Positions 1 to 64,000 of a DNA stretch of 64,000 nt are shown here, piece after piece. The translations under genes were made by a program, and so were the position numbers. Positions within the stretch are counted from its first letter, which is position 1, and each line of letters starts with the position of its first letter. The DNA is from Bugula neritina. Taxonomy: Eukaryota > Animalia > Bryozoa. Under the pieces are notes generated by a model that searched no databases, was not told the origin of the DNA, and saw only the letters and a list, made by a program, of their open reading frames with translations. The stretch is taken from contig OZ037772.1 in assembly GCA_964035545.1 (NCBI GenBank), positions 9,916,618 through 9,980,617 on the forward strand, in the 5' to 3' direction.

Positions 1-520
1 GTATGCGTTGGTAAGGTTATATATACGCAGGTAAGTCTATATATACGCAGGTAAGTCTATATATACGCAGGTAAGTCTATATATACGCAGGTAAGTTTAT
101 ATATACGCAGGTAAGTCTATATATACTGAGGTAAGTCTATATATACACAGGTAAGTCTATATATACGCAGGTAAGTCTATATATACGCAGGTAAGTCTAT
201 ATATATGCAGGTAACTCTATATATACGCATGTAAGTCTATATATACGCAGGTAAGTCTATGTATACGCAGGTAAGTCTATATATACGCAGGTAAGTCTAT
301 ATATACGCAGGTAAGTCTATATATATGCAGGTAACTCTATATATACGCAGGTAACTCACTATATATGCAGGTAACTCTATATATACGCAGGTAAGTCTAT
401 ATATACGTAGGTAAGTCTATATATACGCAGGTAAGTATTTTTTTGTAGGTGAGTCTATATATATACACAGGTAATTTAATGTATACACAGGTAAGTATAT
501 TTACATGCAGGTAAATTAAT
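1..520 (+). repeat. 20-bp minisatellite (ATATACGCAG GTAAGTCTAT)n, roughly 25 units, degenerating at the right end; lies in the intron upstream of Bcl-2-like gene 1 exon 2
   Basis: Directly visible 20-nt periodicity; most units contain CAG|GTAAGT or CAG|GTAACT. Confidence 0.95.
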
Positions 521-714
521 TTAAGATTTTTGGTTAAACTTGTACCTTTTAATAATTTGACTACTGCATATAACTTACTATATGATGTAAATATATTTCT
601 AATTTTTTGATTTTATAATAATTGAACTTTAACAACTTAGAATATTTTTATAACTTCGAAGTTCTATCCTTTAACTGTTTTTCTAATCTCTCATGTGTTT
701 GAACATGATTGTAG

Positions 715-3122
715 AATCTTCTATGAGAATGTCAATCTCATTTATGAAGACCGAATCAAAGCTTTAGAGGAGGAAATTGACGAGATGGAAAACAAGAAGC
801 AGCTAGAGAAGATGGCCGTGAGCTTATTGGACATCAGTAAGCTATTCCATGAATAACTAACTAACATTTAGCTGCAGTAGTAGATAAATTGAAATAGCTT
901 ATGTTTTTTTTAGATTTTGTTATATAACTTTTGGTTTGGGGTGGTGAAGGGTTAAAATTATTTTGAGAACACAACTTCTTTTGCTTTATACGAAACACAA
1001 GCTTTTCTCAAGTTCTCCTTTAGTGCACCTTTACTTCTAACTATATACTGATATCACCTATGGTGTTCATATTACAAATGTGCCCTATTTTATCAAGATT
1101 TTGTCAAAGAACTTCTATTTCATCTATAAAATGTTTGGTACCTATATAGCTAAAACAGTATAAAAATAAAGTTTTACAGAAAAATTATCGTTTGCCCTTT
1201 ATTATGGAGTAAAAACCCAAATCTGATTGCACAGAATTTTAGTAGATAGTATACTACATTTATTAGATATTAATTATAGTTTATTCATATTTTAAATTGT
1301 TTTATTCTAGTTGTTTGGTAGCAAAATTCCTAATATATATACTTTTCAGTAGTGATATTTTAGTTATAAAAGGAGTTTGTTGATTGAAGAAGTATAGTAG
1401 ATAGGCCAGTGGAGTTCAGAGAGCTGGGTGGGATGTAGCGTTGTAATTACCCAGTGGTCTCTGTGGTGTAGCGGTTGGCACACTTGCTTGCAAGCCAGAT
1501 GTCAGACCTGGTTGGAATCTCAGGGGGGTCACTTAGTTTTCGAGTTTGATATATAATATTATGTTTGTAGAAATAGAGCAATATGACAGCGCGTGGTGGA
1601 ACGACCTAATAGACAGGTCTGTATGCAAGGTCTGCAGTCCTCGGTCGCTGGATCAAACCAGAGAGTATTTCAATCGCATGTTCAATCAGCTGCTATTTAA
1701 TCCAAACCATCTCCCATCTTTCAAGATAAAAAATGTAAGTTCAATCAGTCTTCTCTACATTCTATATGACTCTAGTAGGAATCTTGTAATAGTGGTTAGA
1801 TCGTTTGCCTGGTAAACACTAAGTCATGGGTTCGAACATGAAAAAATTCTATTGGTGATGTTAGGAAGAGCATCCAGTCATAATTCCTCCTGTAGCTCTT
1901 CTAAATAAGCCCTTAGTCTACTTGAACTAAAACCCTTTCCATCAAGGTTTTTTCACAAAGATATAGCGCCTATAAACTTGAGTAACAGTAATTTTAAAAG
2001 TATGTGTGCCAGTATCAAAACTAATACTTACTTATAGTCTTTTATTATCAACTAGGAACTGGGAAAGAGCAATTTGCAACGTATAGCAACTTCATACAAA
2101 GCAAATTAGAATTGCATCAAGCTAAAACCTATAGTCAGTGTGTTGGACAAGCAAAGTTTTCTAATTTTACTTTAACATGGCTGTGTTTAGAAATAAGACT
2201 TTATCAATAAGTGCAAGTAGTTTTAAAAGTTTCAATTTTTTTTTTCAGTTTAGGAAAAACGATGTTATAATTTAATTCAGATAAAATTATTCACAAAATT
2301 TTTGACCATGCCAGTTTTATCAAAAAATTGATATATTATGCAACAGTTGTTGAATAATTTGCTCAGTACTTTCCTATCTACAGCTATTTTGTAATAATTA
2401 TGGTGTATTATGCTATAACTTTCTAAAATCTTGTAGGTACTGATGTTTTCCACTGACTTGGCCATCAAGGTTCTAGCTGCCGGATATCCTAAACGGGCGA
2501 TCAAACTGCTCAACATACTCATTCACAACTTTACTGAGCCCAAAGCTAGAATCTTAATTCGAGAGACTGGGGGTTGGGTGAGTTTAATAGGTTTTAAAAA
2601 AACTTGATCATTTAAATTCATTCAAACACACCTAAGTTTTTAATAGAAATTACTTGAAATTAGAAGCTGGTTATTATTCAATGTTGAGAGTTATCTGCCC
2701 TGTTATGGGACCTTATCAGTTTTGGTAATGCTATAGCTGAATCGTTTGCAGTCAAGCAAAAGTGTTAAGCAATCCCTAAACCTTAACTTTTTTATCTGTC
2801 AATTGCCATATTAATATCCAAAGTCATCTAAAAACTAAAACTAAGCAAAGGTTTGAACAGATTGAGTTCTATAATATTTGGCTTGTCTTTGAATATATTT
2901 TGTTTAAATTATATATTGTTTAAATTGTAAATGAAAATATAAATGCATGTCCATGTTTTATGTTTACAGCAAGTTATCTCAGACTTCAACCCAGATGATC
3001 AACTGAGCAACAGGGACAGGTTGATTCGAACTTGTGGGCTGTTTGTCATACCCACTCTAGTGGCTACAGGAATCATGGGTCTGGTAGTCCTCTATGGAAA
3101 TCAGAATAAACAGTTTATTTAA
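715..3122 (+). CDS. Bcl-2 family protein, divergent paralogue 1 (5'-partial; first coding exon expected left of the window)
   Basis: GT-AG exons 715-836 (IFYENVNLIYEDRIKALEEEIDEMENKKQLEKMAVSLLDI), 1571-1734, 2437-2577 (VLMFSTDLAIKVLAAGYPKRAIKLLNILIHNFTEPKARILIRETGGW) and 2970-3122 (hydrophobic tail CGLFVIPTLVATGIMGLVVLYG, stop TAA). Phases are compatible. BH2 GGW followed by a phase-0 intron and a C-terminal TM segment is the Bcl-2 family pattern. Confidence 0.85.
1448..1535 (+). mobile_element. tRNA-derived SINE-like head, family B
   Basis: GTGGTGTAGCGGTTGGCACACTTGCTTGCAAGCCAG...GGTTGGAATCTC has an A-box and a degenerate B-box; near-match at 12793-12885. Confidence 0.6.
1775..1980 (+). mobile_element. 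tRNA-derived SINE, family A (core GGTGATGTTAGGAAGAGCATCCAGTCATAA)
   Basis: tRNA-like head (TAGTGGTTAG...GGGTTCGAAC) plus a conserved core; related copies at 8195, 9345, 20768 and (minus strand) 40912. Confidence 0.75.
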
Positions 3123-3847
3123 TCAGTACCAGCTTCTTGATGTCTATTATTGCTGTCAGGAAATTAGAGATTAATTTCATCTTAAATAGAACTTTTCTTT
3201 ACTATAGATATTCAATCTGTTCTAGCTTGCATCTGTTTTTCACTTTCATTGTCTGAGCTTGGCTCTGTAAATAAGTCTTTTAGCATATTTGTGGTCAAGA
3301 GTTGACTCAGCCTAAAATTATAAAACGTTTCAATGTATTTCATTCAGTGCTAATAAAATATGTGTAAACTGAAACAATAGCCTTTTAGTTTCTATGCTTT
3401 ATGGATAAATATTTATAGCCACTTCTTCATGAGAATTGAATCACATAAATTGATAAAATACATTATCTGCTGTACAACAATAGCCATTGATATGTAGTCA
3501 ATTTCAATATGATCAGTAATGTTTGAAATTGCATAGTATTTTCACTCATAATTTGTACAATTGAAGATGAAAATAAAGTTTTAGACACAGGTCATCTAGA
3601 ATCATCATCTTTAAAAACATTCAGCATCAATGAAAAAACCTTTTTGAAAAAAGCTTAAACCAATTAGCATACCCATAATGCTTTTGTAAGATATATCATG
3701 AATAATAGCTGAGGCGGCTTTCTCGTAAAATGGAAAGCAATGTCTAGCGATTGGCAAAAATAGCATGCTATTACAATTAGTGCTGGAAGTTTAGTAATTC
3801 ATAAAGAAACAGTGGATAAAATAGTGTTCTGCTGCTGTTAGTTGAAT

Positions 3848-6213
<2,366 letters not shown>

Positions 6214-7210
6214 AAACAAATTGTTCATTTTTCCTCACTTTGTATGTTTGACAGTCAGGATTATACACACTGCATATAAGTTTAATCTTCAAATCTAAGA
6301 CATCAATCTCAGTTTTTTTCAGCTTTTGATAACTTCTTTCAGCCTGTACAGTCTTTCTCTTGTTAGATTTAAATTACCATGTAGCAAATAAAAATGTTTA
6401 ATTTCTTTCTTTCTAATTAAAACTAATAAAATAAATATTCGTTTTGAATTGATTCTTCATAACAATTAACATGCAGTTTAATGACTTTTTTATATTTTAG
6501 GCGATTTATTTTGCCTCTTATACAAATTAAAAATTTAAGCTCAAAAAAGGAAAGCGTTTATAATTTTGATAATATAAAATGATTTTATTGCACGAGTTTA
6601 GAAATATTATAACAGCAGTGGATGTTTAGCTGCTTTGTTATAAATCATGTTTTTACAAGCTCATCTCTAATAATTGTGTGCTCATATTTAACTAAAGTTT
6701 ATAGAAAGTTATGTGGTTTAATTGATATAGAATCCGTTTACTATCACAACTTAAATGTGTTTCCAACACTTCTAGCACATGACAAACACTTCTAGCACAT
6801 GACAAACACTTTTAGCAACAAATTACTTTACTTCTAAGTTAGTAAAAGCTACGATATATTTAACAAAAAATTTAGTAACAGTTTGATAATTTTGTAGATT
6901 GAAGACTTCATTTAGTTAATTGATTTTATGTAAGACTAACAATTGGAAATTATTAGCATAATAATGTTTTTTTCAGAATGCACAGAATAAGAGTAGCTTT
7001 ATATAGTTTTATTAGACATCAAAAGTAAATTTATGATTAATAGAAATTCAATATGTCAAACAAAAGTTGAAAAAAAGTAAATATGTGAGGGGAGACAACT
7101 TATATAAATACAAGAGCTGAATTCTTATTGCCATGTTGTTTCATAATTTTAAAAAACTAATTCGCTCTGCTTACAAAATGTTCTATTTTTTATACTTTCT
7201 GGAATAGATT

Positions 7211-9765
7211 TTAACCCTGTGTCCATTTTCTAAATAAATTAAAGGCACGGGCTAAATATAAAGAGCCAAAACAGGTTACAGTAAAAAATAGAATGAGAGC
7301 TTTTAGACCGAGATCTGTGTGCCAGCGCTCCTCTTCCTCGGGGTCGCGGGGGTCTTGAAGCATTTCTAGCAGGTAAGAAAGGTAACCCTAAAATTAAAAT
7401 TATATGAGAATCATATTAATAAGAATTACGTTAGATTATAGATGCACAAGTTATTTTAGTAAAAGATGATAATAAAAGACATCTTCAAAAATAATAAAAC
7501 TCATCGTCATGGTAACTATAACTCATTACACTAAAGTCAAGTTAAGGGGATTTCTATTGACCAATCAATCAATTACGCTTGTTCGTTCATCATCTTTGGT
7601 GGGTGAACCCAACGAAGAAGATTTTATATGAACTCTTTCAAATTTGATCGCACGCTTGTGTTTTTGTGTAAAATAGACAATTTCATGTGATTCTCACAAC
7701 CGTGTGGCCGGGACTTTATACAAATGTTGTTAGCAATGAATATCACTCACCCATTTCCTTTTTCTATGCAGGAAATACTCCACCTGTGAGTCCTCTAAAA
7801 ACTCACATAGCCAAACGATGAGTTTAGCTGCCCTCTTAGATGAGTCCTCCCTTATTGCTTGTATTGCCAGGTCTGCCGTGATTACAGTAATCTATAAAAC
7901 ATCACACGCAGCAAAGTCATGTATACGGGTCATTTTATGCAACTTTTTACAATCTTGATGTCTTTAGCTTGTAGCTATTTTTCACAATTTAGCTGCTAAG
8001 GTATGTGGCAATCAACAAATATATGTTTACATATACAACTATAAATATTTACATGGATTTTTATATTTTAATTTATTTTTATTGTGGTTAGAATCAGCAA
8101 ATAATTTACTTAAGTAGCAAACATTCGTGATTTTTGGTCAAACTGATTGTTGGCTTTAATTTGCTGATGTTCAAAACTAAATATGAAAGGACTTGGAGCA
8201 TTTGCCTAGTAAACATGAAGTCATGGGTTCGAACCCCGACAAAGGCCGTTTGTTATGTTAGGAAGAGCGTCCAGTCGTAATTTCTCCTAGGCCTCATTTA
8301 AATATGTCCTTAGCCCGATTTAACAAAAACCTTTTCTATCAAGGGTTTTCTTACAGAGATGTCAATTATAAACTTTTTCAAGTGAGAACTATGAAAACAG
8401 TAGTTTTATTATATAATATAAGTATAATATAATTTTGCTCTAATTAAAATAATCATAAATCCAATTAAAACTGTGCAAATATAAGCATATATTCTTAGAA
8501 TTTTCTAATAATACCCAGATTTAATAGCTCAAAATCTTACCTTATATAGGGCTAGCCAGATATCCCGCTCATGTTGAAATGTGAGCTCACAGATCCTGAA
8601 GAAACATTGATAGGCCAGGGGTTTTGGCACATTTGGAGCTACTAGGCTGCACATATTCATGAAGTCTTCTATCTCCTCTGGGGTAGCTCCTATCGTCAGT
8701 CCTAATGTAGGGGTAGCAGCAAAATAGGAATTTAGTAATTTGTTGATAAACACAAGTAATATTATTTGATATAAAATCTTAAAAAGCCTTGCATCTTGGT
8801 TAGAATGCTGTCATTTTTATTCAACATGTCAAATTCTAGGTCTTAAATTTTTTAATGTGTTAATTTAAACTCTTCTGACCTTTGAAGAGTTACCTTTACG
8901 TAGCATTTGCACATGCAGTGTTATAGGAACTCAAGTTTTATAGCCTTAGAGACTTACTGTATGCAATAATTTTAGCCACAGCTTGTCTTAGAAAGATACT
9001 GTCTTCTAACTCTGAAGCTAGTTTTTGAATTTTTGGATAATCATTTGGATTCAATCCAATTGACTTGAGTCTACAATATAACAGCTTATTAAAGATAGTA
9101 TAGGAATAATATAGAAAACACGAATTTTAATACTAAAAAATTTCTTGTTAAAAAAACAGTTTTCAGTAAATATATAAGAAAAAATAAAATGAAAAATTGT
9201 TTCTCAATTTTGTTGGCTGATGCAGCTGTTAGAGAAAGCATGCTAGCCTTATAAACACAGACTAAGTATTTTAAGCTCAGGTAATATTAGGAAGAGCACT
9301 TAGTCATAATTACTCCTCTATTACATTGAAAAGCATTAATTGGAGCAGCTGTGTCTAGTATTTGCTTAGTAAATTCCTGAGGTCATGGGTTTGATCCCCA
9401 GTAAAAACCATTGGTGATGTTAGGAAGAGCATCCAGTCATAATTGCTTCTGTGCCTCATTCCAATAAGTCTTAGCCCAATTTAACATAAACTTTTTCTAT
9501 CAGGGGTTTCTCACAGGGATAGTGACTATAGACTTGCATAAGTTTAGTTACATTGAAAAACATTCCTAAGCCCAATTTTAAAAAATAAATTTTGTAAAAT
9601 TCTCACAATGATAATACTAACGAAAGTGTAGATAAAAGAGAATGATCATGCATGAGAAAATATGCATTTTATCTAAAAACTTAGTAAAAAATTGCAGGTA
9701 AACTTCTGGTCAGCTTACCTGTGCATGAAGTAAGCTATAATCACTTGTTTACTCTGTAGAGGCAT
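7211..9765 (-). CDS. Bcl-2 family protein, divergent paralogue 3
   Basis: Minus-strand exons 9765-9719 (MPLQSKQVIIAYFMHR), 9070-8958, 8701-8541, 7891-7751 (ITVITADLAIQAIREDSSKRAAKLIVWLCEFLEDSQVEYFLHRKRKW) and 7387-7211 (TM ALILFFTVTCFGSLYLA, ends AFNLFRKWTQG*). Exon sizes 47/113/161/141 match the other paralogues; BH2 GGW is changed to RKW. Confidence 0.85.
8195..8375 (+). mobile_element. SINE family A copy (intron 3 of paralogue 3)
   Basis: Aligns by eye with 1775-1980 (GCCTAGTAAAC..GAAGTCATGGGTTCGAACCC...ATGTTAGGAAGAGCGTCCAGTCGTAATT). Confidence 0.75.
9345..9540 (+). mobile_element. SINE family A copy (intron 1 of paralogue 3)
   Basis: Same head, core and 3' end (CACAGGGATAGTGACTATAGACTTGC). 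Confidence 0.75.
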
Positions 9766-11202
9766 CTTGTTTGCTGTCCACAATTGAAGACTTGATATAA
9801 TAAACTTGGTGAGTCTTCAACCTTCACTTTACTAGTGACTCTGCCCTCTGTCTTCCACAAGCAGTGCTATAGTTTGCACTATACAAGCTTAAATACAATT
9901 CTTTTAAAGAAAGCTAAAGCTTTCTTGAGACTTTTAGTATAAGCTTGAAAAAAAAGCTAATTAATTTACTTTATGAAATGTTAATGTTACCTGTTTTGTT
10001 TTTCAACTTTTTACTGCACTCAATTTCAAGTCACTTACAAATTGTATATCATGATATAACAAATTACTCATGCTTTCTGCTCTAATGACATTCTCCTAGT
10101 CAGTTAGAATGCAAAAGTTGTTTTTAATAGATCATTTAATTATTATAAGGTACTCTTTCAGCTATAATATATAAAGAAATGTTAACTCTTTTTTCCTGGG
10201 TATAATAATATACTTGATAGAAACTTGAGTATCTATCAAAGCCTATCTAAAAAGATTGCATGGGTAAAATAAAGCCCCAGAGTTTGAGTAACTCTCTAGA
10301 AACCTAAGTCTATGACCATGGCTAGAGAGCCCAATCAAGGAATGTCATTGCTGAGCATAAAACTTAGTACATTAAACTTTATACATCAGCTTTTTCATGA
10401 GTTGTGCTCTCATAGCCTTATGCAAAGTTATATTACAGCTGCTCTGGTCTATCAAGCATGTTAGTTTGTGAATTATTGCAATACAATTGGAACAAAATAA
10501 AAACAAGAATGCAGAATGTAATTAGAACTTATTTGACCAAAATCGTTCAATTACTATAATATTATTATATCTGTCTCAAAAAGGAATGCTTCTTTATTCT
10601 TGTTAACTTAGACCTATTTAATTGACTGGCTGGCATAGGATTTATGCAACCTTTATAAAGTTTAAGATTTTGCTATACCAAATCTGCATTTTATAGCAAG
10701 TTATATGTGACATTTTTATAGTACTATGCTAATTTATGCCACTCACTTGTTTATATTGAAGAAAAGTTTACAAAGTATCATGTAAGGTTTAAAAAAATTA
10801 GATGAAGAACAGATAGTTCCTAATTTAAATAAAAAATCAACTGTCAGCTGTTTAAATTACTAATAAGGATCTGTAATTCAAAGGGTGCTTTTATTAAACT
10901 TATATATTTTAATTGGAATAAAACTTCATTTAAATTTTTTACATTTATTCATTTATTATATTAATGTGTTACATGGTTTACAACCAACAAATTTGTTAAT
11001 ATAGTTCTCAAAAAAGAGCTAACAATATGATAAACTGTGTATATAGCAATGGACATCTCGTTAGATTTACCAAAAAGTTTAACATACAATAAACAAAAAT
11101 AAATACAAAATTATTTCTCTCTAATGTTTACAAAAATATATGCACTGGCAAAGAGGAGAGTCATGTAAATGATTGCCTTTTATAGAATTTTGTGAATTGG
11201 CA

Positions 11203-13255
11203 CTAACCCTGTGTACATTTCCTAAAGAAATTAAAAGCCCATGACAAATGCGTTGAGCTACGAGCTATGGTAATGAACACTGCTATAATAACTCTCAGAC
11301 TTATGTGGTTGTGCCGGCTGTACTCCTCATATGGCTCTCCGTACATTTCAAATAGGTATCTATCGAAATCCTGCGTGTTAGAATTTAGCAATTAGATTCT
11401 TAAAGCTGTTTTTAAAATCGTTGGTCTAACTTGCAAACTATCTAATTACAGACAAATATTTAGGTCTTCGGAATCAAAATACAGTCACAACACAGACAAG
11501 GCAGTCTTAAAATAGCCCTACATTGTTTCCTATTATTTTGAATGCCTATTAAATCTGCTTTTATAGTAATGTTACTAAAACATGGGTTTTACTCACATTG
11601 ACGCCATGCCTGTGTAGAAAATATCTCATGCCACTAGCAGCTATATAGTCACTTGACCAGGTGATGATCTGAAAGGCCCTTTCTGGTGAACCAGCCCTTA
11701 GAGCATGTATTGCCAGGTCTGAACAGCGGACTACAACCTATAAGACAGTAGCTTCCTATTCTAGTTATACAAACTAGTCTATTAATGTTGTGACATTCAA
11801 ATTGTTATGCATTCCTATAAATTTTCTCTGTTTTGTAGGATGTTTTATTTTTAAAAAAAAGTAGTGAATCATACATATCCAACTAGCGTGTATATGTTCG
11901 CAGGTGCATGTAGTGAGTGAGTTGGGGAGTGAGTGACTAAGCGAGTGTGTGATTGAGTGAGTGCGATTGAGTGAGTGTGAGTGACTGAGTGAGTGAGTGA
12001 GTGAGTGAGTGAGTGAGTGAGTGAGTGAGTGAGTGAGTGAGTGCGAGTGATTGAGTGAGTGAGTGAGTGAGTGAGTGCGAGTGATTGAGTGAGTGAGTGA
12101 GTGAGTGAGTGAGTGAGTGAGTGAGTGAGCCAGTGAGCGAGCGAGTGAGTATGCTTGCAGGAGTGGGAGGGAGAGTGACTGTGTGTTTCCAAATCAAACT
12201 TGAGTAAATAATCAAGTTGCTCATCATAAATGGCATGCTATAACCAATACTCACCTCATATAACGTGTACCAGTCTACAGGCTCCATTAATATAGCACTA
12301 CATACTTCACAAAGGTGTGAAAAAGCTCTGCAGTCTGATACAGATGGAGAGGTATGTTGGCTGCTTTGCAGAAACCATTCCAAATTGTTTATATCAGATG
12401 CCATCGTCATTTCTATAGACATACAATTTTTTAGAAGACTGGGATTATAAGATGCATGCTGTATACATGGAACTTTAGCTTTGTAGGTCATATGGTGTTA
12501 AAGAGACAGAAATAGTCTAGCGTTTTGAGCATTTTCTCCATGATAAACTTATAGATAATTATTTTACATGAAAACCTTCAAGTCTCTTTACTATAAGCTT
12601 TTAAATGTTTGGGATACAAATGTACAAAGCCTCAGAACCTTACTTGTTGCATTAAGCTTGGCCACTGCACGTCTCAGTAAGTAACAGTCTTGCACCTCTG
12701 AGGCTAATATTTGCAGCTCTAAATAATCACTGGGATCCATTCCAAGTGACGTCACACTATAACACAATAATTTTCAAATCTGCAGTGTTGTGTACCCAGT
12801 GATTCAAGTGGTGTAATGGTTAGCACACTTGCTTGCAAGCCAGAGGGAAGTCTCAGGCTCAAATCCCAGTGGGGTGAAACCATTTTACAAAAACTTCCTT
12901 TTTTCAATTATCAAAAAGTTTGCTGATTATAATATAAAAAATTACCAACAAAAGAATTTCACCTGCTAAAATATTACAACTGAACAGTTAGACTCAGAAT
13001 ATACTGTTGAGTAATTAGAAAATGAAATGTTTCTTTACAGAATATTTTAATAAATTATTAATTATTTTGGCTATAGAAGTAAATCATAGAATTTTGAATC
13101 CTACATTGAAATTAAGTAATTACCAGCTGTCAATTTATATTTGATCAAAACATGCATATAAGGAGAAACACAACAAAATAATTATTTTCACGCTAAAAGT
13201 TAAATTACCTCTTCAGGAAGTAGGAAATGATCACGTGTCTCGTTTGCAGAAGCAT
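11203..13255 (-). CDS. Bcl-2 family protein, divergent paralogue 4
   Basis: Minus-strand exons 13255-13209 (MLLQTRHVIISYFLK), 12756-12644, 12412-12255, 11737-11597 (VVVRCSDLAIHALRAGSPERAFQIITWSSDYIAASGMRYFLHRHGVN) and 11370-11203 (ends AFNFFRKCTQG*). Exon sizes 47/113/158/141; BH2 GGW is changed to GVN. Confidence 0.83.
11910..12150. repeat. (GAGT)n tetranucleotide microsatellite in intron 3 of paralogue 4
   Basis: Direct inspection. Confidence 0.95.
12793..12885 (+). mobile_element. tRNA-derived SINE-like head, family B
   Basis: TACCCAGTG...GTGGTGTAATGGTTAGCACACTTGCTTGCAAGCCAG...TCAAATCCC; matches 1448-1535. Confidence 0.6.
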
Positions 13256-14956
13256 GTTACTTGGTTACCACAGTTGCTGACTTAATTAGCCTTTTATGGG
13301 TCTATAAATGGTATGTTTCTATAGTATTGCTGCTGTTTAAACTTTTACTGACAACTTAAATATATAGTAAGTAACTTAGATATAGCAGCAAAAGCATTAC
13401 CTATTCCAGATAAAGCTTTTGAATAAATTTTAGCAAAGCAAAGCTATAGCCAGTGTAGCTATAAAAAATTATTAGTAATATATTTTGCATATTCAAACTA
13501 AAATAATTTTTTAACTTTTGAAAAATTAAAATTAAAACAATAATATGTTAAATTAACTTAGCTTAATATACACAAAACACATAAAAAGCATTGTGGTCAA
13601 TAAATAAAAATATTATGTTAAATTATGCTTAGCTCATTTATTTATTAGATTAACAACATTGTGGTCAGTCAACAAAAACAAAGGGACATGATTTTTAAAT
13701 TAGTGCGTGCCATATGCTAATAACTTCAAACAAAAACTACATTTTGGAATAAAATTAGAACTTTACTCAGTCAATATGTTGCCTTTTGTCTATAAGTTTA
13801 GTAACACTAACAATTTTTCTGCATTAAAAATGATTGCCTTTTTAAACTGATTGCTAACAGTAAAAATTATATTGGTAAAGGAAATATTATATAATTAAAA
13901 ATAATAGTAAATAGACATTGCTTTTTCAGAATAGTGTTTCTTTTACACTTGATAATCAGCTATCAATAAAAGAGACATGTGGATAGACTTGAAAGGCATT
14001 AATAGTATATGGTGTGTCATTATGATGAAAATCGATTGTTTATACATACATTTTTTTCTGCAGAATGCTTTAAAATAACGTTTTTTCATGCGAAGATTAT
14101 TAGTGAGACTTCCCTTTAAATATTGGTGTCATCTTAGATAGACGCGTCTTAGTTAGAGGCTTTTGTTATTTTGGTGCAATATATACATATTTTATGGGCA
14201 ATTTATTTGATTATTATTGAAATAAATGTATATTTAAATGAACTTGGATTAATTGTTTGCTATTTAGCACATAAATAAATTCATTTGAGTTGCATTAAGT
14301 TAATAATTTTGCGTATTCCATACTTTTTGTTGTTTGAAAAAATATTCCATTAATAAGTATTCATTAAAAATAGTGTCTATTATTATTGTATTACTGTTTT
14401 TTGCCCCACAAAAATGTTTTTTTCTATAATAATGTGTAGTAAAGATTATCTATCTAAAGTCATCTTTTATAAGGTTCATATATTTTGCAAAGACATTAAA
14501 AATTTATCTCCACCTATGAATAAGATGCATAAAGCTTGAAAAAAGCAATAATTGTTTTGAAATATATTAGTAAATATAATTTTTTAGTGATGCATAAACA
14601 AATACCGGTAAAAAAAATTACTCTCTTTATCAAATAAATCACTAATTATACAACAAACAAGATTTCTGCAAAAAATCAGATATTAAAAATTAATCAGTTA
14701 AGATGTAGATGTGTTATTTTTTCAGTTTCTATTATAAATATATAATATTTAAGGCTATAAATGCAGGTTTTGGTATAGGAAGAAAAATTTTCAACTTAAA
14801 ATTTGATCATTAGAAACAGCTACAAAAATAGCTTTAAAGCTACTATATATATTATAGCAAGATACAAGCTATAAGACTGTCAGGTTGCAAGAAACTGAGT
14901 TCTGGTAGAAACTCTCTGAAGGTGACATAGTAGATCTAATTGAAGTAGAAGTAGAA

Positions 14957-17944
14957 ATGCCTTTACAAACTAATCAAGTGCTCACTGCCTATTTACTTGA
15001 GAGGTGAGAATAGTTTTAACTCTTTATTATCTGTACGGAAAACTGACACAATGTTAATTGAATTAAAACAATCAAACACATGTATAGATGTTTATTTATT
15101 ATCTTTTAGTTGCTTTATGTCTAATGTTACACTTTTTATAAACAGTTATGATTAACTTCTACAACTTGCATGAATTCATATTCATAGTAAAAACAGCTGA
15201 CTGGAAGAAGTCTTCAAAGTTATTCTTGTTACCATTTGTGCAAAAAACAATTATGATTGAATATTTATTTGAGCAACATTATAACTGCTTTTGTTAGATT
15301 AGGAAACAATTTCCTTTCCAATACAAGATTTAATTCACTGTAATTCTGTAGGTTAAGCGATGTTGGACTAAACCCAGAGTACTATCCACGCTTCCAGAGG
15401 TTATCTGCCAAAGTTGAGGACACCTACGAGCTGAGAGAAGTCGTGAGAAAGTTGAAAACATCAAGTAGGTTCTTAATTTACTAGCATTCGATGTGACATT
15501 CGTTTACTATAGCATTCACTGTGACATCCATTTTCTATGCATTCACTGTAAGATTCACTCTGACATTCACTCTGACATTCATTTACTATGCATTCACTGT
15601 AAGATTCACTGTAACATTCACTGTGATATTCACTGTGACATTAGTTTACTATAGTATTCACTAATATGACATTTACTGCGTTTCTATAAGCCTGAAATTT
15701 TGATTGAATTTTCTCTCTGAGGTCTAAAAACAGTTGCATGGAAAGAAACTACAATCATAAGTTTATGCAAACTACAACAACAAATTTATCCATTCAAACA
15801 TCAATTTGAAATAGAGAAGCATACACTGCATGTATTTCCATGACGTTATATTCAAATGAATGCCCTTAGATTAATTGCGGTTTGTGGTTTGCATTAACTT
15901 ATATAGTTGAGTTTCATTTGATGTAACTACTTTTATTAGCCATTATTGCATTATGCAATAAAAAAATTCATGGCATAATGCAATAATGGATATTGAAAAG
16001 TTGTATAGCAATGCATCATAACAATATATAAATTCTTCTATTTTACAATATATCTAGGACCTGCTGTGGTTGGCGCAACGTATTACATCAACTTGGACGA
16101 CTCCACAGAAGTAGTTTTTAAATCTGAATGGTATGCCCGGTTGTATGTTAGGAGAATGTGCAATCACGTCTTTACACCTGAACAGTATACCTGGAAGAAC
16201 CTGATCAAGGTGAAGGTCAAATTATCATCCTCTTGTTATTTAAACAACGAGTAAACCAAGAAATTGTGTTTAAATGTTGACTTTGAGTCATTTGATGTTA
16301 TTATGACCAATCTATGTTAAAATATGAATCAAAATTGTTAACATGAATATAATATAATCCTTATAAGAGAACAAGACAAAGCAGAGATAGATGAAGATTA
16401 AATAATTATATTATACTCATTACGTACTTGTAAAAGCATTTTAAAATATGTTTGCTAATTATTTCTATGTTTATAAGTAGACTGTGTAATGACAGACATG
16501 TTGAATTATAATTTTTGTAGCTACATTAATATAATATATTTAGTGTGGAATTTACCCAGGCAGAGGTCTGTGGTTCGAATCCCGGTGGGGGCAATTATTT
16601 TACATTATATACACATTGAAAAGTTGGTGCTAAAAGATTTTATTAATTAAATACTTGTTAATAATTTTATTTAAACCTCCAAATTATTAATGTGTTCAAA
16701 AATAACATGAACTACTGTTTACTCAACAAAATTCTAAATAGGTGTGTTTCTTTGTATACCACTCAATGTCTTAACATTAATCTTTAGTGTTCTTAAATTT
16801 GGTCACTTGTTTCAGACTTTATATAAATTATCAAACTGAAAAACAAAATTTAAAAACGCATTTGTCTTAACTTATGTATTTAACTTTCAGGCTGTGCTTT
16901 TTGTTACGGATGTGGGAGTGAAAGCTCTTGAGAATGGCAAGCCACAAACAACTATAGCCTTGATAAACGCTCTTGCCTCTTTTCTAAACAAACGTAGGGC
17001 TAAGGAAATACTTGCCAATGCTGGAGGATGGGTGAGTATATTTAAAATTATTATATATTTATTCAATTTCATGCTTTCATATAATATATTATATCTCTCC
17101 TGCTTTTACATATTCTAGCCCTTAACTGTATTTGTATGTGAAATGCATTTGAACAACTTTTTTTCTAACTCACATCAAAAACTTTGGGTTCTACTCAATA
17201 TTTGGGCTACAAAGATGTTTTTCCAAGCAAAAAAAATCTAGTTTTTACCTGAATTTTGGAAAGCTTTACCATTATTAAAGTAAAAATTTTCTGGGTCAAG
17301 TTTGCTTTATTAAAGTTCTCATTGTGCGTTTTCTGTAAACTAAATACACTTCAATTATAGTACATTTGCATGATAGTTTAAACAACTTGATTTAAGAGTG
17401 GAAAAATGTTATATTGAAATCTTCTTAAATAAAAAACTATTAAATTCCAACTTTAATCGCAGCAAATTGAATATTTTTATATTGAAACACTATCTTGTGT
17501 GATTATACAAAAAACTCAAGTTTTCCATTTCTAATTGAAAATGAATTAACAAAAAATTAAAAAGAAGTTATTCTACAAACTGTTAAAAAGCCCTGCCCAG
17601 TTTACTGACATTTTTTCTTTAGTTTTACCTTTCAACTTTACCTGTTTTGCAAAACAGGTAGACGCCAATTTAATATTAGAATAAAAATTGACCTATAGTA
17701 TTGTTATATTAACAATCAAGTGCTGCATTTTTATACTAAAATTAGAAATTTATAATCACAATTTTTTTTCTTTGTATTGCATTTTTTTTCGAATTGTTAG
17801 GAGAGCCTTCCTATCATTGAACACGAGCAAGAAGAAGAAAGCTTGCCAGACTTCGTATATCGAATGTCACTCGCCATCTTTGTGTGGACAGCAACCATGG
17901 TTGTAGTGTCCAAGTTAGTTCAATTCTACAGAGAAAAATCCTAA
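14957..17944 (+). CDS. Bcl-2 family protein, divergent paralogue 5
   Basis: Exons 14957-15003 (MPLQTNQVLTAYLLER), 15352-15464, 16058-16209 (ends VFTPEQYTWKNLIK, BH1-like), 16891-17031 (AVLFVTDVGVKALENGKPQTTIALINALASFLNKRRAKEILANAGGW) and 17801-17944 (TM MSLAIFVWTATMVVVSKLV, stop TAA). Confidence 0.88.
15485..15680 (+). repeat. degenerate ~11-12-bp tandem repeat (CATTCACTGTGA-like) in intron 2 of paralogue 5
   Basis: Direct inspection. Confidence 0.8.
16540..16602 (+). mobile_element. SINE-like head fragment (family B-like)
   Basis: B-box GGTTCGAATCCC followed by GGTGGGGGCAATTATTTT; similar endings at ~52668-52750 and ~56684-56763. Confidence 0.45.
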
Positions 17945-19772
17945 GTTCCTTGTTAAAATGAATGTAATTATTAGCAATGTTGCTCTTATGTAAATATATA
18001 CTAGTTTTTGTGATATTTTTGTCCAAATCTCTTATGCACTTTGACATGAAATGGAAATAAACTTAAATAAAAACTTTCAACTGCTCTTTCTGCTCATAAT
18101 ATATAAAGGTCATTTGCTGACAAATCTGTTACACCTATAACAATAATTCCTTGCTGAAATAAAATTATACAAAAAGAAAGTTGCACAAATTTAAACATTC
18201 GACACATGCATTGATAAATTTATCTACCATTTAAAATTTAATTGCTTGAAAAGCTTAAATATGCTGTTTTATTTCACCAGGTGTGAAAGTTATTATCAGA
18301 CAATTTTTAGGCAATTTATTTATATTTTCTAGCATAGCCTGTAATAAATCTTGAAACATAGAAATTTTATTTGGAAGTTGTATTTTCATACTTTTTTCTT
18401 ATAACTCTTCCAGCTTTTTTAAGAAAAATTCTGCTAACAGTCATTCAAATATAAAACATTTTTTGTTGCAAAAAATATTAGTTTATTATGTTTTATCTAT
18501 TATAAATTTAAAATTCTTGAAGCACTCCTTGACTCAAAAATAAAATAGTTATTTATTTAAATTATGTAGCTAATTTTGTAAGCAAAGTTATATGGAGTAA
18601 TTATACATGGGTTCCTTGTAAAGTTATATTTAAACTAAAATTAAAAAAGCATCAACTGTGATGTTTGTTCAAAATTAGTATATGTAAATTTATTCGTGGT
18701 TTTTAAAGTTATTTTAGTGACTTTCAAAGAGTTGCTGTGTAAATAAATTTAAAACTATCAAACAAAGATATTTTATTCAAAAACTGAATACAATTTGAGT
18801 AAACCGCTTTAATTTTCATACCTATAATTATACTTGAATTTGTGTGACCAAATAAATTAATCAAAGCTCTACAAAGGCATAAAAAAAAAAGATAGTGGAA
18901 AGAAAGTTGAAAACAATTGATGTAATTTCCAACACTTGTAGTTTGGTCAACTCCTGGTTAAAACTTTCATACCTGAAAAGCTCTATTTGCTCAACATTAT
19001 ACCTACCATATCAATCTTGTAATGATACAACACGAATTGAAATATTCTTGAGTGCAATTTATTAGGCTATATACATAGGCATGCAACTTTAATTTTATTT
19101 GGTTATGCTAAAAAATAAATACTGAATTCTATTTACTAGTTTTAATATATTTTTATGTATTTTTATTTAGCAACTATTTTGTTATTTAAACTGATTATAA
19201 AGAACTTCTGGAGCTTGGCTTTACACTTCTGATGGTTGAAAACAATTTTTCCAGCTGTTTTTTTTTTTACTTTGGGTCAAAAGATATTATTTCAAAGTTG
19301 GAACATCTGTAATTTGTAAGGAGGGAAAATCAAACAGCTAAAATGCTGGTGAAAACAGTCAGAGTAATGTTGCACTGCTAGGTAATTGCTCTGCCGTCTT
19401 ACAAAATATTCATAGCTGAATCAAGCTGTAATTATGAGCTAAATAGGTTTTTAATGCTGCATTTTCTAAACTGTTACATTAGAAAGTTCTAGAAAAAATG
19501 CTATGCTAGCTCAAAGTTTACAATAGACTCCAACAGAGCTTTTATGCACAGATGCAGATGCAGGAATAAAAATAGATTTTGTTTAGCTAAAAGAAAAGCT
19601 CGCACTTACGACACTGGGGGAACACTTTAATAGCATAAAATATCTTTTCTAAACTTGGTGAAAAAGGTAGTAAATAAAAAATACGAAGATCAACATCTCT
19701 TGACATCTTAGAAGATTATCAGGAAACAAGAAATACAGAGAACAAGAAGAGTAGTATCTGGACGTCTACAAA

Positions 19773-22700
19773 ATGCCGATTGAATCAAAGGATGTCATAA
19801 TTGCTTGTCTTTTAAAGAGGTAGGTTTGTGAAGAAGTTTCAAGTCACAGTTAGATGAATGATAACATATTCTTACTCATATTTAACTTTATAAGAACAAT
19901 TGTATATTGTTTTGTTTTAAGTTGATTAATTTCTATGCTTGGCATTGCAACAGCAACATGTCTACAGGAGTTATGCTCCCAACATAGACTTGGGGGAGAA
20001 ATTATTGCTATTAATTGTACTATTTATAGACTTTACCTTTAGATCAATCATCTGATGAGGCAGAAGGTGTTGTTTTTTTTTGCAGTTCATTTATATGAAT
20101 TTAATAAGCTACAACTACCCCCCCCTTTTCCCCCTTAAATTTCTTCTTTTTATCTACAGATTTGGTGATTAGTTTTTTAATATTCTAGAATTGAACAATT
20201 GAAGATTAATTTAGCGGACTACCCAGAAATCCAAGCATTGGCCACAAGTACCCGGAATACCAGACTGGTGGGGAGAATCGCAGAGGAGTTTAATTCACCT
20301 AGTAAGGACCTGTCAAGAAGTAAGTAAATCTTTACCAGTAAGTAAATGTCCAAAAGTAAGTAAATCTTTAACAGTAAGAACCTGTCCAGAAGTAAGTAAA
20401 CCCTTAACAGTAAGTAACTGTCCAGAAGTAGGTAACTGTCCAACAGTAAGTAACTCTTTAACAGCAAGTAAAAGTACATCAAGTAAGTCACTGCTTAAGA
20501 ATAAGTAACAGTTTAACAGCTTAAGTAGCTGGTTTATAATGAATAGCTGTTTAACACCAAGTCACTAAGTCACTGTCCTCAACAGTAAGCCACCGTTCAA
20601 CATTGAGTAACTATTCACTAATAAGTAACTGTACATCAAGTAAGTAACTGCTTATCTAAAAATTTATTGTCTTGTTTCTTTCCGGTTTTTCTAAAAGATG
20701 GTAAAATATTTAATTAAAATTGAGCTCATTGTGTAATTCAATTAGCAAAAAATATTTCCATGTTCATAGTAGGGAGCAGACATGGTCTAGGGTTTAGAGC
20801 GTTTGCCTAGTAAACTCGAAGTCATGGGTTTGAACCCGACAAAGGCCATTGGGTGATGTTAGGAAAAGTATCCAGTCAAAATTGCTCCTGTACCTCATGT
20901 AAATAAGTCTATAGCCCGGTTTAACAAAAATTCTTTTATCAGGGGTTTCTCACAGGTTTGGTGACTATTAACTTGCACGAGTTTTTCTCACTACCCAAAC
21001 AGGACAAAGCAGGAATAAGTGAAAGAATGTTTCCATGTTTATAGGAGAAGCTCTGCTAGGGTCAGGAAGTATTTTGAGTAGGCAAGTTGCCGTGTGTAGC
21101 AGACATATTCCGACAGTGAGGTTTTCTGTGGCCATTAGAAGAGCCATCAATTTCTTAGCAGAGAGGGTGTTCAACAATCACCAATACTACTCCTGGGATA
21201 ATATCAACATTGTAAGTTCTTTAGTGATAGTGGTTTTAGCAGTTTTAGTATAATTGCATTTTTAGCCAATTATATAGAGTACGTGACTAAAATTAATATT
21301 TAAATCTTGTTTAATGGTACCTAGTTCAGTGCAATGAAATAATCTCAAAGTTGATTGCTACTTTGAATAGTTAAATAGTTTTGTTTATAAATGTGGGTAC
21401 AATAAAAAATTTGGTACATCAACTTAGTTAATTTTATGTTGTTGCATGACTTTTGTAGTATTAATAGCTTAGTTATTAAAATTCATTTAATTTATGTTAC
21501 ATTAAATTGGTATGCAAATTAAATTTAAAATAAATAAAGAAGTATTTCAAAATGTAAGTGAAAATATGTTTTTTTTATATTTGTTAGGTCGATCCTCATA
21601 AAACACCTGTAATTTAAGATATAACTATATATAGATATATGCATATATTATTTTTATCTCTATTTAGTATATAGTAACGGCTACAGAAATAGCTATTGAG
21701 GTCTTGAGTAGAGATACAGAGCAAAGAGTAATTCTAGTGATGCAGAGGATAGCAGACTACCTTAATAACAGTGAAGCTCGGGAATTCATAAGACTGTCCG
21801 GTGGTTGGGTAAGTGTGTAGTTATACAGAGAAAGTACATCATAATTATACTAATGTATTATGAGGTATATCATATATACTACTGTATTATGAATTACACT
21901 ATATACACTACGGTATTATGAAGTACACCATATATTATACTACTGTATTATGAGGTATATAATATATACTACTGTATTATGAAGCATTATTTTTATATTT
22001 TCTTTGCTAATCACCATCTTAAATCATCTGTATGTACAGAGAATGTTTCAGCTGTATCTCAAATAAAACGCAGTCAGTCCTATATGAGACAAATTCAACC
22101 CTTGCATGTATATAGCTGTACAATCTTACATTTAGTTCTCTTGTTGCCTAATCAATCATCATTGAGATAATCAATTGAACTGCGCACTGTTTTCCATATA
22201 CCTGATTGATACCAATGTTAGTCACTTCTTGTAATGTATATGTGTGTGCTTACAGGAGAGCTATCCTTATGTAACTGGCAACCAAGAACAACATTCTGTG
22301 GAAGCGGCAGCAGCTACTGAAGGGGCTGCAACTGCCAGACGTTCTCCAACTGTCAAAGATTCTGCACTTGTTCAGGATTCTGCAGCTGCCCATGATGCTG
22401 CAGTTGCTAGGCAATATGCAGCTGCTATAAAGCAATCTGCAGCTGCTAAACAATCTGCAGTTGCTAGAAAATCTACCGTTGCTAAGAAACCCTCAGCTGC
22501 TAAAAATTCTGCAGCTGCTAAAGAATCTGCAGTTGCTAAAAATTCTGCAGTTTCGGAGAAATCTGCAGCTGGTAAAGATTCTGCATTTGCTCAGGAATCT
22601 GCAACTGTTAAAGATTCTAAAGTTGCTCAGCAAAATACAGTTGCTAAGCAATCTATGGTTGCTAAGAAATCTGCAGTTGCTAAGAAATCTGCAGCTGCTA

Positions 22701-22921
22701 AAGACCCTGCAGTTTTGAAGAAATCTGCAGTGCCTAGAAGCTCCAGAGTAGCTGAAAGCAGTGAAGCCGATACAATGCCTACAGCTGGTCAATACTTTGA
22801 AGCTACTCAAACTGCCTCAGAAGTAACCGATGCGGCACTATTTGTCGTAGCTGCAGCTGCTTTAGGAATTATTGCGTTGTTTAGAATACGTTCTTATTAT
22901 GATAGATGGTCAAGATCATGA
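19773..22921 (+). CDS. Bcl-2 family protein, divergent paralogue 6, with a long Ala/Lys/Ser hexapeptide-repeat insert between BH2 and the TM anchor
   Basis: Exons 19773-19819 (MPIESKDVIIACLLKR), 20189-20301, 21045-21211 (ends VFNNHQYYSWDNINI, BH1-like), 21668-21808 (ends AREFIRLSGGW) and 22256-22921 (SAVAKx repeats, then TM AALFVVAAAALGIIALF, RIRSYYDRWSRS*). Confidence 0.88.
20302..20650 (+). repeat. 18-bp minisatellite built on A|GTAAGT, starting at the exon-2 donor of paralogue 6
   Basis: GT donor-like motifs at 20302, 20320, 20338, 20356, 20374, 20392, 20410, 20428 and 20446 (exact 18-nt spacing), then degenerating. Confidence 0.88.
20768..20975 (+). mobile_element. SINE family A copy (intron 2 of paralogue 6)
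   Basis: GGGAGCAGACATGGTCTAGGGTTTAGAGCGTTTGCCTAGTAAAC...GGGTTTGAACCC...GGTGATGTTAGGAAAAGTATCCAGTC. Confidence 0.75.
21835..21985 (+). repeat. ~30-bp degenerate tandem repeat (ATACTACTGTATTATGAGGTATATC-like) in intron 4 of paralogue 6
   Basis: About five imperfect units visible. Confidence 0.8.
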
Positions 22922-22998
22922 TTCAACTTGTATATCTAAACATGTTTTGTTTTTCTCTCACAATTTTTTTTCCATCAAACTCTCATAAAGAGTATGTT

Positions 22999-23300
22999 TA
23001 ATTTTTGCAATCTTTACCATTTGGTGCAATAGTTAATTTTCAATTTTTTGGCAGAATATACAAATAAAAATTTATTACTTAAATATTATTACCATGTCAA
23101 TAATTATATGTACAATTATAGAAACACTGCAACATAGCATTATATTATATTAATTTAATTTTTGCAATCTTTACCATTTGGTGCAATATAGTTAATATTC
23201 AATTTCTTGGCAGAATACAAATAAAGAATTATTACTTAAATATTATTATACCAATATTATTTTATTTGTACAATTATAAAGACATTGCAACATGGCCACT
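22999..23300 (+). repeat. ~150-bp direct duplication in the presumptive 3' UTR of paralogue 6
   Basis: TAATTTTTGCAATCTTTACCATTTGGTGCAATA...GGCAGAATA..CAAATAAA occurs at ~22999 and ~23156. Confidence 0.85.
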
Positions 23301-23553
23301 ATAACATATTAGCATCAAGGCAGAATTAACTATAAGCTATCATTTTGTAGCTTCATATGTATGTTATTAGTCTAAATCAGGCAAGCTAGCTAACTAAAAT
23401 GGTTTCTCTGGAATTGCAGTTAAATATTTCTTGTGATTTTTAAAATTTAAGTGATGAAGCCATATTATAAAGATATATTATGATGTCATCAATAAATGCC
23501 ATCATTGAATTAATTACCTTCATAACTGAAAGTTTGAAAGATCCAAAGATAAG

Positions 23554-26500
23554 ATGGCTGTCACTACCAAAGATGTTGCTATTGCCTACATGATGCAAAG
23601 GTATTATAAAATTTACAACTTAAATGGAACCCTGTTTATTGTTGTAGTATACCATAGTACAAACAACAAAAACTTCTTTATCAGTATCAAATCATATACT
23701 AAAATATCAATTTAATATAAGCAACATTTTTCAAGTTTTGGAAAGGGTTTACATTTATAATATAATTTGGTTAAATTTATATTATTTGTCATTTATATTT
23801 ATATATATAAATATGTTTTTTAGCTTATATTCATATCTATTATATTTGTTATACTTAAATTGTTTACTTATATTTATACTAGAAGCTGCCTATAAAATCG
23901 AAAGATATATGTTTAGTTGATTGGGCAGTTCTAGTATGAAAAGCTAAAACTTTAGAAATTGAGCAAAATAAATAAGTTTAATTCAACAGTAATATTGCAA
24001 AATTAGCCTAAACTTTTATTTTTTAAGCACAAATTTTTGGAAATCTATATATTGAATCTTAGAATTTGGTAAATTTATATTGTATTATCCAAAACAATCT
24101 GGTGCTTAAAATAGTGCAGTATGCAGGTTTAACTTTTGACTGATGTTTTCAATATTTTTGCCTGTGTCCATCTATTATGCGCCAAAAACCTGTGATACCT
24201 TTAAATAAAGAAGTTATGTAACAAGTTTTTTTAATAAATTATAAAGATAACGCAGCCACAGATGACAAAAACATATTTTTATAAACAAAGTGTAAGCGCT
24301 CCTTCAATAATTTCAATTTGCACCCTAAGCCCAAATCCACTAGCAACTTTCTTTCTAAATATAATGTAAATTGTATTTTATGAGAAACTTTTGTTTACAG
24401 AGTAAGAGACGTGGGGTTTAGTCCATGTGGATACCCTGAACTGCAGGTGCTTGCAGGTGAAATGAACGACAGCTGTCAACTAAGACAGGTTGTTGCCAAA
24501 CTGAATTCAGTCAGTAAGTGAATTTAACCTTTAAGCTCTTTTTGACCTTTTGACCTTTTGAACCTACACATTGCTCACTTTAATCTAAAATTTCTAAAAT
24601 TATTTAATTTAGAAGGTAGAGAGGCCATTTATTATTGTATCTAATACTAAGTAAAGTCAACTTCATTTTCGTGTTATATGAAAAACAATTTGTTAAGATA
24701 GTCAATAGACATTATACTATTTTACAAAACCATAATTAAAAAGATTTAATATGTTCAGCTGCATGGCAATAGATAAAAGAAAAAGTTATAAGCCAACTAA
24801 ATTATAATGCATTGTTGTAAGGACTTATTCAATAATTTTATTGCTTTTTTCAAAATTTGCCTAATGTTTTTTACTAAATACACCAATTACACTCCATGAG
24901 TCACTAAAATTTTGAACACTAAAAATATGTTTTCGGAACTTATAACAATGAATACATCATTAGCCCATGATAGTATTACAATATCTTTTTGTTATATCAT
25001 ATCAAAATGTGCAATTAATATTGGTAATATTTTGTTATGTTAGAGTATTTTATAATTACATTCTTATACATAAAACTTACAATATTTAATATTGTAATAT
25101 TATATTAGGACTCTTGCATTACATACTATATAATAACTGCGTTCTTATCATATATATTATATAATTATTATTGCATTGTATCAGAACACAATATTGTTTC
25201 ATAATAAAATATGACAAAATACATTATTGCTTTATAATACACAAACAAATTAATAATGACATAATTATACATAATTAAATTGAAAGATTATGTATAAAGA
25301 TAATTTATAATTTGTACTAATTTTTAATATTCTTACAGCAATTTTCACAAGAAAAATTTTTGAGTATTTGTGTTTCAGGAGCAGAGTTGGTTAGTGACAG
25401 AGAATATGGTCAAATAGTGAGTCAGGGTGGTGACAATATGTCTCCCTCTATATCATCATCTGAGGCGGAACGATTCCTTCATATGCTGGGAGACAGCAAC
25501 TTTCTTAACGGAAAGTATAACTGGGGACGTCTAAGCATGGTAAATATAACATTATACTTTTATTAAAATATTGGCAAACAGCCAGAATTATCTCTCTGAC
25601 ACACATATATAACCTTTTACCAGAAGACATTGCATTTCATTAATTAGCGTTTATTGTCAATTACAGGAAAAAAATTTTAAAAATATTATATTTTAGTTTC
25701 AACTACAAGTACTTGGATTCTATCATATTTTTAGCAAATAGTAAAAATAAAAATGTTTTTATCAAAGTTAAATTGTTTTAATGCTATCATGTTTCTTAAA
25801 ATAATACAATATAATTTACGTAAAGTATAAATATGTCACTACATATAATAGTTTAATTATTATTGCAAAAGGCTCAAAAAGTATATACATATGTGTAGCA
25901 GATTTTGCTTACAGCTTCTTGTAAATTATGTAAAAAATGTTTGGTCTTCTTTTAATCCATGAAATATGCAGAAATATTAAACACATTTTTTGATGACCTA
26001 TTAAGATTTTGAGAAGATTTTTCTTGTTCATGAACAAAATATTGTTGCTGTATATTAATTAATATGATTGATTGCATGGTTGTTTTTCACCTAATAAACC
26101 CAATTATTTGTTTCAGTTTATTGTGTACATCACAGACTTGGCTATCCAGGCTCTTAGATGCGGGTGCCCACAAAGGGCAGCCGACATTATATCATGGTTA
26201 GTGTGCTATTTGAACAACCCACTGGCTACACAATTCCTCTGTCAGTCTGGGGGCTGGGTGAGTCATTATTTACTGATTTGCTTCCTGTTTTATATAAAAT
26301 GTTACTTTTATCCAAATTTCTTCAAACTAAATAATTTTCTGTTGGAAAAAATAGAATTAGCACTTTATTTAGTTTTATCATGGTGCAAAGTTCAAACTTA
26401 AAATATTGACAATATTAATGGACATTCTATAGAAATTAATTTATCTTATTTTTACAAAATTTGTATTGTCAAAATGAGATATCATATATTATATACGTAA

Positions 26501-27169
26501 TATATATCATATATATATATAACAATATATCATATATAAACTATACTGATCAACATAGTTTTGAATATTATAATTTGAAAAATAACAATACTATAAAACA
26601 TATCGTATGATTCTCTCTGTTCAATTACTCTAAGGCAGTAATTTTGATTTACTGATTTATACTTCAATATGACGCATAGTCAACTGCTAATTTCTATTTG
26701 AAAAACAATTTTTATATTGAAATGCAAAAATCCCTTAAGTCCAGCTTAGTTATACTAAGACTAAAAAATACAAAAACATATATATATGCCTTTACCATAT
26801 ATCGTAGAGAAGATATGTCAGCACATGGTCTATAACTTATTATAGCATTATATAGAATGTCTTTTTAAATTAATAATCTCTACTAATGTATGTAGGCCTA
26901 TAGCTAAAATAAAATATATGTCAACATATAGCCTTTGCAATGTAGTAGAAAATATATTGTTTCATAGCATAGCCTCTATGTATAGCAGTTAACATTATCA
27001 CTGTATGCTTTTGCAGACCAAAGTCCTGGGAATGGATGCTAATCAAGCTGCTGCACCAAACGTAGAAGGGCTGAGTGACATGATTGTGCGAGACGCTATC
27101 ACTGCTATTGGCTCAGCTGTATCCGCCTTAGCTCAAGCCTACAACTTCTTTAACAGATGTACAAGATAG
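23554..27169 (+). CDS. Bcl-2 family protein, paralogue 7 (most canonical; BH1 NWGR and BH2 GGW intact)
   Basis: Exons 23554-23600 (MAVTTKDVAIAYMMQR), 24401-24513, 25379-25539 (ends NFLNGKYNWGRLSM), 26117-26257 (FIVYITDLAIQALRCGCPQRAADIISWLVCYLNNPLATQFLCQSGGW) and 27017-27169 (ends AITAIGSAVSALAQAYNFFNRCTR*). Confidence 0.92.
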
Positions 27170-29684
27170 TTTAGCATGGAATATTTAAGAACAGAAATTT
27201 TAAAGAGTTCTTTCGACAATTACATTTTTTCACAACTTTCATTCGAAAATTATAATAATATAATTGAAATAAATAATAAAGGTTAAATGCAAATTTGTAT
27301 TGATTTGTTTACTCTCTTGCTTTTATAGTTAGGGTTTGTTTTAGTTCACGTAAAATTTCTCTGATTGCAAAAACTTTCTCTCAGCACTTATCGTTGTAAA
27401 ATTTTGGGACAAAACTAATAAGTTAAACATGAAAGGTCTTTCTTTCCCCTGATCTGTAACTTTGTATAATTGAAACTATATTTTTATAAGCAGGGACCAG
27501 TTGAGGGTTAATGAGTTTAGTAATCTGGGTCCTTCAGGTTTGAAGTGGGAGAACTAAATTCAAACTTGAGAACCGCAAAATACTACACTCATTAGCCACC
27601 AACTCGGAGCCGCTTATGGATCTTTAAAGGCGGTAAGCTTCCAGGTTATTTATTACATTTGAGCAAAAGTTTGCATGCTTTTCAACTGTTTTATCAGCAT
27701 TTTATCCAATTTCTTATACGAAAACACTACAAAAATGTAAGTAAAAGTGGTCATATTAGGTGTCTTGGACTTGCCCAGACTTGCCCGCGAGCGTGCCCTC
27801 CGTGTCCTATTCTGACGTGGGGATGGCAAAATAGCCCTATTGTAGCGTGAGTTTATATCGCGTAAAGTTATTAAGAAGCGGGTTTGTCACAGATTCTCGT
27901 TATTCGTAGTTCAAATCACATGAATGTTACTCTTCGGGCGGCTACTAATAACTAACGTTAGCTACGCAACATCAAGAAAGGTAACTAATTTGACTGTTTT
28001 CAAATGGACTATTCCATTTCGCTAGTTTGTAACTTGCTGTAAATCACAAAATAATTATTTTCCCTATTTTAATTTCAATTATCATGTCGACCACACTACC
28101 AGAAAATTACTCTTAAATATGCAGTAAATGATGATTTTCAACCGTTTTGTGATGAATTATAGGTTAGTAGTTGTCTACGTAAAACCAAGTTTTAAAATTT
28201 GTAACTGAATCAGTGAAACTGAATCACAGTATCAGTATGACTATGAGTATCACTAGTCTATCACTATGTCTATGACTCTCACTCTAAGTCTATGACTGTC
28301 GCCTATTGGTGAACTATTATTAATAATATTCAATGGTTATATTTATTAATACTATTATCAGTCATAATGATAATCATATGACAGTATCAGTTACGGAGCA
28401 GAATCAGTTTCGAAACTAATACTTATAATATTAGTTATAACTATAAGTATAAGTTATACCAATAGCTATATTTATATTAATATAAATATTTATATTCATA
28501 GTAATACTAATAACAAATGTAAAATTATTATGTTAATAGTTATACTTGTAAGTTATAATATAAAACAAACGACACAAGTATTAATTTGAACTGCTGGTCT
28601 TAAAATAAAAAGTAAAATAAATAATAATATAAATAATAAAATATAAATTATAATAATTTAATTATACTAATACTAATAGCAATACTTATACAGTAATATA
28701 ATTATAATAAATTTATAAAACTCAAACAACTTTAAATTTAAAGAACAACTTTAAATACAAACAAAGATAATATTAAATAATTATAATCATAATGATCATA
28801 ACAATAAATATAATTATGAGTCCAATAATTATCAATATATTATATAATATTTAAATTATTTTAATTTATAATTATAATCATAAATTTTATAGTTATAGTG
28901 AATAAATTCAATTTGACATAACTATAATATTATAAAGCAGTCAGCCTATCTCTAATGCTGATTGAAATTCAGATTGTTATGACTGTATCATTATTCACTA
29001 ACTCTAAGAGTAAGTGGCTACAATTATTAGTATCAATGTTGTGTTAGAGTACTATACCCATTGGAATTTTGATATATCCATTATATTTACAACTCTGCCT
29101 GTTACAGCTATTAATAAATTGAACCAAAATACCAACAGTGCCTAATCATCGCCTTATTTATAAAATAATCACAATCATAATGCTCAAGTTAATAGATTGG
29201 AAATTATTGAAAATTATGTTGATGCCAATATAAATATGACATTGTATGCATCCAAGTAGTGATGTTGTAATATATCTTGGAAGATAATTACATTATAATA
29301 AGAGTTAAATTCCTCTAAGTAACTTTTTTGCAATTATTCCTTAGAATAACTATAACTTATACTCCCAACATTTAATAGCGCATTAGTTTTAGATTGAGCT
29401 ACTAATTGTATTTATTGCATGTGAAAGTTAGTTATTCTCCACCAGCTGCATGAATGTGACTGGTAAATTTTGTAACCTTTGGCAGTAATAACTTTGTAGC
29501 ATAAATTAGACACATTTTTATGAAAATACATAATTTTAATGCTATAGCTGCTAGTAATTCTAATGGGTGTAATAATATTACTTTCACCAGCATTAATTTT
29601 TACTTTGTTCATGCTTCATAAAGCATTTTCTAAATTCTTTTTTGAATAAATATACATATAATGTGCTGAATAGATTACATATGT

Positions 29685-30170
29685 TGGGGTTCTTCCTATA
29701 CTGCAGCTCAGCCTACACTCCCCGCCACAAATGTTCCTAAACTACTAGCTTCATCAGGATACAGATTGATGGAGCTGTATTGATAAAAACTTCTCTTTTT
29801 AGCAGTAGAGGCATCATGAAAAAAAAGGCAAGTATTTTACTCAATAAGAATTCGGTTTTTTACTTCTACAAATTTGATAGCCTACACGATTCTATTTAAA
29901 TGGAAACTGGTCTGACATAATGTGTCTGCAATTTATTAGTTATAATATAGTAAATACTATGCAGGCCTATAGATCAAATGGCTCAAAAAAAATTAAATAA
30001 AACATTACACAATGCTGTATTTATTAGCAATGTAATACTTAGCAACTAATTTCACATTATTATTGTTTGCAAAGTTTCATACATCTACATATGTTTGTTC
30101 AATTCAGTGTTCTGAAGTAGAAGGTTCCAACAGCAGGGAAAAGCCTTGAACAAGATATTATGTTCTACAT
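29685..30170 (+). pseudogene. possible transposase remnants (Kolobok-type), copy 1
   Basis: Short stop-interrupted peptides SSYTAAQPTLPATNVPKLLASSG and CSEVEGSNSREK loosely recall motifs of Kolobok-type transposases. Weak, by-eye similarity only. Confidence 0.25.
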
Positions 30171-30377
30171 CTCCAACTCATTTTAACTTTGCTGGTCAGT
30201 TCATTGTGTATCTGGAGCATAGTTTTGTATTTTCAAGTAGTCCATCAGATACCTTTGTAGATAGTAAAGATTAAAATGCTTGTGCAATGATGTCCATAAT
30301 GTTGAACCGATTTATTGAAACTAAAACTGTTCTCAATTATAACAAAACTTGACAATCTTTACATAAAGAATAATGTC

Positions 30378-31004
30378 CTATAATCTATCTTCATTGTAAA
30401 CAAAATTAGAAAGTTCCACACCAGCAAATTGTTTATCATCATCTGTAGGTGGAAGACGCGTGCACTCAGTTATAAAGGCAAGCTGACAGTGGTTTTCTTT
30501 GCCTTCTATGAAGATTTGGAAAGAGCCAGAAAATTAATACTCTATAACTGCAAAACCATGTTGTAGTGTCTTGTGTTATTGATTGAATCATCTAAAAGAA
30601 AAATTGTTGTATCATTATAATTTTACTGTTAATGAATTAGCAAATCTACTTATCTTGGTAAATATATTCAAGAACAAATACTATAGTGTAACTCAGTTTT
30701 GGTTGTGTATGCTCCTTAAGCAAATTTACAGCAGATATCAAACTATATATTAGAGACTGATATAGGAATTAAATTTAAGCTAACCATGATGATGTAAATA
30801 GCTGTTGTATGTGACTTCGAGAACTCTGCTGGCCATGTCAGTTCAAATACACCAGGGTGATCTGTTACGAATTTCATGTCATTATTGAAATTCAGCTTTT
30901 TCAAGTGCCTCTTCACAACTCTGGCAGCATTCTGACTGCTCCTTAGCTTTCTGCGCCTGAAATTTCTTCTACTTGCACCATTCTTCTATTGGTGGAATGT
31001 TAGC
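30378..31004 (-). pseudogene. KolX / P2X7 C-terminal ballast-like Cys-rich domain, decayed, copy 1
   Basis: Pseudo-exons 31004-30785 (PIEEWCK*K...QSECCQ...VTDHPG...RVLEVTYNSYLHHH) and 30591-30378 (FCSYRVLIFWLFPNLHRRQRKPLSACLYN*...LPPTDDDKQFAG). These follow the WCxC..E..CC..ITxHPG..VL..YR...W...L...R..LPxC....R..P....YxG pattern. Stops and frameshifts present. Confidence 0.7.
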
Positions 31005-32873
31005 CTATAACAAACAGGTGTACCAAAGCTAAAAAAATATCTAATTCACTGCACTAGGATATTATTCAACTCATTTAAATTTAATATATAGCAGTAAAAC
31101 AATCACATAATTGTTTTTATTTTATCAGCTTTACTTTACAAAGCTGAACCATATAATTTAGTAACTTGTCACCATAATAAACTTTGTACAACATACAAAT
31201 TGAAAACCTGATGTGATTGCTTTTTTAATAGAATATACATCAAAAACATGTTACTTTGATGAGCGTGTTTATAATAAAAGTATTAAACCAGTTTGAAAAA
31301 ATTATTTTGTTATATAAGGGATCACAAAACTACATCATTTTAGACCTGTAGCTCAATGTTCCTCAAGCAACGGGCTGCTATGACTAATTAATTTTCTATC
31401 ATTGCATTTGATTGTTCTACTCATAGTGTATTGGCGAATTAAAATTAATGGTAATTTAATGTATATTTTAGCTACCTCTGTACAATCAATGTCATAGTAA
31501 TATCAATTAGGTTTTAAATTTCACTGAGTTTATAGTAAATTACTGCAACCGCTACATAACATTTGGCTAGTTCTCTAGTTCATTAAGTAACCATACGAAC
31601 TTAAATTTACAACATGACAAAACACACAAAGCAAAATTAAAATAAGCATATTATGAACCAATGTAAATGATAAGCGATAATGCTGTTATAAAACATAAAT
31701 TATCAAATTGAAATAGTTATTATTACTATTAGTATTACTATCATTATAACAACTATAACTATTATTAGTATTACTATTACTATTAGTATTAGCAAATTAG
31801 TAGTAAAAAATGAGTAGAGCTCAACATATACAATCTAGCTTACTATAAAAGTAGAAGTAGAACTTTTAAAACTATCATCTGCATCATTATCAGAACTATG
31901 AGTAATACTAGTAGTTGTACTAATAGTAATACTAATTATTAATACTAATAGTATCACTATGAGTATGAGACTTGGGCTGGCAGTGATTATCACTATCAGT
32001 ATCAGCATCGTCATAGTTAAAAGTTACAAGAATTAGAAGCCATATTCATATTCATAGTAATAGTCAATCATTGATTGAGTTAATGTCATAGTGATACTCA
32101 TACTCATAATTAATTTATACGATACTCATACTCATAGTGATAGTGATACTTCACCGTGAATTTAATAATAATTTTAATTTAATATAAATATTATTATTAT
32201 CATTGTTGCTAATATTATAATTATGTCTTACTCTTAGTCTAACAGCAGCTCTATGAAGAAGTTAAACATAACTGATAACAAAACAAATTTAAAAAATAAT
32301 ACTGCAACAATCAATATAATGTATATCAATATGCTAGCAACCTAATTTTCAGCTCACTTCATTAACTTTCCGTGCAGTATTGTGAATTGTGATGAAATAA
32401 ATTTATTAATGGTGACCTTGACATCTTCGTCCAAATGCCTTTCACGTCAAGCCCCGAACCAATTTGTAAAAATTTTGGATTTTTTACTTTTGATTATTTT
32501 TTACGAAAAGAGCTTCAAAATAAATTTTAAAAAAAGTGAGCTGTTGTCCACATGAAAAGAAATATATGAGCTAATTTTCTAAATTCAGGAAGTTACCAGA
32601 GGGTCACAATATTTTTTTAAAAAAATCTTTATTTTCACGACAAGCTCTATATATTGATATAGAAAAAAAGAAGACAACTCTTTTTTCAGATTTTTCATGT
32701 GCCACGGTCACGTCAATATCAGTGCTATTAACACATATATTTTAATTCATTTTTTCTGGTATATTGAGTTGAGATTTTTTGTATATATTTTGTGAATGCT
32801 ACTAAAAAAGTATGATCTTCTAATTAACAGTAATTGATTTTATCAAAATAACCTGGATGCTTACGATGTTTAA

Positions 32874-35800
32874 AGGCGGTAAGCTTCCAGGTTATTTATT
32901 ACATTTGAGCAAAAGTTTGCATGCTTTTCAACTGTTTTATCAGCATTTTATCCAATTTCTTATACGAAAACACTACAAAAATGTAAGTAAAAGTGGTCAT
33001 ATTAGGTGTCTTGGACTTGCCCAGACTTGCCCGCGAGCGTGCCCTCCGTGTCCTATTCTGACGTGGGGATGGCAAAATAGCCCTATTGTAGCGTGAGTTT
33101 ATATCGCGTAAAGTTATTAAGAAGCGGGTTTGTCACAGATTCTCGTTATTCGTAGTTCAAATCACATGAATGTTACTCTTCGGGCGGCTACTAATAACTA
33201 ACGTTAGCTACGCAACATCAAGAAAGGTAACTAATTTGACTGTTTTCAAATGGACTATTCCATTTCGCTAGTTTGTAACTTGCTGTAAATCACAAAATAA
33301 TTATTTTCCCTATTTTAATTTCAATTATCATGTCGACCACACTACCAGAAAATTACTCTTAAATATGCAGTAAATGATGATTTTCAACCGTTTTGTGATG
33401 AATTATAGGTTAGTAGTTGTCTACGTAAAACCAAGTTTTAAAATTTGTAACTGAATCAGTGAAACTGAATCACAGTATCAGTATGACTATGAGTATCACT
33501 AGTCTATCACTATGTCTATGACTCTCACTCTAAGTCTATGACTGTCGCCTATTGGTGAACTATTATTAATAATATTCAATGGTTATATTTATTAATACTA
33601 TTATCAGTCATAATGATAATCATATGACAGTATCAGTTACGGAGCAGAATCAGTTTCGAAACTAATACTTATAATATTAGTTATAACTATAAGTATAAGT
33701 TATACCAATAGCTATATTTATATTAATATAAATATTTATATTCATAGTAATACTAATAACAAATGTAAAATTATTATGTTAATAGTTATACTTGTAAGTT
33801 ATAATATAAAACAAACGACACAAGTATTAATTTGAACTGCTGGTCTTAAAATAAAAAGTAAAATAAATAATAATATAAATAATAAAATATAAATTATAAT
33901 AATTTAATTATACTAATACTAATAGCAATACTTATACAGTAATATAATTATAATAAATTTATAAAACTCAAACAACTTTAAATTTAAAGAACAACTTTAA
34001 ATACAAACAAAGATAATATTAAATAATTATAATCATAATGATCATAACAATAAATATAATTATGAGTCCAATAATTATCAATATATTATATAATATTTAA
34101 ATTATTTTAATTTATAATTATAATCATAAATTTTATAGTTATAGTGAATAAATTCAATTTGACATAACTATAATATTATAAAGCAGTCAGCCTATCTCTA
34201 ATGCTGATTGAAATTCAGATTGTTATGACTGTATCATTATTCACTAACTCTAAGAGTAAGTGGCTACAATTATTAGTATCAATGTTGTGTTAGAGTACTA
34301 TACCCATTGGAATTTTGATATATCCATTATATTTACAACTCTGCCTGTTACAGCTATTAATAAATTGAACCAAAATACCAACAGTGCCTAATCATCGCCT
34401 TATTTATAAAATAATCACAATCATAATGCTCAAGTTAATAGATTGGAAATTATTGAAAATTATGTTGATGCCAATATAAATATGACATTGTATGCATCCA
34501 AGTAGTGATGTTGTAATATATCTTGGAAGATAATTACATTATAATAAGAGTTAAATTCCTCTAAGTAACTTTTTTGCAATTATTCCTTAGAATAACTATA
34601 ACTTATACTCCCAACATTTAATAGCGCATTAGTTTTAGATTGAGCTACTAATTGTATTTATTGCATGTGAAAGTTAGTTATTCTCCACCAGCTGCATGAA
34701 TGTGACTGGTAAATTTTGTAACCTTTGGCAGTAATAACTTTGTAGCATAAATTAGACACATTTTTATGAAAATACATAATTTTAATGCTATAGCTGCTAG
34801 TAATTCTAATGGGTGTAATAATATTACTTTCACCAGCATTAATTTTTACTTTGTTCATGCTTCATAAAGCATTTTCTAAATTCTTTTTTGAATAAATATA
34901 CATATAATGTGCTGAATAGATTACATATGTTGGGGTTCTTCCTATACTGCAGCTCAGCCTACACTCCCCGCCACAAATGTTCCTAAACTACTAGCTTCAT
35001 CAGGATACAGATTGATGGAGCTGTATTGATAAAAACTTCTCTTTTTAGCAGTAGAGGCATCATGAAAAAAAAGGCAAGTATTTTACTCAATAAGAATTCG
35101 GTTTTTTACTTCTACAAATTTGATAGCCTACACGATTCTATTTAAATGGAAACTGGTCTGACATAATGTGTCTGCAATTTATTAGTTATAATATAGTAAA
35201 TACTATGCAGGCCTATAGATCAAATGGCTCAAAAAAAATTAAATAAAACATTACACAATGCTGTATTTATTAGCAATGTAATACTTAGCAACTAATTTCA
35301 CATTATTATTGTTTGCAAAGTTTCATACATCTACATATGTTTGTTCAATTCAGTGTTCTGAAGTAGAAGGTTCCAACAGCAGGGAAAAGCCTTGAACAAG
35401 ATATTATGTTCTACATCTCCAACTCATTTTAACTTTGCTGGTCAGTTCATTGTGTATCTGGAGCATAGTTTTGTATTTTCAAGTAGTCCATCAGATACCT
35501 TTGTAGATAGTAAAGATTAAAATGCTTGTGCAATGATGTCCATAATGTTGAACCGATTTATTGAAACTAAAACTGTTCTCAATTATAACAAAACTTGACA
35601 ATCTTTACATAAAGAATAATGTCCTATAATCTATCTTCATTGTAAACAAAATTAGAAAGTTCCACACCAGCAAATTGTTTATCATCATCTGTAGGTGGAA
35701 GACGCGTGCACTCAGTTATAAAGGCAAGCTGACAGTGGTTTTCTTTGCCTTCTATGAAGATTTGGAAAGAGCCAGAAAATTAATACTCTATAACTGCAAA

Positions 35801-38115
35801 ACCATGTTGTAGTGTCTTGTGTTATTGATTGAATCATCTAAAAGAAAAATTGTTGTATCATTATAATTTTACTGTTAATGAATTAGCAAATCTACTTATC
35901 TTGGTAAATATATTCAAGAACAAATACTATAGTGTAACTCAGTTTTGGTTGTGTATGCTCCTTAAGCAAATTTACAGCAGATATCAAACTATATATTAGA
36001 GACTGATATAGGAATTAAATTTAAGCTAACCATGATGATGTAAATAGCTGTTGTATGTGACTTCGAGAACTCTGCTGGCCATGTCAGTTCAAATACACCA
36101 GGGTGATCTGTTACGAATTTCATGTCATTATTGAAATTCAGCTTTTTCAAGTGCCTCTTCACAACTCTGGCAGCATTCTGACTGCTCCTTAGCTTTCTGC
36201 GCCTGAAATTTCTTCTACTTGCACCATTCTTCTATTGGTGGAATGTTAGCCTATAACAAACAGGTGTACCAAAGCTAAAAAAATATCTAATTCACTGCAC
36301 TAGGATATTATTCAACTCATTTAAATTTAATATATAGCAGTAAAACAATCACATAATTGTTTTTATTTTATCAGCTTTACTTTACAAAGCTGAACCATAT
36401 AATTTAGTAACTTGTCACCATAATAAACTTTGTACAACATACAAATTGAAAACCTGATGTGATTGCTTTTTTAATAGAATATACATCAAAAACATGTTAC
36501 TTTGATGAGCGTGTTTATAATAAAAGTATTAAACCAGTTTGAAAAAATTATTTTGTTATATAAGGGATCACAAAACTACATCATTTTAGACCTGTAGCTC
36601 AATGTTCCTCAAGCAACGGGCTGCTATGACTAATTAATTTTCTATCATTGCATTTGATTGTTCTACTCATAGTGTATTGGCGAATTAAAATTAATGGTAA
36701 TTTAATGTATATTTTAGCTACCTCTGTACAATCAATGTCATAGTAATATCAATTAGGTTTTAAATTTCACTGAGTTTATAGTAAATTACTGCAACCGCTA
36801 CATAACATTTGGCTAGTTCTCTAGTTCATTAAGTAACCATACGAACTTAAATTTACAACATGACAAAACACACAAAGCAAAATTAAAATAAGCATATTAT
36901 GAACCAATGTAAATGATAAGCGATAATGCTGTTATAAAACATAAATTATCAAATTGAAATAGTTATTATTACTATTAGTATTACTATCATTATAACAACT
37001 ATAACTATTATTAGTATTACTATTACTATTAGTATTAGCAAATTAGTAGTAAAAAATGAGTAGAGCTCAACATATACAATCTAGCTTACTATAAAAGTAG
37101 AAGTAGAACTTTTAAAACTATCATCTGCATCATTATCAGAACTATGAGTAATACTAGTAGTTGTACTAATAGTAATACTAATTATTAATACTAATAGTAT
37201 CACTATGAGTATGAGACTTGGGCTGGCAGTGATTATCACTATCAGTATCAGCATCGTCATAGTTAAAAGTTACAAGAATTAGAAGCCATATTCATATTCA
37301 TAGTAATAGTCAATCATTGATTGAGTTAATGTCATAGTGATACTCATACTCATAATTAATTTATACGATACTCATACTCATAGTGATAGTGATACTTCAC
37401 CGTGAATTTAATAATAATTTTAATTTAATATAAATATTATTATTATCATTGTTGCTAATATTATAATTATGTCTTACTCTTAGTCTAACAGCAGCTCTAT
37501 GAAGAAGTTAAACATAACTGATAACAAAACAAATTTAAAAAATAATACTGCAACAATCAATATAATGTATATCAATATGCTAGCAACCTAATTTTCAGCT
37601 CACTTCATTAACTTTCCGTGCAGTATTGTGAATTGTGATGAAATAAATTTATTAATGGTGACCTTGACATCTTCGTCCAAATGCCTTTCACGTCAAGCCC
37701 CGAACCAATTTGTAAAAATTTTGGATTTTTTACTTTTGATTATTTTTTACGAAAAGAGCTTCAAAATAAATTTTAAAAAAAGTGAGCTGTTGTCCACATG
37801 AAAAGAAATATATGAGCTAATTTTCTAAATTCAGGAAGTTACCAGAGGGTCACAATATTTTTTTAAAAAAATCTTTATTTTCACGACAAGCTCTATATAT
37901 TGATATAGAAAAAAAGAAGACAACTCTTTTTTCAGATTTTTCATGTGCCACGGTCACGTCAATATCAGTGCTATTAACACATATATTTTAATTCATTTTT
38001 TCTGGTATATTGAGTTGAGATTTTTTGTATATATTTTGTGAATGCTACTAAAAAAGTATGATCTTCTAATTAACAGTAATTGATTTTATCAAAATAACCT
38101 GGATGCTTACGATGT
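32874..38115. mobile_element. Kolobok-like DNA transposon, copy 2 (head-to-tail with copy 1)
   Basis: Constant offset of 5,246 nt from copy 1 at the start, middle (identical ORFs 29412/34658) and end. TTAA at 32870-32873 and 38116-38119. Confidence 0.78.
35624..36250 (-). pseudogene. KolX / P2X7 ballast-like domain, decayed, copy 2
   Basis: Same sequence as 30378-31004 shifted by 5,246. Confidence 0.7.
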
Positions 38116-38119
38116 TTAA

Positions 38120-38330
38120 ACTAAATTTTCGTCCTTGGCACTGGTCGAGATTATAGAACAAAAACTTGTGATATTGCGGGCGACGCTATTTATGAGCAAC
38201 TGAAGAGAACTCTTCCGATGTTAGAAACGACGTGAATTGGTCGGAATTACCAGAAATGATGTGTTATTGCGCATTAAATTTTTATGTTCCTGATGTCGTC
38301 AAATAAGTACCCTCCTGCGACTAAAACATT
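38120..38330 (+). promoter_or_regulatory. CpG-enriched patch, candidate promoter/first non-coding exon of kinase-propeller gene A
   Basis: Many CG dinucleotides in an otherwise CpG-poor window, ~1.3 kb upstream of the first recognisable exon. Positional inference only. Confidence 0.3.
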
Positions 38331-39646
38331 TGCAATTGTTCATTATTATCATGCAGTACTAGTTATGTTAAAACATTATTTGTCATTTTGATTTTGTGTG
38401 ATTGTAATTGACTATTGGAATACGATACTAATTAATTCGTAGTTGTACTTGTACAACTATCTGTAGTTGTAATCAGTACTCGTCTGTAATGATTAACTTT
38501 GAGGAGTAATGACTAATGTCAATGATTATTCATTAAGTCTAATGAGTTAATCAGTTTCACTTTACTTTTACTTTTAGTTTTAGTCTTTGAGTTTACGCTT
38601 AAGTTTCACAAATTATTTTATGATAATAATATCAATTTCAAAATGCTTCTTTTAGTCTAGCTGTATCCACTTGAACTTCAATTGAAACTTTAGGCCTAGT
38701 TTAAAATCTAAAAGTTATTCTCATTCTCAGAATGATTCTGTAATCGTGTGACTTTCAACTTCGGCCCTATCAAGATGATCATGAATCATCATGATAATCA
38801 TGATGATCATGATCATGATAATCATGATGAAGCTGAAAATAGCATTAAAAGTATGATGCCCATTAGGCAATAATGATGTTATCATTATGCTATAAATTCA
38901 CAGTGATGTGTAACATTTATATTTGAATTCAGCTTTCAACTGCCACTACTATTTTACCGATTGAGAATAAAAATATGATAGTTATATAGTTTAGGTTATG
39001 CTGTAATTTAGTATTATCAAATTATGTTATTTTCAATCTAATATAGGTTAACTAACTGATTGTTGTTGACCGTTAATTTTCAGGCTCATATCTTCAATCA
39101 GCTTGAGTATCTGTAGTAACTAAAATAGTAATAAATATCAAATGACACTGACACTGATACTCATAGTTAGTTGCATAAGTGACAACGTTTTCATAATGCT
39201 TGTACTTGTAGGTATAAGCTTTGAAATACTAGTAGATGTAGGAAGTAGAGGCTTCAAAGGTACTCTGAAGTCCAAGTTTGATGATAATTTCATGGTGTTG
39301 GTGTTATTTTTGCTAATATTTAAAACAATTAAAATATACGTGTTTCAGATTATATACTCTTGAGTGACTGAAATAGGTAATCAGCTATTGTAGTTGATGT
39401 CATTTTGCTTCATCATTATTGTTTTAGTTATTGGAATAAACAAGCTTCTCATTCCCTTTTTGTAATGCTAATAGAGTTCTGGAGTTATGCGATTCTATAA
39501 AATTGTATATATGAAGTTTTATTATCGTCTCTAAAGCTGTGTGCATACCAAGACACATTGTTTTCACATACCTAACAACCGACTAATCCTTATATCGATA
39601 CTATGACCAATGTGAATTAATAATTTTAATATTTGCTTTAATGTAG

Positions 39647-42600
39647 ATGCGGAACTTACAACTATACTGCTAGCACACCGTCATTGAGTGAAGCACTTAC
39701 AATGGATTTGTCTGTTTCCACAAAAAGACCACCGCCGAAGACAGACTCAGATTTAAAAGGTGATAAACTCTAATGCTTAATATTTACTGCATATTTACTT
39801 GAATTAATTTATAACAAGCTGCAAGTATTTTTTTGGGAATTTTTTATTTTCCCACTTGGTGCTTTTTATGCAATTTTTAAGTCCAGGATTTTAATCAAAT
39901 TTGTTTCCTGCATTTGTGCTAATATTTTACTCTTCTCGGTTTTCCCTGAGATGTTTGACATACTGCGCAAAGTGTCAGACAACAATGCTTTGGGTTCTAG
40001 AAAATGAATCATTGGTTGATGCACAAGTCACAGAAGTGCAACAACAGCATTGATTCACTGCTTAGAAAAATTAGCTAATTAGTTAATTGAGTAAAGTAGT
40101 TCTTAGTAAAATAGTTATAACTAGACCAGGTCATGTAATGGTAATCATAATTTTACATGTTATGCTTCTGTTTAGTAACTTGTAGTTTAGTAAATTCAAT
40201 GTGTTGTTATTTCAATTTAAATGTATAATTTGTAATATTATATTGACAGCACATGATGCTTTTGGTGCAGCGCTTCCTGTGGATTCATCTACTTCTGCAA
40301 AGAGACCAAAACTGCAGAGTAACTCGAGTATAGCAGGTGAGATAAGTTATTGCTTAGTATTTACACTCTCTGAATTATGAATTTTAAGTAAGAAACAAAG
40401 TGTGTCTTTTTCAGTATTTTCTACTGCCAATTGTCACTTATGTTATTAGCTTAAAGATCACTAATTCTATTTGACATAGAGACATATGTACTAGCTTTAG
40501 GAATACATATACTATAATAGATGATCAATAAATAAAAATGTTGAAGCATTGCGCAAAGCTAAATTATATGGAAACTTCGTGTTTTAAGAATTCTTGTCAT
40601 TTCATGTTATGTATTATATTATGCCTTTATAAAAAAGTGAAATACATTATACTGAATATAATTAGTACGTTTTTCAAGCTTGTTTTTTAATGTAAGATAA
40701 CAGAGAGCACTTTCAGATTCTATTCTCTAATAGTTAGACTTGTGATAACTATAACGAAATATCATTGCTTCAACAGTTGTTCAGCGTAATTTCTTCTGTA
40801 AAAGTATTGTGTACTAATACATTTTAAAACATTTTTGATGTGAGCAACCTTATGATTTTTTTTCTCATTTATCTCAGCTTTGTCCTGTTAGGGTAGCAGG
40901 AACAAATTCACGCAAGTTTATAGCCACTATCCCTGTGAGAAACTTATGATATAAGGGGTTTTTTGTTAGATCGGGCTAAGGACAATGGTTCATATGAGAC
41001 ACAGGAACAATTATGACTGGATTCTCTGCTTAACATCACCAATGGTAGTTGTTGGTATATATCGCAGCAAAAACAATTTCCATGTTAGCAGGTCTACATT
41101 TCTTTATAAGATCAGGTTTATTACAGAGAACTGCATGTACAGTGTTTACATTTTACTGTGTTAGTGTTTTCATTAAATAGATGGTTTGCATACTGAGCAA
41201 AGGTTGGTTTTTGTATCATATAGAACTTCCCGGTTGAAATTCACTGCATTTAACAAGTTTGCTGTATAAAATTATATTTAACGTTTTAGTACCACACAAC
41301 AAACTTCTGGGTTCTGGATCTTTTGGAGCAGTATATACTCATGTTGATTGGATTACTAAACAAGTTTGGGCAGTGAAAAAGGTTGACCTTGGCATGGTTG
41401 CCAGCTCCTCTTATCAAAAGGTGAAATTGTTCATATCAAATAAGTGGTTAAATAACATGAAAATACAAATCTGCTTTAATAGAGAATGTTTTATAACTGC
41501 CAGTAAACTGCAAATAATAATATTTATTATAAATCTTAATTGTGCACTCGAGTAAAGTTAGTCTTGAACGTACTCCGATATTTTAGCTGCTTATTAAATT
41601 GACTGAGTTGTAGTTAGAGATATTTCTGTTCTTCACAGCTAACTATAATGTTTATCTAAATTCTACATGTTTGGCATTCTATGGTTATTCTAAGAACTTA
41701 TTTCTAGAAAATTGATCATGCGATGAAGGAAGTGAAAATGATGGAGAAGTTGAAAAATCATCATAGAGTAGTCAGCTATATTAAACATGAGTTGGTTCCA
41801 CATAAGCTACATCCAGGTAGAGCTTATAATGCTTATAATATTTGAGATAGCCTTTCTACAGGTGTGATTACATAAAAAATAAACTCAATTACTTAATTCT
41901 GACAATTTGATAAAATGTATTGCTTTTTATGCTTAGTCACCACGTTTTGTGAAAATCTACTTTAAGCCATCTTGTTTACTTGTCTAAAACTTGCATACAC
42001 TTACAGATGGCTACTTGCTAATAAAACCTTCTAAAAAATTATTTAGATATTTGTGTGTGAGCGTGCGTGCGAGTGCGTGCGTGCGTGTGTGTGTGTGTAA
42101 CTAATACTACCGGTTTCATGTGCGTGAATTGCTTTTGACTGCAAATATGAAATGTGATCTTCACAGCCTTTTAAATTGGTTGAACTACTAGTTTTACCCT
42201 TTCTTTTATTTTTTAACCAATTATTATCTCTGCTCTGAAATGTCTGCCTGTTTTTTCACATATGTTAATGCTATTGTTTTATCAACATCTTCAATCTCTT
42301 GTGACAGAGATACAGGTTCTGTGTATATACATGGAGTACTTGCCTGGGGGCTCAGTGAGTAGTCGGTTAGATGCATCTGGTGCCTTCTCTGAAAAGGAAA
42401 CGAAGCGCTGCATGAGTCAGCTTCTGGAAGGTCTTTCTTATCTTCATAGCAGACGTCTGATACACAGAGATGTGAAAGGTGGTTAAATTATTATTTGTTC
42501 ATAGGCATCAAGGTGTTGTAATTGTTTACTGTATACATCTACTAATTTTTTTTTTTATTTGTCAATAATATTGTTTACATCTTTTTTCAGGGTCAAATGT

Positions 42601-45600
42601 TTTATTCGATGCTAATGACAACCTCAAACTGGCAGATTTTGGTGTATCAAAACAGTTGAATGAACTATCTACATTCTCAGCTCGTACGAACACCGGCCAA
42701 ATAGGAACTGCTAAATGGATGGCGCCAGAGGTCGTTGCTGATGAAAAATACAGTAGAAAAGCAGATGTTTGGTTTGTGTTTGTTTTAAAACAGACAGGTG
42801 CCCTACAAAACCTCAGAAGTTGTCAGCATTAATTACATAATTGAACTGAAACACATTATGCATAAGAGTTTAAACAGATAACACACATATTGTAACGTCT
42901 TATTGAGATGGTCCGTATTCTATAGAGTTCGGAAACATCAAACAAACTGATCAAACATTTATTGAACAGCTTTAGCTAGTTATAGAATTGTTTTTCACTA
43001 TTAAAATGGTTTTAAAGTAAAAATATTATAGTCTCAAGTTAATCAGTCTTTTATTAGATCAGCAAGTCACTCTAACATTAGGTTTATCTGGAGTGCTTTG
43101 CAAGTATTTTTAGTATTTTTTAGCATATTTCTTAAGCTAACATTAATTGTAGGAGTGCAGGAGCTACAATGGTAGAAATGCTCACAAAAAACCCGCCGTG
43201 GCCCAAATTGAAATCAGTTCAATGGACATTTAAGATTAATCAAAAGCAAAAGCCAGAATATACTCTGCCCCCATCAACTAGCCAGACAGCCCGGAACCTT
43301 CTAACTGACATATTCAACTATGATGAGAAGGCTCGACCCACTTCAGAGCAGTTGCTGGCCCATCTCTGGTTCAAGACACTAGATGATGGTAAGCTGGTAC
43401 AATCTAGCAAATACTGTTGTTGCTATAAATAGTATCATTTCAGATGCAGCATATCAAGTGTGAAGTCTCTTTCTACATGTAGTATGCAAGTACCGCTGAA
43501 ACTGCCCGTTTTGTTGTAACCTGTAACCCTCTGTAAGTTCAACTTCAACCTGTCCGTAACTGGTCTGGTAGTATAGTACTGGATAAGGGCTTACTCCACT
43601 CTGATAATATTAATTTAGTGCTGCAAATATTTAAACTTCTCTATATTTATAACATAAAAATCATGTAGCTAAAGCGTTTTCACTATAATAGGTTTGTAAC
43701 ACTTTTATGGACTTTCCCCATGTATCGTGGCACCAGAAATAGTTGCATGCTTCATTAAAACTTAGACCTATAACTCAACCAGCCATATTACAGGTCAATT
43801 AAAAAAGCTTGTGTAAGTTGTGCTGCAACGTCTCAAAATAAGCCTAGCCTATCAGATTGTAGAACAAAAATGTAAAAAGTTATTTTATTTCAATGCTAAG
43901 AGCTGCAGCACAAGTGGTAAACCAACACTTTGCAGTTGCTATCCTTTGTTTAATTATTATAATTAGTAATTACTGATTGCCTATTTTCAATATATTTTTT
44001 TGTTGAACTTATGCCGTGCTATAAATTGTTCATATTTATAGCAAATGTGTTGCATCGGCTTGTCTGCATTGTTGTAGGTTATTCTGGTACTTTGAATAAT
44101 TAATTCATTGTAATTATACTAGTCAAATGTGATTATCACATATAATATATCTATATCTGAAGTGTTGTGGTGATATGTTCCATCAATTTACTGAAGAAAA
44201 ATTTCAATAATTAGAAGCTTTCAATTATTGGTTATTCGTGTAGGTCTTTCAGTTATACACAATTGATCCAGCCTATACAGTTTCGTGCAGCTGTGTGTAT
44301 ACTGCTTGATATGCCTGCTTCTTTGATAGCCTTTGTGTTCTTTGCAACCTGTAGTCTATGTTATGTCTCTTTTTAGTGTGTTCAGTTCAGTTAGTTGTGC
44401 TAAAATTCTGGTCTGTTTCAACAGTCTATAATTCATCGTTGTTCATTTTTTCCATGGCATCTCGTTTCTACTATTTTGAATAAGTGTATCCATAGCTAAG
44501 ATATATACATTATTCTGTATTTTGGTAGCATATGATAAACCCTCTACTTCAATCATTAGATCAGGTCCATTTCAAGATTTTTGAGTACAGTCTTTATAAT
44601 AATGTTGTCAAATCTGGCAAGTGCTCACAAAGTAAAATTAAAATACTTGTATGTTACAAAAGGAAATGGTCACTAAAACTAGCATAAGCTCTTACAACTC
44701 TAATCCTCACCAGCAGTTTTGTATATTGGAATGCAGCGTTTAATAAGCAGGCTTATTGACAGTAAAGCACCTACTATTACATCTCCCCTCATGCTTTCAT
44801 TACACAATGACTGAAAGACTTTGCTTTGAATAAAGCCCCAAGGTGAATGGGGATGTACATAGGACCACTTTTATACTCCTATATAATTTTCTTACTACTA
44901 AACCATGCAACTCATTGTAATTCTTCATATATTACTCTTATTAATATATAGACCTGAAGGTGGAGATGGAGAAGGAACCTGTAGCTGAAGGCAGTGCAAG
45001 TATCTCCTCTGAACGAAGATCACCCCTTATAGCAATAGAACCAATAGAGACTGTATCTATTAGAGAACTCGTGTATTCTGTCCATATTTGTAATGGCATT
45101 ACATATGTTGGAGGTAACAATGGTGTAAAGAGAGTCAACAGAAGTTATGAAGTAGCTGAGAACTTTCTTTTTCGTATTGAGGCCGGCTCTGTGAGTAGTA
45201 TCTCAGTACATAATGATAGGATATATACTCTGTCTACTGGCTATACTGTGAGAGTTCATGACCTTGAAGGGAGGTCCATTACCAGCTGGACTCATACAGA
45301 TAAATCAAAGTGGACAAGTCAGCTTGTCATCATAAACAATCAGATAGCTATTCCTGATTGGCTAAATAAGACTCTAGTATTCTTCTCTCTGAATGGGGAG
45401 GTAGTAAACACTTTACCCTGTCCTCTACTCACTGATGTTTCTGTACGTCTGTCTGCTGCAGATAATAACTCAGTTATTATATCTCAGTATCACTCATCTC
45501 TAGTATACAAAGTAGACACCTCATCAGGTGACATTATCTGGCAGTGTAAGGATGTGGCTAAACCTAGTGGAGTGACCTGCTATAGAGATGAGTTTGTACT

Positions 45601-45994
45601 TGTGGCTGATGGTACTAAACCTACCACACTCTGTGTACTATCATTACATACAGGTTAGTTGTCTTGATATGCATGCAGTTGCATATGTTCGCCATGGTTA
45701 TTAGTATATTATATGAAAACTAAAATCTAACATATACAACACATACAGAGAGTGGCCCTATTGAACCATGATTCCTACTGCATGTTAACTGCATTATTTT
45801 ATATACCAGTAAATATTATTTTGACTTATACATATAGCCAACAGTAGTCATGTGATTGTTACGCAGGGCAACTTCTACACAGAATACCTTTCGAAGATTC
45901 CCGTGCTATCATACCAGATCTACACACAGCTGGTTCTACTTTGGTGGTTGCCGGATCATGGATGCGCCAAGTAAAATTCTATAGAATAAAGTGA
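39647..45994 (+). CDS. MAP3K/STE11-type Ser/Thr kinase fused to a C-terminal NHL-like beta-propeller, gene A (intact)
   Basis: Exons 39647-39759 (possible ATG at 39702), 40250-40336, 41290-41420 (LGSGSFGAVY...AVKK), 41708-41816, 42308-42478 (MEYLPGGS...HRDVK), 42591-42771 (GSNVL...KLADFG...GTAKWMAPEV...ADVW), 43153-43388 (SAGATMVEMLTKNPPW...RPT...LL.HLWF), 44952-45653 (beta-strand-rich blades, e.g. KPSGVTCYRDEFVLVAD) and 45867-45994 (stop TGA). All splice phases are compatible, including phase 1 between kinase and propeller. The start codon is uncertain. Confidence 0.88.
40912..41047 (-). mobile_element. SINE family A copy, 5'-truncated, minus strand
   Basis: Reverse complement contains CCATTGGTGATGTTAAGCAGAGAATCCAGTCATAATTG...CTCACAGGGATAGTGGCTATAAACTTG. 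Confidence 0.7.
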
Positions 45995-47850
45995 AGGTAA
46001 ACTTACAATTTGTGTAAAGAAATAATATGCTGCTATATCTGTTGCTAAAATTGCAAACCATAATTATTATCTATTTGAATTGCTATTTTACTCTTTAAGT
46101 ATATTTGTTTGACTTTTCTCAGCGAGTTTTGTTGAGCTTCTAGCTTAGAGGTATGTTCACTCAACATATATTCAGTTTCAACAGTTTGCATATTTTGCAT
46201 TGTTTGCAAGGTGTTGTAGAACTATCACCTTGACAAGTACAAGGATATATTTATAAATGAAGCTGTGAATTTCAACTCACTAATAATTTTGTCAGATTTT
46301 ACTTTTTACGCAATATTCAATACTCAATATCCAATACTCAATATTTATTATTCAATATTCAATATTCGATCAATACTCATTATTCAATATCTACTTATAC
46401 TCAATATTTAATACAAAGTATCTCTAAAAGTTTATTTGGTGCTCACTATTTGTAACTCCTATTTCGTTCTGTTTTAGAACTGGGTGACTATAGGAGTTCT
46501 GTTCGAGAGTAAAACTATTTGTTTGTCGGCTCGAAGTTGTCTCCCTATTCACTTTCAGATGCAGACAACTTCTATGAAATTCCACATTAACTCTCTTTCC
46601 CTCGTTTTCATTCTTTTAAATTTTAAAATTTCTAAACTTCATAGATATAATATCTTTACATTGACTTTGTGTAACGCAACAAATTTTTATCACGTATGTC
46701 TTCTAGTAGCTGTTGGATCTTTGATATGTTTATGTTATATCATCGTAAACTAATATTTGTGTGATTATTAAATCCTTAGTGTTTTTATGAATGAAATTCA
46801 TAACATTTTTCTATTCTCATCAATAAATACTATAATATTTTATTCTTTTTTATTTAGAACCATGCGTATTTTAATTTTTAACTTCTGTTTAATGCATTAT
46901 CATTTGTATATATTGTTTAACATTGACATGCAGTAACTGTTACTTGTTGGAGTTGAGTTTCAAATAAATACTATTTCATTTATAATTATTTTGATTATAA
47001 TTCTGTATTTCATCATTTGTACATCTTATATAGCAAATTTAATATACTCACATTGCTGCTATTTATTGAAATTACTAACATTCAACTGAATCTCATTTAT
47101 GTGTGCATGAAGGTGCATATTATATAATGTTCTACTCTAAATTACTGCTAAATTTTAACGCCCTTATGCTGTTGAGTACAATTCAAATCTCTTTACCATA
47201 TTATGATGAATCACCACTTACAGTATATAGATGAAAATATTATAAAAAAATTAAAATACTTCAGTGCAGCTCATTGCAATGGTTTACAGAATATATAGTC
47301 TTAGCATAAACAAATAATTTGTGTTCAATATATACTGTTGAGTTTGTGAAATGAGATGTTATATCTCCGAATTCTTGTAATAGCTACACTCCTCCAAGAC
47401 AGGCTAGGGTTATTAATTTACAGATTTGAAAGTGAGCACACAACTCCTGTTGTCTGTTGGTCATTCATTAAAAGTTGCGTTCTCATTTCAATCATTGTTT
47501 ATGAGCAGACAATTCATATATGATAGATAATAAAACAGCTCACAGTTGGGCAATATTTTCTAACCTACTTTTTTAATAATTGCTGCATCAACTACATTAT
47601 ACCACAAAGCTCCTGTTACAAACAGACATTCTGTTCAAATTAAATATCAATTATAAAGATTTATCAAAGACAATTTTATCTGTCTGATTTAATAGAATTG
47701 CTCCCCTTGCTACAGCTATAATATAGAAATAGGCAGTTTTAACTAGATTTTGTGTTGATGGAAATAAATATATTGCAGGCATTATTTTAGCTTTTTGAGC
47801 TTTCCATCTAAATTAAGGGCTGTTGTTACTTTGTGATTTCAAAAGGCATA

Positions 47851-48267
47851 TGGGTCATTTTACTTAATTTAGTGCATGCTGAAATCTCCAGTTTTTAGCT
47901 ATTTTTCACAATTTAAATGGTAATGAGCATGGATCTTTGCCCAAAACTAGTAAAACACCAATAAATACACCAAAATAATCACGGTTCTTCTTAATTTTGC
48001 ATCATTTCCCATTTTTTTTCTTATTTATTTATCAGGAGTGCTGACCGTTACGAAAAAACTGTAACGGTATGTAACCAAAAGTAGCCGAAAAATTAGGAAA
48101 AAACATGGGAAATGAACCAAAATTAAAAAAAAGTTTAATCATTTAGGTGTAATTATTGGTGTTTTATTAGTTTTGATCAAAAACCTATGTTCATTAGCAG
48201 TTAAATGGTGAAAAATAGCTAAAAACTAAAGATATCCAGTGTGTACTAAATTAAGTAAAATGACCCA
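47851..48267. mobile_element. palindromic MITE (~417 bp) with TA flanks, Tc1/mariner-like
   Basis: TGGGTCATTTTACTTAATTTAGT...ACTAAATTAAGTAAAATGACCCA; arms stay complementary far inward; TA on both sides. Related fragment at ~7925-8000. Confidence 0.82.
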
Positions 48268-49592
48268 TATTGAAATAAAAAAGAGAAAGAAAAGACACGC
48301 AACCAAATTTGATTGTATAAAATATTAATATGCTGAATTTGCTTATATGCAACATGCAAAATATAAAAAGCATTAGTCTTATAATATTGACGTATATATG
48401 GTACAGTTTAGTATAATATGTTATAGGCTAAAGTCTAATCTTTACAGCTTGTATATAGTTGTAGGTATAACTGTAAAAACTATAGACATCTATAGTTTAG
48501 AAACTAATAAGCATAATAAGTCTGAACACAGTTTTAATCACAAACTATAATATATTTTATTTTATTTTTTTTTGTACGTATATAAAACTATGCAACTGAT
48601 GAAAGCTAAAAACAAACCTTGTTATATAATAGTGGCATCAAACAAGTAAAAAATATGGTGAAAATGAAAAGCATATTATTTTAAAATTTTACAACATTTA
48701 GCTACATTTCATGTTATGTAATACTGTGGCATTCTAAAATAATTGAAAATGCAATAAAAAATTGAGTAACCATATAAAAAAATTGATCGACAAAAAAAGC
48801 TTAAAGATAACAATATCACAGGCAAGAAAAATACAAAAAAATTAAAATAAAGTTTTCAGCAACAAAGTAAATAATATAAGCATTTTATCTTACATTTGAA
48901 TGGGCGGAATACATTATTGGAGCTGTTATAACTATGCTGTAACTCATCACACTCAACTGCTACAAACAGCTAAGCTAAGCAAACTATTTTCATAAGATAT
49001 TTAGATTTGATACATTAAAACTGTCATATGCTATAACCTAACCAATCAGATGGCATCTAAATTCTGCTTTCAGGAAAATAATATTTGCCTTTAACTTAAA
49101 TATATAAAGGCTATGTGTACCTTTTCATAGGCATCAAGTTTTATGTGCTGCCATCAATCAGGTTTTTTTTTACAAAGTATTTACAATCCTGTTGCTAAGC
49201 AACAAAAACAAGCTGTTGGCATACATGTTTAAAAGAGCTGAATAGTGTAATTTAATAAACTAGATAACTGTGATACCCAACACAGCTGGCATTATGACTG
49301 AGACAAACAAACAGGTGATGTACAATACTTGATAATCAAAATTTCATATATGCTAAAACCTTATCGATCAGATCCTACTTGCATGGCAGAGCATCCCAAG
49401 CTTTTCACAAAGCAGAAAGAAGTTTATAACAAGTCCTCAGCCAGATGAGAACTATCATTGATTGTGTAGAAAAATGAGATGACTGGTTAATAAGAAATAT
49501 TAGAAATGATTTACTCTCAACAGGTTTAGACTTGTCTGATATCAAAATAATGCTGCAGTCCGGCAGATGCTTCATCCTCCCCCACAGCTAGT

Positions 49593-52500
49593 CTAGTTTA
49601 TTTCATAGACTTCAACAGTTTGACTCCAGTATCTGGCCATCACCAGAGTGGAGTCTATGATACTCAGACTGTGTACGTAGCCATCTCCTCCTATTGATAT
49701 TCTAGATAGCACCTGTCCTGTAGAAAGCAATTTTAATTCTGTCAGTCCAAGTTATTTATTTTACCACCAAATTTATTCATGATAAAGATGATTGCATTAC
49801 TACAATCATATTAAATGACGATGCTAACTTGCATGTTTGCCTTATTACATTTTTTATTGTAATGATATAAAAAGCTTTTAATTTTTAAAATGTATATCTG
49901 TAAACAGATCATTTTCAATGAACATGGATACATAAAATTATCGTCTCGCTTTTACCTCTATAGTTGCCTCCATAAACAGAGATTGTTAATTACTGAGTGC
50001 TTCTAATTAAAAAAACAGTTTTAGTTAATGTGAGCAAACCATAAGAGAAAAAATACTAGACCAAATTTTAAAACTCGCCCCCTTCATCATACTTTAGAAC
50101 TTTTGCAGCAATGAGCTACAAGTAATAATTATTTATAGCGTTGTTTAGCTGCAAAGTTTTAATAATTGAATAATATATATTTTAGTATAATATGCAAACT
50201 CTGCATGTTACAATATCAAAGCAACACTGACCTGTATCTAAGGATAGGACGCAGAGCTGGTGTGAGGAGCTGTTATTCTCAATTACAAAGACAAACATAT
50301 CTTTATAACAAGTCATTCCAATTGGGTTTATCAGCTCTCTACATTTCCAGGCAATTTTACCATTTGACAGTCCAAGCTTGATTATGAGAGTTGAGCTTTC
50401 CTGAGATATGATGACAGAATTACTATCAGCTATGCATATTCGGGTTTGAAGTTCTTTAAGAAAAACACAGGGCAAAGTTTTTTTTACCTCTCCATTCAGA
50501 GAGTAGAATACTAGTGTTAGATTGGATCTGTCTGGAATAATTACTCGATCTTTAGTGATCACAAGTTGATTCAGCCAACGTAGTTTATCACTGTGCGACC
50601 AACTGTCTATTAAGTCACCTTGAAGATTGTACACATTAACAAGTGATCCGATATGCAAGATGTAGATTTGATCATTATATACAAAAACACTGCTAATCCT
50701 GTTTAGTGGAGTCAGGATAAAAGGAGAGGGTTGTGCTATCTGTCTTGTACAAAGGGCTATTTTGTAAATATTTCTTTCACATCCGACATACACACTACTC
50801 TCGTATGTGTTAACAGATATGCAGCCTGCTGAAAACCGTATGCCATGGATGAAATCTATGGTGTTGGGGTGTGAACAAGAGGTCAAAGGTTGAAGGTCAG
50901 CTTCGGCTCCTATTTGAAAAAATGAAAATAATAAAAATGTGTAAATTATTCAAAAATCTTGAAATATTGACGGAACTTCCAGCTTTCAAAATCAACCTAG
51001 CTCTAGCAAATATGATGCATTGGTTATGTAATATTACATTCCGTCATTTAAATTTTTTTGTAAATTAAATGCTTTGAATATCAAATATGTTTTTCTTTTT
51101 GATTATGTAATTAACTTTAAAGGACAGGCTTGAACACAAATCAGCATAACTCAATGAGCTTTATCATTTCAATATCCGGCTTTTTGATATCAGATATTAA
51201 TGGTAATTTTTCAGAAAATGATGGAAATTACAACAAAATAGGTTTGAAAACTAAATATTGGCATTCGGTTCACTTAATTTTAGAACTTTAATATTTAATT
51301 CTATTTTATTAGATGGGTATAAAAAAACTTAAGACATGACAACTCTTACCGTAAGCAGTCTCAGTACTTCCTGTATGAAACCAGGGATGTTTGAGCAACA
51401 TGCCAGCTGTGGGTCTTCTATACTGATTGTAGTTAAACGTGCTACTAAGAAAATGTCTTGGAGCTTCACTTATTTCAGACTGAAGCTTGTAATCAGGGGG
51501 TGCTTTTTGGCTAATTTTAAAAACCCACTGTTCCACATTGTACTCTGACCATGGTGGGTGCCGGCTAAGCATTTCTACCATTGTAGAACCCGTGCTCCTG
51601 TATAGCGAGACATAACATGAAGATATTGTAGTGCTTACATATAAATGTACAATTGGCAATTTATATAATTTTCAGCAGCTTCAATTACGCTACAATATCG
51701 GACTGTGCAAAATAGAAATTAAAACATTTTTCATTACAATGAGTAGTGCTGAAACACTTTAAAAAGTATATAATGATAAAAAGATGCAACCTGAGCTCAT
51801 AAAAGAAAATAATAAGAATATTTTTATATAAATGGAAATTGGTGGTTGTCCTGTGAATGGTTATGGTATGAATGGTTATGGTATGAATGGTTAAATGGTA
51901 TGCGTGGTTATGGTATGAATAGTTATGGTATGAATGATTATGGTATGAATGGTTATATTGTATGAATAGCTATATGGTAGGAATGGTTGTATGGTATGAA
52001 TGGCTATGATATGAATGGTTATGGTATGAATGGTTATATGGTTCGAGTGGTTATGGTATAAATGTTTATATGGTTTGAGTGGTTAAGGTATGAATGGTTG
52101 TGGTATGAATGGCTATGATATGAATGGTTATATGGTTTGAGTGGTTATGGTATGAATGGTTATGATAATACCTTCATAGTACTGCATCACCACCAGGCTA
52201 GGCTAGTTGGTAATTTATGCAAAAATAGTTTAAAATCAGAACATATAATGAAAATTAGACAGTTGATTAGTAGACAATTATGTTGAACATGTATCTAACC
52301 ATATATCAGCCTTTCTACCATATTTTTCACAAGCAACGACTTCTGGAGCCATTCATTTATCCGTTCCAACTTCTCCAGTATTTGTACCAACTATTGTACT
52401 TGAAAATGTAGAGAGTTTTTCCAAATGTTTCGATACGCCAAAGTCTGAAATCTTTATGTCTCCATTTCTAGCTAACAGGATATTTGAACCTGCAATAATA

Positions 52501-54506
52501 ATATCGTTCCAGAATAAAATTAATTATTTTATTATTTCCTTCGAGAATCAATAGACAAGATTGAAGGTGTTGTATTATATATGCATTTTCTGTTAAGCTT
52601 AAAGTGGTAATCATAAAGCTATATGCATTTAAGTTTGAGAACCAAACCTTATTCCATTATGAATTTATGTAGCCCCCACAATGCAATAATTGGCATGCTG
52701 GTTTGCAAGTTTCAGGTCTGCGGTTTGATTGCCGGTGGGTCAAAAATGTTTGTTAACACCATAAGTTCATACCTTTTACCTTTGGTATAACAGTTTGTAG
52801 AGTAAAAAATAATATTATTGGCAAAAGTTCTTTCTTCAATAGAATCTTTATTTATGTTTAGCAGAAGTATCTTTTCAAACATTTATTACATTTAGGTAGT
52901 ATTAAATTCTGTCCTATAAGTTTCTTTTGTTATAAAGTTAATATACTTAGCATGCACTAAATTTGGTAATGCAACTTTAAACCTCATGACTTTAGTTAGT
53001 CTAATACTAATCTTATACTCGATGACTTGTCATCAAACTGAGGACAGCGTTTTACATAAAAATCTATTAAAAGTAGACACTTTGAAAGAAACCATTGTAT
53101 GCAGATTCAGCTTGAGGGTCGAATATATTGTGATAAAATTCAAATGAAAGCACAATTCTCGATGATGTAGTCGAAAGGCACTGGAGTTTTTCTATATAAA
53201 AGAAAATAGCTTGTCTATAATGTAGGCCTAAATTTTTGTTGAAAACACAATTTGGCAATCTGAAATATTTTTTGTAACCTTTTATACCTCGATGTATGAT
53301 GTGCCTGCTGTGGAGATAGGAGAGGCCTTCCAACAGCTGGAAGATGCACTTTTTAGTTTTCTGTTCAGTAAAAGGTCCAGACGATAAAGCTTTTCTTATT
53401 GTTCCTCCAGGCATATATTCCATAAAAATACAAAGAACCTTTGTTTCTGCAATGAAAGGAAGTGTAAATAGCGTGCAAGTATGCCTGTGACAGTGGTAGA
53501 GAAGGGGAAAAAAGCTTCAGCACGGTTATAAAGAGCGCAAAAATTTTTTTAAATCAATGACCTGTTTAAACAACCTCGTAAACGAAGCTTGCATCGACAA
53601 TTATTTTATTGCATTTCAAATTGGCAATATTTTGATAACACTGTGTTGGCATTGAAATATTTGTGGGTGATTAAAAAATACTGAAAAGCTCGATCTGCAT
53701 GATATTATACACATTACTCTAACAGATAATGAGTACAGAAAGGCACACCTGGTCCATAGGAACCATCTTTCAGCTCATGTCGAATAAACCTGACTATACG
53801 ATCATGACTCAACTTCTCTAATATCTTAACTTCAGCTGTCGCCCTGTGAATTTTCTAAAAAACATGAGCCTTTATTAGCAAAAACTGCTTGTTGCGCATA
53901 CAAGAATCTTTTTAGTTGCTACTTTTGCTCACTAATCACAAAAGACTGCTTCATAAAGAAACATCAGAAAAAAAAAAGAGATTTGTGCCAAAAAAGAAAA
54001 GAAGAAGCTATAATAAATCATTTTTATAAAATGTTGAATAGGTTTCCAAAACTTTATAGGAATTAATATTTTCTTACTTTCTTGTATGTAGAGCCGCTAA
54101 CCATTCCAAGTTCAATTTTCTTTACAGCCTGCTCCTCTTGTCTCTCTTCGTCTAAGTACAGCCAAACCGAAGCAAAAGTTCCTGTGCCAATAAGCAGCTT
54201 ACTGCATGATTCTGTGATTCAAAAAAGATGTTTATTTATAATTTATAGTAGAACAATTTGACAAAAAATACTTGCTTTAATATTTTCAAAAACACTCTTG
54301 CTTCTCAAAATCATCATACTTCAAAACATTTACTTAGCTACTTGCCAGGCAAACTAAGAAGCTATTTTAATATACAAATTCCAAACGATCAGTTACATAT
54401 AGATGCTAGTATGTTTTATTTTCTATATTAACAAGAAAAAAGTATTTCTACCTTCCATATCTTCATATAATGCCTGTTTTGAAAATTTTGCTGAAGAAGA
54501 GCTCAT
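49593..54506 (-). pseudogene. kinase + NHL-like propeller gene B; HRD>HRG and an in-frame TGA in the activation segment
   Basis: Exons 54506-54452, 54211-54078 (IGTGTFASVW...AVKK), 53854-53749, 53446-53279 (HRGIK), 52489-52300 (DFG...GTDK*MAPEV; TGA at 52355-52353), 51597-51350, 50909-50232 (propeller) and 49717-49593. Same intron positions as gene A; otherwise open. Confidence 0.82.
51855..52165. repeat. ~15-bp minisatellite (GGTTATGGTATGAAT)n in an intron of gene B
   Basis: Direct inspection. Confidence 0.92.
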
Positions 54507-55520
54507 CACCAAAGCTGATGCAACATGTGGAGTCTAACTAGCTGACTTAGGATTCCAATTAAGGACAATTTAAGAGATGGAACTTTGTCATATGTTGATT
54601 GTACGGAGAGTATCAAATGGATTGCCCATCACTACGGTACAGCCTTTAAATATTTCCTAAAACTAACACCCAATATCAAAGTCATTATTAGCATGCATTT
54701 CCTGAAATTATCTAAACGTATTGGTTTAATAACAATTAATGACTGCTATGCAGTGTGCGGGTAGCATATTTGCTGTCTGTTTGATAACACAGCAAATAAT
54801 AACTGCAGTCGTTGCTAGTTAGACAAAAGCCGCAGCCATCCAGAATCTATGGGAAAAAGGAGAGCTGGAGGGAGAAAGACTTGGATACTACTAATAACTC
54901 TAATACGTGTAACTCTAACCCTTCTAGAATGCAGTTAATATAGCATGCAGTGACATTTGTTTATACATTAGCTGTGAAGGATTCAAAAGAAATTTTAGCG
55001 GCTATAATAATTTGTAGTTGATGAAAGACTAAAAAAAACATAAAGACAGCATTATAAAAAATGTTTATGGTTTATTAACACAACTAATGAATGCCTATAC
55101 ATTGAACCGCGTTTAGTTGGTCACGTTATAACAAACTCCATCCTTATCAAGTCATTAAATGAATGCTAATCAGCTAAAATCATTTTCCGGGAATAAAGCA
55201 ATATTTGAGATACGTATGAGAGGTATTCAAACACTTATATCTCACTGCATTTACACCTGTACATTGCTACAGCTGCTATTCACTGAATATCCATGATGCA
55301 TTAACTGAATAGATAGCTACTATTGACGTGCTCAGAGCTATATTACAGATAAAACATGTGACCAGAGAAACTAATGTACATGACTCATATGTCATGTGAC
55401 TTTCATGGTAACTAGAAACTGCATTGTATGTAGTGATAGATAGGAGTTAGAGTGGGTAATGCAAAGAGCTGTATGCTATCTACTGTAGGCTGTGGAATAT
55501 ATGAAGCATCATCAAAAGGC

Positions 55521-55525
<5 letters not shown>

Positions 55526-55611
<86 letters not shown>
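55526..55611. repeat. (TA)n microsatellite
   Basis: Direct inspection. Confidence 0.97.
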
Positions 55612-55613
<2 letters not shown>

Positions 55614-56683
55614 CTCTTCTCAAAACGGTGTAATCAAGTAAAATAAATCAGTATACAATAGCAGGTAGCAGTGACATAAGGAGAACTAGAAAAGAAAAAA
55701 CTTGCATACGGCTCAGTTTAAAATCCAAACCTATATCTTTGTATATCACCAACCAATATTTAGGATTCAGAAATTAGCTAAGCAAATAGCATTTCACAGA
55801 TGCAATAAATAGAGATATTTAAATGAGCATATAGAAGATAACCTCACCCGGCAACCTATGCAATTAAATGCTTTAATAAATTAAAGAACATGCATAATAA
55901 ATATTAAAACTTATGTTAATGTACTCAAATCAAATCTTAATCAGTAAAGCAAACACAATTATGGCTCTATAACACCTAGTACCTATCACTAGATTTATTC
56001 TAAACATTATTTGTGTTCTTTAGTGTGTAAATTAGTTGTAACAGCATGCAATAGGGCTTGAAACAGTTGAATAAGTTATTTACTTTAACATTGTTCTTAA
56101 AAACTTAATAAGCTATAGTTTACTTACCTGCCTTCCTTTACAACTGACAATGCGGCTGCTAACAAATAACAGAGCTTTTTAATGATATATTTACACTCTT
56201 ATTTACTATTTATAGCCGTGATGAATGTATACTGCAGTTAACTTATTTAATAGCTCATGCAATGAAAACAAGATAAACAAACCGCTACACCTTGTTAACA
56301 ATACACACGTCAGCACAGCTTTACGGTGTGCCTGATGATAAGAGTTTCCGATATAAATGTTGAGTCAGATGCAGCTTAAATAAACTTGGTTGTACGCACA
56401 AGGAAGGTTGAATCCTGTTTGAATAGTTCCTGGAAAGTTCCTAAAACTGCGTTTCCATCACATAAATGGATTTTTCATTGTCTAATGGAAATAGTTACAT
56501 AGAAGCCACAGCCATAAGTTAATGTAAACTTATTTAATTAAACAATTTAATTCATACTGACATCCATTCCCATAATGCACAGTCAATTGCAACGCAGTGT
56601 TATAATGCTGTAATGAAAAACTGCTGGCATCTAAAATTATAAAGAAATAAAACCACTCACAGCAAAGATAGTTTCTAAGGAAT

Positions 56684-56763
56684 GTGTAGTAGTGTAATGG
56701 TATAGCACACTGGTGTACAAGTTAGAAGGCAGTGGTTGAGTCCTGGTGGAGGCAATTATAGTT
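56684..56763 (+). mobile_element. SINE-like head, family B-like, diverged
   Basis: GTAGTGTAATGGTATAGCACACTGGTGTACAAG...GGTTGAGTCCTGGTGGAGGCAATTAT resembles 12793 and 16540. Confidence 0.45.
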
Positions 56764-58450
56764 TGTACAAGCTACTTTGGTCTTGAAAAAATACTTCCAT
56801 CTAAAAATAGATTATGAGGAAATTCAATTTGAAGGATGATGATCTTATTCACTTTTCAAAATGAAGTTGTTTTGTATTAAAAGAGAATGAAATTCAAATT
56901 AGTTTTGGAAGTTTTTTATATAGCTGGTGAATGATGCTCTGGTCAATGCCTGAAGTGCAACACCTATCATGAAGAGCTGGCTTGTAATGCTATCTGCATT
57001 ACTGCAATTATTTAACTTGTTTTTTGCAAATTGATAACAGTACATGCAATGTGGCTCCCCAATGCAAAACCTATTTACACAATTCTAAACTATTTAGATA
57101 GAGTCCGGAGTATGATTGCAAACAATTATCCCTCTGGAATTCAGGAATTTTCTAGAAACAGCTTATGTATGATTCATGTTATGTAACATGATAAGGAACT
57201 ATCACACAAGCATCAAGCAAACAGCAAACACTATAAAGGATAGGTTTTCCCAGGAAATTGTGTAATAATATAAGACGCCTGTTTTATGGCCTATTGCTAT
57301 GTGTGACTTCAAATACGTGAAATAATTTCATGCAAAAAGCGATAACATTCCAATGCAAACTGTCAAAACAATATTTGGCATACAATATACGTTCTGCTTT
57401 TTCTGTAAATGTTAGAAATGTCACTAACAAAAAGTTAACTGTTTCATTAATAATAGCCTGCCCCAAGTGACAATGGGCTGTTAATATTGTATAGCATCGC
57501 TTTAACAAGGAGTCATTTCAAATGAAAAATCAAATACTTGATGTAAAAACACAATATGATAAAATAAAACAAAATAAATTATTATCTATATAATATACTA
57601 ATATATAATATTATGAACAATATATTGGAAGAAGGTTTTTGTAGATTATTCATGGTATATATATAGTAGCATATTTCTAAAAATAGCAAACTGTGATACT
57701 TTACCTATCGGAATAGTAGCAATAAGCTCCTAAGTAAGTGCTCTAAGTATTTTGATAGGCACTTACTACTTCTATTTTTCTTCAACAATCAACAAATCTC
57801 ACCTATAGGACTAAAGCTGGACAAATATCTTAGCCTGCAGTCAGGCATGTTAACCAATATTTGAATAGCATTTTTGCTATTGACTTTAGTTTATCCAGTA
57901 CAGCGATAAATTCAGATTAGGTAATAAAGCAAACAACCTCCAGTTCTTAGAAGCATTTTATTAGTTTTTCAAGTTGTGAAAGAATGAATAGCATTTAAAA
58001 ATAGGCATTCTGTCAATGCAATGAAAGAATTGATTATACCAATATTCTTTCAACACTATTTTTATGCAGTACTGAGTACTAGTAGGAAAATCTGCATTCA
58101 ATTTAATCAATAAGAAAAATCAATGAGAATCTTAGACTGCAGGTTTTGAAAATGTGTGCCCTGGATGGGAACATCAATTATAGAAGCTACTGAATAATGC
58201 TGTAGTACAGAACAGTGACAGAAAAAAACATTCTTTAAAAATGAGTAGTCAAAGAGTACACCTAATCATCCACTACGCTGTTTGAGATGCTTTCGATTCC
58301 AATGCAATATTGCTTCATATAATAAAATATTTCTGCACTGTTTTTTACCAGTATTTTATTTTATATCTTAGACTAATTAAACTGTAAAAAAAACACCAAA
58401 GCAACATGTAAAACTCACAAATAGTTTAAAAAAAGCGCAAAATATTTACT

Positions 58451-58758
58451 CTGGCAATATTATTTTATAATTAGCATCAAAATACAGCAGCACTAGGTAA
58501 GTGTATAACATTACATCATACATATAAAAATAAGTGTAAATATTTGAAAGATTTTGAAAGGCAAAAAAAATTAAAACAGTCCAAGCACACTGAAAATAAC
58601 TGATCTGGCAATATTATTTCTTCTGCATCAAAATAGCACTAGTTGAATATGTATTATATTTTACATATGAAAAATTCATTGTGAGTATTTATAAGAGTTT
58701 GTAAAACAAAACGACTGACAAAAATTCAAAATCTATCCAAGACCACTGGAAAGAAATC
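58451..58758. repeat. old ~154-bp tandem duplication
   Basis: CTGGCAATATTATTT...GCATCAAAATA..GCACTAG...TCCAAG..CACTG occurs twice (58451, 58605). Confidence 0.65.
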
Positions 58759-59282
58759 AGAAAGAAGCTATCAAACAGCTGGTATCATTTTAACAGTAAT
58801 AACAAATCACATCATTATTTACAGGGTTTAATTTATAAGATATACTACACACTGAATACTAAAAAATTGGAAACAGAACTTTTTCATATTTCAAATAAAC
58901 TTGCACTGTATTATAATACCTTGCAGCAATTTGTTTGAGCTTAACAAAAACATTTCAAAACATCAAAGCGTATGGAAAAAAACTAATTATGAAAATAGAC
59001 CTAAAATGAGGCTAAACTAAAATTTTTAAATCAATTTGTTTTTTATTAAATGAGATATCTAACACAGGTGCTAGCAATTTATATGGAATGTAGTACTAAT
59101 AGGTTGAGCTAAACTTACTGTGAATAAAATAATGAAAATTGTCTTTTTTGTGGCTTTCTGAAGTTGATTCCCAGAAATGAGATTAAATCTTAGTTTTTTA
59201 AAAGAAGATTGAAATAAGAAAGATTATAAGAAAGAAATGATATTTATTGTTCATGCAGTTGTGAGAGTTGGACGCCTGCTTT

Positions 59283-62200
59283 TCATTTGATCTGGTAGAA
59301 CTTTACCCTCTCACTCCAATATCCAAGTATGACTAGAGTTGATTTGAATACTGCCATGTCGTGTACAAAGCTGTCTCCTCTATAAGCTAGTCTGGAGAGC
59401 ACCTGACCTGATAAAAGAGGTCAAGAAGGTCAAAAGGTCAGAAAATCAAAAGTTCAAAAGGTCAAAAAGTCAGAGTGACAAGTATGCAAATTGATAACCA
59501 CACTTTGAACTAAATTTAAAAAAATTCTCTGCTTTTATTAGCACATAATTTAAAGCAGTACAAACCCGTTTCAAGTGAAATTATGCAGAATGTGTAGCCA
59601 TTGCTGTCAATCACAAAAACAAACTCATCTTGATAACAGGTCATTCCAACTGGCTGAGCCACTTCTTTGCATTTCCAAATCACTTTACCCTGTGAAGTGT
59701 TAAATTTGAACACTAATGACAGGTGTTCATGGGAGACAATAAGAGAGTTACTGTTGGCGGCACAAATTCTGGTCAGAGCATTATTTAGTAAAGGACAAAA
59801 GAGTATGCACACTACCTCCCCATTCAAAGAGTATGCACACTACCTCCCCATTCAAAGAGTATGCACACTACCTCCCCATTCAAAGAGTATGCACACTACC
59901 TCCCCATTCAAAGAGTATGCACACTACCTCCCCATTCAAAGAGTATGCACACTACCTCCCCATTCAAAAAGTATGCACACTACCTCCCCATTCAAAGAGT
60001 ATGCACACTACCTCCCCATTCAAAGAGTATGCACACTACCTCCCCATTCAAAGAGTATGCACACTACCTCCCCATTCAAAGAGTAGAACACAAGTGCTTT
60101 ACTTTTTAGGTCAGGAATTACTACTAAACTGTCTATCACAGCAAGTTGGTTTAACAAGTTTGATTTGTGTCTGTGAGTCCAACTGTTAACAATATTTCCT
60201 TCAAGGTCATAAACATTCACAGTTGAATCAATAAAGAAAGTGTATATTCTATCACAATACACCGAGATGCTGATCACTCTACCATTTGTACTAGGAATAA
60301 ATGGTGAGGTTTCTGGAAAAAGTTGCTCGGAAGACAAGCTGATTCTGTACACTCCATTTTCACACCCCACATACCCAATACCACCATACGTGTCAACAGC
60401 AATGCAGCCTGAAGAAATGATTTGTTTGCCAAGCAGTTCTATGGAATTGGGATGTGGAGGCAGAACTACTTTTTCCTCCTGAACAATGCTGCCTGCGATA
60501 AAAGAGTTTCATATAAATACAATGACACAGGGTAGTGCCTTCAGCAACAGCTTATGTAATATGTTGTTAAAAAAGTAAAAGTAGCCTACTGGCGGTTTTA
60601 AGTAACCAAATTTTTAAATTCCAGTTGCTAGATATTTTAAAATATAAGAATGGCATTTCTTTACAACAGAAGGAAACATTTCTACACAGCACTAAGCTTC
60701 ACCCAAGCTTTAAACTTAAATCCGTACAGAACAACCTCTTCCAGTTGGCTCATAGGTGAAGTTTGGAATACAGTCTTAGGTCTGGATACAGTTTTAAATT
60801 TAATTTCTCTTATTAAAAGGAATTTGAAATTACAGCGAGATAACTAAATCAATCTCACCTAAATTTATTTCAGGAGATTTCTCTATAAACCAAGGATTAC
60901 CTAGCAATTTCTCTGCAGTTGGTCTGGCTTCGTGAGAATAATTAAATATTTTTTTCAACATGTTTTTTGCAGTTGCACTAATTGTTGGTGGAAGATCGTA
61001 TTGTGGCTCTGCCTTTTGACTAATCTGAAACATCCACTGAATCATGCTATGCTTAGGCCATGGTGGTTGCTGGGTGAGCATTTCTACCATTGTTGCACCG
61101 ACACTCCTGTGATAAATAAGTAAAACATATTACTGCACATACTATTGGTCAAAGGCAACCATTTTAATTGGCATAGTTTATCAATTACATAATAATCTAA
61201 GTTATACAGTTTTTCATCACTAGGCAATTATTGGTACTGTATTTGTATTACATCAATATTTTACTCGTAATATATAGCATTGGTTTAGACTAATGAGTCT
61301 ATGCCTTACTCCTAAGAGATTAATTTACAAGTATACTACTACCCTATCTGCTTCATCTCTACTTGATTTATGCAACATAATGCACTACAAACAATATGAA
61401 GTGTAATTTTGTTAAGAAATGAAAGGTTATTTACAGTCCGATGAATAAAGTTTTTTGGCAATCTGCAATTAAAGGATTCAAAACTTTTTAGTGGCATAAT
61501 GAACTAATGGTTGAAAACAGTTCAAAGCATAATTTAATATGGATTACAAATTTAGGGTGTATAAATATACTTTTTAGCAATGTAGCAGTCAAACAGCAAA
61601 CTTAGAGGTAGTATATAAAGGAAACAATAAAATTTAAAGATTATAGTATAAAAATGAAACAGTGAAACTGACAGGCTGTATGGAAATTTAATGAGACAGT
61701 GAAGCTTAAAAATAATATAGGAATAAAATGATGACGATGACGATATAGTATTTAGTCTACAGATGTGAGCTATGCTCATTACACATATAAAGCAGTATCT
61801 AACCAAATATATCAGCTTCTCTGCTATAGTCTGTGCTGTTAACCACTTCTGGTGCCATCCACTTAGGAGTTCCGATAGACCTAGTTTTTGTGTCCACAGA
61901 ACCAGAATATGGGGTTGCTGGTTTGAAAGGCTTGGAAACTCCAAAATCACTAAGTTTAAGGTTATCTTGTGCATCAAGTAAGATATTTGAACCTGAAATG
62001 AAAGAATAGTACATAACTTACCTGAGAGAACTTGTATAATTTTGTTTCAAGTGTGTAAAATAGGTTTAACTTTGAACTATTAGAATTGAAAGAATAGTTG
62101 AAGGGATACAATTTCTTGTACACACTCACTATATGACAATAATTACTATAACACAGTTATCTAAATCAAACTCGGTTTTTTTGTTTATATCATCTAGTTA

Positions 62201-63387
62201 CATAGCCTAAACAGTAAAAAAAGTTACCAAAACAAATTTTAACAAAACTTAAATACTTTAATGTAACCTTTCACATCCCTGTGCATTAGATGCTTGCTGT
62301 GGAGGTATGAAAGTCCTTCTAGTATTTGTGTCATACATCTCTTAGTTTCTTTCTCTGGAAAAGCACCCGACTCTAAACGTTTATTCAACGATCCGCCAGG
62401 CATATACTCCATGTAAATACACAGTCTTGACTCTGCAAACAATTTTACATGCATATGTCACATTTGCCTGCCCGCGAGTGCTCGCTTGCACACGCACGCA
62501 TGCACAAACACACACGCTCGCACATATAGATATATAGATTTGCGTGAGTTCATGCCTTTTATTCAAAAGTATTATAACAAAAGTGAAAACTGATAATTTA
62601 TTAGATAATAACAGCTTTTGTTAAAAAATAAGCTTCAATGATAAGGAAGTATTTAAAAGTAAACAGGAAATACTGTTGATGCTTATACCTTCAGAGTCTT
62701 TAGATACTTCATGTCTAATGAATTGAACTATCCTCCCATGCTCTAACCGCTCCATAGTTTCAACCTCTTTTATAGCTTTCCTAATTTTCTAAAACAACCA
62801 ATCAGCAGGAAACTATGAGTACCTAGTTTTGTAACAAATCATCCTATTGGCTGTCATACTATCCCTAAGCTGCAAGAAAAAGATTGTGGATATACCTAGT
62901 GTAAGGGAATATCTAGTTAATTAGATTGCTTAATGGTTGACAGTGACAAAGTAACGGAGTTGCCATCATTTTCTAAAGTATATTCCAAGAAGTTTATATA
63001 TAAATTTGTCAATCAACGTCTACACCAAATATATTTAGTTTTGCTCTGCTAAAGAATTGCTTTAACAACAGAACATATTTAAACTTTCAATTGACAAGCT
63101 TAATTATCACCGCTGTAAGAAATAAAAAATTAGAATTGCATGGTCATCTGCTTTTTGTGGCCATGTCTATTGTCTGATCCTTTTAGCTATATTTTTTCAT
63201 TGCAAAGAAATTCTGTCTACAAGCGACAACCAAAAAGAAATGTCAAGATATTTCACCTCTTCATAATCAGAGTCTCCAGTTGAGCTGATTTTAATTATTT
63301 TTACGGCCTGTATCTGCTGACTCTTCTTATCAAAGTGTGTAAACACTGCGCCAAAAGCTCCAACACCTAGTAGCTTGCCATCAGACA
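59283..63387 (-). pseudogene. kinase + NHL-like propeller gene C (5'-partial); 2-nt frameshift and a minisatellite expansion within the propeller exon
   Basis: Exons 63387-63257 (LGVGAFGAVF...AVK), 62788-62689, 62432-62268 (HRDVK), 61992-61804 (DFG...GTPKWMAPEV; ends GAT ATA TTT G|GT, versus GAT ATA TG|GT in gene B), 61106-60859, 60492-59566 (propeller with 10x28-bp repeat) and 59407-59283. Confidence 0.8.
59801..60080. repeat. 28-bp minisatellite x10 (GAGTATGCACACTACCTCCCCATTCAAA) inside the propeller exon of gene C
   Basis: Ten near-perfect units with one substitution at 59969. The unit is the coding sequence for LNGEVVCIL, which is single-copy in genes A and B. Confidence 0.97.
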
Positions 63388-63599
63388 CTGCAAATCACTT
63401 TAAACTGTGAGTTAGATATGCTCAAGTAGCACATGGTAACAATTGTCTAAAATTTGCTTTTATTGGTATTATATAGATTATAATGCTGTTTTGCATTTCG
63501 TTTAGTCTTACAAATTGTTGAGTGTCAAACCGTCACAGCAAGCAGTTAACTGTTGCATCAAATTTTTATTTTATGTCATTATGCATCACATAAATAGAT

Positions 63600-64000
<401 letters not shown>

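What the first reader, a model, noticed from the sequence alone, without database searches (positions are those of the whole stretch)
715..27169. Tandem array of seven highly diverged Bcl-2-family genes with a hypervariable BH1/groove region
Seen: seven genes share exon sizes and phases (exon 1 = 47 nt in all six where visible, exon 4 = 141 nt in all seven) and all have open frames, yet their proteins differ greatly. The BH1 position reads PSFKI, SKWRL, DIWLAL, VDWYTL, YTWKNL, YSWDNI and YNWGRL, and exon 3 (groove helices) is hardly alignable between copies. Established: the NWGR Gly/Arg forms the BH3-binding groove, and an intron right after BH2 GGW is a Bcl-2 family hallmark. Inference: a lineage-specific birth-and-death expansion that keeps the fold and membrane anchor while varying the ligand-binding surface. 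This looks more like an immune-receptor or decoy repertoire than the usual small, dispersed Bcl-2 set. The ORF track misses it because the exons are short.
Basis: partly seen in the sequence, partly recalled or inferred. Interest (0 to 1): 0.85.

Follow-up and report, generated by a model that had tools for sequence, protein, structure and literature searches.

The report
Bryozoan cluster of divergent Bcl-2 genes
Seven intact neighbouring genes of the moss animal Bugula neritina encode very divergent relatives of the cell-death regulator Bcl-2. They are old copies, each kept by selection, and not a fast-changing immune-like repertoire.

Summary
Window -76..27169 carries seven intact five-exon genes, five on + and two on -. 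All 28 introns are GT-AG with the same phases. Exon 1 is 47 nt and exon 4 is 141 nt in all seven. Homology to Bcl-2 rests on profile comparisons: exon 4 against canonical Bcl-2 proteins gives 97.9% probability, E 3.5e-13, ending at GGW and the family's hallmark intron. In trees the seven plus two upstream neighbours form one group (99/95), apart from Bugula's own BAX, BAK and two Bcl-2-like genes. So this is a local expansion, part of a cluster of about 16 genes. This scan had already noted the upstream part on adjoining DNA.

Exon 3 (helices 3-4 and BH1) is unusually diverged between copies: 13.5% identity against 29% in canonical proteins. Only G7 keeps NWGR. However, orthologues of four of the genes in a related bugulid show strong purifying selection, with pooled dN/dS about 0.12 for exon 3. 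There are no young or dead copies. The divergence is therefore ancient and now fixed, not an arms race.

Five tails are clearly hydrophobic; those of G4 and G7 are marginal. No RNA data or fold of the joined proteins could be obtained.

The parts
1..3122 (+). G1 (208 aa). Exon 1 lies outside the window at -76..-30 (L005:9924-9970). Exon 2 is 715-836, exon 3 is 1571-1734, exon 4 is 2437-2577, exon 5 is 2970-3122. BH1 position reads PSFKI, BH2 is GGW, and the hydrophobic tail is strong.
3848..6213 (+). G2 (199 aa). Exons 3848-3894, 4533-4651, 4941-5104, 5693-5833, 6085-6213. BH1 position reads SKWRL, BH2 is GGW. The tail is hydrophobic but poorly conserved in the orthologue. G2 is the sister of G1.
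7211..9765 (-). G3 (212 aa). Exons 9765-9719, 9070-8958, 8701-8541, 7891-7751, 7387-7211. BH1 position reads DIWLAL, BH2 has degenerated to RKW, and the tail is hydrophobic.
11203..13255 (-). G4 (208 aa). Exons 13255-13209, 12756-12644, 12412-12255, 11737-11597, 11370-11203. BH1 position reads VDWYTL, BH2 has degenerated to GVN, and the tail is only marginally hydrophobic. G4 is the sister of G3.
14957..17944 (+). G5 (198 aa). Exons 14957-15003, 15352-15464, 16058-16209, 16891-17031, 17801-17944. BH1 position reads YTWKNL, BH2 is GGW, and the tail is hydrophobic.
19773..22921 (+). G6 (377 aa). Exons 19773-19819, 20189-20301, 21045-21211, 21668-21808, 22256-22921. BH1 position reads YSWDNI, BH2 is GGW. 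Exon 5 holds about 17 copies of an 18-nt (six-residue, Ala/Lys/Ser-rich) repeat at 22355-22701, ahead of a strong hydrophobic tail.
23554..27169 (+). G7 (204 aa). Exons 23554-23600, 24401-24513, 25379-25539, 26117-26257, 27017-27169. It is the only copy with both canonical NWGR and GGW. It has the shortest branch in the tree and the best matches in other organisms. Its tail is marginally hydrophobic.

Best explanation
The window holds seven functional, intron-rich genes for proteins of about 200 residues (one of 377) in the Bcl-2 family. Each has a BH4-like first helix, a degenerate BH3 helix that lacks the Gly-Asp pair, a BH1 position, a BH2 region and a C-terminal hydrophobic tail.

Origin (shown). 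The genes arose by old, local duplications. One pair was later inverted. The ancestor was probably G7-like and had the family's intron after GGW plus three further introns. Together with genes just upstream they form one bryozoan-lineage cluster of about 16 genes. This cluster is additional to Bugula's ordinary BAX, BAK and Bcl-2-like genes.

Divergence (shown). After duplication, the exon that builds helices 3-4 and BH1, one wall and the floor of the BH3-binding groove, diverged beyond recognition between copies. The helix-1 and helix-5-to-7 scaffold stayed alike. Each copy is now held by purifying selection.

Mechanism (inferred). The proteins sit as tail-anchored proteins on mitochondrial or ER membranes. 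G7 keeps the Gly-Arg of NWGR and probably binds BH3 helices as pro-survival Bcl-2 proteins do. The six others have re-shaped or disabled grooves, so they probably bind different partners or none through the groove. They would act as specialised, non-redundant regulators and not as killers, because their own BH3 lacks the Asp that killers need.
For: Gene models:
- 28 of 28 introns are GT-AG, phases and exon sizes are identical, and all frames are open.

Homology to Bcl-2:
- Pfam Bcl-2 hits exon 4 of five copies at profile positions 57-100, at 13-20 bits.
- G7 exon 4 against Bugula's canonical Bcl-2-like ORF gives BLASTP E 1e-7, without gaps, ending at GGW.
- The exon-4 profile against a canonical alignment gives hhalign probability 97.9%, E 3.5e-13.
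- Exon 3 and exon 2 align weakly but in the correct order along the canonical alignment.
- Joined models made in the sandbox, against the same alignment, give 98.5%, E 3e-15 over 133 columns from BH4 to BH2.
- The nearest Atlas clusters are all Bcl-2.

One group:
- The tree split has support 99/96, and 99/95 with BAX and BAK added. G1-G2 pair at 99-100 and G3-G4 at 92-94.
- The exon-2 and exon-4 profiles hit only these genes, plus one upstream copy, in the 216-Mb genome.

Selection:
- Collinear contigs from a related species are 75-81% identical in introns and about 90% in exons, with splice sites kept.
- dN/dS is 0.09 for G2, 0.20 for G3, 0.08 and 0.19 for G5, and 0 and 0.13 for G7.

Tails:
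- Kyte-Doolittle 1.8-2.6 in five genes, with basic C-flanks.

Canonical genes elsewhere in the genome.
Against: - No RNA evidence was available.
- No annotated full-length protein of these genes exists among 1.84 billion representatives.
- No exon reaches Pfam's cut-off alone.
- Sequence searches of solved structures gave nothing significant.
- The fold of the joined proteins was not predicted.
- The tails of G4 and G7 are below the usual transmembrane threshold.
- G2's tail is not conserved in the orthologue.
- The trees lack BOK, MCL-1 and BCL2L13 references.
- Every statement about function is inference from motifs.
Confidence: 0.75

Rival explanations
1. This is the reader's view: a diversifying, immune-receptor-like or decoy repertoire. 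The groove exon would be under continuing positive selection to track pathogen or symbiont BH3-like effectors.
For: - Exon 3 is far more diverged between copies than in canonical Bcl-2 proteins (13.5% against 29.4%).
- In G2, five of the seven changed residues of exon 3 fall in its last ten codons, at the BH1 position, and include loss of the Trp. My hypergeometric arithmetic gives P of about 0.001, but the test is post hoc.
Against: - Between orthologues, exon 3 has dN/dS of 0.14, 0.17, 0.08 and 0. Pooled, that is about 0.12, against about 0.20 for exon 4 (my arithmetic).
- There are no recent duplicates, no pseudogenes and no copy-number difference over the compared stretch.
- Gene order is kept in the related species.
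Confidence: 0.1
2. Most members are not apoptosis regulators. They would be membrane-anchored Bcl-2-fold proteins with other roles, such as mitophagy receptors like BCL2L13 or ER calcium control through the BH4 helix. Helix 1 would be the shared working surface.
For: - Exon 1 (BH4-like) is the best conserved part: 45% among the copies against 19% among canonical proteins.
- Six of seven copies lack NWGR, and two lack GGW.
- G6 has a long repeat linker between BH2 and the anchor. From memory, that is the build of BCL2L13.
Against: - The exon-4 profile found no BCL2L13 at E up to 0.001 among 1.84 billion proteins.
- No LC3-interaction motif or partner was tested.
- G7 keeps all the canonical groove residues.
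Confidence: 0.25
3. Each copy is a one-to-one orthologue of a different conserved Bcl-2 subfamily, and the copies merely happen to sit side by side.
For: G7 exon 4 alone scores some non-array Bcl-2-like exons of the genome as high as it scores G3 or G2.
Against: - The shared private exon plan (47 / 113 / about 160 / 141 nt) and intron phases.
- One starred group in both trees, apart from Bugula BAX, BAK and Bcl-2-like genes, vertebrate Bcl-2 and the Lingula/springtail group.
- Neighbours in the cluster are also sisters in the tree.
Confidence: 0.03
4. These are decaying pseudogenes, or chance open frames strung together by the reader.
For: There is no RNA evidence and no public annotation hit.
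Against: - Seven complete frames and 28 of 28 consensus splice sites.
- Exons are about 90% identical to the related species against 75-81% for introns, and dN/dS is 0.09-0.20.
Confidence: 0.02

Closest known systems
Multi-motif Bcl-2/Bcl-xL-type proteins (Pfam PF00452), including Bugula's own canonical genes at G000 C4:4.81 Mb and C5:9.34 Mb
   Same: - The order of motifs: BH4-like helix, BH3 position, BH1, BH2, tail.
- The length from BH1 to GGW.
- An intron directly after GGW.
- Gapless alignment of helices 5-7.
   Different: - Three extra introns: inside BH4, after helix 2, and three codons after NWGR.
- About 12 extra residues after the BH3 position.
- BH3 lacks Gly-Asp.
- NWGR is kept only in G7, and GGW is lost in G3 and G4.
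- No exon reaches Pfam's cut-off.
The upstream half of the same cluster (earlier scan note s1-445832; copies Ua and Ub in L005)
   Same: - Same strand of descent.
- Exon 4 is 141 nt, with the same intron positions.
- They fall in the same tree group.
   Different: - Ua has a 53-nt exon 1 and a tail that is not clearly hydrophobic.
- The seven genes here mostly keep a hydrophobic tail.
Lingula anatina 'bcl-2-like protein 1' and springtail Bcl-2-domain proteins (P0019, P0005, P0007, P0015, P0017)
   Same: - They are the best full-length database matches of the exon-4 profile, at 36-39 bits.
- They also lack NWGR (ITKER / ITRER) and have a tail anchor.
   Different: - They form a separate, well-supported group in both trees.
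- They keep a canonical BH3 (LRxxADxF).
BCL2L13 (Bcl-rambo)
   Same: G6 alone has a long repeat-containing spacer between BH2 and the anchor. This resemblance is recalled from memory, not tested.
   Different: - There was no detectable sequence link in the one search able to show it.
- The repeat here is a six-residue Ala/Lys/Ser unit.
Enlarged Bcl-2 sets of cnidarians (11 in Acropora; PMC8998228) and inhibitor-of-apoptosis expansions of bivalves (PMC7831173)
   Same: Lineage-specific enlargement of a cell-death gene family in a sessile marine invertebrate.
   Different: - Here there is one cluster of about 16 very old, very divergent copies with a private exon plan.
- Bryozoans do not occur in the Bcl-2 surveys I could read.

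Membership tests
Bcl-2 family (PF00452) | Significant match to the family profile | tested here: inconclusive
   Exon by exon, exon 4 of five copies scores 13-20 bits at positions 57-100, below the 31.4-bit cut-off. Exon 3 scores nothing. The domain is split over three exons, and the joined protein was not scanned against Pfam.
Bcl-2 family (PF00452) | Profile-profile homology to accepted members | tested here: met
   Exon-4 profile against a canonical alignment: 97.9%, E 3.5e-13. Joined models in the sandbox: 98.5%, E 3e-15 over 133 columns. Pairwise BLASTP: E 1e-7.
Bcl-2 family (PF00452) | BH1 motif NWGR (groove Gly-Arg) | tested here: not met
   Present only in G7. The other six read SFKI, KWRL, IWLA, DWYT, TWKN and SWDN. 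The Trp is kept in six of the seven.
Bcl-2 family (PF00452) | BH2 motif GGW | tested here: met
   Five of the seven copies have it. G3 has RKW and G4 has GVN.
Bcl-2 family (PF00452) | BH3 motif L-x3-G-D | tested here: not met
   The aligned position reads LRQ-V/A-V-A-K-L and similar, without Gly-Asp. An earlier helix, L-A-x-E-x-x-D, is a second candidate (not significant).
Bcl-2 family (PF00452) | Intron directly after the Trp of BH2 | tested here: met
   All seven copies have it. So do Bugula's canonical Bcl-2-like genes and BAX.
Bcl-2 family (PF00452) | C-terminal tail anchor | tested here: inconclusive
   Best 19-residue Kyte-Doolittle score is 1.8-2.6 in G1, G2, G3, G5 and G6, but 1.37 in G4 and 1.18 in G7. 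Localisation was not tested.
Bcl-2 family (PF00452) | Eight-helix bundle around a central hairpin | not testable with these tools
BCL2L13 (Bcl-rambo) subfamily | Long extension between BH2 and the anchor | tested here: met
   G6 only: a 221-residue exon 5 with hexapeptide repeats.
BCL2L13 (Bcl-rambo) subfamily | Sequence relationship to BCL2L13 | tested here: inconclusive
   No BCL2L13 appeared among the 11 hits of the exon-4 profile. No BCL2L13 reference sequence was available for a direct comparison.

The most novel reading that the evidence does not exclude
The cluster, including its upstream half, is a set of membrane-anchored Bcl-2-fold 'receptors' with a common scaffold and copy-specific grooves. 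Each groove was fixed long ago for a different ligand. Together they give bryozoans a combinatorial cell-death or organelle-turnover control not seen in other animals. A plausible link is the cyclic degeneration and regrowth of zooid polypides, or the control of cells that house the symbiont.
Probability: 0.15. Interest if true: 0.8.

Novelty: new variant of a known kind. Interest (0 to 1): 0.6.

Why it matters
Animal genomes usually carry a handful to about a dozen Bcl-2-family genes, and these are dispersed. Here one chromosome region of a bryozoan holds about 16, seven of them in this window. All are old and intact, and the four that could be tested are under purifying selection. Six have lost the residues that define BH3 binding but keep the scaffold, and most keep the anchor. 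That is a natural experiment on what a Bcl-2 fold can do apart from canonical BH3 binding. Bryozoans are absent from the published surveys of apoptosis genes that I could read. The work also shows that Pfam-based or ORF-based annotation misses these genes: only one exon of the seven genes appeared in a whole-genome Pfam scan, at E 1.6.

Tried and rejected
- Exon-4 profile and single exons against sequences of solved structures: nothing significant. The top single hit was a Bcl-2-like protein at E 0.13.
- RNA evidence: the run search found one holder, not on record as RNA.
- Two metagenome scans for orthologues, with G7 exon 3 and G6 exon 4, found none.
- The exon-4 alignment against 1.84 billion proteins gave no spliced or annotated product of these genes. 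It gave only genomic open frames from metagenome contigs.
- The BCL2L13 link for the family was considered from memory and is not supported.
- A viral origin was considered and set aside. The genes are intron-rich, carry the host family's intron, and have no viral neighbours.
- The label AY690838 on the metagenome contigs could not be tied to a species through PMC5041132.
- Joined (spliced) proteins were not sent to any search or fold tool. They were built from the window file only inside scripts, for translation, alignment, hhalign and trees.
Full report
**Source of the window**

The window is G000:C8:9916618-9980617 of a 216,009,554-base assembly in 321 sequences, whose fourth sequence is 24.8 Mb. 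These figures match the published Bugula neritina assembly tzBugNeri2.1: 216.00 Mb, 320 scaffolds plus a mitochondrion, N50 24.8 Mb (PMC11480708). Earlier notes of this scan also name Bugula. I take the organism to be this bryozoan, inferred from the matching statistics.

**Gene models**

- A scan for GGW followed by GT found five exon-4 ends on the plus strand. The two minus-strand copies have RKW and GVN at that place.
- Reading the open frames with their splice signals gave seven five-exon models.
- Exon 1 is 47 nt in every gene. It encodes a conserved M-P-L-Q-T-K-x-V-I-I-A-Y-F-type start.
- G1's exon 1 lies 30-76 nt before the window, at L005:9924-9970.
- Exon 4 is 141 nt in all seven.
- All 28 introns are GT-AG with good consensus, in phases 2, 1, 0 and 0.
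- The joined frames give proteins of 208, 199, 212, 208, 198, 377 and 204 residues.
- Pairwise identity is 16-37%.
- The order is G1+, G2+, G3-, G4-, G5+, G6+, G7+. No further copies or fragments occur in the rest of the window.

**Are they Bcl-2 relatives?**

Tested exon by exon, by reference:
- Pfam's Bcl-2 model hits exon 4 of five copies at positions 57-100, but only at 13-20 bits. Exon 3 hits nothing.
- G7 exon 4 aligns without gaps to helices 5-7 and BH2 of Bugula's own canonical Bcl-2-like ORF, ending at GGW, with E 1e-7.
- A profile of the seven exon 4s against an alignment of canonical proteins gives hhalign probability 97.9%, E 3.5e-13.
- Exon 3 (E 0.012) and exon 2 (E 0.21) are not significant alone. 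They fall at the BH1 and BH3 positions in the right order: columns 67-77, 98-120 and 123-167.
- The protein atlas's nearest named clusters are all Bcl-2, at lead level only.

Inside a script, the joined models against the same alignment gave 98.5%, E 3e-15 over 133 columns, from the BH4 helix to BH2.

The joined proteins were not sent to any search or fold tool. The three-dimensional fold is therefore untested.

**One expansion or several subfamilies?**

- Bugula has ordinary dispersed genes elsewhere. There are two Bcl-2/Bcl-xL-like single-exon ORFs over Pfam's cut-off, a BAX (PDB BAX, E 3e-12) and a BAK (only BAK hits).
- In maximum-likelihood trees the seven genes plus two genes just upstream (Ua and Ub in L005) form one split. 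Support is 99/96, and 99/95 once BAX and BAK are added.
- On the other side of that split are these canonical genes, vertebrate Bcl-2 and a Lingula/springtail group.
- G1-G2 (99-100) and G3-G4 (92-94) are sister pairs and also neighbours, as local duplication predicts.
- The seven alone as a group is neither shown nor rejected (AU p 0.47), because Ub falls among them.
- Profiles of exon 2 and exon 4 find only these genes, plus one upstream copy, in the whole genome.
- A single-exon search is less clean. One exon on another chromosome outranks G3 and G2.
- BOK, MCL-1 and BCL2L13 references were not available for the trees.
- The array clearly continues upstream.

**Selection**

The exon-4 profile pulled out genomic open frames from JGI metagenome contigs. 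Four contigs (L006, L007, L015, L016) are collinear with the window: 4471-8692, 15849-17224 and 25428-26538. They are 75-81% identical overall and about 90% in exons, and they keep the splice sites and the G2-G3 arrangement.

| Gene | Exon 2 | Exon 3 | Exon 4 | Exon 5 | Overall |
|---|---|---|---|---|---|
| G2 | 0 | 0.14 | 0.12 | not measured | 0.09 |
| G3 | not covered | 0.17 | 0.36 | 0.14 | 0.20 |
| G5 | not covered | 0.08 | 0.19 | not covered | not calculated |
| G7 | not covered | 0 | 0.13 | not covered | not calculated |

Values are Nei-Gojobori dN/dS. Pooling them by hand gives about 0.12 for exon 3 and about 0.20 for exon 4, at dS 0.24-0.41.

The genes are therefore functional, and exon 3 is not evolving fast now. 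There are two exceptions, both in G2:
- Five of the seven changed residues of its exon 3 sit in the last ten codons, at the BH1 position, and include Trp to Ala.
- Its hydrophobic tail is conserved only in character, not in sequence.

**The 'hypervariable' exon**

- Between copies, exon 3 is truly exceptional: 13.5% identity in a joint alignment, against 29.4% for the same region among eight canonical proteins from several phyla.
- Exons 2 and 4 are as alike as in that canonical set (27.5 against 27.9, and 30.0 against 30.7).
- Exon 1 is much more alike (44.6 against 19.1).
- Exon 5 is equally diverged.
- The pattern is real but ancient. The scaffold was held, and the groove wall was re-made once per copy and then frozen.

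**Motifs**

- Only G7 has both NWGR and GGW.
- G7 has the shortest branch and the best matches to exon-4-like frames of other, unnamed organisms. One of these (L013) shows the same two intron positions around an NWGR exon. G7 is therefore probably closest to the ancestor.
- The BH3 position reads like Bcl-2's L-R-Q-A-G-D but without Gly-Asp.
- Five tails pass the usual hydropathy threshold. G4 and G7 do not.
- G6 carries about 17 six-residue repeats before its anchor.

**Function**

Function is inferred, not shown. The proteins look like tail-anchored Bcl-2-fold proteins. G7 is probably a BH3 binder of the pro-survival type. The others have altered grooves and unknown partners. None is likely to be a BH3-exposing killer.

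**Literature**

Reviews of Bcl-2 evolution and of lophotrochozoan apoptosis contain no bryozoan. Known parallels are the 11 Bcl-2 genes of Acropora and the bivalve IAP expansions.

**Limits**

- No RNA run was offered.
I worked beside those places afterwards.

Noticed in passing
window 39700-46000 (+), 50180-54000 (-), 59500-62000 (-): Three paralogous genes combine protein-kinase exons (Pfam Pkinase, E 8e-10 and 2e-8) with a single-exon domain of about 230 residues that looks like a beta-propeller. Another first-reader note (s1-447189) covers the first of them.
   Followed up: partly
window 6600-6920, between the 3' ends of G2 and G3: This non-coding block is far better conserved against the related species' contigs than the surrounding introns: 44 of 45 bases at 6820-6864, against about 75%. 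It has stops in all frames. It may be a shared 3'-UTR or regulatory element of the convergent genes.
   Followed up: partly
window 1796-1979, 9357-9543, 20794-20974, 40914-41043; L006:4374-4564: A dispersed repeat of about 185 nt lies in introns or spacers of G1, G3 and G6 and near the kinase gene. It is also present in the related species' contig (74-79% identity).
   Followed up: no
window 47852-48266: One stretch of the related species' contig (L006:4632-5030) matches this place in both orientations (70-72%). The place is therefore a palindromic or inverted-repeat element of about 400 nt.
   Followed up: no
window 11940-12240 (G4 intron 3) and 5850-6080 (G2 intron 4): Long compound microsatellites stay open in several frames and produce the long spurious ORFs in the ORF list. 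They are CACTCA-type units in G4 intron 3 and GT/GC-rich units in G2 intron 4.
   Followed up: no
L013:171-533 and 1365-1565 (ENA metagenome contig): An unnamed organism (36% GC) has an exon ending NWGRIFM|GT. It is followed by an exon-4-like frame ending GGW|GT that is closest to G7. The private intron three codons after NWGR is therefore older than Bugula.
   Followed up: partly
G000 C4:13462737-13464277 and C6:15566325-15568713 (L010, L011): These are Bugula's BAX and BAK orthologues. The BAK gene's intron inside the helix 5-6 region is an open, tandem-repeat-filled frame that makes a spurious 348-residue ORF.
   Followed up: partly

Follow-up and report, generated by a model that had tools for sequence, protein, structure and literature searches.

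Genes joining a MEKK2/3-like kinase to a beta-propeller of predicted NHL type in the bryozoan Bugula neritina

In a 64,000-nucleotide stretch of Bugula neritina DNA (the window), we identified genes in which a MEKK2/3-like kinase of the STE11 group is followed in frame by a beta-propeller. This kinase-propeller fusion is real, transcribed and lineage-specific. The reading that we favour, which we regard as evenly balanced between right and wrong, is that the genes form a small Bugula family of cytosolic sensor-kinases that arose by exon shuffling, in which the propeller would bind a variable non-self ligand, cluster the kinase and so start signalling. The original prediction, made from the letters of the window alone, described the fusion as triplicated; the three window copies stand, but the count does not, since two more kinase-propeller pairs (copies 4 and 5) lie beyond the window, at C8 9.99 and 10.01 Mb.

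Gene structure, alleles and transcripts

Copy 1 is encoded on the plus strand by nine exons (39647-45994) that form an open frame of 618 codons (Table 1). In all three window genes the last kinase exon ends in phase 1 and is joined in frame to a propeller exon and a closing exon, as had been proposed, with AG/GT at every junction. The propeller exons have 234, 226 and 225 codons in copies 1-3, respectively (the repeat array of copy 3 excluded), and the closing exons 41-42 codons. The N-terminal tail of copy 1 is a low-complexity segment of about 66 residues, with the first in-frame ATG at 39702; an additional small 5' exon belongs to this gene, and the RNA carries 70 unplaced 5' letters. The Gly-rich loop, the AVK lysine and the HRD, DFG and APE motifs of the copy 1 kinase are all intact, with a phase-1 donor at the end of the domain. 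No transmembrane segment is present in copy 1, in agreement with the prediction, because the 19-residue hydropathy peaks at 1.27, within the propeller. One of the copy 1 introns contains a short high-copy interspersed repeat (40904-41045), the contig depth of which is very high in the RNA runs.

Table 1. Positions of the described features in the window
Feature	Position	Strand	Remarks
Dispersed DNA element of 5.26 kb, twice in tandem; terminal inverted repeats, TTAA flanks	27612-38120	.	just upstream of copy 1
CpG-rich stretch	38120-38330	+	also conserved in a second sample; may be the copy 1 promoter or first exon
Copy 1, N-terminal tail exons	39647-39759, 40250-40336	+	RNA joint 39755-40247
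Copy 1, kinase, five exons	41290-41420, 41708-41816, 42308-42478, 42591-42771, 43153-43388	+	RNA runs show four spliced joints
Copy 1, propeller exon (linker and five blades; predicted NHL fold)	44952-45653	+	234 codons; TRIM-derived; top face variable
Copy 1, closing exon and stop	45867-45994	+	42 codons; outside RNA coverage and fold model
Copy 2, kinase-propeller gene, seven exons found	49593-54211	-	broken here; open 547-codon allele in another sample
Copy 3, kinase-propeller gene, seven exons found	59283-63387	-	broken here; open 542-codon allele in another sample
Tandem array (28 bp x 10.3) within the propeller exon of copy 3	59798-60085	-	in-frame stops; single unit in other sample

Splicing across the domain boundary was observed in RNA. 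In a contig from run X3 (depth 4.5, short side of 53 letters), 43385 is followed by seven letters and then by 44956, which corresponds to the junction of 43388 with 44952, and run X1 contains a second, looser joint, from 43382 to 45076. The seven junction letters match copy 4, outside the window, and not copy 1; the transcript therefore comes from copy 4 or from another allele. The kinase-propeller splice is thus supported in RNA for at least one family member, by this one contig and the looser joint: the homologous junction is spliced as expected, but the support is not specific to copy 1. Separate genes, with the kinase reading through to the stop at 43432, were rejected as the main form, since every copy and allele retains the donor and the RNA joint was seen. 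The read-through tails past the kinase donor differ among the copies (15, 4 and 3 residues), and a minor kinase-only isoform may exist beside the fused form.

Copies 2 and 3 carry lesions in this assembly. In copy 2, HRG stands in place of HRD (53288-53286), and the tryptophan that precedes MAPE is replaced by a TGA at 52355, so that the kinase motifs named in the original prediction are intact in copy 1 but not in this allele of copy 2. In copy 3, two extra bases near 61806 shift the frame at the end of exon 61992-61804, and the array within the propeller exon contains nine extra 28-bp units in comparison with the other sample. A Logan contig of run SRR4020083, syntenic with window positions 45.6-63.6 kb, has both copies fully open, and active-type kinase motifs (Gly loop, Lys, HRD, DFG, APE) are present in these intact alleles; therefore, the lesions are haplotype-specific or recent, and the view of copies 2 and 3 as old fixed pseudogenes was rejected. 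A consensus error is an unlikely cause of the lesions, the QV of the tzBugNeri2.1 assembly being 53.7 (PMC11480708). Between the window and SRR4020083 alleles, the pN/pS values of the kinase and the propeller are 0.31 and 0.36 for copy 2, and 0.21 and 0.26 for copy 3; both domains of these copies are under purifying selection between samples. The original prediction had missed these lesions. Copies 2 and 3 could be a conserved pair of greater age, which would act as helpers or bind a stable ligand and which some haplotypes can lose.

The kinase-propeller order was also found in three other data sets, namely the 2020 assembly (GCA_010799875.2), JGI contig L059 and the SRR4020083 Logan contig. 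The kinase leads in phase into the propeller in the 2020 assembly as well, where the intron between them contains a Gypsy-type LTR retrotransposon on the opposite strand (L047:13000-20400). This insertion probably explains why the 2020 gene model stops at the kinase: the GenBank model is a 167-residue 'MAP3K2' without the propeller, and current annotation thus misses the fusion. The 5.26-kb element upstream of copy 1, whose tandem copies are 99.9% identical and which has at least 40 genomic copies at 91-100% identity, is absent from L059. In this insertion-free allele, about 1.8 kb separate the last Bcl-2-like exon, with the stop of the previous gene, from exon 1 of copy 1, after which the kinase leads into the propeller in phase. 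A large N-terminal domain would not fit into this gap, so a large upstream domain on copy 1 was rejected and the kinase is N-terminal. The tandem Bcl-2-like genes occupy window positions 1-27170 (plus strand), upstream of the 5.26-kb repeats; their exons include a BH1-type NWGR at 25519 and BH2-type motifs near 2569, 5825, 17023, 21800 and 26249, and one of the genes has a long Ala/Lys/Ser-rich repeat tail (22244-22921). Their Pfam matches (E 0.001-0.017) fell below the cut-off.

Origins of the kinase and the propeller

Sixteen places in the genome match the last kinase exon, and at five of them a propeller exon follows at a distance of 0.4-1.6 kb. The naive chance of five of 16 kinase exons having a propeller within 1.6 kb downstream is 7e-13, a value that does not apply to five independent events because the copies are related. 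Two other kinase exons have caspase exons within about 1 kb, connected via a phase-1 linker exon, and another precedes a second kinase, forming a tandem double kinase (L045/L044, C8:9.098-9.107 Mb). At the caspase-linked loci (L036, C6:13.625-13.628 Mb, minus strand; L037, C1:33.270-33.273 Mb, plus strand), the sister kinase is followed by an acidic linker exon and then by the caspase exons; the two kinases belong to different subclades, so there were possibly two caspase fusions. Caspase domains have at least 177 matches genome-wide, a large expansion. On a related contig, a 297-codon ORF lies behind the second kinase (L060:2484-3374); it has no Pfam or Atlas match, and a trypsin-like identity found no support. 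Six further kinases of the clade, L034, L035, L039, L040, L041 (C8:9.68-9.72 Mb) and L042 (C5:13.90 Mb), have no propeller or caspase match nearby; each has a candidate phase-1 donor, and two of the six read DLG for DFG.

In the kinase tree, L046 (C1), in which the kinase ends at a stop, clusters with the MAP3K2/3 sequences of Lingula, Priapulus and frog (support 91/95), and the other 15 kinases, including the window copies, form a separate Bugula clade (90/95), the deeper placement of which is weak. Judged from sequence, L046 is the true MEKK2/3 orthologue, and the window kinases are not orthologues. The predicted likeness to MEKK2/3 was nonetheless confirmed, as these are the nearest named kinases (42-47% identity in the C-lobe region); against the genome's own MEKK2/3 orthologue, the substrate-binding C-lobe of the fusion kinases is 39-46% identical. 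A caspase-linked kinase is the sister of the kinase of copy 5 in this tree (99/93), and the monophyly of the propeller-linked kinases was rejected (AU p=0.029); because copy 5 covered only 38% of the columns, partner swapping by the kinase is suggestive only. The presence of sister kinases on caspases or in tandem indicates a shuffled kinase cassette.

The propeller has about 150 matches in the genome, which is a lower bound. Its closest paralogues end TRIM genes: on two JGI contigs, a RING, two B-box-type exons and coiled-coil exons stand ahead of the propeller, and the last coiled-coil exon precedes a propeller at about 20 genome loci, the Pfam scans of the genome for B-box and RING being too insensitive to map the TRIM heads. 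[quoted passage not shown] The propeller and closing exons of the fusion genes match Bugula TRIM genes, with 73% identity to one of them, and the 3' half of the copy 1 propeller exon shares about 90% DNA identity with TRIM exons. In the propeller tree, which has no outside outgroup, copies 1, 4 and 5 fall among TRIM propellers, with copy 5 sister to one TRIM (96/91), and copies 2 and 3 form a distant pair. The propellers of copies 1, 4 and 5 derive from the expanded TRIM family, and the kinase replaces the RING-B-box-coiled coil part. Across the paralogous fusions, the propellers are 41-47% identical and the two-domain frame is kept. Exon shuffling had been predicted, and the separate trees of the two domains, with kinase sisters on caspases and propellers from TRIM genes, agree with it.

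The AlphaFold model of the copy 1 propeller exon (pLDDT 81.6) has five blades. Its best structural match is the NHL domain of Brat (Z 20.1, rmsd 2.6, 207 aligned), and Mei-P26 and TRIM71 were matched as well; sequence identity to these NHL domains is only 10-15%. The language-model neighbours of the propeller are NHL clusters (0.93), and none of 45 propeller exons matched Pfam NHL (PF01436) at E 0.05. The model points to an NHL-type beta-propeller fold, in which the closing exon would provide the sixth blade. Database searches and folding were run exon by exon.

Selection on the propeller top face and the proposed function

Between copies 1 and 4, dN/dS is 0.32 for the kinase and 1.07 for the propeller (Fisher p=0.012). 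The propeller was partitioned by the strands of the AlphaFold model, and the top face was taken as loops b-c and d-a, as defined for NHL propellers (PMC4015489). For this pair, pN/pS is 3.36 on the top face, 0.83 on the bottom and 0.45 in the strands, and residue changes affect 29 of 67 top-face positions versus 16 of 127 elsewhere (p=4e-6). In the syntenic L059 allele the changes number 36 of 70 and 31 of 127, respectively, and the same bias was found in the L059 and 2020-assembly alleles (p=1.6e-4 and 0.015); the 2020 assembly is 93% identical to copy 4 in the kinase and only 53% in the propeller. Over four kinase-linked propellers the top-face pN/pS is 1.16 (P=0.18), and copies 1 and 4 are the only pair with a value significantly above 1. 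In these two copies, change on the ligand face outpaces that at silent sites, and the kinase is conserved, under purifying selection. The suggested comparison of top face and kinase core thus came out as anticipated for this pair, and the prediction of a variable propeller holds here but not for copies 2 and 3, which are conserved. Surface loops are more variable in any propeller, and the 3' propeller half matches TRIM exons closely, so some of the variation may have come in by gene conversion.

A duplicated MEKK2/3-like cassette with a phase-1 end thus sits on the propeller and closing exons known otherwise from TRIM genes. In the mechanism that we propose, the propeller top face would bind a changing non-self ligand, for which protein or glycan seems more likely than RNA; selection on the top face gives recognition of a pathogen ligand indirect support only. 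As the TRIM coiled coil is absent, clustering would come from the binding of a repetitive target, whereupon the assembled kinase domains would undergo activation-loop trans-autophosphorylation, as MEKK2/3 do. The output might be MAP2K/stress-kinase, NF-kB or cell-death signalling. We count in favour of the sensor-kinase reading that sister kinases precede caspase exons, that Bcl-2-like genes are adjacent and that related snail kinases are joined to the immune GTPase AIG1. Such a protein may be a one-piece intracellular sensor with phosphorylation instead of ubiquitin as its output.

Another explanation, which we consider unlikely, is that the kinase directly phosphorylates a foreign or host protein brought to it by the propeller, without a MAPK cascade, as a counterpart of a TRIM ligase that ubiquitinates its cargo. 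The kinase stands in the place of the RING effector, its C-lobe has drifted from MEKK2/3 to the extent given above, and a variable top face fits equally well; however, the sister kinases on caspases or in tandem bear more resemblance to signalling switches. It is quite improbable that the kinase instead serves as a bait for effectors that attack MEKK2/3-type kinases, with the propeller coupling it to TRIM or caspase partners. A decoy idea was proposed for some plant kinase fusions (bioRxiv 10.1101/2025.07.14.664643), and 15 diverged kinase exons beside one true MEKK2/3 would suit it, as would the partner swapping suggested by the AU test, but the diversifying change is on the propeller, not on the kinase, and the catalytic motifs are kept.

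We give still less credence to the possibility that the genes are expressed but dispensable chimeras, by-products of a recombining cluster whose variation was copied from selected TRIM paralogues by gene conversion. This haplotype has lesions in two of the three window copies, there are transposons within or next to the genes, and both the 3' half of the copy 1 propeller and the sister relation of copy 5 point towards TRIM genes; against this, comparison between samples shows purifying selection on kinase and propeller alike in copies 2 and 3 (pN/pS 0.21-0.36), and the two-domain frame is kept among paralogues despite their propeller divergence. An RNA-binding regulator like Brat or TRIM71, in which the propeller would bind a single-stranded RNA motif and localise the kinase there, is the reading to which we assign very little probability. 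Brat, Mei-P26 and TRIM71, whose NHL domains bind RNA, give the best structural matches, and four basic top-face positions are fairly conserved. The top-face net charge of the four kinase-linked copies, however, is +1, -3, -6 and 0 (five blades, calculated from sequence only), whereas the top faces of RNA-binding NHL domains are electropositive (PMC4015489), which argues against Brat-like RNA binding, as do the low identity to those domains and the missing Pfam NHL match. RNA, named in the original prediction among the possible ligands, is thus disfavoured.

Comparison with known systems

Animals without antibodies depend on expanded germline receptor families, whose recognition domains are wired to outputs. 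In Bugula, the same variable propeller stands on a ubiquitin ligase in many genes and, in five others, on a kinase that is found on caspases elsewhere; the system is compact, and its ligand, activation and output are addressable with single recombinant proteins. No animal kinase-NHL fusion was found in the proteins and literature searched, in line with the expectation that this is not an already widespread annotated family; these searches were of limited reach. None of the 176 proteins from the kinase profile search has a propeller, beyond single-exon calls the propeller was absent from the proteins of up to 597 residues searched, and a metagenome scan with the kinase profile returned distant loci only.

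[quoted passage not shown] The fusion kinases have the same catalytic motifs as MEKK2/MEKK3 (MAP3K2/3) of the STE11 group, in which a PB1 region is N-terminal and the kinase C-terminal, but here the kinase is N-terminal and followed by the propeller, with no room for a PB1 regulatory region. PknD of Mycobacterium tuberculosis combines a Ser/Thr kinase with a six-bladed NHL sensor (PMC4015489), which the Bugula propeller matches with Z 17.8. As had been stated, it is an analogue in architecture only: PknD is bacterial, membrane-spanning, with an extracellular sensor, and of independent origin, whereas the Bugula fusion has no transmembrane helix.

In some snail and nemertean proteins, too, a MEKK2/3-like kinase is joined to an immune-type module, AIG1/GIMAP or DED, although the partners differ from those in Bugula and the kinase of the snail kinase-GIMAP protein groups with MEKK2/3, not with the Bugula clade. 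The kinase-AIG1 fusion has been described in snails (PMC7053062), and among the proteins that we retrieved (P0140, P0097, P0170, P0066) were MEKK2/3-like kinases with AIG1/GIMAP in Biomphalaria and Bulinus, with DED and SEA in Lineus, and in tandem in Physella. Kinase shuffling onto immune modules is therefore known in lophotrochozoans. The kinase fusion proteins and tandem kinases of cereals (e.g. WTK4) likewise combine a cytosolic kinase with a non-kinase domain, and comprise a kinase and a variable recognition domain brought together in independent fusion events (bioRxiv 10.1101/2025.07.14.664643, 10.1101/2025.08.26.672365). The likeness is one of analogy only, as the cereal proteins are plant kinases of other families with demonstrated function, whereas the function of the Bugula fusion is a predicted one. 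By this analogy, we tentatively raise the idea, which we think possible but somewhat improbable, that the Bugula genes are an animal counterpart of the cereal kinase-fusion immune receptors. A mobile MEKK-like cassette would then have been placed on sensors (TRIM propellers refreshed from paralogues) and on effectors (caspases and second kinases), yielding sensor-helper sets for non-self recognition, and the similar snail and nemertean fusions would make this a recurrent lophotrochozoan strategy.
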